From a virus (lineage: Duplodnaviria > Caudoviricetes): 47,647 bases of DNA. Under the pieces are notes generated by a model. That model saw nothing but the letters and a program-made list of their open reading frames with translations. It did not search any database and was not told the DNA's origin. Each line of letters begins with the position of its first letter. Within the stretch, counting starts at the first letter, position 1. Made by a program: the position numbers and the translations under genes. This document shows positions 1-47,647 of the stretch, in pieces. The stretch lies in IMG/VR virus record IMGVR_UViG_3300020519_000124, positions 1 through 47,647 of that record, one strand, 5' to 3'.

Positions 1-20
1 GGAAAAGAGATTTTGCCACT

Positions 21-260
21 ATGAAAAACTTACAAGAAAAACTTGATCTTGCTGCTAAAGAATTAGAGCCAATACTTTGGGAATTACTAGATGAAATTGA
101 GGAGAATAAATAAATGAAAAAGAATATTTTGATTTCATACATCGCTGATGTTGAAACAGATTTAGATGCGTACTTTGCGCTACAAAAATCTTTGCGAAAT
201 TTGCCTGATAGCGAATTAGAAAAATTTGACGCATTTGAAATTTTAGATGTTGTTGAATAA
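21..260 (+). CDS. two small acidic hypothetical proteins (21-113, 30 aa; 114-260, 48 aa)
   Basis: Translated by hand; abutting TAA-ATG, purine-rich RBS; below ORF track size cut-off. Confidence 0.6.
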
Positions 261-303
261 ATAAAAAAAGTTTTTGCAAAATAAAATTGCAAAAATGCCG
301 GGG

Positions 304-323
304 TTTTCCACAAGTTATCCACA
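304..323 (+). promoter_or_regulatory. paired DnaA-box-like 9-mers
   Basis: TTTTCCACA (304-312) and perfect TTATCCACA (315-323); similar pair TCTTCCACA/TTATACACA at 1670-1690. Confidence 0.55.
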
Positions 324-330
324 GGCATAG

Positions 331-346
331 TGTGTTTAAGGTCACA
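331..346. promoter_or_regulatory. CRP-family palindrome
   Basis: TGTGT-TTAAGG-TCACA, one mismatch to TGTGA-N6-TCACA. Confidence 0.6.
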
Positions 347-365
347 TAAATAAATCTCCAATTTA

Positions 366-406
366 CGGCGTGTCGCCTTGACTTTTTGAGATTTATCTGG
401 TAGTAT
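366..406 (+). promoter_or_regulatory. sigma-A promoter with upstream GTGTC (GACAC) box
   Basis: CGGCGTGTC-gcc-TTGACT-N17-TAGTAT. Confidence 0.65.
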
Positions 407-439
407 TCTCTTATACAATTAAATAAATAACAAAAATCG

Positions 440-455
440 TGTGATGTAATTCACA
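440..455. promoter_or_regulatory. perfect CRP-family site
   Basis: TGTGA-TGTAAT-TCACA. Confidence 0.7.
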
Positions 456-493
456 TTCAAAATGTCGGAAATGTCCGAATTTGGATTTGATAA

Positions 494-515
494 TGTCAGC
501 CAAAAATGTTATACT
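494..515 (+). promoter_or_regulatory. TGTCAG-N10-TAnnnT promoter (PafBC/RecA-NDp type), copy 1
   Basis: TGTCAG-ccaaaaatgt-TATACT. Confidence 0.75.
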
Positions 516-547
516 TACTATCTAAAGAAAAAAAAGGAAGTGACACT

Positions 548-757
548 ATGTCAGCAAATGTCTATACTATCGAAAGCCTACTTGTAGGAAAAACTTATCA
601 CTCAAAAACTCTAAAGGGTGAAATCATCTCAGCCGAAAAGTCTGATGTCTGGTATGCGGACTGCGAAAGTTATCGTGTTCAGGTTCGCCCTCACTATTCA
701 CACCCTCTAGGGTTGAAAGATACCTACCGAATTTTAGCGGTCAGGGTGTCTGACTAA
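548..757 (+). CDS. small hypothetical protein, possible SH3-like beta-barrel
   Basis: AGGAAG RBS before ATG 548; LLVGKTY...GEII...YRVQV pattern. Confidence 0.65.
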   Translation: MSANVYTIESLLVGKTYHSKTLKGEIISAEKSDVWYADCESYRVQVRPHYSHPLGLKDTYRILAVRVSD

Positions 758-758
758 T

Positions 759-780
759 TGTCAGCCCCCTCTGTTATACT
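759..780 (+). promoter_or_regulatory. TGTCAG-N10 promoter, copy 2
   Basis: TGTCAG-ccccctctgt-TATACT. Confidence 0.75.
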
Positions 781-812
781 TATCTAAACAAACAAACGAA
801 AGGAAGTCAAAA

Positions 813-1618
813 ATGACTTACACTATAACACTAGAAACCTTCAATGGTTCTACTAAAAAAATCAACCTTGCCTCTAAGGGTGCGGTTGCTCAATTCATCT
901 CAACTTACCCAACACAATTACCCGTTGGCGTATCTGTCAAGGTCGCTTGTGACTCTCTCTCAATTCGTGGCACACTTCGTGGCACACTTATCCCCTCAAA
1001 CTAAACGAATAGGAAATAAAATAAATGAAAACAATTCAACACTCTCTCCACTTCATAACTGAGGTAGATGAAACTCATCCAACTGCTATGCAACTTTTAC
1101 AATTAGATAGTGAAGTGCAAATTCACTTTCTTGAAAGTCTGCTAAAAGAATTGATAGCGCCTGCTCTAAAGCCTGCTCTTGATGAAGTAAATAAAGGCAA
1201 TTCGTGGGCGGTCCTAAAGGTGGCCGAATAATGAGCGATTACTTAGACTACCTTGATGAAATCTACGAGGAATTAGTAGATGAATTTGGACACGAAATAG
1301 AAAGCGAGTGTAATCATAAATGATGACACGAAAAGACTATGTCAAAACTGCTGAAATTCTTAGCAATTATTTTGCTACATCTGTTTTTGATGAACAAGGA
1401 GAAATGTTATTTGCTGACTTAGTAGATGAATTTTCTCTAATGTTTGAAAGTGATAATGAAAGATTTGACGCAAATAAATTTGCTCTTGCTTGCTACAAAA
1501 AAATTGAGGTAGACGCATGAGCAGATTTCTAACAACACTAGTGCAACTTGCTTTGCTAATTTCAACATTTTATTTATTGCGATTAGCAATTCAAGATATA
1601 AAAGAAAACGGATTCTAG
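813..1618 (+). CDS. run of five small early hypothetical ORFs (813-1004, 1025-1231, 1231-1323, 1320-1520, 1517-1618)
   Basis: Coupled start/stop overlaps and RBS; the last is a 33-aa single-TM peptide. Confidence 0.7.
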
Positions 1619-1625
1619 TTTTCAA

Positions 1626-1652
1626 ATCCTGAGCATGATCTAAAACTGCTCA
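1626..1652 (+). ncRNA. H-type pseudoknot motif, copy 1
   Basis: ATC-C-TGAGCA-T-GAT-CTAAAAC-TGCTCA. Confidence 0.75.
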
Positions 1653-1730
1653 ACAAAAATCCCGGCGTGTCTTCCACAGGGTTATACACAGGGTGATTTA
1701 CGACACATTTTAAGATTCCCCCAGATTTTA

Positions 1731-1771
1731 CGGCGTGTCGAATTGAAAATGTCAGTAGGAGATGATAGGCT
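1731..1771 (+). promoter_or_regulatory. composite promoter: GTGTC box, -35, TGTCAG element and extended -10 (copy 3)
   Basis: CGGCGTGTC-gaa-TTGAAA-a-TGTCAG-taggagatga-TAGGCT. Confidence 0.75.
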
Positions 1772-1801
1772 AGAAGCCTAAACCTAATGAAAGGAAAACT
1801 A

Positions 1802-2299
1802 ATGGGATTAGATATGTATTTACAAGCCAAGAAGCACTTGGAAAAAGTGAATTGGAACGCACTAAGAGATAATGATGAATTATCTTATGACTCACCTGAA
1901 GCGGTATATCCGCAATTCAATAATCTAATGGAACTAACACAGTTATCCAATGTCGCAACAGATATCTATGGCGCAAGCGTAGAAGTCACTTGTGCTTATT
2001 GGCGCAAGGCTAATCAGATACACTCTTGGTTTGTCAAAAATGTTCAAAAAGGAATTGACGACTGCGGTGATTACTATGTATCACAAGATAAACTAATTGA
2101 ATTGCTTGCTATTTGTAAGCACTCGCTAGAAAATAAAGACCCTAGCCTATTGCCACCACAGGAAGGATTTTTCTTTGGTGGAACGGATATCGACCAATGG
2201 TATTGGAGAGATTTAGAGAATACTATTGAGCAATTAGAGCGTATTCTTGCTCTACCCGAATTGTCCGATTTGTCCTTTTCATACCATTCGTCTTGGTAA
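1802..2299 (+). CDS. conserved phage hypothetical protein (MGLDMYL...YWRKANQIH family)
   Basis: Recognisable widespread phage motif; AAAGGAAA RBS. Confidence 0.8.
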   Translation: MGLDMYLQAKKHLEKVNWNALRDNDELSYDSPEAVYPQFNNLMELTQLSNVATDIYGASVEVTCAYWRKANQIHSWFVKNVQKGIDDCGDYYVSQDKLIELLAICKHSLENKDPSLLPPQEGFFFGGTDIDQWYWRDLENTIEQLERILALPELSDLSFSYHSSW

Positions 2300-2319
2300 G
2301 GGCTTGGTAGGGTTGAAAA

Positions 2320-2341
2320 TGTCAGCCCTACCTGATAGGAT
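2320..2341 (+). promoter_or_regulatory. TGTCAG-N10 promoter, copy 4
   Basis: TTGAAA-a-TGTCAG-ccctacctga-TAGGAT. Confidence 0.75.
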
Positions 2342-2368
2342 TTCAGTATGAACAGAAAGAAGGAAAAA

Positions 2369-3346
2369 ATGGATAAACTAGACTACGCACTAAGCGCAAT
2401 TCGCTCTTGTTTTATTTGCGAAGGTAGAGGACACCTCTATTGGGGAAATGGCGAGGACTACGACACAGAAACTTGTGAGTGTAATACTTATGACATTATT
2501 CTTGATGATGACGGAGATGTTATTTGGGATAATGGTTTGCTAAGTGAGCCTGAATTGGCTATCTTTGGAAGCAAGGAGGCTAACTAAAATGGGAAGTAAT
2601 TTCGCTAATGAAATGGCAGACGGAACTCTTGCTGAATTAGGTATCCAATTAGATATTGAAACACAGATAGCAATTCACCTATCTAGTAATCACTATCCTC
2701 CAGTGCCTAAAGAAATGGTCGCACCTTGTATTGAGGCTATTGACGCAGTAAATGACTTAGGACTATGGGACTTAGAAATACCACTACCTCAAGGCGTATC
2801 TTGGAGAGGTTTGACTACTGCCCCCGCATGGTCTATTATTGAATCACACCACCTAAATGCGTGGCTTATTGAAAGGGAATACTAAAATGGAATACTCATA
2901 CGCAATTACCGCAACCTATGATAACGATACTGCACCACAATGGGTTGGTCGTTATTCAGACGCAATTAGCGCAGTATCAGAATGGAATAAAATTGTAGAT
3001 TGGGGATTCGCAGATGAATACGCAACCTATAATTTCTCAGAGCCTAGTGGCAAAATGCACACCAAGATTTTTTATCGCAACGGAACAGTTGGAGGAAAGT
3101 AAAATGTCTGATACAATAAATAGCATGGAACTAATTTATGCAGATGAACTCAAGCCAGATCAGTTAATGATTGGCGATTTAATTAAAGTTGGTGATGACA
3201 TTGTTGAGGTTATGTTTATTGAAAGTGATTCAACCGCAGACAATTGGACTATTCAGACTAAGAATGAGTTTGATGAGTTAGAGTTTGCCACTTATTCATA
3301 CACCGATTCAATTCCTTTGTATGTCTTTATAGAAACATATGAGTAA
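2369..3346 (+). CDS. four small hypothetical ORFs (2369-2587 with CxxC/CxC, 2589-2885, 2887-3102, 3104-3346)
   Basis: Tightly packed, each with a GGAG/AGGG-type RBS; starts trimmed from the ORF track. Confidence 0.75.
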
Positions 3347-3803
3347 TAATACTATTGTTCGCTGCACATATTGTGAGATTCAGATAACTCCACAATCTCA
3401 ATCTCACAAAATAGTTTTAGAAAAGCACCTAGAAAAACATCCAGAACTAAAAGGAACTATCTGGTGTGAATACTGCAACAAGACATATAAAAACAATGCT
3501 GCAAAAAAAATGGTGGTTGTAGGAAATGTTAGAAGACAAAAAGTTGCAAGAATTAAAATGAGTAAAGGTTGTGAGTGGGAAGGTGGTTGTGAGTATAAAA
3601 TTACAGACCACAAACAACTTGAACTTGACCATATTAACCCAACACTAAAACTTGCAGCAGTTTCTACAATGTTGCAACAAACCAAAAAGTATCCTTGGGA
3701 AATTGTAGAACAAGAAATAGCAAAGTGCAGAGTGTTATGCAAAATGCATCACGCAATTGCACCAACAACTACTAGAAAAAGACGACACTTAATTGCCGTG
3801 TAG
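3339..3803 (+). CDS. HNH endonuclease with N-terminal zinc finger
   Basis: CxxC...HxxxH, then LELDHINP...KCRVLCKMHH. Confidence 0.75.
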   Translation: MSNNTIVRCTYCEIQITPQSQSHKIVLEKHLEKHPELKGTIWCEYCNKTYKNNAAKKMVVVGNVRRQKVARIKMSKGCEWEGGCEYKITDHKQLELDHINPTLKLAAVSTMLQQTKKYPWEIVEQEIAKCRVLCKMHHAIAPTTTRKRRHLIAV

Positions 3804-3809
3804 GCGCCC

Positions 3810-3850
3810 CGGCGTGTCGTTTTGACATTTTTGCTGAAGTCTGCTAAGAT
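3810..3850 (+). promoter_or_regulatory. sigma-A promoter with GTGTC box, leaderless into ORF 3857
   Basis: CGGCGTGTC-gtt-TTGACA-N17-TAAGAT; ATG 6 nt downstream. Confidence 0.7.
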
Positions 3851-3856
3851 TAGTTT

Positions 3857-4000
3857 ATGACACAAAAGAAAACGCCCGAGGAATTACGCAGACTTATGGA
3901 ATTGCGTAGATCTAATGCTGCCTCAAGCGTTCCGTCAAAGAAAACTTACAATAGGAAAAAAATGTCAGACCCTAGTGATATGATTGAAAAAAGAAAGTAG
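3857..4000 (+). CDS. small basic hypothetical protein (47 aa)
   Basis: Hand translation MTQKKTPEELRRLMELRRSNAA...; contains TGTCAG promoter copy 5 at 3963-3984. Confidence 0.65.
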   Translation: MTQKKTPEELRRLMELRRSNAASSVPSKKTYNRKKMSDPSDMIEKRK

Positions 4001-4006
4001 GACCCC

Positions 4007-4729
4007 ATGACCCAACTAAAACGCTCTAAAGATAGAAAGGTGGCTAACCTTGTCACAAAAAATGGAAAGCAAGCAAGTATCGCCAACACTTTTGGATTGC
4101 CTGCTGGTAAGGCTTACTCGTGCCCTGGTGCCACTAGTGTTTGTGAAAGCGTATGCTACGCAGGAAAACTCGAAAGACTATTCCCCGCAGTAAAAACTAA
4201 TCTGCTACACAATTGGTCATTGCTTAAAGACGCCAACTATGATACTATGGTTGCTCTTATCGATGAGATGATTATTGATTTTGTTGCTGATTGTAATAAA
4301 AAAGACGCTCCTAAATTATTCCGTATCCATTGGGACGGAGATTTCTTTAATGATAATTACACCAACGCATGGAAGACTGTAATCCTTAATCATCCTGAAA
4401 TTCAATTCTGGGTATACACTCGTGTTGCCTCTGCTGCTCTAATGCTCAAGGGTATTGATAATCTAAGTCTATATTTTTCTGCAGATAGCGAGAATGTCAA
4501 AACCGCAGTAGACTTAAAAATTAATAGTGGCATACGCATGGCGTACCTTGCTAAGAATTTTGCTATTGGTAAAGCAGACATAAAAGAAATGATTGGTAAG
4601 CCTGCTGCTAAGTGTCCTGAGAATAATAAACAAATTCCACTTATCTCAACTAGTGGAAGCGCTTGCGTTTCTTGCTCTCTTTGTGTATACTCTAAGAGCG
4701 ACATAATTTTTTCATCGAGTAAGAAATGA
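4007..4729 (+). CDS. GP88-family (radical-SAM-like Fe-S) phage protein
   Basis: CPGAxxxCxxxCYA, FRIHWDGDFF, C-terminal CxxCxxC. Confidence 0.75.
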   Translation: MTQLKRSKDRKVANLVTKNGKQASIANTFGLPAGKAYSCPGATSVCESVCYAGKLERLFPAVKTNLLHNWSLLKDANYDTMVALIDEMIIDFVADCNKKDAPKLFRIHWDGDFFNDNYTNAWKTVILNHPEIQFWVYTRVASAALMLKGIDNLSLYFSADSENVKTAVDLKINSGIRMAYLAKNFAIGKADIKEMIGKPAAKCPENNKQIPLISTSGSACVSCSLCVYSKSDIIFSSSKK

Positions 4730-4856
4730 GATAAATGAATTCAACACAATGGATGTTCTTAGCATTCTTTTTATTACTGTTATTTTTCTATCAATAATTT
4801 TTTGGAGGCCCCGGCCCGTTTTGTTTGATCTGTCAAGTCGCAACACACCTTTAAGA

Positions 4857-4872
4857 TGTGATTAAGGACACA
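4857..4872. promoter_or_regulatory. CRP-family palindrome
   Basis: TGTGA-TTAAGG-ACACA. Confidence 0.6.
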
Positions 4873-4961
4873 CCCCAAATCCCTCGCCCGATTGGTATTT
4901 TTGACATTTTTCTGCTAGAATTATACTATAAGCAAAACCCCATAACAGAAAGGCAGAACAA

Positions 4962-5132
4962 ATGACCCTCGGAGGATACACCTATCAGATTGGTGATTTA
5001 TTCACGACAAGCAAGACAGGCATTACAGGTCGTATTGCTAGTTTTGAGCCAATGTCTAATAAACTTACCAGAGTTAGTCTAGTTCTAGCAAATGGCTCAC
5101 GCCGTTTGGCTATGGTCAAGACCAGCAAGTAA
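4962..5132 (+). CDS. 56-aa SH3/KOW-like protein, paralog A
   Basis: Hand translation MTLGGYTYQIGDLFTTSKTGITGRIASFEP...TRVSLVLANGSRR. Confidence 0.75.
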   Translation: MTLGGYTYQIGDLFTTSKTGITGRIASFEPMSNKLTRVSLVLANGSRRLAMVKTSK

Positions 5133-5229
5133 TCTCACTATTTGAGAAATCTCAAATTAGATTTGACATTTTTCCCAAGAAATGTCATAATTATACAGTA
5201 AGCAAAACCCTAACAGAAAGAGGAAACAA

Positions 5230-5394
5230 ATGTCAGTAGCAACCGCAACTTACAAAGTAGGCGACACCTACACAACTCAAAAGTCAAAGGTAAGTGGTAT
5301 CATCACAGAAATCACACCACAGGCTAACGGAAATGTTCGTGTCAAGTTAGATGTAAATGGCAAGCCACGATACACAACTTGGACAGCCAAGTAA
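5230..5394 (+). CDS. 54-aa SH3/KOW-like protein, paralog B
   Basis: MSVATATYKVGDTYTTQKSKVSGIITEITP...VRVKLDVNGKPRY; leader duplicated with paralog A. Confidence 0.75.
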   Translation: MSVATATYKVGDTYTTQKSKVSGIITEITPQANGNVRVKLDVNGKPRYTTWTAK

Positions 5395-5409
5395 TTTAGC
5401 AAACGCTAA

Positions 5410-5440
5410 TAGTCCTGAGTATGACTACAAAAACTGCTCA
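5410..5440 (+). ncRNA. H-type pseudoknot motif, copy 2
   Basis: TAGTC-C-TGAGTA-T-GACTA-CAAAAAC-TGCTCA. Confidence 0.8.
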
Positions 5441-5447
5441 CCAAAAT

Positions 5448-5469
5448 TGTCAGAGCAAAGTGCTATGAT
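5448..5469 (+). promoter_or_regulatory. TGTCAG-N10 promoter, copy 6
   Basis: TGTCAG-agcaaagtgc-TATGAT. Confidence 0.75.
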
Positions 5470-5504
5470 AGAACCCCCAACTAATAGAAAAGGAAAAAGA
5501 CCCA

Positions 5505-5927
5505 ATGTCAAGAGGAAAAGCAATTAGTGTAAAGATACCCACAGTAAAAGTTATCAAGGCACTAGAAACAAAGTTAGCAGAACTAGAGGCTAACTACAAA
5601 ACACAAGACGAGAACGAAGCAAAGTATCAAAAGCAATACGAGAAGTGGCAGAAGGAAATTGCTAAGTGGGCAGTTGCTCAATTTAGCAAGGCTGACAACA
5701 TCAGAACTAACTATCGTTCTTGGAACGAAAGCCTCAATGTTGATTTTGACATCAAAACAAATGGCACAGACTTTCCAAAAGAGCCTGAGCGTGGTTTTGA
5801 GCAAATCCACCGCCACGAATACAACTCTCAAAAAGAGGAAATGTCTAACGCAATTCGTATCCTAAAGATGACAGATGAGGAAGTAGTCAATACTTCTACC
5901 TACAACGCAGTTGCTCGTTATCTATAA
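5505..5927 (+). CDS. hypothetical protein
   Basis: 140-aa ORF with RBS and its own promoter. Confidence 0.8.
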   Translation: MSRGKAISVKIPTVKVIKALETKLAELEANYKTQDENEAKYQKQYEKWQKEIAKWAVAQFSKADNIRTNYRSWNESLNVDFDIKTNGTDFPKEPERGFEQIHRHEYNSQKEEMSNAIRILKMTDEEVVNTSTYNAVARYL

Positions 5928-5939
5928 TTAGATAATAAA

Positions 5940-5967
5940 CAACCTGAGTATGTTGCTAAACTGCTCA
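5940..5967 (+). ncRNA. H-type pseudoknot motif, copy 3
   Basis: CAAC-C-TGAGTA-T-GTTG-CTAAAC-TGCTCA. Confidence 0.8.
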
Positions 5968-5994
5968 CCCTAAAATTACTAACAAAGGAATGAA

Positions 5995-6486
5995 ATGTCA
6001 AACGATTTGGAAATCACAATATTAAAGCCAGTAGAGAATTTTGTTCTATTAAAAAACAAAATTAGAAAAGAAATGTCAGAAACCCCAGCAGAAGATTTAG
6101 AAGCATACAAAAGATTTGAATGGGAAAAGTGGAGCGAAGAATGGGGCAACTCTTGGGACAATATTAAAAACGGAGCAACAGAGCCCAACCTTTTGGCTCA
6201 AGTAAGAGATGTCTTAGGATACTCAGTTGAACAATACCCTTGCACAAAGGAAGAAATAGATGCGGCATATGCAAAGGCTAAGAAAGAAAGAGCAGAAAGA
6301 AAAGAAGCAGATAGGCTTGCACGAGTTCAACAATTAAAGGAAGCACAAGAAGCCTTTGACAGACTTACTCCTGAAGAACAGTCTGCCCAATTAGAGAAAA
6401 ACCGCAAAGAGGCGCAAAGGAAGTTTGTGCGAAATGCCATTACTCTTTCCATTTTGGTATTTGTTATAGTCTTTGTAAGTCTTTAA
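5995..6486 (+). CDS. hypothetical protein with C-terminal TM anchor
   Basis: Coiled coil followed by ITLSILVFVIVFVSL. Confidence 0.7.
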   Translation: MSNDLEITILKPVENFVLLKNKIRKEMSETPAEDLEAYKRFEWEKWSEEWGNSWDNIKNGATEPNLLAQVRDVLGYSVEQYPCTKEEIDAAYAKAKKERAERKEADRLARVQQLKEAQEAFDRLTPEEQSAQLEKNRKEAQRKFVRNAITLSILVFVIVFVSL

Positions 6487-6577
6487 TTAAATAATTGGGT
6501 GGGGTGTAAAAGCCCCACTCATTATCCCCTGCGCTCCACGCTATGGTTAGCAAGTGTTCCCTGGGGATCCTATAATT

Positions 6578-6599
6578 TGTCAGCGGTACCTAGTATAAT
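6578..6599 (+). promoter_or_regulatory. TGTCAG-N10 promoter, copy 7
   Basis: TGTCAG-cggtacctag-TATAAT. Confidence 0.75.
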
Positions 6600-6631
6600 T
6601 AATTTAAACCAACTAACAGAAAGAGGCCCCC

Positions 6632-7054
6632 ATGGACCAGTCAATAGAAACACCAGTAGTACATGCAACAGAAGACTTTCTTAAGTCACAAATCGAAAGT
6701 GCTAAGGTAGAAATTCAGCAACTACACGAGCACATTCAAAAAGTAACTCAGCGCTCATATGGTGAGGCTGCAGAGCGTAACCGTATGCGTAATGAAATGC
6801 AAGAGTGGACCTTAGAGGCCTTGGACGCTAGCGATATCACAGAATCACAGGCGGAAGAAATTGCAATGATTTGCGGATTTGATTTAACAAAAGAATTTGA
6901 AGTAGAAGTTACAGTAATGTACTCGGTTACAGTTAATGCACGTAATGAAGAAGAAGCACAGAATGCAATTCACGATATTGATTTTGATACCGTCGACTAC
7001 AACAGTGATTCAATTTCTTATCTATCATCCTCAATTGATAGAGTAGACATTTAG
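6632..7054 (+). CDS. acidic hypothetical protein
   Basis: 140-aa ORF, GAAAGAGG RBS. Confidence 0.8.
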   Translation: MDQSIETPVVHATEDFLKSQIESAKVEIQQLHEHIQKVTQRSYGEAAERNRMRNEMQEWTLEALDASDITESQAEEIAMICGFDLTKEFEVEVTVMYSVTVNARNEEEAQNAIHDIDFDTVDYNSDSISYLSSSIDRVDI

Positions 7055-7100
7055 TAGGGGGCTACTAATAGACATGTCGAATGTCTCTAAACTAGGCAAG

Positions 7101-7130
7101 GGCCCTGAGCACGGCCATGTAAACTGCTCA
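7101..7130 (+). ncRNA. H-type pseudoknot motif, copy 4 (degenerate tandem copy at 7070-7098)
   Basis: GGCC-C-TGAGCA-C-GGCC-ATGTAAAC-TGCTCA. Confidence 0.8.
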
Positions 7131-7168
7131 ATAAAAATTTCCGGCCCCGCAAACTTTGATTTGTCAAG

Positions 7169-7263
7169 CGACACGCCGTGTGATTAAGATCACTTTAAGA
7201 AATGTCCAATTTGTCCATGTTTAACTATCCCGATTTGCATTTGTCAGCCCATACTGCTATACT
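7169..7263 (+). promoter_or_regulatory. regulatory cassette: inverted GACAC box, CRP-type site and TGTCAG promoter copy 8
   Basis: CGACACGCCG 7169-7178; TGTGA-TTAAGA-TCACT 7179-7194; TGTCAG-cccatactgc-TATACT 7242-7263. Confidence 0.7.
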
Positions 7264-7295
7264 TGAAATTCAACAACAACAAAAGGAGAAAACTC

Positions 7296-8312
7296 ATGGC
7301 ACATGAAATCGAAACACAAAATGGTAAGGCTTCATTCGCATCATTTCGTGAACCCGCTTGGCATGGATTGGGTACCGTATTTACAGAAGAAAAAACAACA
7401 AAAGAAATGTTAGATTTGGCTAATCTTTCTAATTGGAATGTTCGTCTGGAAGATTTGGAAACCCCCTCACATTTATCAAGCGATAAAAACTATCAGTATG
7501 TATTGCGTACCAATCCTACTGACAACTCTCAGACCGACATTCTTGGTGTCGTTGGTGAGCGTTATCATGTTATGCAGAACGAAGATTTATTTTCATTCGG
7601 TGATAACATTCTAGACGGCGGAGGTCGTTGGGAAACGGCTGGCTCAATCAAGGGTGGTCGTGTCGTGTTCGGTGCATTAGCACTAGAGCGTGAAACAATT
7701 CTAGACCCTAGCGGTGTTGCAGATAAGGTCAAGACTTATTTACTTATCAATACATCACATGACGGCTCAATCGCTATTCAAGCAAGCATTACACCTGTTC
7801 GTGTTGTGTGCGCTAACACTCTCAATCTTGCACTTGGCTCACTCAAGAAAAAGAATGGTGTCAAGCAATCTTTCAAGATTCGCCACACTCAGACCGCTTC
7901 TGGTAAGGTTGCCGTTGCTCGTGAAACTTTGGGTCTTGCCCATAAGTACATGGATTCTTTTGATGTTATGGCTAACGCTATGATTCAGAAAGAAGTATCC
8001 GCTCAGCAATTCAATGACATCATTCTCGCTGCTTATCCTAAGCCTGAGAAAGATTCTAAGGGTGCTTTCAAGAAGTGGGAAAACAAGGTTGATGTTATCA
8101 ATGACATCTACACAGGCGAATTCAATGGCATGATTGCTGGAAACGCTTGGGGTGCTTTCAATGCACTAACAGAACGCCTTGATTGGTATCGCTCTGCTCG
8201 TGGTGGTTCTAACGAATCAATTCTTGCAAGCGCAAGCGGTTTTGACCCTGCTATCAATGCAGAAAAAAATCGTCTGCTAAAAGTTGTGCAAAATGTTTTG
8301 CAGATTGCATAA
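7296..8312 (+). CDS. DUF932-family phage/plasmid protein
   Basis: PAWHGLG, ETAGSIKGGRVVF, YLLINTSHDGS, TPVRVVCANTL, RHT. Confidence 0.9.
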   Translation: MAHEIETQNGKASFASFREPAWHGLGTVFTEEKTTKEMLDLANLSNWNVRLEDLETPSHLSSDKNYQYVLRTNPTDNSQTDILGVVGERYHVMQNEDLFSFGDNILDGGGRWETAGSIKGGRVVFGALALERETILDPSGVADKVKTYLLINTSHDGSIAIQASITPVRVVCANTLNLALGSLKKKNGVKQSFKIRHTQTASGKVAVARETLGLAHKYMDSFDVMANAMIQKEVSAQQFNDIILAAYPKPEKDSKGAFKKWENKVDVINDIYTGEFNGMIAGNAWGAFNALTERLDWYRSARGGSNESILASASGFDPAINAEKNRLLKVVQNVLQIA

Positions 8313-8321
8313 ATAAAAAAA

Positions 8322-8349
8322 ATTCCTGAGCAAGAATAAAAACTGCTCA
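8322..8349 (+). ncRNA. H-type pseudoknot motif, copy 5
   Basis: ATTC-C-TGAGCA-A-GAAT-AAAAAC-TGCTCA, 6 nt before tRNA-Asp. Confidence 0.8.
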
Positions 8350-8355
8350 CCAATT

Positions 8356-8431
8356 GGTTCCGTAGATTAGTCTGGTTTAAATCGCTACACTGTCACTGTA
8401 GAGATCGTGGGTTCAAATCCCATCGGAATCG
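8356..8431 (+). tRNA. tRNA-Asp(GTC)
   Basis: Acceptor GGTTCCG/CGGAATC, anticodon arm CTACA-CTGTCAC-TGTAG, GTTCAAATC T loop; no encoded CCA. Confidence 0.92.
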
Positions 8432-8456
8432 CAAATGCGCCCCGGCACATGCATAT

Positions 8457-8532
8457 AAAAATGTCAAATCTAAAAATCTTTACGAAGACTATTATAAATC
8501 CCCAAAAATGTCAAAACCAAAAATCTTTACGA
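8457..8532 (+). repeat. 29-bp direct repeat upstream of a TTGACA promoter
   Basis: AAAAATGTCAAA-nnn-AAAAATCTTTACGA at 8457 and 8504 (27/29 identical). Confidence 0.75.
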
Positions 8533-8572
8533 TAGGCTTGACATTTCCCAGGTTTTCTGCAATAATTAATAC

Positions 8573-10076
8573 ATGACCCAAACATACAAACCATACACCA
8601 TAAACGAACTCGTATGCGAAATCTACGAGGACAACCTATCGCACTTTGAATTTGAAGAGAACATGGGTGGAGAGCCCTGTGACTGCAACCTACATATCAC
8701 AATGGAAACTATTGTAAAGTATTGGGGAGAATAATGTGGACTAAGTTTACTTATCTATGTACAGACTGTGATGCTCTTATAGAGATTACTGCATCTGTTG
8801 AGCCTCAGATTGATCCCGCCTGTATTTGCCATGCATCATCTCATGTAATCCTATTAAGCAAATGGGATGCAACTGTTACCCATGTGGATGAGGATCCTAC
8901 CCCTGACTACGAGCCTGTGATTAAGGTCACACCCCGTGAGGTTGTAAAAATCAACTCTAACCCGTATAATTAATATATGAACACATTAATAGAATATCTA
9001 AAGATACACGCAATCAGCCTAGAGCAGGACCTAGAGGATATCTCTAATCAGATGGAGAGCCTTGACCCTGCTTCTAAAGATTACACTGAGTTAGACTTTG
9101 AGTATAATCATGTGTCAGGTCAATCTCTTGCTACCCGCCACATTTTGTCAGTGGCAGAGGGTATGATAGAGTAATGATAACTACAGAACTAGCACCACAC
9201 CTACAGAAACTCGTTGACCTTGGAGAATCAGGAACTGATATCCTCCATGGTGAACTTAAGAACCTCATGTATGAGGCTGAGAAAGAATACAATGCCGCTG
9301 TTGAGCAAGAAGAATACACGGAAGAGGCTATGGATTCCATGGAGCGGAAGTACTGGGAAGGCCAAATGGACGCTCTATCTTGGGTATATGCCCTGACATA
9401 CCAACTATCGTTTGCCATTAGTGATAGGACAAAGAAGAATGCCTAAGTGCCTAGATTGCGGTAACACTGTTAAGTTTACTTATATGGAGAACAGTTACAA
9501 TGAGGCTGAGTACGACCAAGCAGGCGAACTTGTAGATGTCACCTATAAGGAGTATCATGATGTTGAGGAAGGCACTTGTAAAGAGTGCGAATCTACAAAC
9601 ATCGAGGGGAAACTGTAATGGACACATTCATTGAACTATCATTTGAAGATTGGATTGAGCAATACAAACCAATCACTAACCATATAGACAAGAATGCCTC
9701 CTTTCAGGATGAGGACGGTAATGGTCTTATGTTTGAAACCTATGGTGATGAGGTAGAGTTTGTTAAATCTCAATCCCCTGACAAAATCTGGATGTATGGC
9801 GACGGTGATGACGGTGGCTCTTATATCTGGTCTGGCTGGGGATTTGTAAATAGATTAGGATACTTCATCACTGAGGTACCGTGCCCACCTAATACCACGA
9901 TTCAGATTCAAGTAGGAGTACAGTGGTACTTCTGTGAGAACTGTTATGCTGAACTGGAAGACCCTGATAATCTTATTAGAGATGCCTTCCAAGAACACGA
10001 TTTGGAAAAATGTACAGAATGTGCTACACTTGAAGAAATGACCCTAGTAGGACTAAAAATAAAGGAGACCCAATGA
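8573..10076 (+). CDS. six small hypothetical ORFs (8573-8734, 8734-8973, 8977-9174, 9174-9446, 9439-9618, 9618-10076), several with CxxC zinc ribbons
   Basis: TAATG/ATGA coupling; internal CRP site 8916-8931 and TGTCAG promoter copy 9 at 9146-9167. Confidence 0.75.
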
Positions 10077-10396
10077 AAGTAGAACTAAATAATCTTATCG
10101 AGGCAGGCCGTTTTGGTGTGGATAGCGGACAAGCAATGGTGGGCGACCCCTGCTACCTTGACCAATGGAAAACCAATGAAGGCGAGGAGTGGGATTTGGA
10201 CGGCAAGATAGGTCAGTATTCCTATCAGGGTGCCTCTGCTACAACAATTGAGAAGTCTTATGGAGAACTTGGCGTAGGCTCTGCCGTTGTATTCAACACA
10301 GGCTATGGCGACGGATACTATCCTGTCTTTGTTCAACTCAATGAGGACGGACGAGTTAGCAAGGTAGTTATTGATTTCGAAGGTGACATTAACTAA
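10073..10396 (+). CDS. DUF4241-like protein
   Basis: FGVDSGQAMVGDP...NTGYGDGYYPV. Confidence 0.65.
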   Translation: MKVELNNLIEAGRFGVDSGQAMVGDPCYLDQWKTNEGEEWDLDGKIGQYSYQGASATTIEKSYGELGVGSAVVFNTGYGDGYYPVFVQLNEDGRVSKVVIDFEGDIN

Positions 10397-11559
10397 TGAA
10401 TGAATATACTGTAGAAGTTATCTTTGAACCCACAGGCGACTACATGCATTTTAAATATGAGGCTGAGTCAGATAATGAGGCGGACCTCTGCAATGAAATA
10501 TTAAACCAACTATCAATCGTATCTTTTAAGGAGCAAGAGTAATGGAAATTATTCTAGGAATTTTGGCTATCATTTGGTTTCTTGGTGCACTATCAGGTGG
10601 CCTAACTGGATATACAGGGGAGCACAAATAATGGGAGCCCGTTGTAACTTTGTATTCAAACAATCAGAAGACATGGCCGTATGCCTGTACAGTCACTGGG
10701 ATGAGGACTATATGCACGAGGTACTAGCAGCAGCCTTACATCATGCTCGTCCACGTCTACAAATGGGAGATATCCCATATGCTACCCGCATGGCCATTAG
10801 CCATATTATTAGAGATTCTGTGCTCGATGAGACAGGCTATGGAATTTATGCCATGGACCCTAGCGACCAAGGTTTCTTGGACTCACCAATCACAATAGAT
10901 TTAACAGACATGACCGTGGGCAGCGGTGAAGACTGGCACAAGATTGAAGACTTTATCTCATATCACACAAATTTAATTGCGAAGGTCTAAGGTTGGGTCC
11001 CTTAGATCTACAGGGGAGGGGCAGCGTGGGGTTGCCCTTTCCCCTACTTTTTGATACAATGGATACTGGAGGAGGACTATGCGTATAAGACGAATACTAA
11101 CAGCGGAGGAAAAAGTTGCTAACAAACTTGGCAATGAGATTTCTGACCTCAGAGTTGATTTGGAATTAGTGGGGGAATACTTAGCAAAGTCCCAACCCAA
11201 TGTCGTGTATAATAGATTACAGGTAATAGCAGAGTCAGCCAAAGAAACTAAGGAAGGTACAAATTATGCCCACAACAACTTTTGACAGCAAGGCTTTAAT
11301 CTTAGGTCAGGTTTGGATGCAACACAAAACTGATGATGAGATGGCAGATTTTTTTGAATACAATGATATCGGTATCCCTCTTGCTTTTGCTTATGCTGAG
11401 GGAATAATCAATAGCACACCAACACTAGAGAAATATGTTAACGAAACATTTGACTTATTGCTAGAGGCGTTGAACCTTGTGGATTCTGGGTTTGACGATT
11501 TGCAAGACCTTTGGGATTGTCTAGAAGCATTAGACCAACACAATAATCCCAACCCCTGA
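10396..11559 (+). CDS. five small hypothetical ORFs (10396-10542, 10542-10631 TM peptide, 10631-10990, 11079-11285, 11266-11559)
   Basis: Coupled starts and RBS. Confidence 0.7.
11012..11052 (+). terminator. intrinsic terminator
   Basis: AGGGGAGGGGCAGC/GTTGCCCTTTCCCCT hairpin followed by a T run. Confidence 0.7.
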
Positions 11560-12264
11560 AAAGGGCCGGGACTTCTTATTGACAAACCACAAACCTCTAA
11601 ACCTTATTACGAAAAGACATTACGAACCCCTAAAACTTTCCCCCTGCTGAACATTACGATCCAAACCTTTATATCCCCAAACCTTATACCACGCAAACCT
11701 TGGTTTGTCAAACTAGGTGTATAATTTATATATGAGTCCAAGACATTTTGCAAACCTTTATAGCGAAAGATCTCATCGCCATGACTCTAAAAGAGATATC
11801 GAAATATTTCATGATGACATTCAAACCATAACAGGTATGTTGTATTCTATTGTTACTCTTAGGGCTTTCTTTCCTTTCTTTAGATCCCCCGCCGAAATCA
11901 TTGACAGTACTATTACGAATGCGCCTTATCCAATGCCGCAAATTGCGGGGGATCAAGAAGAACAAAACAACCCCCTATAGAATAACAAACCTTTTATCCT
12001 GGTTTTCTATAAATTCCATATTGGTTTTATAAAATAACATTACGATTATCGACAATTTCTCCCTGGTTTTGGGAGATTTTTTATGGGCAAAATCATGCAT
12101 ACAAGGACTTGACAAACCATCATTTTGCATGTATAATGCCCAAACCTTACAATGGGATATGAGGTTTGACAATATCGGGCATATGTGGTATGAGGGTTTG
12201 TGAGGTTTGGGATAGGAAGGTTTTTCGATTTGACATTACGAACAATCTATGAAAGTGCGCCATT

Positions 12265-12291
12265 CTCCACTATCCTCCACTTCACTCCACT
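12265..12291 (-). promoter_or_regulatory. MraZ-type triple repeat
   Basis: Minus strand GTGGAG-tgaa-GTGGAG-gata-GTGGAG. Confidence 0.6.
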
Positions 12292-12328
12292 TCTAGACTG
12301 TTTAATAATATAATCAGTAACATTTATC

Positions 12329-12393
12329 TGTGGATAAACCTGTGGATAACTTCTATATCCAAACCAATATAGATGTGTCAAACCTGTGGATAA
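12329..12393 (-). promoter_or_regulatory. three perfect DnaA boxes
   Basis: TGTGGATAA at 12329, 12341 and 12385. Confidence 0.7.
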
Positions 12394-12542
12394 CTATGAT
12401 GCTATAATTGATAAGTATGAACCTACATGAGATTATTGCAGATATTATCTATGATCATTTGAAGGGTAAGCATAAAGATGCCCTATCTATCAAACTAGCA
12501 AACCAGATAATTGAAGCAACTGCAGAGTATTACGAAGGCTTA

Positions 12543-13358
12543 TCAGAACCCTCTTAGACTATCTCTAAACTCTCTTACTTCTTTAAACATTTCATTATCT
12601 GGATGGTCTGGAAGATAAGAATAGTCTGATGGTTTCTCTTGATTGCCAAACCTTACAAAGAGCATTCTGACATATTCTCCATCCTTAAACTCCTTATGGA
12701 CTCTCCAATGGATCTCTTTGTTGGGATTAAAAACCAGGGCAGAGTTGTCTACTAGGCTATATGTCTCAAAGTTTAAGCCTAAAGCCCAATCTGTATTAGA
12801 CTCTAACTGGATATTTAGAATCAACTCAGTTGAATCTCTATCGACATGTGCTGGTAGGTTGGGTTTGCCATACAACAAGTTATATTCTACATAGGTAACA
12901 TTGCTTATCTGCAACGGTAGATCAGTAACTTTCTTTATAACATTATGTAACTTATCAAAAATCTTTTGGCTTACGCTATTTGACATAAGGGCATACCTAA
13001 TCCTGCCATACTCGTCAGTTGACTCTGACTTATTGGCCTTTATGTTCTCATACAAAATCTCTATCTCTTCTTTTGAGAATATATCAGTGACTATGCTTAT
13101 GTCCTTTGAGGATATTTTGGCGGTACATGAATCAAAAACACTATGTGACAAAAACTCCCCACATGGGCAATTTGACTCATTACACTGACAATCATCTGGT
13201 ATTGGTAGATAATCCTTCTCATTGGCTGTATCTAAAACCTTACATGGGCTATCTGCCTCATGGGAGACAAATCTGCCACATCTGCAAAAGCCTATCTTGC
13301 CATACTCACCAGCATGACCTATTCCTTTAGGGCTTGCGTTACATAGTTCTGGTTTCAT
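12543..13358 (-). CDS. 2OG-Fe(II) oxygenase with Cys/His-rich N-terminus
   Basis: LPAHVD...IHWR double-stranded beta-helix motifs; duplicated CxCGxFxSH motif. Confidence 0.7.
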   Translation of the reverse strand: MKPELCNASPKGIGHAGEYGKIGFCRCGRFVSHEADSPCKVLDTANEKDYLPIPDDCQCNESNCPCGEFLSHSVFDSCTAKISSKDISIVTDIFSKEEIEILYENIKANKSESTDEYGRIRYALMSNSVSQKIFDKLHNVIKKVTDLPLQISNVTYVEYNLLYGKPNLPAHVDRDSTELILNIQLESNTDWALGLNFETYSLVDNSALVFNPNKEIHWRVHKEFKDGEYVRMLFVRFGNQEKPSDYSYLPDHPDNEMFKEVREFRDSLRGF

Positions 13359-13468
13359 ATAGGTATTCTATCATGCTATTGGGGATTATGATGATATCTT
13401 TTTCTTCCCCGCATTTTTAGGATACTAACCGCTATTGCCCTCTTAGGGCATAGGAAGGTTTGTTAACT

Positions 13469-13798
13469 CTATTTTGCGCCGAACTCTAAAGACTTGCTAA
13501 TAGCATTATTGACCATGCGGACCAAACCTCGTCTCGTAATTTTTGACGCATCAAACGTCTCCGTATACCCACCTTGAGGCATATCTGCCTTGCTTAGGAA
13601 GTGTCCGTACTTAGTCCTTAGTGTGTCTAATACTAGGGATTCTACTGCTCTTGCTTGATCCCGTTCGGAAAACCACCAATACTTGATTAGAACCCAGCCC
13701 TTCTGCCTGTGGCTTGCAAACCTTCTACCAGACACATCTGATATACCTATCTTGATAGCCTTGTATATAGGGCTGTAGAGTATGTATAATAGGGTCAT
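13469..13798 (-). CDS. GIY-YIG/T5orf172-like nuclease-domain protein
   Basis: LYIL...KIGIS...R...E...GGYTETF. Confidence 0.6.
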   Translation of the reverse strand: MTLLYILYSPIYKAIKIGISDVSGRRFASHRQKGWVLIKYWWFSERDQARAVESLVLDTLRTKYGHFLSKADMPQGGYTETFDASKITRRGLVRMVNNAISKSLEFGAK

Positions 13799-13846
13799 AA
13801 GTCTATTATACTTGACATCCCCCGCCAAAATCGATATACTTAGGAT

Positions 13847-14053
13847 ATGATCAATATGGAAATACCAGATCCATTTCAAACCTTTGTAGCCAACAAGTAT
13901 GCCAACGCTAAAGGTGCTGTGTATGACTTCTTTGCTAGAGAATGGCATATGAAGTGTGGATGCTGTAGCGAAGATCTTTTTGCACCTACCCGCAAAATTT
14001 TAACAAAAGTTAGACTATACCATACAAGAAATGAGTGCTGTGGTGGATACTGA
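13847..14053 (+). CDS. small zinc-binding hypothetical protein
   Basis: Leaderless after TTGACA...GATACT/TATACT; CGCC...H...CC. Confidence 0.65.
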   Translation: MINMEIPDPFQTFVANKYANAKGAVYDFFAREWHMKCGCCSEDLFAPTRKILTKVRLYHTRNECCGGY

Positions 14054-14795
14054 ACAAACCTTTGACCAAGAGTTTACTGTTGAAGAATTAACCAAGATTA
14101 TCGTTGATCAGGCTAAGGCTGATATTAAGGCTAAGTTTGGTAATAAGAAAAGGCATAGACAATGATCTGTAAAACCTGCGGGATGGATAAAGAAAACATT
14201 AACTACTGGGATACCCATCAAACTATGAGTGATTACAAGGTGTGGTGTGCCAAGGGAGCCTAAGATTACGAAGATGGATTGGCGTTCCCTAGGCTACTGG
14301 CCTGTCTGGAAAGATGGGAAAAAGGTGTGGGTGCCTAAAGATAAAGTAAGTTCAGATAGTAATAAATAACATTATTTATGATATAATGGTTTTATGACCA
14401 AAACAAAATGTTTTTTCTGTAATCAAGAAGCGATCTACTATGATGTAGTCGTTAAAGATGAAAAATATATTGTTGCCGATGTCTGTGCCAAACACTTTAC
14501 TGTAGCCTTGGTATCTTGAGATAGGACCTAAAAATTAATAAAAGAAAACTTAAAGATGGATCAGAAGTTGATTCCTACGAGAAGCCTGTTGATTTAATTA
14601 TACACACCAAGGCTCCTGCCAAATGGAAACTAATTGACCTTGAAACAGGACAAGAATACATCGGTTCAGAAATGCCTCACGGAACATTTGCAGAAATATT
14701 AAGAAGTAAAGTACTCAATGGATTTATAGGCTCATGGTTTAAGACCAAGGGCAGAGATATTTGACTAAACCACTGACATAGGGTATACTGGATAT

Positions 14796-15044
14796 ATGGA
14801 ACAATTAATGGATACATATGGCTCATGGATTCTTGCTGTCATTGGGGTAGCAGGTATATACTTTGTTGGCCGTAAAGATGCATGGGGATGGTTTGTCTTA
14901 TTGTTTAATGAGACACTATGGATAGGTTATGCTATAGTTACTAAGCAATATGGATTTATTCTATCTGCCCTTGCATATGCAGCAGTATACATTAGATCCT
15001 ACATTCACTGGTCTAAAGAACCAGTCAATGAACTACCACTATAG
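14796..15044 (+). CDS. small PnuC-like membrane protein
   Basis: Three hydrophobic segments, RKxxWGW...LWIxYA; TTGACT-N17-TATACT promoter. Confidence 0.6.
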   Translation: MEQLMDTYGSWILAVIGVAGIYFVGRKDAWGWFVLLFNETLWIGYAIVTKQYGFILSALAYAAVYIRSYIHWSKEPVNELPL

Positions 15045-15341
15045 GAGATAGTCTATGATAAGTGCATTCTTTTTAATCCCTGCTTTTATACTTGGGTATA
15101 TTGCATGTTATTTTATAATGACATATAAAGTTGATCAGAATTAAAGGCTGGAAATAAAATGAGTATTGATGAAATGATGCTACGGGAAGAGATTGCACTA
15201 AAGATAGAGTCTATCCCAATTGCAGAAGGTGGTTCACAACTAAACGCTCTTGGTATGCGTATTCTTGCTGCTGCGGTGGCCAGAGGAAAAGATAACTACA
15301 TGACCAATATGTTTGAAAACCAAAAAGATTTTGAGTAGTAG

Positions 15342-15644
15342 ATGATATCTCATAAAGTAGAAAAGACTAATATTCTTCCATTAAGATGGTTTGGGAATCT
15401 GTGTGGTCAAATTTCAAGTAATAGTTTAGTTAAAGCATTTAACCTACAGGATGATGAAAACTTTGGACCTCGCTTTAAATTTCATACAAAGGTTTGGCAC
15501 TATGTAAACAAACCATACGAGAAGTGGGGCACATACTACATGGTAGACCTACTGTCTTTTAAAGAAGATATGTCTGGTCCTGAGTGGGATGACTATGATG
15601 AAGATGGAATTCCGTATTGGGAAAAATGGGGAAAAGATGAGTAG
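15342..15644 (+). CDS. hypothetical protein
   Basis: 100-aa ORF within a run of micro-ORFs. Confidence 0.6.
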   Translation: MISHKVEKTNILPLRWFGNLCGQISSNSLVKAFNLQDDENFGPRFKFHTKVWHYVNKPYEKWGTYYMVDLLSFKEDMSGPEWDDYDEDGIPYWEKWGKDE

Positions 15645-15737
15645 ATTAGTTATATGTGCTATTTGTAAAAAAGAATGGGAATTAAGATGGGGAATCATGG
15701 CCAATGAGTCTCTAGCAAGACATATGAAAGATCATAA

Positions 15738-16187
15738 GTGAAGCCTACAGCACACATCTACGATGTAGATGGAACTCTTGCCAATGTAGATCCGTTCTTA
15801 CACTATGTCCGTAATGGTAATAAAGATTACGATGCATTTCACTATTCTTCTATTGATGCCCTGCCAAATGTAGAAGTTGTAGAGATGCTAAATAATTCTG
15901 CTAGTGATGACCACTCTATAATAATTGTTACATCCAGAAAAGAAAAATACCGTGGCATAACCTCTCTGTGGCTTGCAAGAAATAAGATAAAGTGTCATGC
16001 ACTTTTTATGAGAGCAGACGATGATCACAGGCCAGATTACGAAACCAAAAGAGATATACTTAATAGAATTACAGAACTTTGGGATGTTGTTCATGCAGTA
16101 GATGACAACCCATATGTTATAAAATTGTGGGAGGACAATGGAATTCCTACTACAAAAATAGGAGATTGGGACGGTGATCGTGGTTGA
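15738..16187 (+). CDS. HAD-family phosphatase (PseT phosphatase-like)
   Basis: DVDGTL, VTSR, LFMR...RPD...K, VDD. Confidence 0.85.
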   Translation: MKPTAHIYDVDGTLANVDPFLHYVRNGNKDYDAFHYSSIDALPNVEVVEMLNNSASDDHSIIIVTSRKEKYRGITSLWLARNKIKCHALFMRADDDHRPDYETKRDILNRITELWDVVHAVDDNPYVIKLWEDNGIPTTKIGDWDGDRG

Positions 16188-16387
16188 CTATACGTGGCAA
16201 CTATGATATGATTGTATTATGAAAAAAAATAACAACAAGGCATCTCAACACAAAGCAAAACGCTATGCTAAAAATAAGAAAAGAATAAAAGATAAGCCAT
16301 ACTTGTCAAAGCATGAACGCAAACTAATTGCTAAAAGACAAGAGATTATTTCTTCTGGCTTAAGACTAATATCAAATTAATATACGG

Positions 16388-16461
16388 GGAGCAGTAGCCA
16401 AGTTGGTCAAGGCCCCGAACTCATAATTCGGTTATCGTAGGTTCAAGTCCTACCTGCTCTA
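16388..16461 (+). tRNA. tRNA with CAT anticodon (elongator Met or Ile2)
   Basis: GGAGCAG/CTGCTCT acceptor, CCGAA-CTCATAA-TTCGG; lacks the initiator GGG/CCC stem. Confidence 0.88.
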
Positions 16462-16465
16462 CTAT

Positions 16466-16538
16466 GTCTCCATGGTCTAGAGGCCTAGGACTCCACCCTT
16501 TCACGGTGGCAACACGGGTTCGAATCCCGTTGGAGATA
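16466..16538 (+). tRNA. tRNA-Glu(TTC)
   Basis: GTCTCCA/TGGAGAT acceptor, CCACC-CTTTCAC-GGTGG. Confidence 0.92.
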
Positions 16539-16542
16539 CTGA

Positions 16543-16614
16543 ACCTCTGTAACTCAGCGGAAGAGTAGCGGACTTCTAATCCGTTTGTCGCAGGTTCGAT
16601 TCCTGCCAGGGGTG
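16543..16614 (+). tRNA. tRNA-Arg(TCT)
   Basis: ACCTCTG/CAGGGGT acceptor, GCGGA-CTTCTAA-TCCGT. Confidence 0.92.
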
Positions 16615-16628
16615 CTATAATTAGTTAT

Positions 16629-17540
16629 ATGAACGAAAATCTTTTGTTTTACAGAACATTAAAGGAAGCATCAAGAAGACATCCAAGTGAACTTGGTAAA
16701 ACGGTTTATTCTAATCAAGATATTTTAGAGGAAATATCTTACAATATCAATAGCCATGGCTACAGATCTGAAGAATTTAACAAAAACAACGAAGTAGTGG
16801 TTTTGGGCTGCTCTCAAACCTACGGCTCTGGGATGCACAACGAACTTACATGGCCTGAGTTTTTTTGTAATTTTACAAATCAAAAATATTCAAGGCTTGC
16901 AATTCCAGGAGATTCCATAGGTGCTCAAGTATATAAAGCCTTTAAATATTTTGAAGAAGTAGGAAATCCAAAATTAGTTATTGGGCTATTTCCACTATAT
17001 AGACTAGAATATATTTCTGTGCCAGGAAAATTTGAAGGTGATAATCCAAGAAATGGGGCACAAAGATCAGAGTTATCAGTAGGAATAGCATTCTTTTATC
17101 AACAATACATAACAAAAATTTCAAAAGTACCACACAACCCAGAATATGTTATTCCAAAAGAGTTTGTGATGTTTTATAATTTTATGCTTATAAAAATGCT
17201 TGAACAATACTGTGAATCACACAATATAAAATTTATATGGAGCATATATGATAGCAAAGAAGATAAAAAAGAAATGGAGTTTTCTTCTTACAACATTTTA
17301 AAAAATTATTTAAACACATCAGATTTACTTCAGCAGCCAGACGATCAACCACAAAGTCACCTTTCAAATTGCTCTATATCGTCTCAAAAAGAATATTGCG
17401 GAAAATTTTCTCGACACAAACTATACTCTTGGGCAGCAGATACTGTTTCAGAAAAACAATTAGGTCATTGGGGAATACATGTAAATCACCATATTGCAAA
17501 ACTATTTGCAGATAAATATATGGAGATAAAAAATGATTAA
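16629..17540 (+). CDS. SGNH-hydrolase-like protein
   Basis: NSHGYR...LGCSQTYG...GHWG..H. Confidence 0.6.
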   Translation: MNENLLFYRTLKEASRRHPSELGKTVYSNQDILEEISYNINSHGYRSEEFNKNNEVVVLGCSQTYGSGMHNELTWPEFFCNFTNQKYSRLAIPGDSIGAQVYKAFKYFEEVGNPKLVIGLFPLYRLEYISVPGKFEGDNPRNGAQRSELSVGIAFFYQQYITKISKVPHNPEYVIPKEFVMFYNFMLIKMLEQYCESHNIKFIWSIYDSKEDKKEMEFSSYNILKNYLNTSDLLQQPDDQPQSHLSNCSISSQKEYCGKFSRHKLYSWAADTVSEKQLGHWGIHVNHHIAKLFADKYMEIKND

Positions 17541-17618
17541 CAATATTAGATGGCAGTACTACAAAATAGTCATATACTTTAAAAATAAAAAAAGAAAAAA
17601 GAAAGACTTTATATATTA

Positions 17619-19040
17619 ATGATAATACTTGGAATTAACGAAACATCTCACGACGCTTCAATATCCCTAATCAAAGATGGAGAAATACTTTTTGCAGGAC
17701 ATGCAGAAAGATATAGTAAGAAAAAAAATGACTGGTATATCAATGATAGTTTAATAAAAGATGCTTTAAAATATGGCGTACCAGATCATATTGCTTACTA
17801 TGAGAAACCGCTTTTAAAGGCTTCCAGACTGGCTTTAAGGGGTGGGACTGGAGACTGGAAGCCAAGGTTTGAACTCCCTGGAATTCCAAGAAAATCTTTT
17901 AGTCATCACTACTCTCACGCTGCAGCAGGATACTATACAAGTTCATTTAATGATGCTGCAATTGTTGTTTTAGATGCTATGGGTGAATACAATACCTCCA
18001 CAATTTGGGTTGGCGAAGGCGAAAAGATTAAACTAAAGTATAAGCAAAATTATCCTATTAGTTTTGGATTATTCTATTCAGCCTTTACACAACTAATAGG
18101 TCTTATGCCAAACCAAGAAGAATATATTATGATGGGTATGGCTGCTTATGGTGATTGGACAAAGTATTATAAGAAGGTTGACGAGTATTTCCCTTCATAC
18201 GACAATCAAAAATATAATTTTCATAAAGGAATTACAGATTGGGGCTGGGTTTTAGAAGAAGATAAATTTGATATTGCAGCAGCAGTTCAGTTTGTTTATG
18301 AGCAAAGACTAAATGACTTTATGCGTATGGCAAAGTCAATTACTGGTAAAAACAATTTAGTATTTATGGGTGGGTGTGCTCTTAACTCTTCAGCAAATAC
18401 GCTATTATGGAATATTTTTGATACGATTTGGATTATGCCAAATCCTGGTGATGCTGGAAGTTCTTTAGGCGCTGCAGCAGCACTATACGGAAAACATATT
18501 GAGTGGAAAAATCCTTACTTGGGTTACGATTTGGGCGGGGAATACCCAGTAAGCAAAATATTAACAGGACTAATAAGAGACAAAGTTGTGGCAGTGGCAT
18601 CAGGTAGGGCCGAGTATGGTCCAAGAGCATTGGGTAATAGGTCTATACTTGCAGATCCAAGAGATCCAAACATTAAAGATAAGGTAAATCTAATTAAACA
18701 AAGAGAACTTTTTAGACCATTTGCACCAGTGGTACTAGCAGAGCATGCACACAAATGGTTTGATATGGATTTTGAAAGCCCCTATATGCAGTATACCGTT
18801 AAATGTTTGCAGCCAGATAAAATTCCTGCTGTGGTTCATAAAGACGGGACTTCAAGGGTACAGACAGTAAAAAAAGAACAGCATCCAGGACTATATGAAG
18901 TATTATCTAATTGGCATGCAATGACAGGTATTCCTATATTACTAAATACAAGTTTAAATATAAAAGGACAACCATTGTTAAATGACGAAAAAGATATAGA
19001 AAAATGGGAGCAAACATATAGTAGTTCTGTGGTAAAATAA
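17619..19040 (+). CDS. O-carbamoyltransferase (NodU/CmcH family)
   Basis: HDAS, HHYSHAA, MGMAAYG, GGCALN, EYGPRALGNRS, RPFAP, LNTSLN. Confidence 0.95.
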   Translation: MIILGINETSHDASISLIKDGEILFAGHAERYSKKKNDWYINDSLIKDALKYGVPDHIAYYEKPLLKASRLALRGGTGDWKPRFELPGIPRKSFSHHYSHAAAGYYTSSFNDAAIVVLDAMGEYNTSTIWVGEGEKIKLKYKQNYPISFGLFYSAFTQLIGLMPNQEEYIMMGMAAYGDWTKYYKKVDEYFPSYDNQKYNFHKGITDWGWVLEEDKFDIAAAVQFVYEQRLNDFMRMAKSITGKNNLVFMGGCALNSSANTLLWNIFDTIWIMPNPGDAGSSLGAAAALYGKHIEWKNPYLGYDLGGEYPVSKILTGLIRDKVVAVASGRAEYGPRALGNRSILADPRDPNIKDKVNLIKQRELFRPFAPVVLAEHAHKWFDMDFESPYMQYTVKCLQPDKIPAVVHKDGTSRVQTVKKEQHPGLYEVLSNWHAMTGIPILLNTSLNIKGQPLLNDEKDIEKWEQTYSSSVVK

Positions 19041-19044
19041 CAAT

Positions 19045-19890
19045 ATGAATAATGAAATTATCAATTTAGAAAAAATACCAGACATTTTTTTATATAGATC
19101 ACTAAAAGAAATGAGTGGACACGCTTTGCCAAATACAAAAGCAGACTCAGTTAAAATAGAATACAGACTAAATACTCATGGATATAGATGTGATGAATTT
19201 ACTAATCAAAAAATTCTAACTCTTGGCTGTTCTCAAACAGAGGGTCACGCACTCCCAATAGAATTAACCTGGCCTTACTTGATATCACAAAAAATGAATA
19301 AAGGCTATATAAACTTAGCAAAAGGTGGAGATGGGATGCAAGCGCAAATAGTAAAAGCATTTCAATTTTTTAAAGAATTTTATCATCCAACACACATATT
19401 CGCAGTATTTCCAATAACAAGAATGGAAGCACCTTTAATTAATCTAAAAGTAAGAAATAACAAAAATATAAAAAACTTAAATACAGAAGATTACATAGGC
19501 AAGGCTTTACTTTCAAATAATTGGATTGAAAAATTTTCTAAAGAACCTCACACAATAGAAAATGTTTTACCAGAAGAGTTTGCAATTTTTTACAATATTT
19601 TATTTATGAAAATTTTTATACAATACTGCAAATCCAACAACATTAAACTAGTATGGACCTATTATAATGATTCCTCTTTAGAAAAATATTCATTTACAAA
19701 ATTTACTGACACATATTTTGAAAGCCCTCATATAGATAGTGTGTGCATTCCAAAAGAACTGGGATGTCATATGGAATTGTCAGATAACAAATTTTTTGAT
19801 TATGCTGCAGACTATGAGTATTGGCCACCTGGACATTATGGATTTCACAAACATTTGCATATTGCAGAAGAAATGTTTAGCATGCTATAA
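19045..19890 (+). CDS. SGNH-hydrolase-like protein, paralog of 16629
   Basis: NTHGYR...LGCSQTEG...QIVKAFQFF...GHYG..H. Confidence 0.6.
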   Translation: MNNEIINLEKIPDIFLYRSLKEMSGHALPNTKADSVKIEYRLNTHGYRCDEFTNQKILTLGCSQTEGHALPIELTWPYLISQKMNKGYINLAKGGDGMQAQIVKAFQFFKEFYHPTHIFAVFPITRMEAPLINLKVRNNKNIKNLNTEDYIGKALLSNNWIEKFSKEPHTIENVLPEEFAIFYNILFMKIFIQYCKSNNIKLVWTYYNDSSLEKYSFTKFTDTYFESPHIDSVCIPKELGCHMELSDNKFFDYAADYEYWPPGHYGFHKHLHIAEEMFSML

Positions 19891-19898
19891 TAGGAATA

Positions 19899-19961
19899 AG
19901 GGTGTGGTTGGCCTATATTTGTCGGGAAACTTTTATAGTCTATGTTGCAACACCACACCCT
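19899..19961 (+). ncRNA. candidate structured leader or small RNA
   Basis: 10-bp closing stem AGGGTGTGGT/ACCACACCCT starting 7 nt after TG-C-TATAAT. Confidence 0.4.
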
Positions 19962-19984
19962 CCTAATTTTTGAGGTGAACTTGT

Positions 19985-21049
19985 TTGATTAAAGATTCAA
20001 TATTTATACCAATAGCAGCCTGTGAAGAAAGATTTATAGAGCAAACTGTAAAAAGTGCTTTGTCTAACGCCGAAAATCCAGACAATATCTATTTTGGTAT
20101 ATTTAACAACATACTAAAGAAAGAACATTCTTTACTAGATAATGACTTTTTACTAAATAATGATCAAATTTTTTATGTTGAACTAATAACTCCAGCGCCA
20201 ATGGGTACTGGTTTTGGAAGAATGAATGCTTCTTTGTTGCAATTTAAAGAATTTGACTACATGTTTCAGATAGATGCTCATACATTTTTTAGCAAAAAAT
20301 GGGATAATCAACTAATAAATATTTTTAATAAAATTAAAGAACAAGAAAATATTAATGAAAATAAGTTGGTTCTTTCTGCGTCAAGTGGATTTACTTGGAC
20401 TTACTACGATGAAAATCCTGAAAAAGTTTATATCATTGACAAAGAAAACAAAACAGCACTCGAAATAGATCCTTTAAATTTAGAAAAAAATGCTGAAGAA
20501 TTAATAAACAGGGGCATGACAAAACTCAAATTTGTTTATGATGGAAAACAAAATAACAATTTAGTTAAAGACCATGTAAATTTCCCAATAGTTTATGGCG
20601 ATAACTATATAGATAAAAAAGAATACGAAGAATCAAACGGAGTTCATGGAACTTTTATGTTTTCTAAAGCAAAACTAAATAGAGAAGTTCTTCATGATCC
20701 AGAGGATCATTTTCATGGAGATCAAACAAACTATTCTATTAGGCTTTTAAGCAGAGGATATAAAATTTTTAGTCCCAAGTATCCGACCATTGCTGTTTTA
20801 AATCAAGTATATATAGATAAAGATTTTAAAGAAGATGCATCTATTCCATTAGGCAAAGGCCACAACTGGAAGACATATGAAGCAAATAAGGTTGGATCAG
20901 ACTACTTAGAGACAAAAATAAATAACTCTGCAACAAATTTTCAACAAATAATATCTGGAGATTATTTTGGATACTGGGGAACAACAGACAAAGATTCTCT
21001 AAATAAAGTAAAAAATCAAATTGGCTATCCAATGGACAACCAAAAATGA
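19985..21049 (+). CDS. GT-A glycosyltransferase, GT60/Skp1-Hyp GlcNAc transferase-like
   Basis: IPIAA..E, TV..A..NA..P, GxGxGR, FQIDAHT.F...WD, GDQ...SIRL..RGY. Confidence 0.7.
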   Translation: MIKDSIFIPIAACEERFIEQTVKSALSNAENPDNIYFGIFNNILKKEHSLLDNDFLLNNDQIFYVELITPAPMGTGFGRMNASLLQFKEFDYMFQIDAHTFFSKKWDNQLINIFNKIKEQENINENKLVLSASSGFTWTYYDENPEKVYIIDKENKTALEIDPLNLEKNAEELINRGMTKLKFVYDGKQNNNLVKDHVNFPIVYGDNYIDKKEYEESNGVHGTFMFSKAKLNREVLHDPEDHFHGDQTNYSIRLLSRGYKIFSPKYPTIAVLNQVYIDKDFKEDASIPLGKGHNWKTYEANKVGSDYLETKINNSATNFQQIISGDYFGYWGTTDKDSLNKVKNQIGYPMDNQK

Positions 21050-21193
21050 ATTTAGAAAATGAAATAAAAGATATACTTTTTGAAATAGGAAAGGAAATTA
21101 AGGTTCACAAACTTATTGATGGAAACCTCATTATAGAAATTGATTATGACAAGTATACTATTTCAATTATGGAACTAATTAAAAAATATTTAT

Positions 21194-21931
21194 CTAACGA
21201 CTAGGATTCCAAAACAAAGAATTATTTTCGTATATCTCTTTATCTAGTTTAAAGTTTTCAAGTATTGAATCTTTTTCGCTTTGATCTAAAGAATTAAATA
21301 ATCTTTCTGAAGCATCATTCTTAAAATATGTTTTATTAATTTGTGACAAATCAATATTTAATTCTACACCCAAATCTTCTGATATCTTTTTAACTAACAA
21401 CTCATAGTCCATAGACTCTAACTCGTCAGTCCTAATAAATAGGTTTGTTCTCTTAATTCTGTCGTATATCAACTCTGTATCATATTCTTTTTGTTCATTA
21501 TGAAAAAATTGTGCTTCTTTGATAACAGACATTGCTGCTGGATCTGGACTTAAAGCAAAATTGTGAGACTGAAAATCTTTCATGTATGGCCATGTGGATA
21601 ATTTTTCAAACAACTCTTCTTTTTCAACATGAAGATTTTCTCCATTGATTGTGTGCCAATTTTCTTTGTCTATTAAGTCTGCTCTACCTGCAGCAGCGTG
21701 GCATACGGAACTAACAAAAAATTCACAAGGCTCTCTAAAAACTGAAATGACATATGTTTCATCATCTATAAAGAATGGCCATCCACCGTGTTGTCTCATG
21801 TCTTCTGGCATTCTTAAATACTCAATGCCGTGCTTAGCAAGAGTCTCTTCCATAGGTCTAAGGATGTATTTTGTTAAAAACCTTCCACCAGTTTTTGGTA
21901 TGTGTAAAAAATAGACTTTATTGTATTTCAT
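21194..21931 (-). CDS. sulfotransferase family protein
   Basis: FLHIPKTGG 5'-PSB motif; FREP...VS. Confidence 0.75.
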   Translation of the reverse strand: MKYNKVYFLHIPKTGGRFLTKYILRPMEETLAKHGIEYLRMPEDMRQHGGWPFFIDDETYVISVFREPCEFFVSSVCHAAAGRADLIDKENWHTINGENLHVEKEELFEKLSTWPYMKDFQSHNFALSPDPAAMSVIKEAQFFHNEQKEYDTELIYDRIKRTNLFIRTDELESMDYELLVKKISEDLGVELNIDLSQINKTYFKNDASERLFNSLDQSEKDSILENFKLDKEIYENNSLFWNPSR

Positions 21932-22179
21932 GAAAACATTGATTTCAAAGTAAACTCAGATACAGTGCCAGAAACACGATCATAAATCTTGCCATCAATT
22001 TTAGATATAAGTGTGGGCACTGATTGAACATTGTATAGTTCTGCCTTTTTAAATTCTTTGTCTACATCTACCTTGTCATAGTAAATATCTTTATTGTTTA
22101 CGATAAACTCCTCTATGATAGGGGCAATTCTTTTACATGGAGCACACCAGTCTGCTGTAAAATGTATTAGTTCTTTCAC
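21928..22179 (-). CDS. trxA: thioredoxin
   Basis: FTADWCAPCK, VQSVPT. Confidence 0.9.
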   Translation of the reverse strand: MKELIHFTADWCAPCKRIAPIIEEFIVNNKDIYYDKVDVDKEFKKAELYNVQSVPTLISKIDGKIYDRVSGTVSEFTLKSMFS

Positions 22180-22327
22180 TACTTATCCTTCTTATACTCT
22201 CCGTATTTACCAAGGACTGCTTTAACTGTCCCGTCTTTTCTTAAACGAACAATCATTCCATCTTTAATCTGAATAGGATTAAATGGATGCTTTGTCCTAA
22301 ACTTACCAGATGCTTTTCTATTTCCCA

Positions 22328-22609
22328 TTAGATAGTATACTTTTCTCTTTGTACTTTGGTATGATCTTTTCCAAAGTCAGAAAACAAACTCTCTGCCTTT
22401 GCAGCAGGAATACAATTAGGAACTGGTTTACCGTCGGCCCCAGGCTTCATTCCTCTTTGAACATATCCATCCCAACAAGGTGCCTGCTTATTGACATTGC
22501 CACAGCAATCCGATTTCATTTCTCCTGCTTGGCACTGTGGACAATCTTCACAACTAACATTAAGTTCTTTGCACATAGGGCATCCGCAGCCTTCGTATTC
22601 TTTTAACAT
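22328..22609 (-). CDS. Cys-rich protein with CWxGY...PNC motif
   Basis: Multiple CxxC plus CWDGYVQRGMK...VPNC. Confidence 0.7.
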   Translation of the reverse strand: MLKEYEGCGCPMCKELNVSCEDCPQCQAGEMKSDCCGNVNKQAPCWDGYVQRGMKPGADGKPVPNCIPAAKAESLFSDFGKDHTKVQREKYTI

Positions 22610-22621
22610 CTAACTATTATA

Positions 22622-22897
22622 TCACTTTATAAAACCTAAGAACCTATTATGAGTCCTTATCCTGTGGCAGTTAGCGCAAACCACTTCACACTTTTCAATC
22701 TCTTTTTTGATAGCCTTCCAGGACATCCCATCGTGGACCATTCTTGAGACATTATATTTTTTATTTCCCAGGTGATCAAAATCTAAGACTATAGGGTTCT
22801 TATTCCCACAATCAGCACAGCCAGCAGCCTCTTTTATCTCTGTCAGTCTCTGCTTAAACTGTTTCTTATTGTAAGCGGACAACTCTTTGTCTGTCAT
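22622..22897 (-). CDS. small HNH endonuclease
   Basis: CADCG...LDFDH...KCEVVCANCHR. Confidence 0.8.
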   Translation of the reverse strand: MTDKELSAYNKKQFKQRLTEIKEAAGCADCGNKNPIVLDFDHLGNKKYNVSRMVHDGMSWKAIKKEIEKCEVVCANCHRIRTHNRFLGFIK

Positions 22898-22935
22898 AGA
22901 TACACCCATTATATAGCCTTTTAAGGGCATTAAAA

Positions 22936-23018
22936 GCCCCATACAGGCAATTCAGGCACGAAGGCCACGGTATATATCAATGGGTAACTAAGCCATCTCT
23001 AAGGTCCTGTATGGGGAC
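22936..23018 (-). ncRNA. candidate small RNA B
   Basis: 11-bp closing stem CCCCATACAGG/CCTGTATGGGG beginning just after TG-T-TACAAT. Confidence 0.5.
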
Positions 23019-23041
23019 ATATATATTGTAACATAATAATG

Positions 23042-23144
23042 GAGCAGTTTAATAGACTTGCTCAGGTCCCCCAGGTAATGACCCTGGTCCTCCGTACTCA
23101 GCAATAAGGTTGCTATAAGCAACTGCATGTATCATGACGGAATA
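23042..23144 (-). ncRNA. candidate small RNA A ending in pseudoknot copy 6 (23042-23069)
   Basis: TATAAT 23151-23156; stems TCCGT/ACGGA, GTTGCT/AGCAAC, CCAGG/CCTGG; then GGAC-C-TGAGCA-A-GTCT-ATTAAAC-TGCTC. Confidence 0.55.
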
Positions 23145-23156
23145 CTATCTATTATA

Positions 23157-23576
23157 CTACTTGATTTTAATAGACTTAGGTTTCTTTTCTTCTGGAACTA
23201 CTCTGATGACATTTACATTTAAGATGCCATCTTTTAGTTCTGCTGAGGTCACTTCCATGTACTCACCAAGAGCAAAAGATCTTACGAACTTTCGTCCTGC
23301 TATACCTTTGTGTACTACCTCTGCATCTGTTACCTCTACAATCTCACCCTTAATAATAAGAGTCCCATTGTCTACTGTAACATCAACATCTCCCTTGGAA
23401 AAACCAGCAACCGCAAGAGATATCCTGTATGTATCTTCATCTAGTTTAATAAGATCATAAGGTGGATATGATTGTGAGTTTGTTTTGTATGCATTATTTA
23501 GGCGATTCAACTCTCTGTTGAAGCCAATAAAAAAAGGATCATTAAATAGATCCAGTGTTGACCATGTTTGTTTCAT
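23157..23576 (-). CDS. hsp20: small heat-shock protein (Hsp20/IbpA-like)
   Basis: YPPYD...LAVAGF...HKGIA.R.F.R.F.L...A.LKDGIL. Confidence 0.95.
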   Translation of the reverse strand: MKQTWSTLDLFNDPFFIGFNRELNRLNNAYKTNSQSYPPYDLIKLDEDTYRISLAVAGFSKGDVDVTVDNGTLIIKGEIVEVTDAEVVHKGIAGRKFVRSFALGEYMEVTSAELKDGILNVNVIRVVPEEKKPKSIKIK

Positions 23577-23662
23577 TTTATTCCCCTTTCAAGCGAATAA
23601 TTTAATTTGCCCCCCTATTGGGCAGGCATAAATATTATAGCATAAGAAAAGACGGCTGTCAA
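23577..23662 (-). promoter_or_regulatory. consensus promoter plus ROSE-like RNA thermometer for hsp20
   Basis: TTGACA-N17-TATAAT; leader hairpin TTATTCGCT-TGA-AAGGGGAATAA covers the SD. Confidence 0.65.
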
Positions 23663-23693
23663 ATGACAACCGCCAAATCTTATTTAGTCTTTA

Positions 23694-24002
23694 TTACAAG
23701 ACGTTATGGCTGGTTCCGCCTCCGCCACCCTTACGAGGTGACTTCTTTGCAGGAGCCTTCTTGGCAGTCTTTTTGACTACCTTTGCATTCTTAACTGCAA
23801 CATCTACATCTTCTACTGATGGCATTCTACCGAACGCTGGATCAGATGGATTGGCTGCTCTCAATACTACTGGCACAAGTGCACCAAGTAGTGAGTATGC
23901 TAGTGTCTGTGGATCAGTTACACCAGCAGCATACATTGCTGTTGCTGCTCCAAGTACTGATCGTCCGTATGACGCTAGTGCATTTTTAATTTGTTGGTTC
24001 AT
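23694..24002 (-). CDS. small membrane protein (holin-like?) with Lys/Ala-rich tail
   Basis: Two hydrophobic helices; KKTAKKAPAKK...GGGGG; terminator hairpin at 23645-23675. Confidence 0.65.
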   Translation of the reverse strand: MNQQIKNALASYGRSVLGAATAMYAAGVTDPQTLAYSLLGALVPVVLRAANPSDPAFGRMPSVEDVDVAVKNAKVVKKTAKKAPAKKSPRKGGGGGTSHNVL

Positions 24003-24013
24003 GTTTATTCCTC

Positions 24014-24199
24014 CTAGGATATGAACTTCGATATGGCTGTCCAAACTGGTTGGGCAAGCCATAATCCAATTATACCAGCAACACCAGCAAAAACTGGGGG
24101 AGCAGGGATTGGAATCTTAATTGGGGATATTGCGCTTATTGATAGGATAATTAGACCTAAAGTAAGCCCTACAGATAGTGATAGTAATATTTCTTTCAT
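24014..24199 (-). CDS. DUF1427/XapX-like membrane protein
   Basis: IPIPAPPVFAGVAGIIGLWL. Confidence 0.8.
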   Translation of the reverse strand: MKEILLSLSVGLTLGLIILSISAISPIKIPIPAPPVFAGVAGIIGLWLAQPVWTAISKFIS

Positions 24200-24357
24200 T
24201 TATTCCCTCGATTTTTGTAGTTGTGTATAATGATTTAAACAAACATCTAGAACTTTTGTTTCCGTGCTAAACAATTTTTCTCCGTCAAGATCGCATGCAA
24301 TAACACTACAAATACCCAATGGCTCAAAAGAAAGTTGATCGTAGGTTTTAAATTCTA

Positions 24358-25236
24358 TCATTGTCTTGAGTCCACATAATTTTTTATAAAAGGAACTATT
24401 ACTTCTACTTCTTCTGATGGAACAGCATTAATAAGCATATGGTTTATACCTCTGCTTTCAAGAGTATTCACAAGATCGTCAAACTGTTCATAAGTAAAGT
24501 ATGCAGCATCAAGAACAGGCTGTGGAACTTCTCCTTTTTTCCATACTGGTCTAACTACATGATTAGTTAATAAATCAAGTTCTTCTTCTGTTTTTCTGAT
24601 AATTGGAGTAATTGCTAACATTACTTCCATGCCTTTTAAGTCAAGTGGAACTGATACAGAAGGACCCTTCAAAAAATCAGACCAACCTCCACGAGCATAT
24701 ATGTGATATGGCAAGATAATTTTGTGTCCATATTTTTTTGCTGCTTCAAAAACATAATGATTTGTCGTTGAAACATAAACATCTAACTTGTTTGTGTGGT
24801 TTGGATCACGCCAATATCCTGGGGATTCCTTATCTTGATCCATTTCGTTTAGTACTTTAAGAAATTCTATCATATAGTTTGATCTGTCAACGTTACTTGA
24901 TTTATCGTTTACGTTTCCAACAATACCACCAACACCATCTTCATGGTCTTTAATATATCCACAAATCAAATTAACCTGAAGCCTATTTTTGTCTATTCTA
25001 TCCATAGACCTATTTATCATAGAAAGATATTGAGGAGATATTGTGTATGGACGAATTGCTACCAAATATTTAATGTTTTCGCCTTGTTTTATATCTTTTG
25101 CTGCTTTTATAAACATATCACCTTCTGGAATATCATGTGTAAACATTACTCCAGAGAAATTATTGCTGTTTAAGTTTGATGGGGATTTGATATTTTCGGG
25201 ATCTCCCATTACTCCACCAAAATAATAAAATTTCAT
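24358..25236 (-). CDS. luciferase-like (LLM) flavin monooxygenase-related protein
   Basis: IKYLVAIRPYTISPQYL...RLQVNLICG. Confidence 0.65.
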   Translation of the reverse strand: MKFYYFGGVMGDPENIKSPSNLNSNNFSGVMFTHDIPEGDMFIKAAKDIKQGENIKYLVAIRPYTISPQYLSMINRSMDRIDKNRLQVNLICGYIKDHEDGVGGIVGNVNDKSSNVDRSNYMIEFLKVLNEMDQDKESPGYWRDPNHTNKLDVYVSTTNHYVFEAAKKYGHKIILPYHIYARGGWSDFLKGPSVSVPLDLKGMEVMLAITPIIRKTEEELDLLTNHVVRPVWKKGEVPQPVLDAAYFTYEQFDDLVNTLESRGINHMLINAVPSEEVEVIVPFIKNYVDSRQ

Positions 25237-25882
25237 TATACTATTTTATCATAATCTTCTGGTAATAAACTTTTTAATTTTTTAAATTCTGAAGATATTT
25301 TTTTTAAGGCAAAGTCGTGTGGAGCAACCATACCATCTACTGCTGCACCATATCTATCGTAATATTCAACTTGAGGACCAACCTCATCAATAAACGACTT
25401 AAGTCCAGCCTGAACTTCTTCTATGTATTGGTATGCCCAATCACGAGAATCTGAAACAAATTTTAAAAAATCTTCATTAGATTTTTCTTTATCTGTTTTG
25501 CTGGCTTCGTGCTCTTGTTGTTGATGTATCAATAGTTTTAGGGTATTGGCAAGAATGGCCTTATTGTTTTTTCTTTGTTTTAAATAAAGGTACAAAAACA
25601 AAGAAGTAAAAGTAGACATCACAAAAATTAAAACTAATTCAATCATAACTCTTTACCACCTTCTCTAACTAAAAGAACTATTGCTCCATTATCCTCTAGT
25701 GCTTTTTTTACACGAATCATATACTCTACGGCCTGTCTTTTAAGATCAACCGTTTCTAAGGACATAAAGACTTTTTCTTTTGCTTTAACAGTAATAAAAC
25801 TATCATTGTCTATTACCTCTAAAGAAAATCCCTTGGGACAATCCAAAGATCTAAACGCTCTTCTCATTTGATCTGTATACAT
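25236..25882 (-). CDS. two hypothetical proteins (25236-25646 with N-terminal TM; 25643-25882)
   Basis: Coupled ORFs. Confidence 0.75.
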
Positions 25883-25883
25883 A

Positions 25884-26165
25884 TTACTCCATTGTTAGGG
25901 ATTGCCATGTTGTTCCCCAATCAGCCTTTGTTTTATGACTAGAAAATTCTTTTGACAACTCTCCATTTTCTAAGTATACCCCGCCCCAAACGCCCCACTC
26001 TTTACCAGAAATACCAACAGAAAAACATTCTTTTCTTACTGGGCAAGTAGAGCACAATAAATCTACAGCAGGTCTTAAAAGTTCATCTTCTTCATACTTG
26101 TCAAAGAATACATTTGTATCATAATCCAGGCATGCAGCATTATCTTTCCATTCATACTTATTCAT
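25884..26165 (-). CDS. whiB: WhiB-family Fe-S transcription regulator
   Basis: W...AAC...FF...CxxCPVRKEC...WGVWGG. Confidence 0.93.
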   Translation of the reverse strand: MNKYEWKDNAACLDYDTNVFFDKYEEDELLRPAVDLLCSTCPVRKECFSVGISGKEWGVWGGVYLENGELSKEFSSHKTKADWGTTWQSLTME

Positions 26166-26166
26166 G

Positions 26167-27487
26167 CTACCTTACATACTTGTCAGGTATTTCCCATCCA
26201 TTTCTAGAAACGACGAAAATCTTTTTTAGGTGCCAGGCATTATTTTTTAATGCTCCGTACTTTGATGTAAAAGCCTTATCTGACTTTATCATCTCTACAA
26301 CATCCCATCCATCCCAGGACAGGTTGCTGTTCTTGGAAACAATTGCTTCCATTTTTTCAAGAGAATTAACTGATATCATTGTGTGTACTCCTTAGAAGTT
26401 GTATACGTTTGTGTTGATGTTTTTTGATCTTGACAAATTTACTACTTTAGAAACTTGTTCTTTTGGATTAGCAACAAAAGCAAAATGATTAAAACTATCT
26501 ATGTTTTCTTCAACCCATTCAGGGCTAACTCTAAATAGTTTAATAGACTTTCCTCTAGCCTTCATTCCTCTTTCAGAAAGATTTACAAACTCTGACGCCA
26601 TTGCACTAATGTTTCCTGGACCAGCAGTATACAAGTAAAACTCTTTCTCATCTTCTTTTAATTCAGATAAGGCAACTGCCATTGCTCGAAGAAAAATATT
26701 ATAGTTTTTGAAACTAGGCGTCCCTTGAACCCCTACTATCATCACTTACTCCTTCTCTCAGTTTGTCCAGAATGAACAACATCTGATCTAATTGTACCTT
26801 ATCCATGTGGGTTGTGTCAACTCTTTGTGCAGACTCTTTGTCAACCAGGTTATTTATTAGTGGGGCATTGTAAAAAATGTTATCTTTAATCCAATAAGCC
26901 TGACCATCTACAATAATGACCCGAACATTTGTTTCTTTCTCATGATTTTTAGATTGACTTTTTCTGTTAAGTTTTCTTGAATACCTGTTTCCACCAGAGA
27001 ATCTATACTGTAGCATTGCTTGGCTAACTATCGGGGAACTTTTTGAATTTAATCGTGCTTTAATTATATAAACAGACAAAAGCAAAAGCATACTTACGCT
27101 TACTATTCCTGCCCCCAAGGCGCTATTCATAAAAGCATCCATTCCACTATTCTATCACTTTTTATCAAAAAGAACCTTGATTATTTGCTGAAGGGCTGTT
27201 CTTTCATCAACAGGAAGAGCCTTTATTTTATTTATATCAAAGGCCCTCTCGCTTATAGTTACAATTGGGTTTGGCAAGGTTATGTCCATGTCTACAAAAC
27301 CTTTTTCCCACAACTTCATTGCTACTTCTGAAAAATAAACAGACATTTCTCGATCAAGATTGGGATCTATGTCTTTTAGCAGTTCTGTTCTGACATACAT
27401 ATTCTCTCCAGTTTCTGGATCTTTTCCAGTAAACTTTATTCCACCAGTTAAAACCAGCCTATCAAATATTTCATCTTCATTGATCAT
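26167..27487 (-). CDS. four hypothetical proteins (26167-26379; 26392-26745 SLOG-like; 26714-27142; 27155-27487)
   Basis: Contiguous operon-like ORFs. Confidence 0.7.
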
Positions 27488-27891
27488 TTCCCTGACTTCT
27501 TTCTAGCCTTTGCTAAAGCATCAAAATCTTTTACCTTGGTATCTCCAAGATATCCCCATGCATAACCATCATTAATCATCATGTCATTAAGAGACACAGT
27601 GTCATCATTGACATAGATCCATCCTAAGATACGACCATACTTTTCAGATGAATCCATCTTCTCAGTCTTGATTACAACAGACTTGGCATCTTTTAGAGCC
27701 TTCTTTAAATATTCTTTAGACTCAAGGCCAAGAGCCTTTTCCTTAAGATCTTTTGTGCGAGACTCAGGAGTATCAATACCAGCCAATCTTACACGAGATG
27801 AAAACAAAATGTCAAACCCTAAATCAATAAGAACGTCAATGGTATCTCCATCTACTACATTCTCTACTTTTCTTACATAATACTGATACAT
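27484..27891 (-). CDS. thermonuclease (SNase-like)
   Basis: VVDGDT, RVRLAGIDTPE, KYGRILG. Confidence 0.9.
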   Translation of the reverse strand: MYQYYVRKVENVVDGDTIDVLIDLGFDILFSSRVRLAGIDTPESRTKDLKEKALGLESKEYLKKALKDAKSVVIKTEKMDSSEKYGRILGWIYVNDDTVSLNDMMINDGYAWGYLGDTKVKDFDALAKARKKSGK

Positions 27892-27902
27892 AATAAGCCC
27901 CC

Positions 27903-28187
27903 TTAGACCCAATGTTTAATTATAGCACTTACGGCAAGAATTGTCCACAGGATATTAAACCAAATAATTGTAGGCAAAGTCTTAACTGTCGATGACCAAA
28001 TCAATGCAAGGCTTGATACCAATGCAAAGATGTATAGCCACCACCATTGCTTACCGAATAGTAAGCCTGGAAATATAATAGATATTTTTGTCATAAAAGC
28101 AAAGAACTCAACAGTATTTGGCTTGTTCCAATACTCTTTGTGTCTCATTGTCTTTAGAGCATTAATCCACTCTGTTCTAAATTTCAT
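27903..28187 (-). CDS. small membrane protein
   Basis: Hydrophobic, Trp-rich 94 aa. Confidence 0.7.
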   Translation of the reverse strand: MKFRTEWINALKTMRHKEYWNKPNTVEFFAFMTKISIIFPGLLFGKQWWWLYIFALVSSLALIWSSTVKTLPTIIWFNILWTILAVSAIIKHWV

Positions 28188-29728
28188 TTTAATCCCTCCA
28201 AAAATTGTCTATGATCTATACATTCTGACACCTTGTAGTCTTGATATTTCTTGTAATAGTCATACATATCAGCACCCTTTTTATAGTCTGCAGAATTTTC
28301 TATATATGCTTTTGCAATATCTTTATTAATTGTGTTGTGTGCAGAGCCTACAAAGGTCCAACTATTTGATGACCAGTGCTCTCCAGAGTCAAACTTGTTT
28401 GGAAGTCTGACCTTCCACTTGCTAATTTTTTCTTGCAGATCTTTTGGTGCATTCTCATATGAAAACTTTTTCCAAAACTCTGTATCATTTCTTAAAGTCA
28501 TATAGTGAAAATATATAAATTCAGAAATATTATTGTTCATACTAACTATGTTCTTGTTAAACTCTTGTCTTATCTCTTTCGAGTTCTCGAATAGCCATAG
28601 CGGATTGTCAAATATCTGTGTCAACTCTACAATGCTAACCCAAATTGATGTTGCTTCTAGTGGCTCAACAAAGTTTGCTGCAAGGCCTACCGCAACACAG
28701 TTATTGATCCAGGGCTCTTCATAGCATCCAGCATTAAACTTAAAGCCACCCTTGTCTTTTCTTGGATAGGTTGGCTCATAGCCTAAGAACTCTTCTATCT
28801 CTTTCACTGCTTCTTCTTCAGAGATAAGGGATGAGTCGTAGACATACCCACAGCCAAACCTGTTCTGGAGTGGAATCTTCCACATCCATCCGTATTTCAT
28901 AGCAATTGCTTCTGTGTAGGATGGAATCTTATCTGTCATCTCAACAAAAAATGGAATAGCAGAGTCTACTGGAAGGAAATCTTTGTAACTTTTCCATTTA
29001 GCATCATATACTTTCCCAATGATTAGCCTATGAAATCCGCTACAATCAAAAACAAAATCACACATAATCTTTTCATCATTTTCTAAAGTTAAACCATTTA
29101 CATAGTTATCTTTATCTAGTGAGACATTTTTTATTGTGCCATCAACTACTTTGATTCCTCTTTCTATTCCTATTTCTTTTAGTCTATTTGCTAGTTTGGT
29201 AGCATTAAAATGTATAGAAATATTTCCTATTTTTTTATAATCATCTATAGGATCTTTTTTAGATACAAAACCGAAATCTCTCTTGTTTGCTTCCAAAGTG
29301 AATGGAACCTTGTTGGCTTCTGAAATTTTTTCTGTAAAGTCTATCTTCTTTACGCTATTATTTAAAGCAATGCTTGCTGCAACAAGAGGGCTATTAGAAA
29401 GATACCTATCGTACACAGCATCAAAGCCTAGCGACCTATCTGTTGTAGAAAAACCATGGTAATAAAACTCTCCATCATTATTCCAATTTGTAAACTTGAT
29501 TCCATTTTTAATAGTTGCATCACAATTTTTTATTAGGTCAGATAAAGGAATATTTAAATGGTCAAAGAAGTCTGCAAGGTATGGGGTAGACCCTTCTCCT
29601 GCTCCCAAGATTCCTATTTCTGTTGACTCTATAACTGTTATGTTTAGATCTGGGTATGACCTTTGTGCTTTGAGGGCAGTAAGCCAACCAGCACTTCCGC
29701 CACCAACAATAACTATATTCTTTGTCAT
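28184..29728 (-). CDS. tryptophan-halogenase-family flavoprotein
   Basis: GGGSAG, GAGEGS, FDCSGF, GWMWKIP (WxWxIP), FVEPLEATSI. Confidence 0.9.
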   Translation of the reverse strand: MTKNIVIVGGGSAGWLTALKAQRSYPDLNITVIESTEIGILGAGEGSTPYLADFFDHLNIPLSDLIKNCDATIKNGIKFTNWNNDGEFYYHGFSTTDRSLGFDAVYDRYLSNSPLVAASIALNNSVKKIDFTEKISEANKVPFTLEANKRDFGFVSKKDPIDDYKKIGNISIHFNATKLANRLKEIGIERGIKVVDGTIKNVSLDKDNYVNGLTLENDEKIMCDFVFDCSGFHRLIIGKVYDAKWKSYKDFLPVDSAIPFFVEMTDKIPSYTEAIAMKYGWMWKIPLQNRFGCGYVYDSSLISEEEAVKEIEEFLGYEPTYPRKDKGGFKFNAGCYEEPWINNCVAVGLAANFVEPLEATSIWVSIVELTQIFDNPLWLFENSKEIRQEFNKNIVSMNNNISEFIYFHYMTLRNDTEFWKKFSYENAPKDLQEKISKWKVRLPNKFDSGEHWSSNSWTFVGSAHNTINKDIAKAYIENSADYKKGADMYDYYKKYQDYKVSECIDHRQFLEGLK

Positions 29729-29931
29729 TATTTTCTTCCCCATTGTATATAGTTCCATCCACGCTCATGTGCGTAGTAAATGAATATTTTAACTACCGTT
29801 TCCCAAAACGCAATAGTTACGGAAAGAGCAGCATTTTTTGTTATGACATAGGCAACAGCAACAGAGGAAAGAGTTCCCCATATGCGATAACTTAATGCTT
29901 TGGCAAATGATCTAGCCTTGGTTACTTTCAT
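29728..29931 (-). CDS. DUF2061 membrane protein
   Basis: RSFAKALSYR...YYAHERGW. Confidence 0.85.
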   Translation of the reverse strand: MKVTKARSFAKALSYRIWGTLSSVAVAYVITKNAALSVTIAFWETVVKIFIYYAHERGWNYIQWGRK

Positions 29932-29979
29932 GAAGGCCACTCCATATTGTCAGGGCCTTTACTAATTGCTTTCCAAATT

Positions 29980-30738
29980 TTAGATACCCATCTCTTTACG
30001 TTTTTGCGTAGCCGATATAGCATGAATGTCTGCCCCCAAATCTACTTGTTCAATCTTGTATCCCACATCTCTACCATATACAATATTAGTAATGTTAGGT
30101 AGTCTTAGCACTAATGCCCCATCCATAAATTCATCCTTGGCAATATATTCCTTTACCTGATCAAACTTAAGTGGATCTTTTTCACTTGTATTGTATGTAT
30201 TACGTACTCCAAGAAGTACCTGCTCTGTTCTTTTCCCTGCCTCTTTGTAAAGAGCGTGATGTCCTTCATGCCATGGCTGATATCTGCCCAGCATAAGGGT
30301 TGTAGGGGCTGTCCAGTCGTGTAACTGGCAAGCAGTAATGATAAGGTCAGCCTCTTCTTCTACGGTCATGCCACAGGGGATTCTGACATCGCATGACTCT
30401 GGATCTTCCCACATCTTATTTGTATCTTCAAATCTTCCAGACTCAATTCTGTCTACCCAAATTAAAATATCTGGATTGCCAAATGCTGCACGAGTCAAGT
30501 CGGTAGGGCATACAAAGTCAACGATTACTGGAGCAACTCCCTGCTTAGCAATAAGTCTTGCCATGTCCCCCATACGTCTTGCCTGTTCAATTCTATCTTC
30601 AGGGCTAAAACCTAAGTCTGAGTTTACTGTTGCACGGACCTCATCTGCATTAAGGTGAATGGCGTTAATTCTTTCTTTGAGTGCCTTGGCCAACTCTGTC
30701 TTGCCTGCACCTGGCAGACCAATAATCTGAATAATCAT
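29980..30738 (-). CDS. cysC: adenylylsulfate kinase fused to an HxGH nucleotidyltransferase domain
   Basis: GLPGAGKT, ADEVR...DLGFS.EDR; C-terminal GRYQPWHEGH...ISAT..R. Confidence 0.8.
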   Translation of the reverse strand: MIIQIIGLPGAGKTELAKALKERINAIHLNADEVRATVNSDLGFSPEDRIEQARRMGDMARLIAKQGVAPVIVDFVCPTDLTRAAFGNPDILIWVDRIESGRFEDTNKMWEDPESCDVRIPCGMTVEEEADLIITACQLHDWTAPTTLMLGRYQPWHEGHHALYKEAGKRTEQVLLGVRNTYNTSEKDPLKFDQVKEYIAKDEFMDGALVLRLPNITNIVYGRDVGYKIEQVDLGADIHAISATQKRKEMGI

Positions 30739-31298
30739 TTTTTCCCTATCTCTGTGTTTGGCATAATGTCAATTAACAAATGCACCCTATCTATTTCACT
30801 GCCATTATTTACATAGTGAGTTCTTGAGTTGTTTATTTCCCAACATTCTCCAGTACCCATCTTAACCCTATCATCTCCTACACCAAAGAATACACTGTCA
30901 GAAGTAACTACTGGGATGTGGTTTCTTCTTGAAAGCATGAGATAGTCTCCTGCATCATGATGATGTGCTATATCTTGACCTGCTTTTAACTTAATCAAAA
31001 GCACCATACCTCTGACACCCTTGTGGATTCTTTCAAGGTCTGAGATTATTGGCTCAAGAATTTCAAGCAGCCCAGTATCATTAGATGTTTTCTGAGTAGA
31101 AAATTCTTCTCCTTCTTTCCACATAAGATCTGCGGTATAGACAAAGTATGAGTTAGTATCTTTATGAACATAGTAGTTATCTTGTCTTGATGTATTGATA
31201 AACCACTCTTCAGAAAAACTATCTATATAGTTTTTGATGGGCTCAACATCATACTTACTGTGTTGCTTAAAGTTAAAGTCTTCTAGCGTCTTTCTCAT
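30735..31298 (-). CDS. aspartyl/asparaginyl beta-hydroxylase-like 2OG-Fe oxygenase
   Basis: HHD, R.HIP..T, WEINN...H.V.N....R.HL..D. Confidence 0.8.
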   Translation of the reverse strand: MRKTLEDFNFKQHSKYDVEPIKNYIDSFSEEWFINTSRQDNYYVHKDTNSYFVYTADLMWKEGEEFSTQKTSNDTGLLEILEPIISDLERIHKGVRGMVLLIKLKAGQDIAHHHDAGDYLMLSRRNHIPVVTSDSVFFGVGDDRVKMGTGECWEINNSRTHYVNNGSEIDRVHLLIDIMPNTEIGKK

Positions 31299-31879
31299 TT
31301 TGCCTCCAGGGTCTGATTAAAATCTTTAGAATATCCAAAGTTAATAAAGTCAGAACTGTAGAAATCCTGAACCATTTTTATTGCCTCATCTGAATATTCT
31401 TGTATATATGATTCTACCACATAGTTGCCTACATTGTAAAATCCAAGTTCCCAGCCGAGTTCATCCTCTAACTCTTTTAGGTTCTCAAACTTATAAAGTC
31501 TCTCTACCTGCAGATCATCCTGGTCCATGATATAAAAAGACTGGGGGATGTGGAGTAGTGGGCTTACTGTAGATATTTTTCCCTGTTTAATATTATCTAG
31601 GTACTGTGCAAAAGAGATGTCTGTTTGATTAGTTTTATTGTATTGCTTGTAGCAACTATAGGTTCTTGTGTAGGGGTTTCTTACAACAGCAAAAGAGAAG
31701 ACTCTCTCGTCTATTAGGTTTGCTTCTTTTAGATATGAGTATGGATCGTGATGCCTTGGCCATTCTCTCTTCCAGTTGTCTAAATTTTTTTCATCTAATA
31801 TTTTAGAAATTGAAGATCCTGCAGTCTTTGGTATGTGAACAAAAAGTACTGCACTATACTCTTTATCTCTAACTATCAT
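31295..31879 (-). CDS. sulfotransferase family 2 protein
   Basis: FVHIPKTAGSS, VRNPYTRTYS, Y..DF..FGY. Confidence 0.85.
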   Translation of the reverse strand: MIVRDKEYSAVLFVHIPKTAGSSISKILDEKNLDNWKREWPRHHDPYSYLKEANLIDERVFSFAVVRNPYTRTYSCYKQYNKTNQTDISFAQYLDNIKQGKISTVSPLLHIPQSFYIMDQDDLQVERLYKFENLKELEDELGWELGFYNVGNYVVESYIQEYSDEAIKMVQDFYSSDFINFGYSKDFNQTLEAK

Positions 31880-32699
31880 TTTCTGCATCCTCACTATTTA
31901 TTTCTTTAACAAGTCTATTTACTCTTATATCGTTCTGTTGGTTCCAGTCTGAGTCTAAAATTTCTGTATTCGTAAACAGTAGCAAATCAGTTATTCCCTC
32001 ATCCTTTAGATTAATTATCTTTTGTTTAACTGTTTGATAGTCTCCAATAATTGAAAAGTTTATGTGTCTAGGATTAGCAGGAATAATTTTTTCTTTATAC
32101 TCTTCAATCTCTTTGTTTGATTCTAAGATGGTAACATTTGCGCTGACCATTCTTTTTTCAATTCCGTCAAACTTTTTTATATTCTCTCTATATGTATCCA
32201 ACATGCATAGCGATGTTCCCCCATGAATTTTTACAGTCTCTAAGGTGTAATCAGAGTATCCGCTAAAAACCATAGGAGGTCTTTCAGAAACTGGACAGTA
32301 AAGTTTATACATTTTTACAAAATTTCTTAAAAATGTAGTTCTTTTTTGTATAGTATCTATTGGTTCTGATTCTAAAAAAACATCTAACTCTATATCTGGC
32401 TCATCTGATCTATTATGAAAATCACCAGCAATCCAATTAATTATAAGTCTGTTACTTTCTATCTCATTATATGCTTTAGTCATCATTGAAAGATACTGAG
32501 GACTTACATGATACGGTCTTAGTGCAATCATATATTTTAGTTTGTGGCCAGGGGTAAGAGAAGCAGCAGACTTTACAAAATAGTCTGGTTGTTGTGAATG
32601 AAAAGTTAACAAAACTGACTTATAGCCACATTCTTCTAGGTAATGAGAAAGAGCATCAAGAGGAAGTTGGGACTCTCTTAGCATGTAATGAATATTCAT
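31869..32699 (-). CDS. luciferase-like (LLM) protein, paralog of 24358
   Basis: LKYMIALRPYHVSPQYL...RLIINWIAG. Confidence 0.65.
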   Translation of the reverse strand: MNIHYMLRESQLPLDALSHYLEECGYKSVLLTFHSQQPDYFVKSAASLTPGHKLKYMIALRPYHVSPQYLSMMTKAYNEIESNRLIINWIAGDFHNRSDEPDIELDVFLESEPIDTIQKRTTFLRNFVKMYKLYCPVSERPPMVFSGYSDYTLETVKIHGGTSLCMLDTYRENIKKFDGIEKRMVSANVTILESNKEIEEYKEKIIPANPRHINFSIIGDYQTVKQKIINLKDEGITDLLLFTNTEILDSDWNQQNDIRVNRLVKEINSEDAENDS

Positions 32700-32926
32700 T
32701 ATTGAGCAAGTTTTTCTCGTTCATCAATAATTGTTATAGCAAACTTCATCATTTTGTCATAGCCTACTGCATTATCCATGATTTTATTATAGTGATGACC
32801 ACAAAATAGCAAGTCTCCGTTTAACCCAGTTACTTGAACCAGGGCTTCCGCATTGCACCTATCGCATCTATTTAAAGGTGACAATTTCCATTCTGGTTTT
32901 ACATCATCTTTAAGCATTGTAAACAT
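32699..32926 (-). CDS. actinobacterial-type small zinc-finger protein
   Basis: RCDRC...LLFCGHH. Confidence 0.7.
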   Translation of the reverse strand: MFTMLKDDVKPEWKLSPLNRCDRCNAEALVQVTGLNGDLLFCGHHYNKIMDNAVGYDKMMKFAITIIDEREKLAQ

Positions 32927-32927
32927 A

Positions 32928-33113
32928 TTATACCTTCCGATTGTCGGTTTTATAAAATCCAGAGCCATTGAATGTGACTCCTATATTAGAGTATACACGA
33001 ACTAGGGACTGATTGCAAGTCTCACATTGATACCCTGGATCGTTTTCGGACATAGACCTAATCTTTGTATATCTTATTGCACAAGACATACAGTCATATT
33101 CATATGATGGCAT
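32928..33113 (-). CDS. FmdB-family zinc-ribbon protein
   Basis: MPSYEYDC..C...C..C...F.GSGFYKTD. Confidence 0.85.
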   Translation of the reverse strand: MPSYEYDCMSCAIRYTKIRSMSENDPGYQCETCNQSLVRVYSNIGVTFNGSGFYKTDNRKV

Positions 33114-33222
33114 TATTTCTTTTTCGTTTTAGCCTTTACTTGCCATACTGGTAGGTTTAATTGGTCTCCAGACCACTCATACCCTAATGCTTTTACGATA
33201 AACTTAATTATTTTTATTCTCA

Positions 33223-33441
33223 TTATTTAATTCTCCCACCAAATTTTGACCAAACTCTTTCATGAATATAGAAGAAAGTCATTTCTAGTGCTAGATATGA
33301 CAGTCCATATAGACCAACATACTCCCACTCTGCCTCTCCAGTGTAATACTTAAGTACGAAATAGATTATTCCAGAAACAAAAGTAAAGTGTACAAATGGC
33401 CAACTTGCAGTTTTTAGTAATGACTTTCTTCTAGACTCCAT
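33223..33441 (-). CDS. second DUF2061 protein
   Basis: KSLLKTASW...FYIHERVW. Confidence 0.8.
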   Translation of the reverse strand: MESRRKSLLKTASWPFVHFTFVSGIIYFVLKYYTGEAEWEYVGLYGLSYLALEMTFFYIHERVWSKFGGRIK

Positions 33442-34088
33442 TATAGTGCTACCATTCCTTTTCCTCCGCCACCTACGGATTTCTTTACAACAGGCTTTGC
33501 AGCCTTCTTAACAGACTTCTTAGCGGGTACTACTGGTTGCTCTGCTAGTTTGTTTAGCAATGGAAGATCTTCTTCGCCAGTATAAACTGGACGACCCCAG
33601 CCAACAACTCCATTGATTAGTTTTTTCTTGTTGTTCTTTACATATGCACGTGTTTTTTCTACGCACATACCGCCATTTCGCTGGTCTCCCTTTGCAGTGC
33701 CTGATGTGTTGCCTTCAATAACCTGGATTGTTCCATCTCCATTATTCTTAATGCAAATACCAACATGTGAAATACGATTTACTCCGTCTTCTGGGAAATC
33801 AAAATAGATCCAGTCTCCTGGGGTTGGGTCGTCATTACGAGCATCTGCCCAACGATCATTTTTCTTAAACCAATCAGATGCTGCAACGGTTGATGCAGAC
33901 TTTGGATACTTCTTTGGATTTAATCCTGATGTAAATGCACACCAAGAAACAAATGATTGGCACCATGGTTGGAAATTAACACCAGTCCACTTACCATATT
34001 TTGTTTCATTATCTTTAGGACCTTCAATAGTTCCTACTTCTTTCTTTGCAACTTCAATAATTGCTTCTACCGAACCTTTTACCGACAT
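33441..34088 (-). CDS. CHAP-domain peptidoglycan amidase (endolysin-like)
   Basis: PWCQSFVSW, PGD...F, SHVG, IEGNT. Confidence 0.85.
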   Translation of the reverse strand: MSVKGSVEAIIEVAKKEVGTIEGPKDNETKYGKWTGVNFQPWCQSFVSWCAFTSGLNPKKYPKSASTVAASDWFKKNDRWADARNDDPTPGDWIYFDFPEDGVNRISHVGICIKNNGDGTIQVIEGNTSGTAKGDQRNGGMCVEKTRAYVKNNKKKLINGVVGWGRPVYTGEEDLPLLNKLAEQPVVPAKKSVKKAAKPVVKKSVGGGGKGMVAL

Positions 34089-34157
34089 GCTTCCTCCTTG
34101 TTAATGTAGCATACATATATTATAGCAGAACAAGGTGTGTCTGTCAATAAGTGTGTA

Positions 34158-34949
34158 TTATATTTTTGCTAAGGATGGATTAAGGGCAGATCTTGCTCCC
34201 GCAATAGCCTTTTCAATTTCAGAACAAACAAAGGCAAACTCTTCTTCAAAGATTTCTGGAGATCTGTCAGAGCCCATCGCTGGGTTCTTTCCTTCTGCAA
34301 TTAGAGCCTCTTTTAAGGTTTTTTCTATGTCATAATTTAAGACTGTGCATGTAAAATGTTTCATAACATAGCCGTCCTTATCAATCAAATACTTCTCATA
34401 ATTGCCACCCATTTGAACTCCATCATAAAATCCAATGTTTAGCCAAGGTGATTTAAATTTTCCTTCAACATTCCCATCTTCTAAAGAATCTCTCATTAAC
34501 TGTAACATTTTCATCTGTGATGAAATTTCTGCATATACTTCGTGAGGTGGTAGTGTTGGTTGTCCTAGTCCGTTAGTTCCAGCGCTAAGTCCGTTCTCTA
34601 ACACTTCGTTTAGTAACTCATGAGGAACCGAAGAAACCATCTCTGAGTACTTAAAGGTTGTATTGTAAATTTCTTCCCCGTAGGCTTTTGAATCTAAACC
34701 ACAAGTAATTCCTTGTGACCATCTTCCTTTGGTAACTCCTGGACCGCAGTAGTCGTTTGTTGGTATAGCAATTATTTCAAAATCTTCGCTGTTATACTTA
34801 TCTTGAAGCATCTGTAAAACTTCTAGTTGGTTGGCGTTACCGCAACCGACTGTGGTATTTGCTACCAGTGTAACCTTGCCTTTGTATTGTTCAAGGTGGT
34901 TTGGGGTGCCTTCTGCTGAGTTTAGAGGAATATCATAGATTGATTTCAT
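34158..34949 (-). CDS. glutathione-peroxidase-like protein (Cys type)
   Basis: SIYDI...YKGKVTLVAN...CG...Q; NYEKYLIDKDG. Confidence 0.75.
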   Translation of the reverse strand: MKSIYDIPLNSAEGTPNHLEQYKGKVTLVANTTVGCGNANQLEVLQMLQDKYNSEDFEIIAIPTNDYCGPGVTKGRWSQGITCGLDSKAYGEEIYNTTFKYSEMVSSVPHELLNEVLENGLSAGTNGLGQPTLPPHEVYAEISSQMKMLQLMRDSLEDGNVEGKFKSPWLNIGFYDGVQMGGNYEKYLIDKDGYVMKHFTCTVLNYDIEKTLKEALIAEGKNPAMGSDRSPEIFEEEFAFVCSEIEKAIAGARSALNPSLAKI

Positions 34950-34973
34950 GATTTTATTATAACATGTTTTTAA

Positions 34974-34999
34974 GGGCAGTTTTAGTCATACCCAGGACT
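34974..34999 (-). ncRNA. H-type pseudoknot motif, copy 7 (compensatory change in stem 2)
   Basis: AGTC-C-TGGGTA-T-GACT-AAAAC-TGCCC. Confidence 0.75.
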
Positions 35000-35004
35000 G
35001 ATGT

Positions 35005-35877
35005 TTAATTACGAATGTAAGAGGCAGACCCTATTACAATCTTTGAAAGAGAAGATAAATACTCTCCAAAGGTACTAAAGGTATTGCGATTTACATACGA
35101 GGCTGCAGAAACTGCAGTTGCCACAGAACTTCCAGCAGTATCTGTTGGAGAACCATTGTACTTGGTGATACGAACCTTGCCAGGAGCAACCATATCAAGT
35201 CCAGGACCTGTGTTTGTCAGTCCTTCTAGTTGTGTTGCGTTGCCCAATGCTCCCACACCAATTACTCCATTAACACATGAAGGAAATCCTACAACATCTT
35301 TGCGTCGATCATTGCCTGTTGCAGCAAACACTGGAATGTTGTTTGCATTTAAAGATGCTACTGCATTCACAGTAACTGTATCATTTGTGCATAGTTTAAG
35401 GTTGTTTGCGCTTACTGAGGACTGGCTGACTGAAAGAGCATCGATACTATACTTAGATGCATTCTTTGATACCCAGTCAAATGCTAGTGCCAAGGCTCTT
35501 GCATCTCCCCTTGAATTTCCAAGGGATGTAACATCATTAAATCTAATAAAAACAATCTTTAGATTTGGATCAACAGTGAGAGCAGCCTTAACCATTGAAT
35601 CACCATGGTAGGTAGCGTTGTTAATTGATTTTGGCCATGGAGCAGATGCTGCACCCTTGCCTTCCATAAACAGTTCTCCGTTAGGGCAAGACATGTTTTG
35701 AGAAACAATCTTTGACTTTACAGTTGTAAAGCAGACCTCGTGAATAATTTGAGGGAAGTTATTAGAATTGATGGCAGAGTCAATAATCGCTAAGACTCTT
35801 TCATCTTGTGCCTGTGCTGGCTGAATTGCTGTGATTACAAGTACTGCTGATAGTAGTGCTAGTAGTGCTTTCTTCAT
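35005..35877 (-). CDS. secreted subtilisin-like (S8) peptidase
   Basis: Signal peptide; AIIDS, HG..M, AATGN, GSSVATA. Confidence 0.8.
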   Translation of the reverse strand: MKKALLALLSAVLVITAIQPAQAQDERVLAIIDSAINSNNFPQIIHEVCFTTVKSKIVSQNMSCPNGELFMEGKGAASAPWPKSINNATYHGDSMVKAALTVDPNLKIVFIRFNDVTSLGNSRGDARALALAFDWVSKNASKYSIDALSVSQSSVSANNLKLCTNDTVTVNAVASLNANNIPVFAATGNDRRKDVVGFPSCVNGVIGVGALGNATQLEGLTNTGPGLDMVAPGKVRITKYNGSPTDTAGSSVATAVSAASYVNRNTFSTFGEYLSSLSKIVIGSASYIRN

Positions 35878-35904
35878 TTATTTTATCCTTTGTTTGTTGT
35901 TTGT

Positions 35905-36087
35905 TTATTCTTTTATTTTAAAAACTACTTGACATGGATCTCCACCGTCTTCCCACTCCTGCTGTTCTTCAGCAGTCATGTATGGATCTCCATCATGGGT
36001 GTTACAGAACGGTTCTGTAATCCACCCTCTATCTATACCGTTTTCCAACCATATAGTAAACTCATCGTGATCTATTTCTTCTAGCAT
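35905..36087 (-). CDS. small hypothetical protein
   Basis: GW...FC.THDG...DPC. Confidence 0.65.
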   Translation of the reverse strand: MLEEIDHDEFTIWLENGIDRGWITEPFCNTHDGDPYMTAEEQQEWEDGGDPCQVVFKIKE

Positions 36088-36102
36088 ATAATAATTATAC
36101 TC

Positions 36103-36627
36103 CTAAGCACTGACAATGTCAACTGGACCCATGCAGGATGGGCTAAATTTTATGGCTGCATTAACTGCCTGAAGAACTCTATTTCTTGCATTTTTTTGTT
36201 TGTCTGTGGCATACAAAACCCCATACGCATACTCTGCTCCAGAGCCCATGGCTAGATATGGAACTGTATATTTAGATAAAGACATATCCCCAGAACTGTG
36301 TTCATATATTTCTCCACGAATTGCAACAATTAATCCTAGGTCTCCGTCTTTGGATGTATCAACCCAGAACTCGTTATAAAAATCACGAAGTTCTTTAACA
36401 AACTTAGTCTGCATAAATTTGTCTGTGTCTTTAAGGTTGGGTGCTGTTGGTTTAAAATTATAACGGATTCTTTCTCCGTCCATTGCACCAGCATATCCAA
36501 TAAGATATGGACCTATCTTCCAAACCTTTGGCGCATCAAGTGATAGAATAGTATTATCGTCAGATGCCCCACGATCTCCAGCCATATATACTTTACCTTC
36601 GTGTTTTACTACAGCAATACAGGTCAT
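36103..36627 (-). CDS. Ntn-hydrolase peptidase (HslV/proteasome-beta-like)
   Basis: M-T-C start (N-terminal Thr), MAGD, K, AMGSG..YA.G. Confidence 0.8.
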   Translation of the reverse strand: MTCIAVVKHEGKVYMAGDRGASDDNTILSLDAPKVWKIGPYLIGYAGAMDGERIRYNFKPTAPNLKDTDKFMQTKFVKELRDFYNEFWVDTSKDGDLGLIVAIRGEIYEHSSGDMSLSKYTVPYLAMGSGAEYAYGVLYATDKQKNARNRVLQAVNAAIKFSPSCMGPVDIVSA

Positions 36628-36632
36628 GCGAA

Positions 36633-36686
36633 AGCCCCTCCAGATAGGTATGATTAAGTATACCATCCACCTGAAGGGGCTGTCAA
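36633..36686 (-). promoter_or_regulatory. promoter embedded in an inverted repeat that pairs with the SD
   Basis: TTGACA-N18-TATACT; AGCCCCT...ATGGTAT versus ATACCTAT...AGGGGCT. Confidence 0.6.
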
Positions 36687-36702
36687 CTAGGGTCAATAAT
36701 GA

Positions 36703-37428
36703 CTAATTAGCCTTTTTGTCTACCGTTTTAAACGCATCATTAATCTCTGCTAATGTGAGTTTTCCATCGTCTAAGAAGGCTCTTGCAAGCCTCTCAATGA
36801 CACTTGCTACACCAAGCAGACCTGCGAGCATTACTGCCTGAAGGGTATCAATTCCTACTACGGCACCAGCACCAAGTACTGATAGACCAGAAGCAGCAAA
36901 CACTGCTACGATACGCATTAATATATTAGAAAGGGCTTTTTGTGGGCTCTCTTTTTTAGGGGCCTCTACTACCTTTTTAGTTGCCATTATTTATCTCCTT
37001 TCCCAGCGAAATATCCGCCAATAATTCCAATTAGACCTACTAAGGCATTTTGAACTAAAGCGATAGCATCTTCATTGGTTCCAAATTTTTCACCCGTTGA
37101 AGATTGCTGTAAGAGCATTGAGGCATATTCACCAAGAACTACTAAGCCAATAAAGCCAAGTATGCCTAGGGTTATGACCCACATTAATTTATCTTTCATT
37201 TTAGTCCTCCTTTCTTAGCGGTATTGTAATTAACCAAATTACTGTTGTTGCAAGTACTGCAATACCAACAATATCTCTGGCTGATCCTGTTAGGGTTAAC
37301 CATGCGATAAAGAAGCCAAGGAGGGTGAATGCCTGTGCAATTAATTCCATTCCTGCGTCTTTAAACCATTTAACTAATCCCTTTAGTAGTTTACCTAAAA
37401 GGTTAATTGCTTTATTGATTATCTTCAT
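36703..37428 (-). CDS. three small two-TM membrane proteins (36703-36987, 36987-37199, 37201-37428)
   Basis: Hydrophobic hairpins, coupled genes. Confidence 0.75.
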
Positions 37429-39518
37429 TTGTTCCTCCTTATGACTGCCCCTGCAATTTGTGATACGATGATCACTGGGACAATTACTTCTTGCGCTTTC
37501 TCTCTCTGATCGTCTGTCATATCCATACCTAACTCAGAGAAATTAGATAGGAGTTCTACTGGGTCCACTGCAAAGACTGCTCCAAGTGGGTCTGCTAAGA
37601 ATGCTTCTGTTTGTACTTCTGTTACTGCATCTGCTAATGTAAAGGGCATTGGTGTATCCCCTGCAGATTCTGCTCTATCACCAAACTCAACAAATGCTGA
37701 AGCAAGTTCTGGATTAGACTTCATCTGCTCAGCAATCTGTGCAACTTCTGAGACCTTAATACCAAGATCTTCTGCAACCTCCTGCTTTGCTTCTTGAGTC
37801 AATGCTTTAAGTGTTTGGCTAACTGCTGTTATTTGTTCAGGGGAAAGAATAACTAATTTGTTATCCTTGCTTGTAAGGTTAGCAATAACTCCAGATAGAT
37901 CTTCTGATGTTCCAGTTCCTTTTTCAGGAACAAGTGCTGCTAAAACTTCATCTTCAATTTCTACATCTGGCTCAGTCCAAGGATTCTCTTCTGGCTCTGG
38001 TTCTGGTCCAGGCTCTGGCGATGGTTCTGGGGTAGGCTCTTCAGTAGGCTCTGCAACTGGCTCTTCAGTTGGTTCTGGCTCTGGTGTAACCTCTGGGGTA
38101 GGTTCAGGTGTAGGCTCATCTGTAGGATCTACTGTAGGCTCTGGAGAAGGCTCTGGTGTAGGTTCTTCTATTGGTTCTTCAGTTGGCTCTGTAGAAGGTT
38201 CTGGGCTTGGCTCATCTGTAGGATCAGGAGTTGGCTCTTCAGTTGGTTCTGTAGTAGGCTCTGGTGAAGGTTCTGGTGTAGGCTGATTGGCTGCAGCATT
38301 GGCTGCTGCTTGAGCAATAGCAGCATTAAGTTCTCGTTGTGCCTGCTCATAATAATATTCCCATGCATCTTCAATGGCACTATTAAGATCAACTATTGAC
38401 TGATCATATTCATCTTCTGCATTTTCTTTGTTCTGTAGTGCAGTTGCTGTGTTTGTTACGGCAGTATTATAGTTGTTAGTTTTAGTTGTCAAGGTTTGGT
38501 TGTATGTGTTCAGTGTTGAAACTGCCTGATTGTAAACATTTAGTTTGTCATTGTATACTGCTTGGGCTGAGGTCTTTGCAACAAGGGCAGCATTATATGC
38601 ATTAACTTGTTCTTGACTTGCTTGTGTGCCATGGGAGAATGTATTAAGATTACAACTAAAACCTACACCCCATCCACCAGTATAATCACAACCTGCTCCA
38701 GTCCAACCTCCAGGAATTGCCCATCCAAGATGATAGGATCCTGGGCCTCCACCGTTATACCACCATATCTCTACATCTAAAGTCTTGTCTTCACTAACAT
38801 CGTACACTGGAGAATATGGACTCCATGTTGTTCCTTGCTCTACCCAGTTATTAACAGCAAGGTTTCCGTTAACATACATTCTAAATCCATCATCTGTGTA
38901 CCCTGCAAAATATGTCGAGGTCCAGTGTGATGGCACCGTAATTACTCCAGTAAACTTAACGATAATATTTTCATAGTATCCGCAAACTGGAAGGTTCATT
39001 GAACTTGAATTCCATGTGCCAGTACATATAACAGATCCAGGTATCGCTACGCTACCATTTCTTAATAGATGATAAACGGTATACTCAAGTCCTACACCAC
39101 CCTGCACAGATGCTTGTGCTGTAGATAGATTTATATTTGCTATGTCAAGGGCGTCTTGTGCATCATTTTTATTTTCTAGTGCTGTGGCTACCGTTACTGT
39201 TTGTCCATCTACTGCTGTTTGGGCTAAGTCTTTTTCTTCAAGTGCCGTGGTTTCTGCAGATAGGGCATTGGTATGTGCAGCATAGGCATCGTCCCTATCC
39301 TGTTTAGCATCAACGGCAAAGTTATATTTATTTTCTGCTATATCAATAAGGCTATTGAACTGATCTTTATACCCAAGGTCATCTACGCTGTCTTTAAGGT
39401 CTTGTATTTCTTGAGCAGCAACTGATATGGGATCGTTAGGATTGGCCTCTGTAGGGGCTATTAGAAGCCATCCAAAGGCCAATAAAGTGGCTGTTACTAT
39501 TCTTGTTAAGCGTTTTAT
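37425..39518 (-). CDS. secreted, membrane-anchored protein: coiled coil, PA14 domain, Pro/Glu/Thr repeats, C-terminal hydrophobic anchor; probable ATA start
   Basis: F.G.I.VP...TDDGFRMYVNG...W..Q...WYNGGG (PA14); signal peptide is complete only from ATA at 39518. Confidence 0.8.
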   Translation of the reverse strand: MKRLTRIVTATLLAFGWLLIAPTEANPNDPISVAAQEIQDLKDSVDDLGYKDQFNSLIDIAENKYNFAVDAKQDRDDAYAAHTNALSAETTALEEKDLAQTAVDGQTVTVATALENKNDAQDALDIANINLSTAQASVQGGVGLEYTVYHLLRNGSVAIPGSVICTGTWNSSSMNLPVCGYYENIIVKFTGVITVPSHWTSTYFAGYTDDGFRMYVNGNLAVNNWVEQGTTWSPYSPVYDVSEDKTLDVEIWWYNGGGPGSYHLGWAIPGGWTGAGCDYTGGWGVGFSCNLNTFSHGTQASQEQVNAYNAALVAKTSAQAVYNDKLNVYNQAVSTLNTYNQTLTTKTNNYNTAVTNTATALQNKENAEDEYDQSIVDLNSAIEDAWEYYYEQAQRELNAAIAQAAANAAANQPTPEPSPEPTTEPTEEPTPDPTDEPSPEPSTEPTEEPIEEPTPEPSPEPTVDPTDEPTPEPTPEVTPEPEPTEEPVAEPTEEPTPEPSPEPGPEPEPEENPWTEPDVEIEDEVLAALVPEKGTGTSEDLSGVIANLTSKDNKLVILSPEQITAVSQTLKALTQEAKQEVAEDLGIKVSEVAQIAEQMKSNPELASAFVEFGDRAESAGDTPMPFTLADAVTEVQTEAFLADPLGAVFAVDPVELLSNFSELGMDMTDDQREKAQEVIVPVIIVSQIAGAVIRRNK
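37981..38285 (-). repeat. PEPS/PTEE/PTPE low-complexity coding repeats
   Basis: About 100 aa of P/E/T/S tetrapeptide repeats. Confidence 0.9.
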
Positions 39519-39575
39519 TTGCCTTTCCCCCTTGCAGACTAATGTCTGATAGGGTTATTATATCATTTTATTGCA

Positions 39576-39609
39576 CAAAAAAGGGGCTATCACAATTGAT
39601 AACCCCTTT
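39576..39609 (-). terminator. intrinsic terminator
   Basis: AAGGGGTTATCA/TGATAGCCCCTT followed by a T run. Confidence 0.8.
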
Positions 39610-39622
39610 AGTGTTGGACTAA

Positions 39623-40816
39623 TTACTTAACTAAAGCAACCTTAGCCTTTGGATTCTTCTTGTTCCACTTTGTAGCAAGTGCATTGAATGACTTCTTCAA
39701 AGAAGCAAGTGCAGCAGCGTTATCTGCTGTTAACTTAGCAATCTGTGCATCCTTAGCAGCAAGAGCAGCATCTGATGCTACCTTTGCATCTGCAAGTGCC
39801 TTAGCAGAAGCAGCCTTCTCTGCTGCAATAGCAGCATCTGCAACAGCCTTTGCCTGAGCAACTGCGGTTGTTGTATCATCCTTGAACTTTGCAAGTTCAG
39901 CATTCTTAGCAGCAATTAGAGCAGTGTGCTCTGCTGTTGCCTTAACTAATGCAGCATCTGCAGCAGCCTTAGCAGCAAGTGCTGCATCCTTAGCAGCAGT
40001 CTGTGCAGCAAGTTCTGATACTAGATCACGGACTGTGATTTCTGCAAACGGTGCTAATGCACGAGCAGGAAGACCTACTACATCAGCAGTTGTTGCATCT
40101 GCAGCAGTTGTTGGGCTGAATGTAATTAATGAGCGTGTTCCAGTTGCTGGAAGTGTTGCAACAAACTTTGCAACTCCAAAATCTGAAAGCGTAGCACCAG
40201 TGGTTGCTGTTGCTGTGTCTAGTGTTGCTGTTGCAGCAAATACTGTTGCAGTAATTGACTTACCAGATACTTTGTTTCCAAATGTATCTGTTGCAGTTAC
40301 TGTGATATCTTGCTTTGTACCAGCAGCACCTGTGGCAGGTGCAGAGACTGTAAGAGTATTAATCTTGCCAGCAGTTCCCTGTACATAGTATGTAAGGGTT
40401 GTTCCCTGGTTGTTGATTACAACTGTGCCAATTGCTGTTGTCTTTGTGTAGACATAAAATGTTGCAGTTGTTCCTGTACCAGTTGCAATTGTCAAAGATG
40501 AAGATCCTGATGTTGCTCCTACTGGTGCAGCGGTTGTGTGTAGTGCAGACACGATTGTTGCGTTTGTTGTTGTAACAGAAACCGATGTTCCTGTGTCAAC
40601 TGTTGCGACGAACTTAAGTGCGTCTGCAGCGTCAACTGTGTTATCTGCGGGTACTGGCAATGCAGCAGGTGTAGCAATAGAAGAGTTTGTAGTGTTTGCT
40701 ACAGAATCTAATGATACAGCGACTGTCATTACAGCAGCACTTGCAGGTGTTGCTACGATTGTGCCCAAAGTCATGGCTGCAACCATGGCTAGTGCGATTT
40801 TCTTAAATGAGTTCAT
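39623..40816 (-). CDS. secreted Ala/Thr-rich Ig-like surface protein with C-terminal Ala-rich coil
   Basis: Signal peptide MNSFKKIAL...ASA; TATDTFGN Ig-like motif. Confidence 0.75.
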   Translation of the reverse strand: MNSFKKIALAMVAAMTLGTIVATPASAAVMTVAVSLDSVANTTNSSIATPAALPVPADNTVDAADALKFVATVDTGTSVSVTTTNATIVSALHTTAAPVGATSGSSSLTIATGTGTTATFYVYTKTTAIGTVVINNQGTTLTYYVQGTAGKINTLTVSAPATGAAGTKQDITVTATDTFGNKVSGKSITATVFAATATLDTATATTGATLSDFGVAKFVATLPATGTRSLITFSPTTAADATTADVVGLPARALAPFAEITVRDLVSELAAQTAAKDAALAAKAAADAALVKATAEHTALIAAKNAELAKFKDDTTTAVAQAKAVADAAIAAEKAASAKALADAKVASDAALAAKDAQIAKLTADNAAALASLKKSFNALATKWNKKNPKAKVALVK

Positions 40817-40836
40817 TTAATTTATTTCTCCTTGTT

Positions 40837-42618
40837 TTATAGTGTTTTTAGTCTGTCCAGGTAGTCTTTTATTTCTTCTATCTGGCTAGGTTTATATTGT
40901 ATCACGTTCTCAGGTAGTTCGTCAACTCGCTTAGGTCTATCCCTAAAAGTATGAACCTCTACCTCAGTGTCTGTATTTTTAGGGGTATAAGATATAGCCC
41001 CAAAAATAGCACCACACACAGCATCAGCCAAGTCCTTTGACTTTTTGCGTGGATGGTCAACTCTATCATTTTTCATAATCTTTAACTGGGTTAGTTCATC
41101 AAATAATAAATCAATTGCAGGCATAGCAAGTCTTTCCTCATACACGAGCATAGCCATATCCTCATAGTGCTTCTTGGCAACAGAAACAGTATCAGTTTTC
41201 ATTCCAACCTGCTTTAATTCATTTTGAATATCAAATGACTGCCAACGGTCAAACGAAACCATGCCAATATCAAACCCTATCCTTCTAAGGTTTTGGATCC
41301 ATTGTTTAACTTCAGATAGGTTTACTGGTCCTTCAACCTTTGGCTCCCACCACGCTACTGCATCTACTACTACGATTGGTGCTACTTGTTCGTAGTTATT
41401 GATTACTTGTATGTTTACCCATTTTTCTACATGTGCAATTGCTACAGCACACTTGTCATGCTTCTGTGCAAGGTCAGCATGAACATAATATTTCTTAGTT
41501 GGATCTGGCTTAAAGGCTTCATCAAATCTTTTAAAGTTATCTATTGGGTTTCTTAATGTCATACAGGCTCTTACTTTTTCTGCCTGCTTAAAGAATGCAT
41601 CTGAAGCAAAAGTTGGTACGCATGCAAAGCGCATCATGGCATCACCAAGGTCTGTCATAAATGCAATCATAAAGTCGTCAATCTTGCGAGTAGGGTTTAC
41701 TTCCCATGTAGGTCTCTTTAGTGCAAATACTCCTGGGTACTTGTATGAAATTATATGATCTTCGTCCCACGAAATTTGAAACTTATTATCTGGATCTGTG
41801 TCTGGGAGTAGTGGATTAATTATAAACTCATGTGTTTTTTCAACTGATTCTTTTTCAGCAATTACTGCATCATACTTTTCTGAAATAAAGTCGCCTGGAT
41901 ATCTTGGAAATGAAAGCAAAACAACCTTACCTAGATCTGGGAAACGAGAGTCTACTGATCCACGGAAAGCCTTGTAAATGTTGTCTGCAGTCTTTCCTTG
42001 TTCGTTACCTGTTCCAACCTCAGATGCAAAACCAGAAATCTCATCAAGTACTGCAAGTAGCAAGTTCAAACCCTCATGTGATTCTCTTTCTGAGTGACCA
42101 GAATAAACAGTAATTGATTTATCAAACTCAACTGAGTCTGCCTTAGCATTATACTTTCCAGCAAACCATGGGGACTTTTCAATCTTAGATTTAAAACCTT
42201 TAAAGAAAACATTCTTTGCTTGTTGTGCGTTAATAGCAACATTGATAAGGTCAATAGCATCTCCAGAGGGCTTTCCAAAATACTTTGCAGGGTCTTTTAG
42301 GCATAATAGTTTATATACTATATATGAACATGCTACGGTTGATGTGAAGTCTTTTCCAGATCCCTTGCCAAGTTGCAGGATGATTTCATTCTTTGTGTAC
42401 TTATCGTAGTACCTTGATCCTTTTTCTTCCCCCATTATATCTATCAAATCTTCTTTACGATAAATCTGACTCATAGCCTCAACAATGTCATATTGAATAT
42501 CAGACAAAGGTGGTTGGCCAAGGTAGTCTGGAGACTCAACAAAAGTCTTTGCATCTACTGGGGTTTCTTCAAAGTGATTACTTTTAAGAACTTCTAAAAA
42601 ATCATCAAAGTTTGCCAT
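40837..42618 (-). CDS. terL: terminase large subunit
   Basis: Walker A GKGSGKD, Walker B AVLDE, nuclease HADLA...D...FD.WQS...KDLADA. Confidence 0.9.
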   Translation of the reverse strand: MANFDDFLEVLKSNHFEETPVDAKTFVESPDYLGQPPLSDIQYDIVEAMSQIYRKEDLIDIMGEEKGSRYYDKYTKNEIILQLGKGSGKDFTSTVACSYIVYKLLCLKDPAKYFGKPSGDAIDLINVAINAQQAKNVFFKGFKSKIEKSPWFAGKYNAKADSVEFDKSITVYSGHSERESHEGLNLLLAVLDEISGFASEVGTGNEQGKTADNIYKAFRGSVDSRFPDLGKVVLLSFPRYPGDFISEKYDAVIAEKESVEKTHEFIINPLLPDTDPDNKFQISWDEDHIISYKYPGVFALKRPTWEVNPTRKIDDFMIAFMTDLGDAMMRFACVPTFASDAFFKQAEKVRACMTLRNPIDNFKRFDEAFKPDPTKKYYVHADLAQKHDKCAVAIAHVEKWVNIQVINNYEQVAPIVVVDAVAWWEPKVEGPVNLSEVKQWIQNLRRIGFDIGMVSFDRWQSFDIQNELKQVGMKTDTVSVAKKHYEDMAMLVYEERLAMPAIDLLFDELTQLKIMKNDRVDHPRKKSKDLADAVCGAIFGAISYTPKNTDTEVEVHTFRDRPKRVDELPENVIQYKPSQIEEIKDYLDRLKTL

Positions 42619-43163
42619 TACTGCTCACTAATTGATTCAGATACAATCGTTACTACTTCGTTTTGCTTTGCAATAGCAGATAGTCTTTGCATGATAATGT
42701 CTCTTACTTCTGGATGTTCTGACGCTATATCTCTAAGAATTCCCACCAGAACTTCTTGTCTTCTTTCAATCTCAACCATTTCTTCTGCAAGTTCTTTGTT
42801 CTCAAGCAAGCCAGCCTTCTGTAGCATATCAATTCTTTTAGATTCAATATCCATTACAAGTTTAATTGCAGCAGTCTTTGCGCTAAGGTTATTAGTCATT
42901 GATGCTTCATCAATAACTTCGTATGTACGAGAAACTAATTTACTGTAGTGTGTGTCTGCAGCAGCCAGTGCTTCTTTGGCACGAGCACGGATAGCATCAT
43001 TAGCAGACGCCATAACCTTCCACTCATTAATAAGTGTTACTACTTTAGTCCTTGGGATGTCTAGTTGTTTAGAAATTACCGTAGGGTCATTTCCCTTTAG
43101 GTATTCTTCTACTACTTGATTAACTTGATCAAGATGCTTAACTAGATCATCTTCAGTTGACAT
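42618..43163 (-). CDS. HTH plus coiled-coil protein, possible terminase small subunit
   Basis: N-terminal HTH; directly upstream of terL. Confidence 0.5.
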   Translation of the reverse strand: MSTEDDLVKHLDQVNQVVEEYLKGNDPTVISKQLDIPRTKVVTLINEWKVMASANDAIRARAKEALAAADTHYSKLVSRTYEVIDEASMTNNLSAKTAAIKLVMDIESKRIDMLQKAGLLENKELAEEMVEIERRQEVLVGILRDIASEHPEVRDIIMQRLSAIAKQNEVVTIVSESISEQ

Positions 43164-43425
43164 TATTTAATTCCCTTGCTATTTTTAGTAATACTAGATA
43201 ACCAATTAAATCGTCTAAATCGTTATCACCAATATAAGATCCGCCCCTAGTTATTCTAGAAAGTTTGTCGTCAATTCGAACATGTAGTTGCTCTACTCTG
43301 TCTGATGTGGCAAAAACCCTAACAGGATTAAGAGCAGAGTCACCATAAGATTTGTTTTTTGCAATTAACATTTCTTTAATTTCATCACAAACCTGAGCAA
43401 TAGTAAACTGTGTCTCAGAACTCAT
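43153..43425 (-). CDS. DUF1599/Nmad1-like all-alpha nucleotide pyrophosphatase-type protein
   Basis: KN.SYGDS, RIDDKLSR, DLIGY. Confidence 0.7.
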   Translation of the reverse strand: MSSETQFTIAQVCDEIKEMLIAKNKSYGDSALNPVRVFATSDRVEQLHVRIDDKLSRITRGGSYIGDNDLDDLIGYLVLLKIARELNNVN

Positions 43426-43545
43426 CCTCATCCTCCTCGTCACTTAAGTCAAAAATATCTGGAAAGTTTTTAAAGGAATTAATGACATAGGCTATACCTA
43501 CTGAACTAGCCACGGTAATGGCTAAAATAATCTTTTTTGTTTTAC

Positions 43546-43701
43546 TCATCGTTTAGATTTCCTTAATCCAAATTTTGCAAGATACACATAAATAGTTTCC
43601 ACGCTTACCCCACACTCCTTTGCAATCTCGTCTGGAGTCTTTTTGTCCATAAGATAACGCTTACGCATAAAGACTTCTGATGTATATAGTTTAGCAGCCA
43701 T
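43546..43701 (-). CDS. small HTH DNA-binding protein
   Basis: EIAKECGVSVETIY. Confidence 0.75.
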   Translation of the reverse strand: MAAKLYTSEVFMRKRYLMDKKTPDEIAKECGVSVETIYVYLAKFGLRKSKR

Positions 43702-43705
43702 GGCG

Positions 43706-44761
43706 TTATTTGTCAACTCCTGGAACCTTCCAGTCAAGATCTTCTCTGTTGACTGGTGGAGAATCTTTTATTCCCATCATATGCTGATACCCATCAATCT
43801 TGTCGTATTCTGGATTGTACCTTGTCATACCTAAAGCAATCCCACTTTTTTTACAGTATTCTTGTGTAACTGATAGTGGAATATTTCCATACTTGCCCTC
43901 AAGTCTTCCAGAAAACAATAAATTTAACTTAAGCATTGCTTTTCTTGAATGCTCCCAGTAATAATGTTTTTTATTGTCTGCCCATGGTCTGGCGGTGTTA
44001 TGTCTGCTTATTTGTTCTCCTGGGTATTCTCTTTTAAGATTATGGTAATAAAATATTTTAGATGTAGCAAACATTCTCCATCCACGACCCCAGGACTGTA
44101 AAGAAACATATGGCTCTTCTCCATTAAAATTCATTTCTGGATCAAGCGGAACTTCATCTATGTATGACTTTTCTGCAAAGCACCAAGTAAAGTGCACCCA
44201 ATACCCTTCATGCACATCATCGTCCTCTGGTGGAGCATGACCAATTGGAAACCAGTATCCTGGTATGAAGTCTGTAGCAGTCTGAGATCTTGGATCCCAT
44301 CCAGAAATAGAAGGATGATAAAGATTGGTATTTACGACATCTTTATATTTAATAGACCAATCTTCATTGTATGCAAAGTCTGGACTACAAAAAGTTAAGA
44401 TTGCTTTCCCAGTTTCAGACTTTGCTTTTGCTTTTGCATACTCCTGTAGGCATGTTACATCCCAGTCTTGTTCAAACCTTGTGTGTCCACAAATATAAAG
44501 GACATAGTCAAACTCAACTGGAATATCTTTTGTTGTTAGGTCTCTTGCCCAGAGAATACCTCTATACTCAGATAAATCAAATTTTCTGTATAGCATTTGG
44601 CTTTCTGGTATAAAACTAAGATCTGAATAAAATTCTGGAAAATGCTCTTCAACTATAGAAAAGAAAAGGCTGTCCTTGTCTTTTGCTTTAGAGTAGCAGT
44701 CAAGAACTGTACCCAGCAGGTCTCCTTCTTTATAAGAAATTATTGATACTAGTATTTTCAT
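43706..44761 (-). CDS. second GT60-like GlcNAc transferase
   Basis: VSIISYKE, G..WAR, HTRF..WD, FNGEE...S...W.RGW. Confidence 0.75.
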   Translation of the reverse strand: MKILVSIISYKEGDLLGTVLDCYSKAKDKDSLFFSIVEEHFPEFYSDLSFIPESQMLYRKFDLSEYRGILWARDLTTKDIPVEFDYVLYICGHTRFEQDWDVTCLQEYAKAKAKSETGKAILTFCSPDFAYNEDWSIKYKDVVNTNLYHPSISGWDPRSQTATDFIPGYWFPIGHAPPEDDDVHEGYWVHFTWCFAEKSYIDEVPLDPEMNFNGEEPYVSLQSWGRGWRMFATSKIFYYHNLKREYPGEQISRHNTARPWADNKKHYYWEHSRKAMLKLNLLFSGRLEGKYGNIPLSVTQEYCKKSGIALGMTRYNPEYDKIDGYQHMMGIKDSPPVNREDLDWKVPGVDK

Positions 44762-45336
44762 ATTGCTTTCTCCCAGTTTTTTATTGCCCAATGTCCAATG
44801 CCACAAGCGTCTGCTACATCGTTATCAGTAATAGTTCTATCATAGATTGTATTAATAAACTTGATTGTTCTTTCTTTACGAAGATTTCTTTCATAGGTTT
44901 TATACCAAGACTCTGACTTTCCTGGGTGCTGAGAACGAATAAATAGTTGTTCATCCTTTGATATTTTTTTATTACCAATATAGTTTTGCCAAGTTATTGG
45001 AGAGACTTTTCCAATTATTCTTGTCCCAGATTGCCCTGCTGATCCAAGGATTGCTCCTTGAACTAATGCAAGGTCTGCTGCAGTTTTAGGGCTATTCATG
45101 AATACCGTATGCTCAATCACGATTGCCTCAAACCCACCGTATATATCAAAAAATCCTTTTACCTTTTTCCCTGCATCCATAACCTTTTCATATATATCAT
45201 TGCCTTGAAAGTTTATTTTTCCTACAGTTTTTAAGTCTTCCCCCTCAAACAAAGCAAAGGCAAGGCTATTAGTACTAGCATCAATAGCGCAAATAGTCTG
45301 TGGCTTTAGTTCTAGACCCCATTTATTTTTTACCAT
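44758..45336 (-). CDS. RuvC-like Holliday junction resolvase
   Basis: AIDAST, IVIE, P..W, DNDVADA. Confidence 0.8.
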   Translation of the reverse strand: MVKNKWGLELKPQTICAIDASTNSLAFALFEGEDLKTVGKINFQGNDIYEKVMDAGKKVKGFFDIYGGFEAIVIEHTVFMNSPKTAADLALVQGAILGSAGQSGTRIIGKVSPITWQNYIGNKKISKDEQLFIRSQHPGKSESWYKTYERNLRKERTIKFINTIYDRTITDNDVADACGIGHWAIKNWEKAI

Positions 45337-45607
45337 TTGTCTTATCCTTAATCTTTTTAATTGCTTTGACTACTGCTTCTGGATTTACGGAACAAGATGA
45401 GCACACTGCAAAATCATTATATATTGATAGTGGCATAGAACAAGATTTGCATAGCCTTGTCTTTCCTTTTCTTTTTGCTCTTTTTGATTGCATATACCTT
45501 GCAGCAATTTTTTCTTTTGTTGCAAGTTCTCTGCATTCTGGAGAACAATATATCTGGTAAGATACAGACTGAGGAAATTGTTTATCGCAAAAGTTACAAT
45601 GTCTCAC
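45323..45607 (-). CDS. zinc-finger protein
   Basis: CxxC...YCSxxC...CxxC...CxxC. Confidence 0.75.
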   Translation of the reverse strand: MRHCNFCDKQFPQSVSYQIYCSPECRELATKEKIAARYMQSKRAKRKGKTRLCKSCSMPLSIYNDFAVCSSCSVNPEAVVKAIKKIKDKTNGKK

Positions 45608-46409
45608 TTAGAATCTCCAGGGGTGCAATCTTTATTACACCTTGTCCTGCAGACTCACATGCTTTTCTAATTGGGCATGACTTGCATATCTTAGAGTTGG
45701 ACCTATAGTTCTTGACTGGCAAAGTTTTATTTTCCCATGCCTTTCGAACTGTCCTCATCCAATCAAATGCCTGGTCTACCCACCGACGGTAATGATCGTT
45801 TACATCTACGGGAATCAAAAGAAGTTCATGATTGTTTTTGTTTTCGTAAATCATAACACCTTTTGGCCGTTTTAAGATTTTCATATAAATAAGTAATTGC
45901 ATTAGGTGGCCAGTCTTGGCTTTACCTGATGCCTTTCTATACTCAAACCCTTCATTCATCATTGTCTTAATTTCACCAATGAGTTCTTCTCCCTGCCAAT
46001 CAAGCATAACATCTCCATATCCAAAGATAGGTGGATCATCATGCCTAATCTTAAATTCAGTAGTTTCGTTATTATCGTCATCACGATATACCTTTGCTAC
46101 CCCAGAGTCTATCATCGCTGCCTGAATTCTTGCATGTGAAAGAGTACCAGCAGTCATATTCGCTGCAGCATATGCGTCAGCATTATCTTCAAATGTCTGT
46201 CCATCAAAAGCAAGGTACCAATATCTAGCACACTCTCCATGGCCGTAAGCAATGGTAGAAGGAGCAAAAGTCTTTTTGGTTGTATGCTTATCTACTCTTT
46301 TAATAGTATATCCCTCTCTGATTTTTTCAACAAGGGCATCAACATTCATCGAATGAACTGGTTTTTCTTCTGGCTTTATCATAACTGTATGTAGTAAATT
46401 TTTTGTCAT
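45594..46409 (-). CDS. Cas4-like PD-(D/E)xK exonuclease
   Basis: C.R, G..D...EIKT, QL..Y, CxxC.....C Fe-S staple. Confidence 0.8.
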   Translation of the reverse strand: MTKNLLHTVMIKPEEKPVHSMNVDALVEKIREGYTIKRVDKHTTKKTFAPSTIAYGHGECARYWYLAFDGQTFEDNADAYAAANMTAGTLSHARIQAAMIDSGVAKVYRDDDNNETTEFKIRHDDPPIFGYGDVMLDWQGEELIGEIKTMMNEGFEYRKASGKAKTGHLMQLLIYMKILKRPKGVMIYENKNNHELLLIPVDVNDHYRRWVDQAFDWMRTVRKAWENKTLPVKNYRSNSKICKSCPIRKACESAGQGVIKIAPLEILSETL

Positions 46410-46443
46410 TATATCTCTTTTCTAGTACTATAAGTATAGCAGA

Positions 46444-46749
46444 TTATCGGATTATATACTTTAGAGCAGATACAAGATTGTTAATTGACTCCGCTGCAGT
46501 ATAGTAAAGATTCTTCTTTCCCCTGTCAGATTTATCAACATTGGCCATCCAAGTAGCCTTTAATGACATCTTTGCAGCGATTGCCTGTAAACGAACTATT
46601 TCAACTGTTGCCACATTAAGTGGTATGTCTGGCTTGATAATAATCTTGGCTATAAAGGTAAGGGCTGTAGTCAACTCCTCGTCCTGCATATAGTCTGCTA
46701 TTTCTGCCAAACCATTTACCATCTCTATTGTTGTCTGTTGCTGTTCCAT
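46444..46749 (-). CDS. hypothetical helical protein
   Basis: 101-aa coupled ORF. Confidence 0.7.
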   Translation of the reverse strand: MEQQQTTIEMVNGLAEIADYMQDEELTTALTFIAKIIIKPDIPLNVATVEIVRLQAIAAKMSLKATWMANVDKSDRGKKNLYYTAAESINNLVSALKYIIR

Positions 46750-47030
46750 TATTCCTCCATCATGTCTTCTAGTATGCTCATCTCAATTATAGCAAGTCTT
46801 ACCTTGGCATTACCCTCGCCGATTACGACTACGATGGCTGGATCCTTGCCATTTTTCATGGCATCCGTAGTAGCCTTAGCCCAAACCTCTTTATTTAAGG
46901 TAAAAGATTTTCCAACTTCTTTAAAGTCTACGACAAAAGTTTTCCAGGAAGCATCGCCTTTTTGGGTATTGCGTCCAGAATTCTTGTGCTGTTTGGCACC
47001 AATTCTTTTGCTTTCGCTTTTCTCAGTCAT
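46749..47030 (-). CDS. small PD-(D/E)xK nuclease (Holliday-junction-resolvase-like)
   Basis: E...SG...KGD...VDFK. Confidence 0.55.
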   Translation of the reverse strand: MTEKSESKRIGAKQHKNSGRNTQKGDASWKTFVVDFKEVGKSFTLNKEVWAKATTDAMKNGKDPAIVVVIGEGNAKVRLAIIEMSILEDMMEE

Positions 47031-47199
47031 CTTTTTTTACTTTCTTATATCCTTTTTTAAATAACATTACTTCTGATAAATGTTTTTCTGAGCACATCCA
47101 AGACGCCATACCAGTTTCCATATAAACCCTCATGGTTTTTACTTCTTTTTTGCAAGTCTTACAAGGAAACTTTCCTTCGTATATGCTGTAGTTAGTCAT
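47023..47199 (-). CDS. 58-aa zinc-ribbon protein
   Basis: Hand translation MTNYSIYEGKFPCKTC...WMCSEKH. Confidence 0.6.
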   Translation of the reverse strand: MTNYSIYEGKFPCKTCKKEVKTMRVYMETGMASWMCSEKHLSEVMLFKKGYKKVKKDD

Positions 47200-47647
47200 T
47201 TAACCTAGACTTAATTGATTCTTGCAAGTCAAGATCCTCTCTTACTCGATTAACAAATGCTTCTTTACCCTGAACTTTTGTGCCATCAGGAAGTATGTAC
47301 CATGCTCCTGTACGCTCTACAATACCGTTTAGTTCTGCTGTAGTAACCAGATCACCAATGGTATCAAGACCAATATCGTCACCTCTAAAGTAAAAATCAT
47401 ACTCACCAGACTGGAACCCTGGAGAGGTTTTGGAGAATTGGAGTTCCCACTTAATAGTTCTACCAATTTTTTCTTCAATTAATTTATCTCCTACCTTGAT
47501 CTTGCCCTTAATCGCTTGATTGTCTGACTCTGAAGAAAAGAGTTTAATAATACATGAGGAATAAAACTTAGTAGCCTGACCACCAGAAGGCTGCTGGCTA
47601 GTATACATAGCATTGATATTGTTACGAGACTGAGAAATAAGAACAAG
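47192..47647 (-). CDS. recA: RecA-like recombinase, C-terminal part (truncated by window)
   Basis: ISQ.R, SGGQATKFYSS, K..P, GIVERTGAWY...QGK. Confidence 0.85.
   Translation of the reverse strand, partial: LVLISQSRNNINAMYTSQQPSGGQATKFYSSCIIKLFSSESDNQAIKGKIKVGDKLIEEKIGRTIKWELQFSKTSPGFQSGEYDFYFRGDDIGLDTIGDLVTTAELNGIVERTGAWYILPDGTKVQGKEAFVNRVREDLDLQESIKSRLND

Follow-up and report, generated by a model that had tools for sequence, protein, structure and literature searches.

Promoters resembling host PafBC promoters in a phage related to the Streptomyces BE/BK phages, and their probable response to the host ssDNA alarm

Introduction

Phage genes coupled to the SOS response through LexA, as in prophage induction, have their expression tied to the ssDNA alarm of the host; these systems work by release of a repressor and belong to temperate phages. 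In phage T4, the MotA box lies near -30. T4 middle promoters join a -10 hexamer to an upstream element that is not a -35 box and are served by the housekeeping polymerase of the host, with a phage-encoded activator that remodels domain 4 of sigma (MotA/AsiA sigma appropriation; PMC8635444, in excerpt). The PafBC promoters (RecA-NDp, recA P1-type) of Mycobacterium and other Actinobacteria have the consensus tGTCgg(N10)tA(N3)T (PMC8635444, in excerpt). According to excerpts of PMC8635444 and PMC11804915, the GTC triplet at -27 to -25 is read by R46 and R50 of PafB, PafC holds domain 4 of sigma-A, and assembly of the complex requires both RNAP on the promoter DNA and bound ssDNA of at least 6 nt. 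The natural ligand of PafBC is still debated (PMC11804915, in excerpt). WYL regulators have been described as sensors by which the host responds to ssDNA, turning on genes for repair and defence; our literature search found no paper describing phage promoters of the PafBC type. An earlier note on the DNA studied here proposed nine such promoters, coupling early phage genes to the ssDNA sensor of the host.

The motif in the window

By its sequence, the window (the whole 47.6-kb stretch of DNA analysed) is a fragment of a phage related to the Streptomyces BE/BK phages; its source is an uncultured phage that infects actinobacteria and probably lives in lakes. The genes referred to below are:

40837..42618, - strand: terminase large subunit, 54-55% identity to Streptomyces BE/BK phages
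25884..26165, - strand: WhiB-family gene, a marker of actinobacterial hosts (PMC10202952)
4007..4729, + strand: GP88-family gene, with homologs 4.3-5.9 kb from the left end in five BE phages
7296..8312, + strand: DUF932 gene, with homologs within the BE-phage terminal repeat (two places per record)

No Pfam match to an integrase was found in the 135 scanned ORFs of a complete relative (G003), and an Rfam search returned tRNAs and nothing else. Among the genes downstream of the nine sites, which we take to be early, only DUF932 and GP88 were recognised; Atlas and literature searches gave nothing more.

The genome-wide count against shuffled sequence, suggested in the earlier note, gave 12 matches to TGTCRG-N10-TAnnnT in the window, compared with a mean of 0.78 and a largest count of 3 in 100 dinucleotide shuffles. 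The nine listed sites were all recovered at their coordinates on the + strand, and three further matches (549, 19920 and 36115-36094) had been overlooked. When TGTCAG was scanned on the + strand with spacers of 5 to 21, spacer 10 gave 10 matches and each of the others 0-2, a specific preference for 10 nt. All nine sites have TGTCAG as the -26 element, with the GTC triplet at -27 to -25, point along their genes, keep the spacing to the -10 box and are accompanied by a ribosome-binding site or by an ATG located at the predicted start. They do lie just upstream of genes, as had been noted, though those at 3963 and 9146 sit inside the ORF before them, at its 3' end. The extended TG (-15/-14) said to mark most sites is present in 7/9 (absent at 6578 and 9146). 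The TTGnnn -35 boxes reported at 494, 1750, 2320 and 7242 are present, but their description as weak fails for the first three, because 5/6 bases match TTGACA; over the nine sites, the match is at most 2/6 in five, 3/6 in one and 5/6 in three. In order along the window, the promoters and matches are:

378..406, + strand: within the block of the nine sites, an ordinary promoter of sigma-A type, TTGACT-N17-TAGTAT
494..515, + strand: site 1, TGTCAG-N10-TATACT, extended TG, -35 TTGATA (5/6); predicted transcription start at about 522, gene 548-757 downstream; motif 5' of 60/62 orthologs
549..570, + strand: extra match, overlapping the start codon (ATG) of gene 548 and probably coincidental coding sequence
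759..780, + strand: site 2, TGTCAG-N10-TATACT, TG, no -35 (1/6); run of small genes 813-1520 downstream; motif kept in 56/61 orthologs
1750..1771, + strand: site 3, TGTCAG-N10-TAGGCT, TG, -35 TTGAAA (5/6), CGGCGTGTC at -47; gene 1802-2299 (phrog_7971) downstream; motif kept in 12/12 orthologs
2320..2341, + strand: site 4, TGTCAG-N10-TAGGAT, TG, -35 TTGAAA (5/6); genes 2348-3803 downstream, predicted start coinciding with an in-frame ATG at 2348; among 13 orthologs, motif in only 4 and a TTGACA promoter in 8
3822 and 4901: further ordinary sigma-A-type promoters in the block
3963..3984, + strand: site 5, TGTCAG-N10-TATGAT, TG, no -35, within the end of ORF 3857-4000 and upstream of the GP88-family gene; motif in 40/67 orthologs
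5448..5469, + strand: site 6, TGTCAG-N10-TATGAT, TG, no -35; genes 5505-6486 downstream; among 73 orthologs, motif in 28 and no promoter within 100 nt in 43
6578..6599, + strand: site 7, TGTCAG-N10-TATAAT, no TG, no -35; gene 6632-7054 downstream; motif in 70/78 orthologs, 53 of these also with TTGAC(A/T)
7242..7263, + strand: site 8, TGTCAG-N10-TATACT, TG, -35 TTGCAT (3/6); DUF932/TIGR03299 gene 7296-8312 downstream; hexamer kept at 76/80 DUF932 orthologs
9146..9167, + strand: site 9, TGTCAG-N10-TATGAT, no TG, no -35, within the end of ORF 8977-9174; ATG 9174 at the predicted start, hence predicted leaderless; motif kept in 31/57 orthologs
19920: extra TGTCGG match, probably due to chance
36094..36122, - strand: dual site outside the block of the nine sites, TTGACA-N17 and TGTCAG-N10 (36115-36094) with one TATAAT in common; the ATG of a 60-aa gene (36087-35905) lies 6 nt past the -10 box

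Conservation across phages

The motif is present in 80/80 related loci, where the + strand holds 586 TGTCAG-N10 matches, whereas none of the spacers 6-9 and 11-14 gives more than 31; extra peaks at spacers 5, 15 and 16 (85, 78 and 170 matches) are read as putative second TAnnnT matches inside the same promoters. Within the clade of the window, TGTCAG is constant among orthologs while the spacers diverge, and the promoter type in front of orthologous genes alternates between TGTCAG and TTGACA. The distance from the -10 box to an ATG peaks at 6-7 nt (33/338, 42/469 and 13/26 unique sites), with adjacent offsets near zero, and the +1 base is A in 76% of related-locus sites; both would fit transcription beginning about 7 nt beyond the box. 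Clade sites have a -10 near consensus, TG at -15/-14 in 212/360 (59%) and a -35 with 5-6/6 matches in 69/360; phage promoters with TTGACA only have TG in 132/257 and no base preference at -28 to -23. A distant relative, G545, carries 26 sites, all with TG (26/26) and 25 with a -35 match of at most 3/6, whose flanks are near-identical among sites, as if from cassette duplication.

The motif extends to an unrelated actinophage lineage, represented by G264 (23 sites compared with 0 in the control), which has a PolA-type polymerase, a different capsid and two whiB genes. No terminase, capsid or polymerase match links it to the clade of the window; what the two have in common is small proteins, including WhiB, an FmdB-type zinc ribbon and the phrog_7971 protein, and the flanks of the motif differ between them. 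DSL-LC01, a relative of G264, has 0 sites and BlueNGold has 3. In IMG/VR as a whole, we estimate about 1300 stretches with the motif at spacer 10 and about 160 at spacer 11. A TGTCGG scan of IMG/VR gave at least 3 sites in 14/80 loci, none of them high-GC. The same scan returned G546 and G547, which lack similarity to the clade and whose six sites are scattered over the two strands. The four metatranscriptome runs inspected, out of 17, consist of contigs in which DNA may be present, and they were set aside as evidence for expression or habitat.

The Streptomyces BE phages (Samisti12 and relatives) are related to the window through homologous GP88 and DUF932 genes, and their terminal repeats, as in window-type phages, have one small gene per promoter and a TAGACT -10 with TG. 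Among 51 candidate promoters in these repeats, a number that includes orthologous copies from five phages, 11 have GTC at spacer 10, compared with at most 2 at other spacers. Unlike that of the window, the BE-phage element is degenerate (mostly TGTCCT/TGTCCC) and usually accompanied by a -35; strict matches number 3 in Samisti12 and 1 in Phredrick.

The intergenic DNA with the sites also holds CRP-, DnaA- and sometimes LexA-type boxes: 401 CRP-type, 478 DnaA-type and 10 perfect LexA-type in the 80 loci, compared with 2, 42 and 0, respectively, in a single mononucleotide shuffle. LexA control of the window was rejected, the single box with one mismatch (40609) being far from the block. We also rejected a palindromic operator, TGACA-W-TGTCA, the upstream half of which is missing from most sites, and an alternative sigma factor for which TGTCAG would be the -35, there being no element 16-17 nt downstream that is common across lineages.

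The probable host and its PafBC

We infer that the host is a member of the Nanopelagicaceae. Of five bacterial or archaeal bins with a clade contig, two are Nanopelagicaceae and the other three belong to unrelated taxa, a weak link; a surface-like protein (39623-40816), found in 0/61 Nanopelagicaceae genomes and with one weak match in 201 genomes of the class, argues neither way. PafB and PafC, which the earlier note had suggested looking for in candidate hosts, are each present in 58/61 Nanopelagicaceae genomes. Equivalents of R46, R50, Y196 and R214 are found in 22/22 aligned PafB proteins, and the position of R211 holds R in 11, K in 10 and N in 1. Across the phylum, PafB was tallied in 200/301 genomes, ten unpublished ones included, a figure that none of our conclusions depends on.

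The host motif was likewise found at recA, where the earlier note had suggested checking: YGTCRG-N10-TAnnnT lies 5' of recA in 28/30 Nanopelagicaceae, as well as before dnaN, dnaB, dinB and carD and, in two genomes, before DNA methyltransferase genes. The recA sites have CGTCRG in 19/28 and a weak -10, TACCTT; A is the base at -24 more often in phage sites (96%, n = 358) than in host sites (72%, n = 39), and phage spacers are unlike host spacers. Genome-wide, five host genomes have 9-14 matches compared with 5-9 in the control, a modest excess.

Discussion

The geometry of the phage sites equals the published PafBC consensus (PMC8635444, in excerpt), and the GTC triplet at -27 to -25, the 10-nt spacer and TAnnnT are those of the promoters described in excerpts of PMC8635444 and PMC11804915; moreover, the probable host family has both the reader and the recA element. 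The differences are that the phage sites precede non-repair genes on a phage genome, are almost always TGTCAG rather than tGTCgg, have a stronger -10, preceded in 59% by an extended TG, carry in about a fifth of cases a near-consensus -35, which published PafBC promoters lack, and are interspersed with CRP-, DnaA- and GACAC-type boxes. Because the sites match host PafBC promoters in sequence and spacing, the phage likely exploits the DNA-damage switch of its host. On these sequence comparisons we think it reasonably probable that the sites are sigma-A promoters in which TGTCAG is read by host PafBC, boosting probably early genes in response to ssDNA. The coupling put forward in the earlier note is partly supported, by the geometry, by PafB, PafC and the recA element in the probable host family, by the lack of a recognised phage regulator domain in the relatives searched and by recurrence in an unrelated lineage; it needs qualifying in view of the strong cores, the near-consensus -35 in 3/9 sites, the switching of promoter type and the boxes for other regulators. 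The phage cores are stronger than the host ones, with extended TG and a near-consensus -10, and many phage sites may be active without an activator. An extended -10 or a good -35 accompanies many of them, so that PafBC would seem to act as a booster and one input of several rather than as the only switch.

Alternatively, TGTCAG could be the target of a MotA-like phage activator, itself made from TTGACA promoters, and mark genes of a delayed-early class; resemblance to PafBC promoters would then be due to convergence or ancestry. Two promoter classes do stand side by side in the block, the spacers differ from those of the host, and the clade of the window and G264 have a few small proteins in common. 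Unlike the case of T4, no phage activator was found here, and the element belongs to the host, with identical hexamer and spacing. The search for WYL proteins that the earlier note had suggested found none in 5/5 complete relatives, nor did these contain HTH_PafC or sigma-70 region 4 domains; the PafB profile matched none of 23,823 six-frame phage segments (lowest E value, 3.8 with the HTH part and 0.59 at full length), and the 135 scanned ORFs of G003 had no HTH or sigma Pfam domain. Because most small phage proteins have no assigned family, an unrecognised activator is still conceivable. WhiB fits this role poorly, since the DNA contacts it makes upstream of -35 are not base-specific (PMC10243135, in excerpt). 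Moreover, the same element serves two lineages that have no terminase, capsid or polymerase match in common, and fixed temporal classes fit poorly because orthologs switch between promoter classes. We consider a phage activator unlikely. Another proposal is that a different host factor, or the sigma-A holoenzyme itself, reads the hexamer at -28 to -23 in strong constitutive promoters with no link to DNA damage; we regard it as unlikely too, and a little more so. Such promoters would account for the extended TG in 7/9 window sites and 26/26 G545 sites, for the nearly equal frequency of TG in TTGACA-only promoters (132/257) and for the exchange of promoter classes between orthologs. Against them, the host element lies before recA and other repair and replication genes, as is known for PafBC; phage promoters with only TTGACA have no preference at -28 to -23, and mycobacterial sigma-A alone does not recognise PafBC promoters (PMC8635444, in excerpt).

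The sites might also be decoys that tie up PafBC-RNAP within an array of host-regulator boxes and so blunt the damage or anti-phage response. The abundance of CRP-, DnaA- and LexA-type boxes relative to the shuffle, the DNA methyltransferase genes behind host sites in two genomes and a link of PafBC to phage resistance, cited in PMC12848934 (in excerpt), speak for decoys, but the nine sites are gene-oriented, hold their distance to the -10 box and come with either a ribosome-binding site or, at the predicted start, an ATG. PafBC needs RNAP in order to bind promoter DNA (PMC11804915, in excerpt), so any site bound by it would also fire, and we hold decoys to be quite improbable. The least credible reading is that the motif has no function and spread as promoter cassettes were copied, as the near-identical G545 flanks might suggest; it is largely refuted by the conservation pattern: clade spacers diverge around a fixed hexamer, and the unrelated lineage carries the motif with different flanks.

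If host PafBC does read the sites, the extended -10 and partial -35 would give basal expression at phage entry, to which the ordinary TTGACA promoters of the block would contribute. ssDNA arising near the promoters from end processing of the incoming genome, phage replication or breakdown of host DNA would be bound by PafBC, which would raise phage genes above the basal level; the outcome would be positive feedback, with the host alarm converted to phage gene expression. In contrast to LexA-coupled phages, activation is proposed here, and no LexA box was found near any of 819 sites. More tentatively, and with somewhat less than even confidence, PafBC control of the first genes expressed may have arisen independently in several unrelated phages whose hosts are the most abundant bacteria of fresh water; ssDNA made from the incoming genome would then make the damage alarm of the host, possibly an anti-phage alarm as well, the trigger for takeover. 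Such control would provide an infection-sensing amplifier without a phage regulator, and perhaps also time lysis to sunlight-damaged cells.

The motif may mark the hosts of uncultured actinophages, hosts that lack CRISPR spacers (PMC10202952). If PafBC control is true, the system would allow a direct test of whether infection yields PafBC-activating ssDNA, and would be a host-encoded counterpart to the MotA of T4; phage genes under PafBC would amount to a host alarm inverted.

The TGTCAG promoter-like sites of the window

All nine TGTCAG-N10-TAnnnT sites that the earlier note placed on the + strand (494, 759, 1750, 2320, 3963, 5448, 6578, 7242 and 9146) are found at their coordinates. The motif is enriched: TGTCRG-N10-TAnnnT matches the window 12 times, whereas 100 dinucleotide shuffles average 0.78 and never reach 12. 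The spacer is indeed fixed at 10 nt, since TGTCAG on the + strand gives 10 matches at N10 and 0–2 at each other spacer from 5 to 21, and the extended TG ascribed to most sites occurs at −15/−14 in 7/9. The four TTGnnn −35 boxes are also present, but calling them weak was mistaken, as 3/4 match TTGACA at 5/6 positions. An ATG lies 6–7 nt past the −10 box at 2348, 9174 and 36087. Further matches, and the plain TTGACA promoters of the same block (the first ~9 kb), are:

549, +: additional motif match, over a start codon
19920: additional motif match, probably due to chance
36115, −: additional motif match, TTGACA-N17 and TGTCAG-N10 with a single common TATAAT
378, 3822 and 4901: plain TTGACA promoters

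The record, a virus contig of 47,647 bases, codes for WhiB, a terminase and a RecA-like recombinase. The terminase is 54–55% identical to those of Streptomyces phages of the Stanwilliamsviridae (clusters BE/BK); five relatives rated complete measure 108–118 kb. The block contains small genes without known family, plus GP88 and DUF932, homologs of which lie <6 kb from the left end in five BE phages; DUF932 occurs twice per BE record, which places it in the BE terminal repeat. BE homology and gene size suggest that the block genes are early, and the host family and the context of the relatives point to a lake origin. Elsewhere, the window carries four tRNA genes (Asp, Met, Glu, Arg; 8356–8432 and 16388–16615), a low-GC block with a carbamoyltransferase and a glycosyltransferase (16629–21049) and a block of tryptophan halogenase, APS kinase, hydroxylase and sulfotransferase families (28184–31894), both blocks probably for surface or DNA modification. 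An HslV-like peptidase and, after it, an acidic 60-aa protein containing Cys/His residues (35905–36696, −) recur as a pair in the unrelated phage G264, and a 397-aa alanine-rich, secreted-looking protein (39623–40816, −) has >1500 homologs, no Pfam family and no counterpart among 61 host-family genomes.

Conservation and spread

A motif site is present in 80/80 related loci, and at least three in 75/80, these being the best 80 of 416 IMG/VR stretches coding for a DUF932 relative and close relatives that are not independent of each other. TGTCAG-N10 (+) totals 586 in these loci, against at most 31 at spacers 6–9 and 11–14; side peaks at spacers 5, 15 and 16 (85, 78 and 170) are probably second TAnnnT matches inside the same promoters. 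Across orthologs the spacers drift while the hexamer stays fixed.

Orthologs with the strict motif at most 100 nt upstream of the gene (genes named by start coordinate)
Gene 548: 60/62
Gene 813: 56/61
Gene 1802: 12/12
Gene 2369: 4/13
GP88: 40/67
Gene 5505: 28/73
Gene 6632: 70/78
DUF932: 76/80
Gene 9174: 31/57

Window genes with a TTGACA-type promoter or none have the motif in some relatives (4962, 23/63; 5230, 27/69), and the two promoter classes thus appear exchangeable. Start codons peak 6–7 nt past the −10 box (33/338, 42/469 and 13/26 unique sites) and +1 is A in 76% (80 loci), the pattern that genuine −10 boxes with some leaderless messages would give. The TGTCAG element is real, conserved and promoter-like.

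In IMG/VR, a 14-base version of the motif occurs in an estimated ~1300 stretches, against ~160 with an 11-nt spacer. Among 80 motif loci listed with full flanks, some overlapping, 66 have at least three sites and 65 of these resemble the window's clade. The exception is G264, with 23 sites (20 of them on the same strand) against 0 in the control; it codes for two WhiB proteins, its polymerase is of PolA type, its capsid differs, and no more than 15 of its ORFs match clade proteins, none of them terminase, portal, capsid or polymerase. By gene content G264 is a second, unrelated actinophage lineage with the motif. In this 111-kb phage, ~20 sites fall in G264:C1:40862-59518 (L473), many reading TTGCAA-A-TGTCAGG. 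The motif is not universal: DSL-LC01 and BlueNGold, related to G264 by their capsid, carry 0 and 3 sites. G545 belongs distantly to the window's own family (capsid 76% identical); within 9 kb it carries 26 sites, with TG in 26/26 and at most 3/6 −35 matches in 25/26, so that, judged by sequence, the hexamer stands alone there as upstream element. Each of its 26 cassettes (G545:C1:26422-35158; L731) combines a GC-rich GGCCCGGG stretch with a TGTCAG promoter and a single tiny gene, and in half of them the predicted start coincides with an ATG. Cultured BE phages have few strict matches and show the element only as a degenerate trace: 11/51 candidate promoters, pooled from five phages, have GTC at spacer 10. 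PMC9380542 reports that S. venezuelae does not seem to share the M. smegmatis motif, which weakens an extension to BE phages. The only cultured Nanopelagicales phages, described in PMC10202952 as 39-kb phages with their own sigma factor, form a different group. Among the titles and opening abstract lines listed by full-text searches, in a literature that excludes most subscription journals, none describes phage promoters of PafBC type.

The probable reader of the element

A clade contig lies in five bacterial or archaeal bins, two of Actinomycetota and three of unrelated taxa; the two actinobacterial bins share one family, with Ca. Nanopelagicus, Ca. Planktophila and Nanopelagicaceae as named members, and the same sampled set. 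This bin-based host link is weak because bins may be contaminated. The family itself has both the pafB/pafC genes and the motif at recA that the earlier note proposed to look for in candidate hosts. PafB and PafC each occur in 58/61 genomes; in an alignment with the solved M. smegmatis protein, PafB has equivalents of R46, R50, Y196 and R214 in 22/22 sequences and R, K or N (11, 10 and 1) at the R211 position. RecA was found in 52 genomes and 30 loci were fetched; YGTCRG-N10-TAnnnT precedes recA in 28/30 (CGTCAG 10, CGTCGG 9, TGTCAG 8, TGTCGG 1), and one locus without it has merely 52 nt of upstream DNA. Five host genomes hold 55 strict sites (9–14 each, modestly over the control of 5–9). The 30 fetched include those before dnaN, dnaB, dinB, carD, recA, a DEDD exonuclease and DNA methyltransferases; several others, inside genes, are probably chance. 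An adenine methyltransferase, a cytosine methyltransferase and carD each have such a site immediately upstream (L158 in G223; L182 and L162 in G101), so restriction-modification genes may belong to the host regulon.

PMC8635444 gives the PafBC consensus as tGTCgg(N10)tA(N3)T, with the element at −23 to −28, its GTC read by PafB R46/R50, in promoters without a −35 consensus. The phage sites lack a −35 only in part (5–6 matches in 69/360) and are putative members of this class. A phage-encoded activator of unknown fold could conceivably read them instead. None of the five complete relatives matched WYL, HTH_PafC or sigma region 4; a PafB profile that recovered its host control matched none of 23,823 six-frame phage segments, and 135 scanned ORFs of the complete relative G003 included no HTH or sigma family. 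We consider it most likely that the TGTCAG element works as a PafBC site.

Other elements beside the promoters

Boxes were called with the CRP-, DnaA- and LexA-type consensus sequences. CRP-type boxes (401 in 79/80 related loci) keep helical phase with the promoters, most of their starts lying at −72, −82 and −93; the window's five TGTGA-N6-TCACA palindromes of CRP/GlxR type (331, 440, 4857, 7179, 8916; 2.35 expected window-wide) all lie in the first 9 kb, and 37/41 host-family genomes code for a cNMP-binding protein. DnaA-type boxes number 478 in the 80 loci; the window has eight TTATMCACA (315, 1682, 12329, 12341, 12385, 14598, 21593, 24222) against 1.34 expected, with a cluster of three at 12329–12393. 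CGGCGTGTC occurs 144 times in intergenic DNA of the 80 loci and in the window at 366, 1663, 1731, 3810 and 7170 (−), often at −47 before TGTCAG- or TTGACA-class promoters. Its reverse contains GACAC, named as the WhiA box in PMC10243135; since the phage codes for WhiB, a WhiA/WhiB input is possible. Ten perfect LexA-type boxes, in 10/80 related loci (including L013:3725, L032:1724, L040:1743 and L183:1174) and none in the window, sit in motif-rich spacers apart from TGTCAG sites and are possible decoys. CCTGRGYA-loop-AAACTGCYC, with 306 copies in 80/80 related loci, lies shortly past stop codons at seven window positions (1628, 5414, 5943, 7104, 8325, 23066 (−), 34996 (−)) against 0 expected; it has a short stem with one compensatory copy and no Rfam match, and is possibly a small pseudoknot.

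Proposed mechanism

Phage sites have TG in 212/360 and −10 boxes that match at 4.8 of 6 positions on average, a better core than that of the host recA sites, which mostly read TACCTT without TG. Together with the plain TTGACA promoters in the block, these cores suggest that the block would be transcribed at a basal level at phage entry, and that PafBC would raise transcription once ssDNA arises from processing of the ends, from replication or from breakdown of host DNA. According to PMC11804915, PafBC is activated by ssDNA of at least 6 nt and binds only RNAP-bound promoter DNA, and genome-attached ssDNA is suggested to have to be local, as it would be if the block sits at a genome end like its BE-phage homologs. 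With CRP-, DnaA-, CGGCGTGTC and LexA-type boxes in the same intergenic DNA, PafBC is probably one of several host inputs. PMC12848934 cites Rafique et al. 2025 as linking PafBC to phage resistance, which could bear on the proposed use of PafBC by a phage.

Follow-up and report, generated by a model that had tools for sequence, protein, structure and literature searches.

A phage contig of 47,647 nt (the window, i.e., the whole stretch of DNA that was analyzed) carries seven copies of a predicted pseudoknot of about 27 nt, hereafter the knot, and a decayed eighth. Comparison with related sequences strongly supports an H-type pseudoknot that would act at the RNA level, and the searches for an Rfam match or a published description, which found neither, support the view that the family is uncatalogued. 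Among the functions first listed for it, a 3' barrier or processing boundary appears to fit best. The likely role, to which we give about an even chance, would be that of a 3' cap at which 3'-to-5' exonucleases stall once the RNA has been cut, or has ended, just downstream.

A strict motif pattern matched five times in the window and never in 100 shuffles. When stem 2 was left free, the descriptor matched exactly seven times, versus three matches in 20 shuffles (0.15 expected per shuffle). The stem 1 arms are those given in the initial annotation (ATC/GAT, TAGTC/GACTA, CAAC/GTTG, GGCC/GGCC, ATTC/GAAT, GGAC/GTCT, AGTC/GACT), and the compensatory change that it reported in stem 2 of copy 7 is present. 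As it had also stated, every copy lies in the sense of the local genes, six follow a stop codon within 5-50 nt (spacers to stem 1 of 7, 15, 12, 46, 9 and 5 nt for copies 1-5 and 7), and none of the seven is followed by a U tract. It had further counted one degenerate copy, for which the best candidate has A for C in loop 1 and five of six stem-2 pairs, with one mismatch; a relative (L188) has an intact knot at this place. The features are the following:

1626-1652, plus strand: pseudoknot copy 1, 7 nt past the stop of a 33-codon ORF (1517-1618)
5410-5440, plus strand: pseudoknot copy 2, 15 nt past the stop of ORF 5230-5394
5940-5967, plus strand: pseudoknot copy 3, 12 nt past the stop of ORF 5505-5927 and 27 nt ahead of the start of ORF 5995
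7070-7098, plus strand: decayed copy, 15 nt past the stop of ORF 6632-7054, in tandem with copy 4 and directly 5' of it
7101-7130, plus strand: pseudoknot copy 4, descriptor match, 46 nt past the upstream stop
8322-8349, plus strand: pseudoknot copy 5, 9 nt past the stop of ORF 7263-8312 (phrog_1221), with a 6-nt gap to tRNA-Asp
8356-8432, plus strand: tRNA-Asp(GTC), adjoining copy 5 on its 3' side
23041-23069, minus strand: pseudoknot copy 6, ending a promoter-led non-coding stretch; an extended -10-like site follows at about 23025-23033
23070-23144, minus strand: body of a candidate non-coding RNA that ends in copy 6
23151-23156, minus strand: TATAAT -10-like hexamer directly past the Hsp20 stop, kept in relatives
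34956-34961, minus strand: TATAAT after copy 7, with the next start codon at 34949
34973-34999, minus strand: pseudoknot copy 7, 5 nt past the stop of ORF 35005-35877, with an A-U to G-C change in stem 2

The consensus of the knot is stem 1 (3-5 bp, last pair C-G), C-U, GNNYA, N, stem 1', NNN-AAAC, and URNNY. In a wider alignment where the stems were left free, both covaried, in agreement with the pseudoknot proposed initially. The inner three pairs of stem 1 were intact in all 93 unselected copies, with two-sided changes in 59, 42, and 2 of them, and the inner pairs of stem 2 in 87-89 of 90 copies, with two-sided changes in 42, 27, and 12. G-U pairs are common in stem 2 and strand-specific. 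The covariation of stem 1, the retention of G-U pairs, and the variable spacing of the arms led us to reject the reading of the motif as a DNA site. Around ten nucleotides are invariant across phyla. Of the two loop motifs thought to be invariant, the loop-1 C is so: with the positions left free, it occurs in 126 of 126 copies, and the loop-3 AAAC in 119. Loop 2 is a single variable base (U in 78, A in 36, C in 10, and G in 2 of the 126 copies). Copies 6 and 7 of the window and 25 of 90 relatives lack pairing at the outer U-A position of stem 2. Since this pair is optional, stem 2 comprises 5-6 bp and loop 1 reads C or CU, which relaxes the 6 bp and 1-nt loop given before. ViennaRNA, which cannot fold pseudoknots, returned one stem or the other.

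To place the family, one stem-2 variant alone was found in about 5,400 IMG/VR stretches, and we estimate the whole family at roughly 15-20 thousand in viral sequence, i.e., of the order of ten thousand. Its carriers are phages of Actinobacteria, Cyanobacteria, Proteobacteria, Bacteroidetes, and Firmicutes, including the cultured phages Labelle, Molivia, ParMal1, and S-H35, as well as mobile elements of many phyla; the searched host genomes have 1-3 copies each. The knot keeps a fixed strand and placement with respect to the upstream gene, and in Molivia it follows the SSB gene rather than preceding it. The genes beside the knot share no pathway (window neighbours and 45 proteins beside GTDB copies), and some copies lie in an antirestriction neighbourhood (ArdA). 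Matches in an Erwinia phage (stem 1 of only 2 bp) and a Staphylococcus phage (stem 2 of 4 bp) failed the descriptor. Rfam 15 gave no match on the copies, either with the whole window at E<=10 or with a 66-nt query around copy 2, and 53 related loci matched only in neighbouring elements (tRNA, hammerheads, DUF2800, nhaA-I); these covariance models take no account of pseudoknots and have little power for motifs of 27 nt. No published description was found in a search that left outside the large motif alignments of PMC5737381 and PMC10690425. The earlier statement that no known family fits thus holds, also after comparison with STAXI and preQ1-I. This makes a family of such size, spread over phages of five bacterial phyla, one that Rfam lacks, and little is known of how phages control how long each gene's RNA lasts within a long transcript that has no terminator hairpins. 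In the cultured phages, the knot is a defined and mutable 27-nt element.

The position of the knot relative to the upstream stop codon was analyzed in 264 copies with an upstream ORF of at least 40 codons, from 344 examined. Spacers of 1-3 nt were never found, those of 4, 5, and 6 nt occurred 12, 36, and 39 times, and a long tail follows. Across 168 unrelated gene families the pattern is the same (none at 1-3 nt; 8, 22, and 26 at 4, 5, and 6 nt). The mode of 5-6 nt and the hard edge at 4 nt match the length of the ribosome's mRNA channel. According to PMC7282821, the bacterial channel extends 11 nt past the first P-site base; hence, stem 1 at 5-6 nt past a stop in the A site would lie at the channel edge. 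The spacing edge reports, at genome scale, on the footprint of the terminating ribosome. The upstream stops were UAA in 129, UAG in 42, and UGA in 26 of 197 cases, the next in-frame stop lies a median of 8 codons beyond, and the reading frames relative to the knot are distributed 90/68/55. With no open frame beyond the stop and no frame preference in these counts, a recoding pseudoknot (readthrough or frameshift) was rejected. The same lack of frame preference, and three minigenes that use UAG upstream instead, led us to reject readthrough or selenocysteine insertion at the UGA of the motif.

What lies downstream bears on the 3' cap. A tRNA starts 2-13 nt 3' of the knot in 25 of 349 copies (six tRNA kinds), whereas one precedes it in a single copy; tRNA-Asp makes up 13 of the 25 cases, probably one orthologous locus. 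A type III hammerhead cuts 5-7 nt 3' of the knot in loci L143 (twice), L195, and L271. The association is real but rare: a co-occurrence scan gave 27 loci, with a full knot and a hammerhead in three (two distinct). After tRNA maturation or a hammerhead cut, the knot would stay on the upstream piece, and at copy 5 the 5' maturation of tRNA-Asp would leave it as the 3' end of the upstream RNA. The proposal that copy 6 ends a small RNA agrees with relatives: in 24 of 56 Hsp20-downstream regions, a promoter-led non-coding RNA ends in the knot, usually followed by a new -10 site, and a 28-codon ORF through copy 6 was discarded, being broken in relatives (L580, L572). Hence, no ribosome is needed there. 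The claim that the copies mark transcript 3' ends remains an inference: 95 of the 349 precede an RBS and start within 45 nt and show no evident cut site, which counts against a cap, as do the 167 of the 349 without a downstream label. A promoter-like site stands before some copies, and many are located within operons. A tRNA-like CCA end is not general (CCA after the knot in 24/239 viral and 3/120 GTDB copies). In metatranscriptome assemblies of four runs, contigs break at knot copies, a pattern that repeats produce in assembly graphs and that speaks neither for nor against RNA ends there.

These observations suggest how a cap could work. Phages and mobile elements would place a portable knot of about 27 nt behind genes and small RNAs, and the conserved loop C and AAAC would make contacts in the major and minor grooves that lock the fold, as other compact knots do. 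Given the minimum gap of 4-6 nt, stem 1 would not reach into the mRNA channel of a ribosome that terminates but stay just beyond it, and the knot would remain folded during translation. A cut just downstream, by RNase P, by a hammerhead, or by a host endonuclease in the G-poor tail, would then leave 2-13 nt between the knot and the new end, and the upstream message or small RNA would thereby outlive the cut.

It is rather unlikely that the knot is a roadblock or insulator at the mRNA entry channel, which would slow or clear the terminating ribosome and, like the ribosome termination structure, block re-initiation or scanning into the gene or RNA that follows, with deliberate stalling in minigenes of 20 codons. 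In its favour, besides the match to the channel length, stem-loops at this distance hinder A-site binding (PMC7282821) and structures right past stops curb re-initiation (PMC7518266). Among 120 GTDB matches, 22 have a conserved ORF of 18-24 codons that stops inside the knot, often followed by a separate terminator hairpin, and the register from start to knot hardly departs from 20 codons, regardless of the stop. In these minigenes, the ribosome has to move into the knot and a 3' hairpin is already present, which speaks against the 3' cap; the eight peptides scanned matched no NCBIfam family. However, 97 of the 264 spacers lie outside 4-11 nt, so exact contact is not required, and the knot ends non-coding RNAs without a conserved ORF.

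We consider improbable a 5' element that serves the downstream gene, either by halting 5'-to-3' decay by RNase J or by binding S1 as a standby or enhancer site. Five of the 56 Hsp20-downstream regions, and eight near-miss variants, have a TATAAT-like hexamer some 10 nt ahead of the knot, with an RBS after it, which would place the knot at a 5' end, against the 3' cap. The copies ahead of an RBS are also in line with such a role, as is the binding of H-type pseudoknots by S1 (reported in PMC7708055 and PMC10931766). But the next start lies at widely varying distances, mostly 10-45 nt, the knot would be parted from the downstream RNA by tRNA and hammerhead cuts, and -10-like hexamers show no overall peak just before the knot. 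They peak 10-19 nt past it (22 versus 6 on the other strand), which favours the 3' cap but partly reflects the Hsp20 locus.

The terminator function suggested initially fits poorly, and a non-canonical or partial terminator, or a pause site, is quite improbable. A U tract directly follows 20 of 239 viral copies, versus 0-4 at control offsets, new -10 sites often follow the knot, and ViennaRNA folds stem 2 as a hairpin in six of the seven window copies. Yet a U tract occurs in only 25 of the 349 copies and in none in the window, which does not fit an intrinsic terminator (G+C hairpin with an immediate U tract). Location inside operons also fits poorly, tRNAs and RBSs follow with no room for a promoter, and 13 of the 349 copies are followed by a separate terminator. 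Terminator-like hairpins in the same loci lie at least 12 nt from the stop in 19 of 21 cases (a small control), versus 5-6 nt for the knot. Highly improbable, finally, is a self-cleaving ribozyme, ligand-binding aptamer, or specific protein-binding site: the invariant nucleotides and the sharing of intergenic slots with hammerheads favour it, but loop 2 is variable, the neighbouring genes have no common pathway, a partner would have to be universal across many host phyla, and self-cleavage would be redundant directly before intact hammerheads.

More broadly, we tentatively propose a host-independent 27-nt end-cap against 3' exonucleases and ribosomes, possibly among the commonest uncatalogued phage RNA folds. 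Together with RNase P sites and self-cleaving ribozymes, it would let phages divide long transcripts into modules that are each stabilised on their own; in several bacterial phyla, it would have been recruited to stall ribosomes in 20-codon Cys/His minigenes that lack annotation. If true, a minimal 3' cap or ribosome insulator that works across phyla would be useful as a synthetic part.

REP elements are known, along with other stem-loops between cistrons or at 3' ends, to stop 3' exonucleases. Like REP, the knot is short, dispersed, non-coding, and sense-strand, lies shortly past stops both within and at the ends of operons, and is proposed to protect upstream RNA. Unlike the palindromic REP hairpin, it is a two-stem pseudoknot with invariant loops; each host genome searched has 1-3 copies, the carriers are phages and mobile elements of different phyla, and we saw no link to transposases. 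The preQ1-I riboswitch has an A-rich loop 3 and a conserved ligand-pairing C in loop 2, and lies in the 5' UTR of queuosine genes. The knot (RF00522 was rejected) shares the small size and A-rich loop 3, whereas its loop 2 is variable, with C in 10/126 copies, and no queuosine gene occurs among the window neighbours or the 45 proteins beside GTDB copies. Luteoviral pseudoknots sit at the ribosome entry channel, but in coding overlaps, where they drive -1 frameshifting; the knot shows no frame signal. The topological likeness noted initially is loose: PMC2873773 gives 26-33 nt, a stem 1 of 4-5 bp, a short loop 1, and a 1-nt loop 2, as here, but a stem 2 of 3 bp instead of 5-6 bp. STAXI is a pseudoknot in 2-3 tandem repeats with frequent UUCG loops in Enterobacteriales (PMC2864571). 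It resembles the knot in being small and in the ArdA neighbourhood of some copies, and RF01728 was rejected, as knot copies are mostly single and dispersed, lack UUCG, and differ in sequence from the STAXI alignment rows. The likeness to wcaG RNA (RF01761), which was rejected, is limited to a few bases, and the CUGCU strand pairs with a downstream GGCAG in wcaG and upstream in the knot. The T4/T2 gene 32 operator is likewise a compact phage H-type knot with coaxial stems, but, as described in PMC3014915, a single 5' operator bound by gp32, whereas the knot is multicopy, stop-anchored, and gene-independent; its downstream neighbours (unrelated genes, tRNAs, and RNAs) exclude an operator of this type. 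Like the ribosome termination structure, the knot begins at the edge of the terminating ribosome's footprint. That structure is, in PMC7518266, a folding-energy trend without a shared motif or mention of pseudoknots, whereas the knot has one defined fold and is also found at the end of non-coding RNAs.

All seven copies of the knot, a predicted H-type RNA pseudoknot of about 27 nt, were found where the initial annotation had placed them: 1626-1652, 5410-5440, 5940-5967, 7101-7130 and 8322-8349 on the plus strand (copies 1 to 5), and 23041-23069 and 34973-34999 on the minus strand (copies 6 and 7). A strict pattern gave five matches in the window and none in 100 shuffles, and a descriptor fixing only the loop-1 C, AAAC and the pairing returned the seven copies, with three hits across 20 shuffled windows. 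Under a looser score the next tier held a decayed copy (7070-7098), tied with two intragenic near-matches; a relative (L188) has an intact knot at this place. The stretches after copies 1, 2 and 4 (about 1655-1780, 5446-5470 and 7135-7260) share recurring motifs of promoter-region type: a -10-like hexamer with a TGTCAG box ~10 nt upstream of it, 9-mers that we take to be DnaA-box-like, and a GACACGCC repeat. The window, a viral contig of 47,647 bases, encodes terminase, WhiB-like regulator, Hsp20, endolysin, UvsX-like and RuvC-like proteins and four tRNAs, and the WhiB-like sequence points to an actinobacterial host. Auxiliary genes at 16629-21931 and 28184-32699 are for carbamoyltransferase, glycosyltransferases, sulfotransferases and a tryptophan-halogenase-like protein.

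Each structural element was tested in a set where the search pattern had left it free; the counts are not phylogeny-corrected, and the sequences span unrelated phages. When stem 1 was left free (93 of 140 copies, those with a 7-nt middle), no copy lost any of the inner three pairs, and two-sided changes filled 141 cells versus 47 in shuffles (0 of 500 shuffles reached 141), which bears out the claim that this stem varies yet always pairs. In the stem-2-free set (90 of 124), two-sided changes numbered 42, 27 and 12 at three inner pairs and filled 111 cells versus 36 in shuffles. The outer U-A pair failed in 25 of the 90, and this U therefore behaves as part of loop 1. The loop-1 C and the loop-3 AAAC had been described as invariant; among 126 distinct copies with loops left free, the C is kept in every one (126/126), and loop 3 ends in AAAC in 119, AAAG in four and AATC in three. 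Loop 2 is a variable base. By analogy with solved compact knots, the loop-1 C and AAAC may make groove contacts. Over about nine bases 3' of the knot G is depleted (3-13% versus 22%); at the first two positions it would probably lengthen stem 2 at the expense of loop 1 and stem 1.

For the strict pattern, IMG/VR holds about 5,400 matching stretches (estimated from 2 of 64 parts); of the 140 fetched, 138 pair at three stem-1 positions or more if loop 2 can be 1-3 nt long. A pattern that fixes stem 1 and leaves stem 2 open fits about 3,000 stretches; among 124 distinct ones, 113 are paired throughout the five inner stem-2 positions, and the canonical stem 2 occurs in only 34. Scaling from either count gives a family of roughly 15-20 thousand stretches. 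In GTDB, about 300 stretches fit a stricter pattern, and 114 of the 120 fetched have a stem 1 of three pairs or more; 11 of 45 proteins beside these copies could be named, mostly as phage or mobile-element genes. Five genomes searched whole held one to three copies each. The knot occurs in cultured phages, including Labelle, ParMal1, S-EIVl, S-H35 and Molivia, and in the crAss-like record cr7_1; six of eight fetched records passed the descriptor. At L146, L156, L163 and L408, which are prophages of Firmicutes and a Staphylococcus phage, the knot or a variant with a 4-bp stem sits between head genes, immediately upstream of a scaffold-type gene. Upstream genes at Saccharibacteria and other GTDB loci (L139, L145, L165, L167, L169, L172, L182, L186) encode DUF3768, DUF2958, DUF7249 or ArdA, which suggests that these are cargo regions of mobile elements and not part of the core chromosome. 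We conclude that the knot is a real, very widespread and uncatalogued RNA pseudoknot of putative function.

Of 359 copies passing the descriptor, 344 had 200 bases of upstream sequence, and in 264 of those an ORF of at least 40 codons ended nearby. In these 264, the gap from stop codon to stem 1 was 4, 5, 6 or 7 nt in 12, 36, 39 and 22 cases and never 1-3 nt; nine copies lay at or before the stop, and the others tail out to 50 nt. This edge persists when the upstream proteins are grouped into 168 families, and annotated phages are consistent with it (the loop-1 C lies 9-14 nt past the stop). Terminator-like hairpins at the same loci (40 found, 21 with an ORF) stood at least 12 nt from the stop in 19 of 21. 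Readthrough is unsupported, as UAA dominates, the next stop follows at a median of 8 codons and the frame is not fixed. According to PMC7282821, the bacterial mRNA channel covers 11 nucleotides after the first P-site base, a reach of 5-6 nt past a stop codon in the A site. The sharp lower limit of the spacing and its long tail are more in keeping with exclusion plus compaction than with an obligatory contact.

It seems to us an even call whether the knot is a 3'-end cap: it would act on the upstream molecule, as a compact cap near that RNA's 3' end. 3' exonucleases are stopped by the hairpins of REP elements, which are stem-loops after stop codons. We prefer the cap because it is the only role compatible with nearly all settings, i.e., after stops, after non-coding RNAs, before promoters, and ahead of cuts by RNase P and hammerheads. 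It need not rule out the other roles considered below, as an unwinding-resistant knot would hinder nucleases and ribosomes alike.

In 22 of the 120 GTDB matches, an 18-24-codon minigene stops in, at or just before the knot.

Loci with a minigene stopping in, at or just before the knot (GTDB)
First part: L149, L150, L158, L161, L166, L170, L171, L177, L178, L192, L196
Second part: L200, L206, L214, L215, L220, L221, L224, L235, L236, L247, L250

These minigenes, often with a terminator hairpin following the knot, count against a 3' cap. A ribosome roadblock or insulator would explain both them and the stop spacing, and leaves the non-coding RNAs that end in the knot unexplained; we hold it to be unlikely. 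The minigenes are conserved and apparently unannotated, with a His-Cys-x2/3-Cys-type motif, mostly a strong RBS and often their own promoter-like site, and occur in Deltaproteobacteria, Actinobacteria, Aminicenantes, Chloroflexi and Firmicutes. Several have ArsR-, mercuric reductase- or arsenite methyltransferase-like neighbours (by eye). The eight peptides scanned had no NCBIfam match.

The suggestion that one copy ends a candidate sRNA gained support from the regions that follow Hsp20 homologues, which were collected irrespective of the knot: 33 of 56 distinct ones contain it, and in 24 it ends a promoter-led RNA of 70-100 nt, as does copy 6. An ORF through the latter RNA is not conserved in relatives. 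Five of the 56 regions, plus eight variants failing the descriptor, have a TATAAT-like hexamer ~10 nt before the knot and an RBS after it, an order that counts against the 3' cap. A 5' shield or S1 site would fit this minority of copies and is doubtful as a general role. The slot after Hsp20 (23070-23156, minus strand; L542-L621 in relatives) is occupied by tRNAs or by promoter-led non-coding RNAs, which are interchangeable and come in at least three sequence types. After copy 6, a second candidate small RNA (22937-23016, minus strand), led by an extended -10 site and with an 11-bp stem pairing both ends, recurs after Hsp20 in many relatives and has no Rfam match.

RNase P cleaves tRNA precursors at the 5' end of the tRNA. 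Among 349 copies surveyed downstream, 25 have a tRNA 2-13 nt 3' of the knot (six kinds, 13 being Asp) and one has a tRNA upstream. An RBS and start lie within 45 nt 3' of 95 copies, and a -10-like site within the same distance of 28, versus 13 in each downstream control window. A terminator hairpin follows 13 copies and a U tract 25; for the latter subset the knot may be a terminator, an improbable role overall. Eight are followed by a hammerhead pattern (five complete by eye, one above the Rfam cut-off, one just below), and the four type III hammerheads cut 5-7 nt 3' of the knot. No downstream label applied to 167. L143 (whole locus) and L195 are arrays in which a small gene is followed by the knot, a hammerhead ribozyme, an RBS and the next gene; of the four knots in L143, two precede hammerheads and two plain hairpins. 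The DUF2800 RNA follows six of the 349 by pattern, and Rfam confirms it in all three loci scanned, two of them among the six. In the following seven loci the knot abuts the first base of this motif, and it may be its unrecognised upstream partner.

Loci where the knot adjoins the DUF2800 RNA motif (RF02960)
L162, L180, L229: Rfam-confirmed
L034, L115, L232, L393: by pattern

The copies had no Rfam 15 match, in the whole window or with a 66-base query, in line with the initial annotation, which could assign no known family; the knot belongs to none of the families tested. No description of it was found in the accessible parts of open rather than subscription papers, including PMC5737381 (without its supplement), PMC2864571 (with supplements), 10.64898/2026.09.22.753630, PMC3014915, PMC2873773, PMC3997798, PMC10931766 and PMC7708055. 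Six supplementary files of PMC10690425 gave no match; since three others, two of them very large, lay outside the search, the knot may be among its 10,000 candidates. Among known systems, the ribosome termination structure occupies the same position as the knot (PMC7518266), and the knot, as a cap, would work like REP elements or terminal stem-loops.
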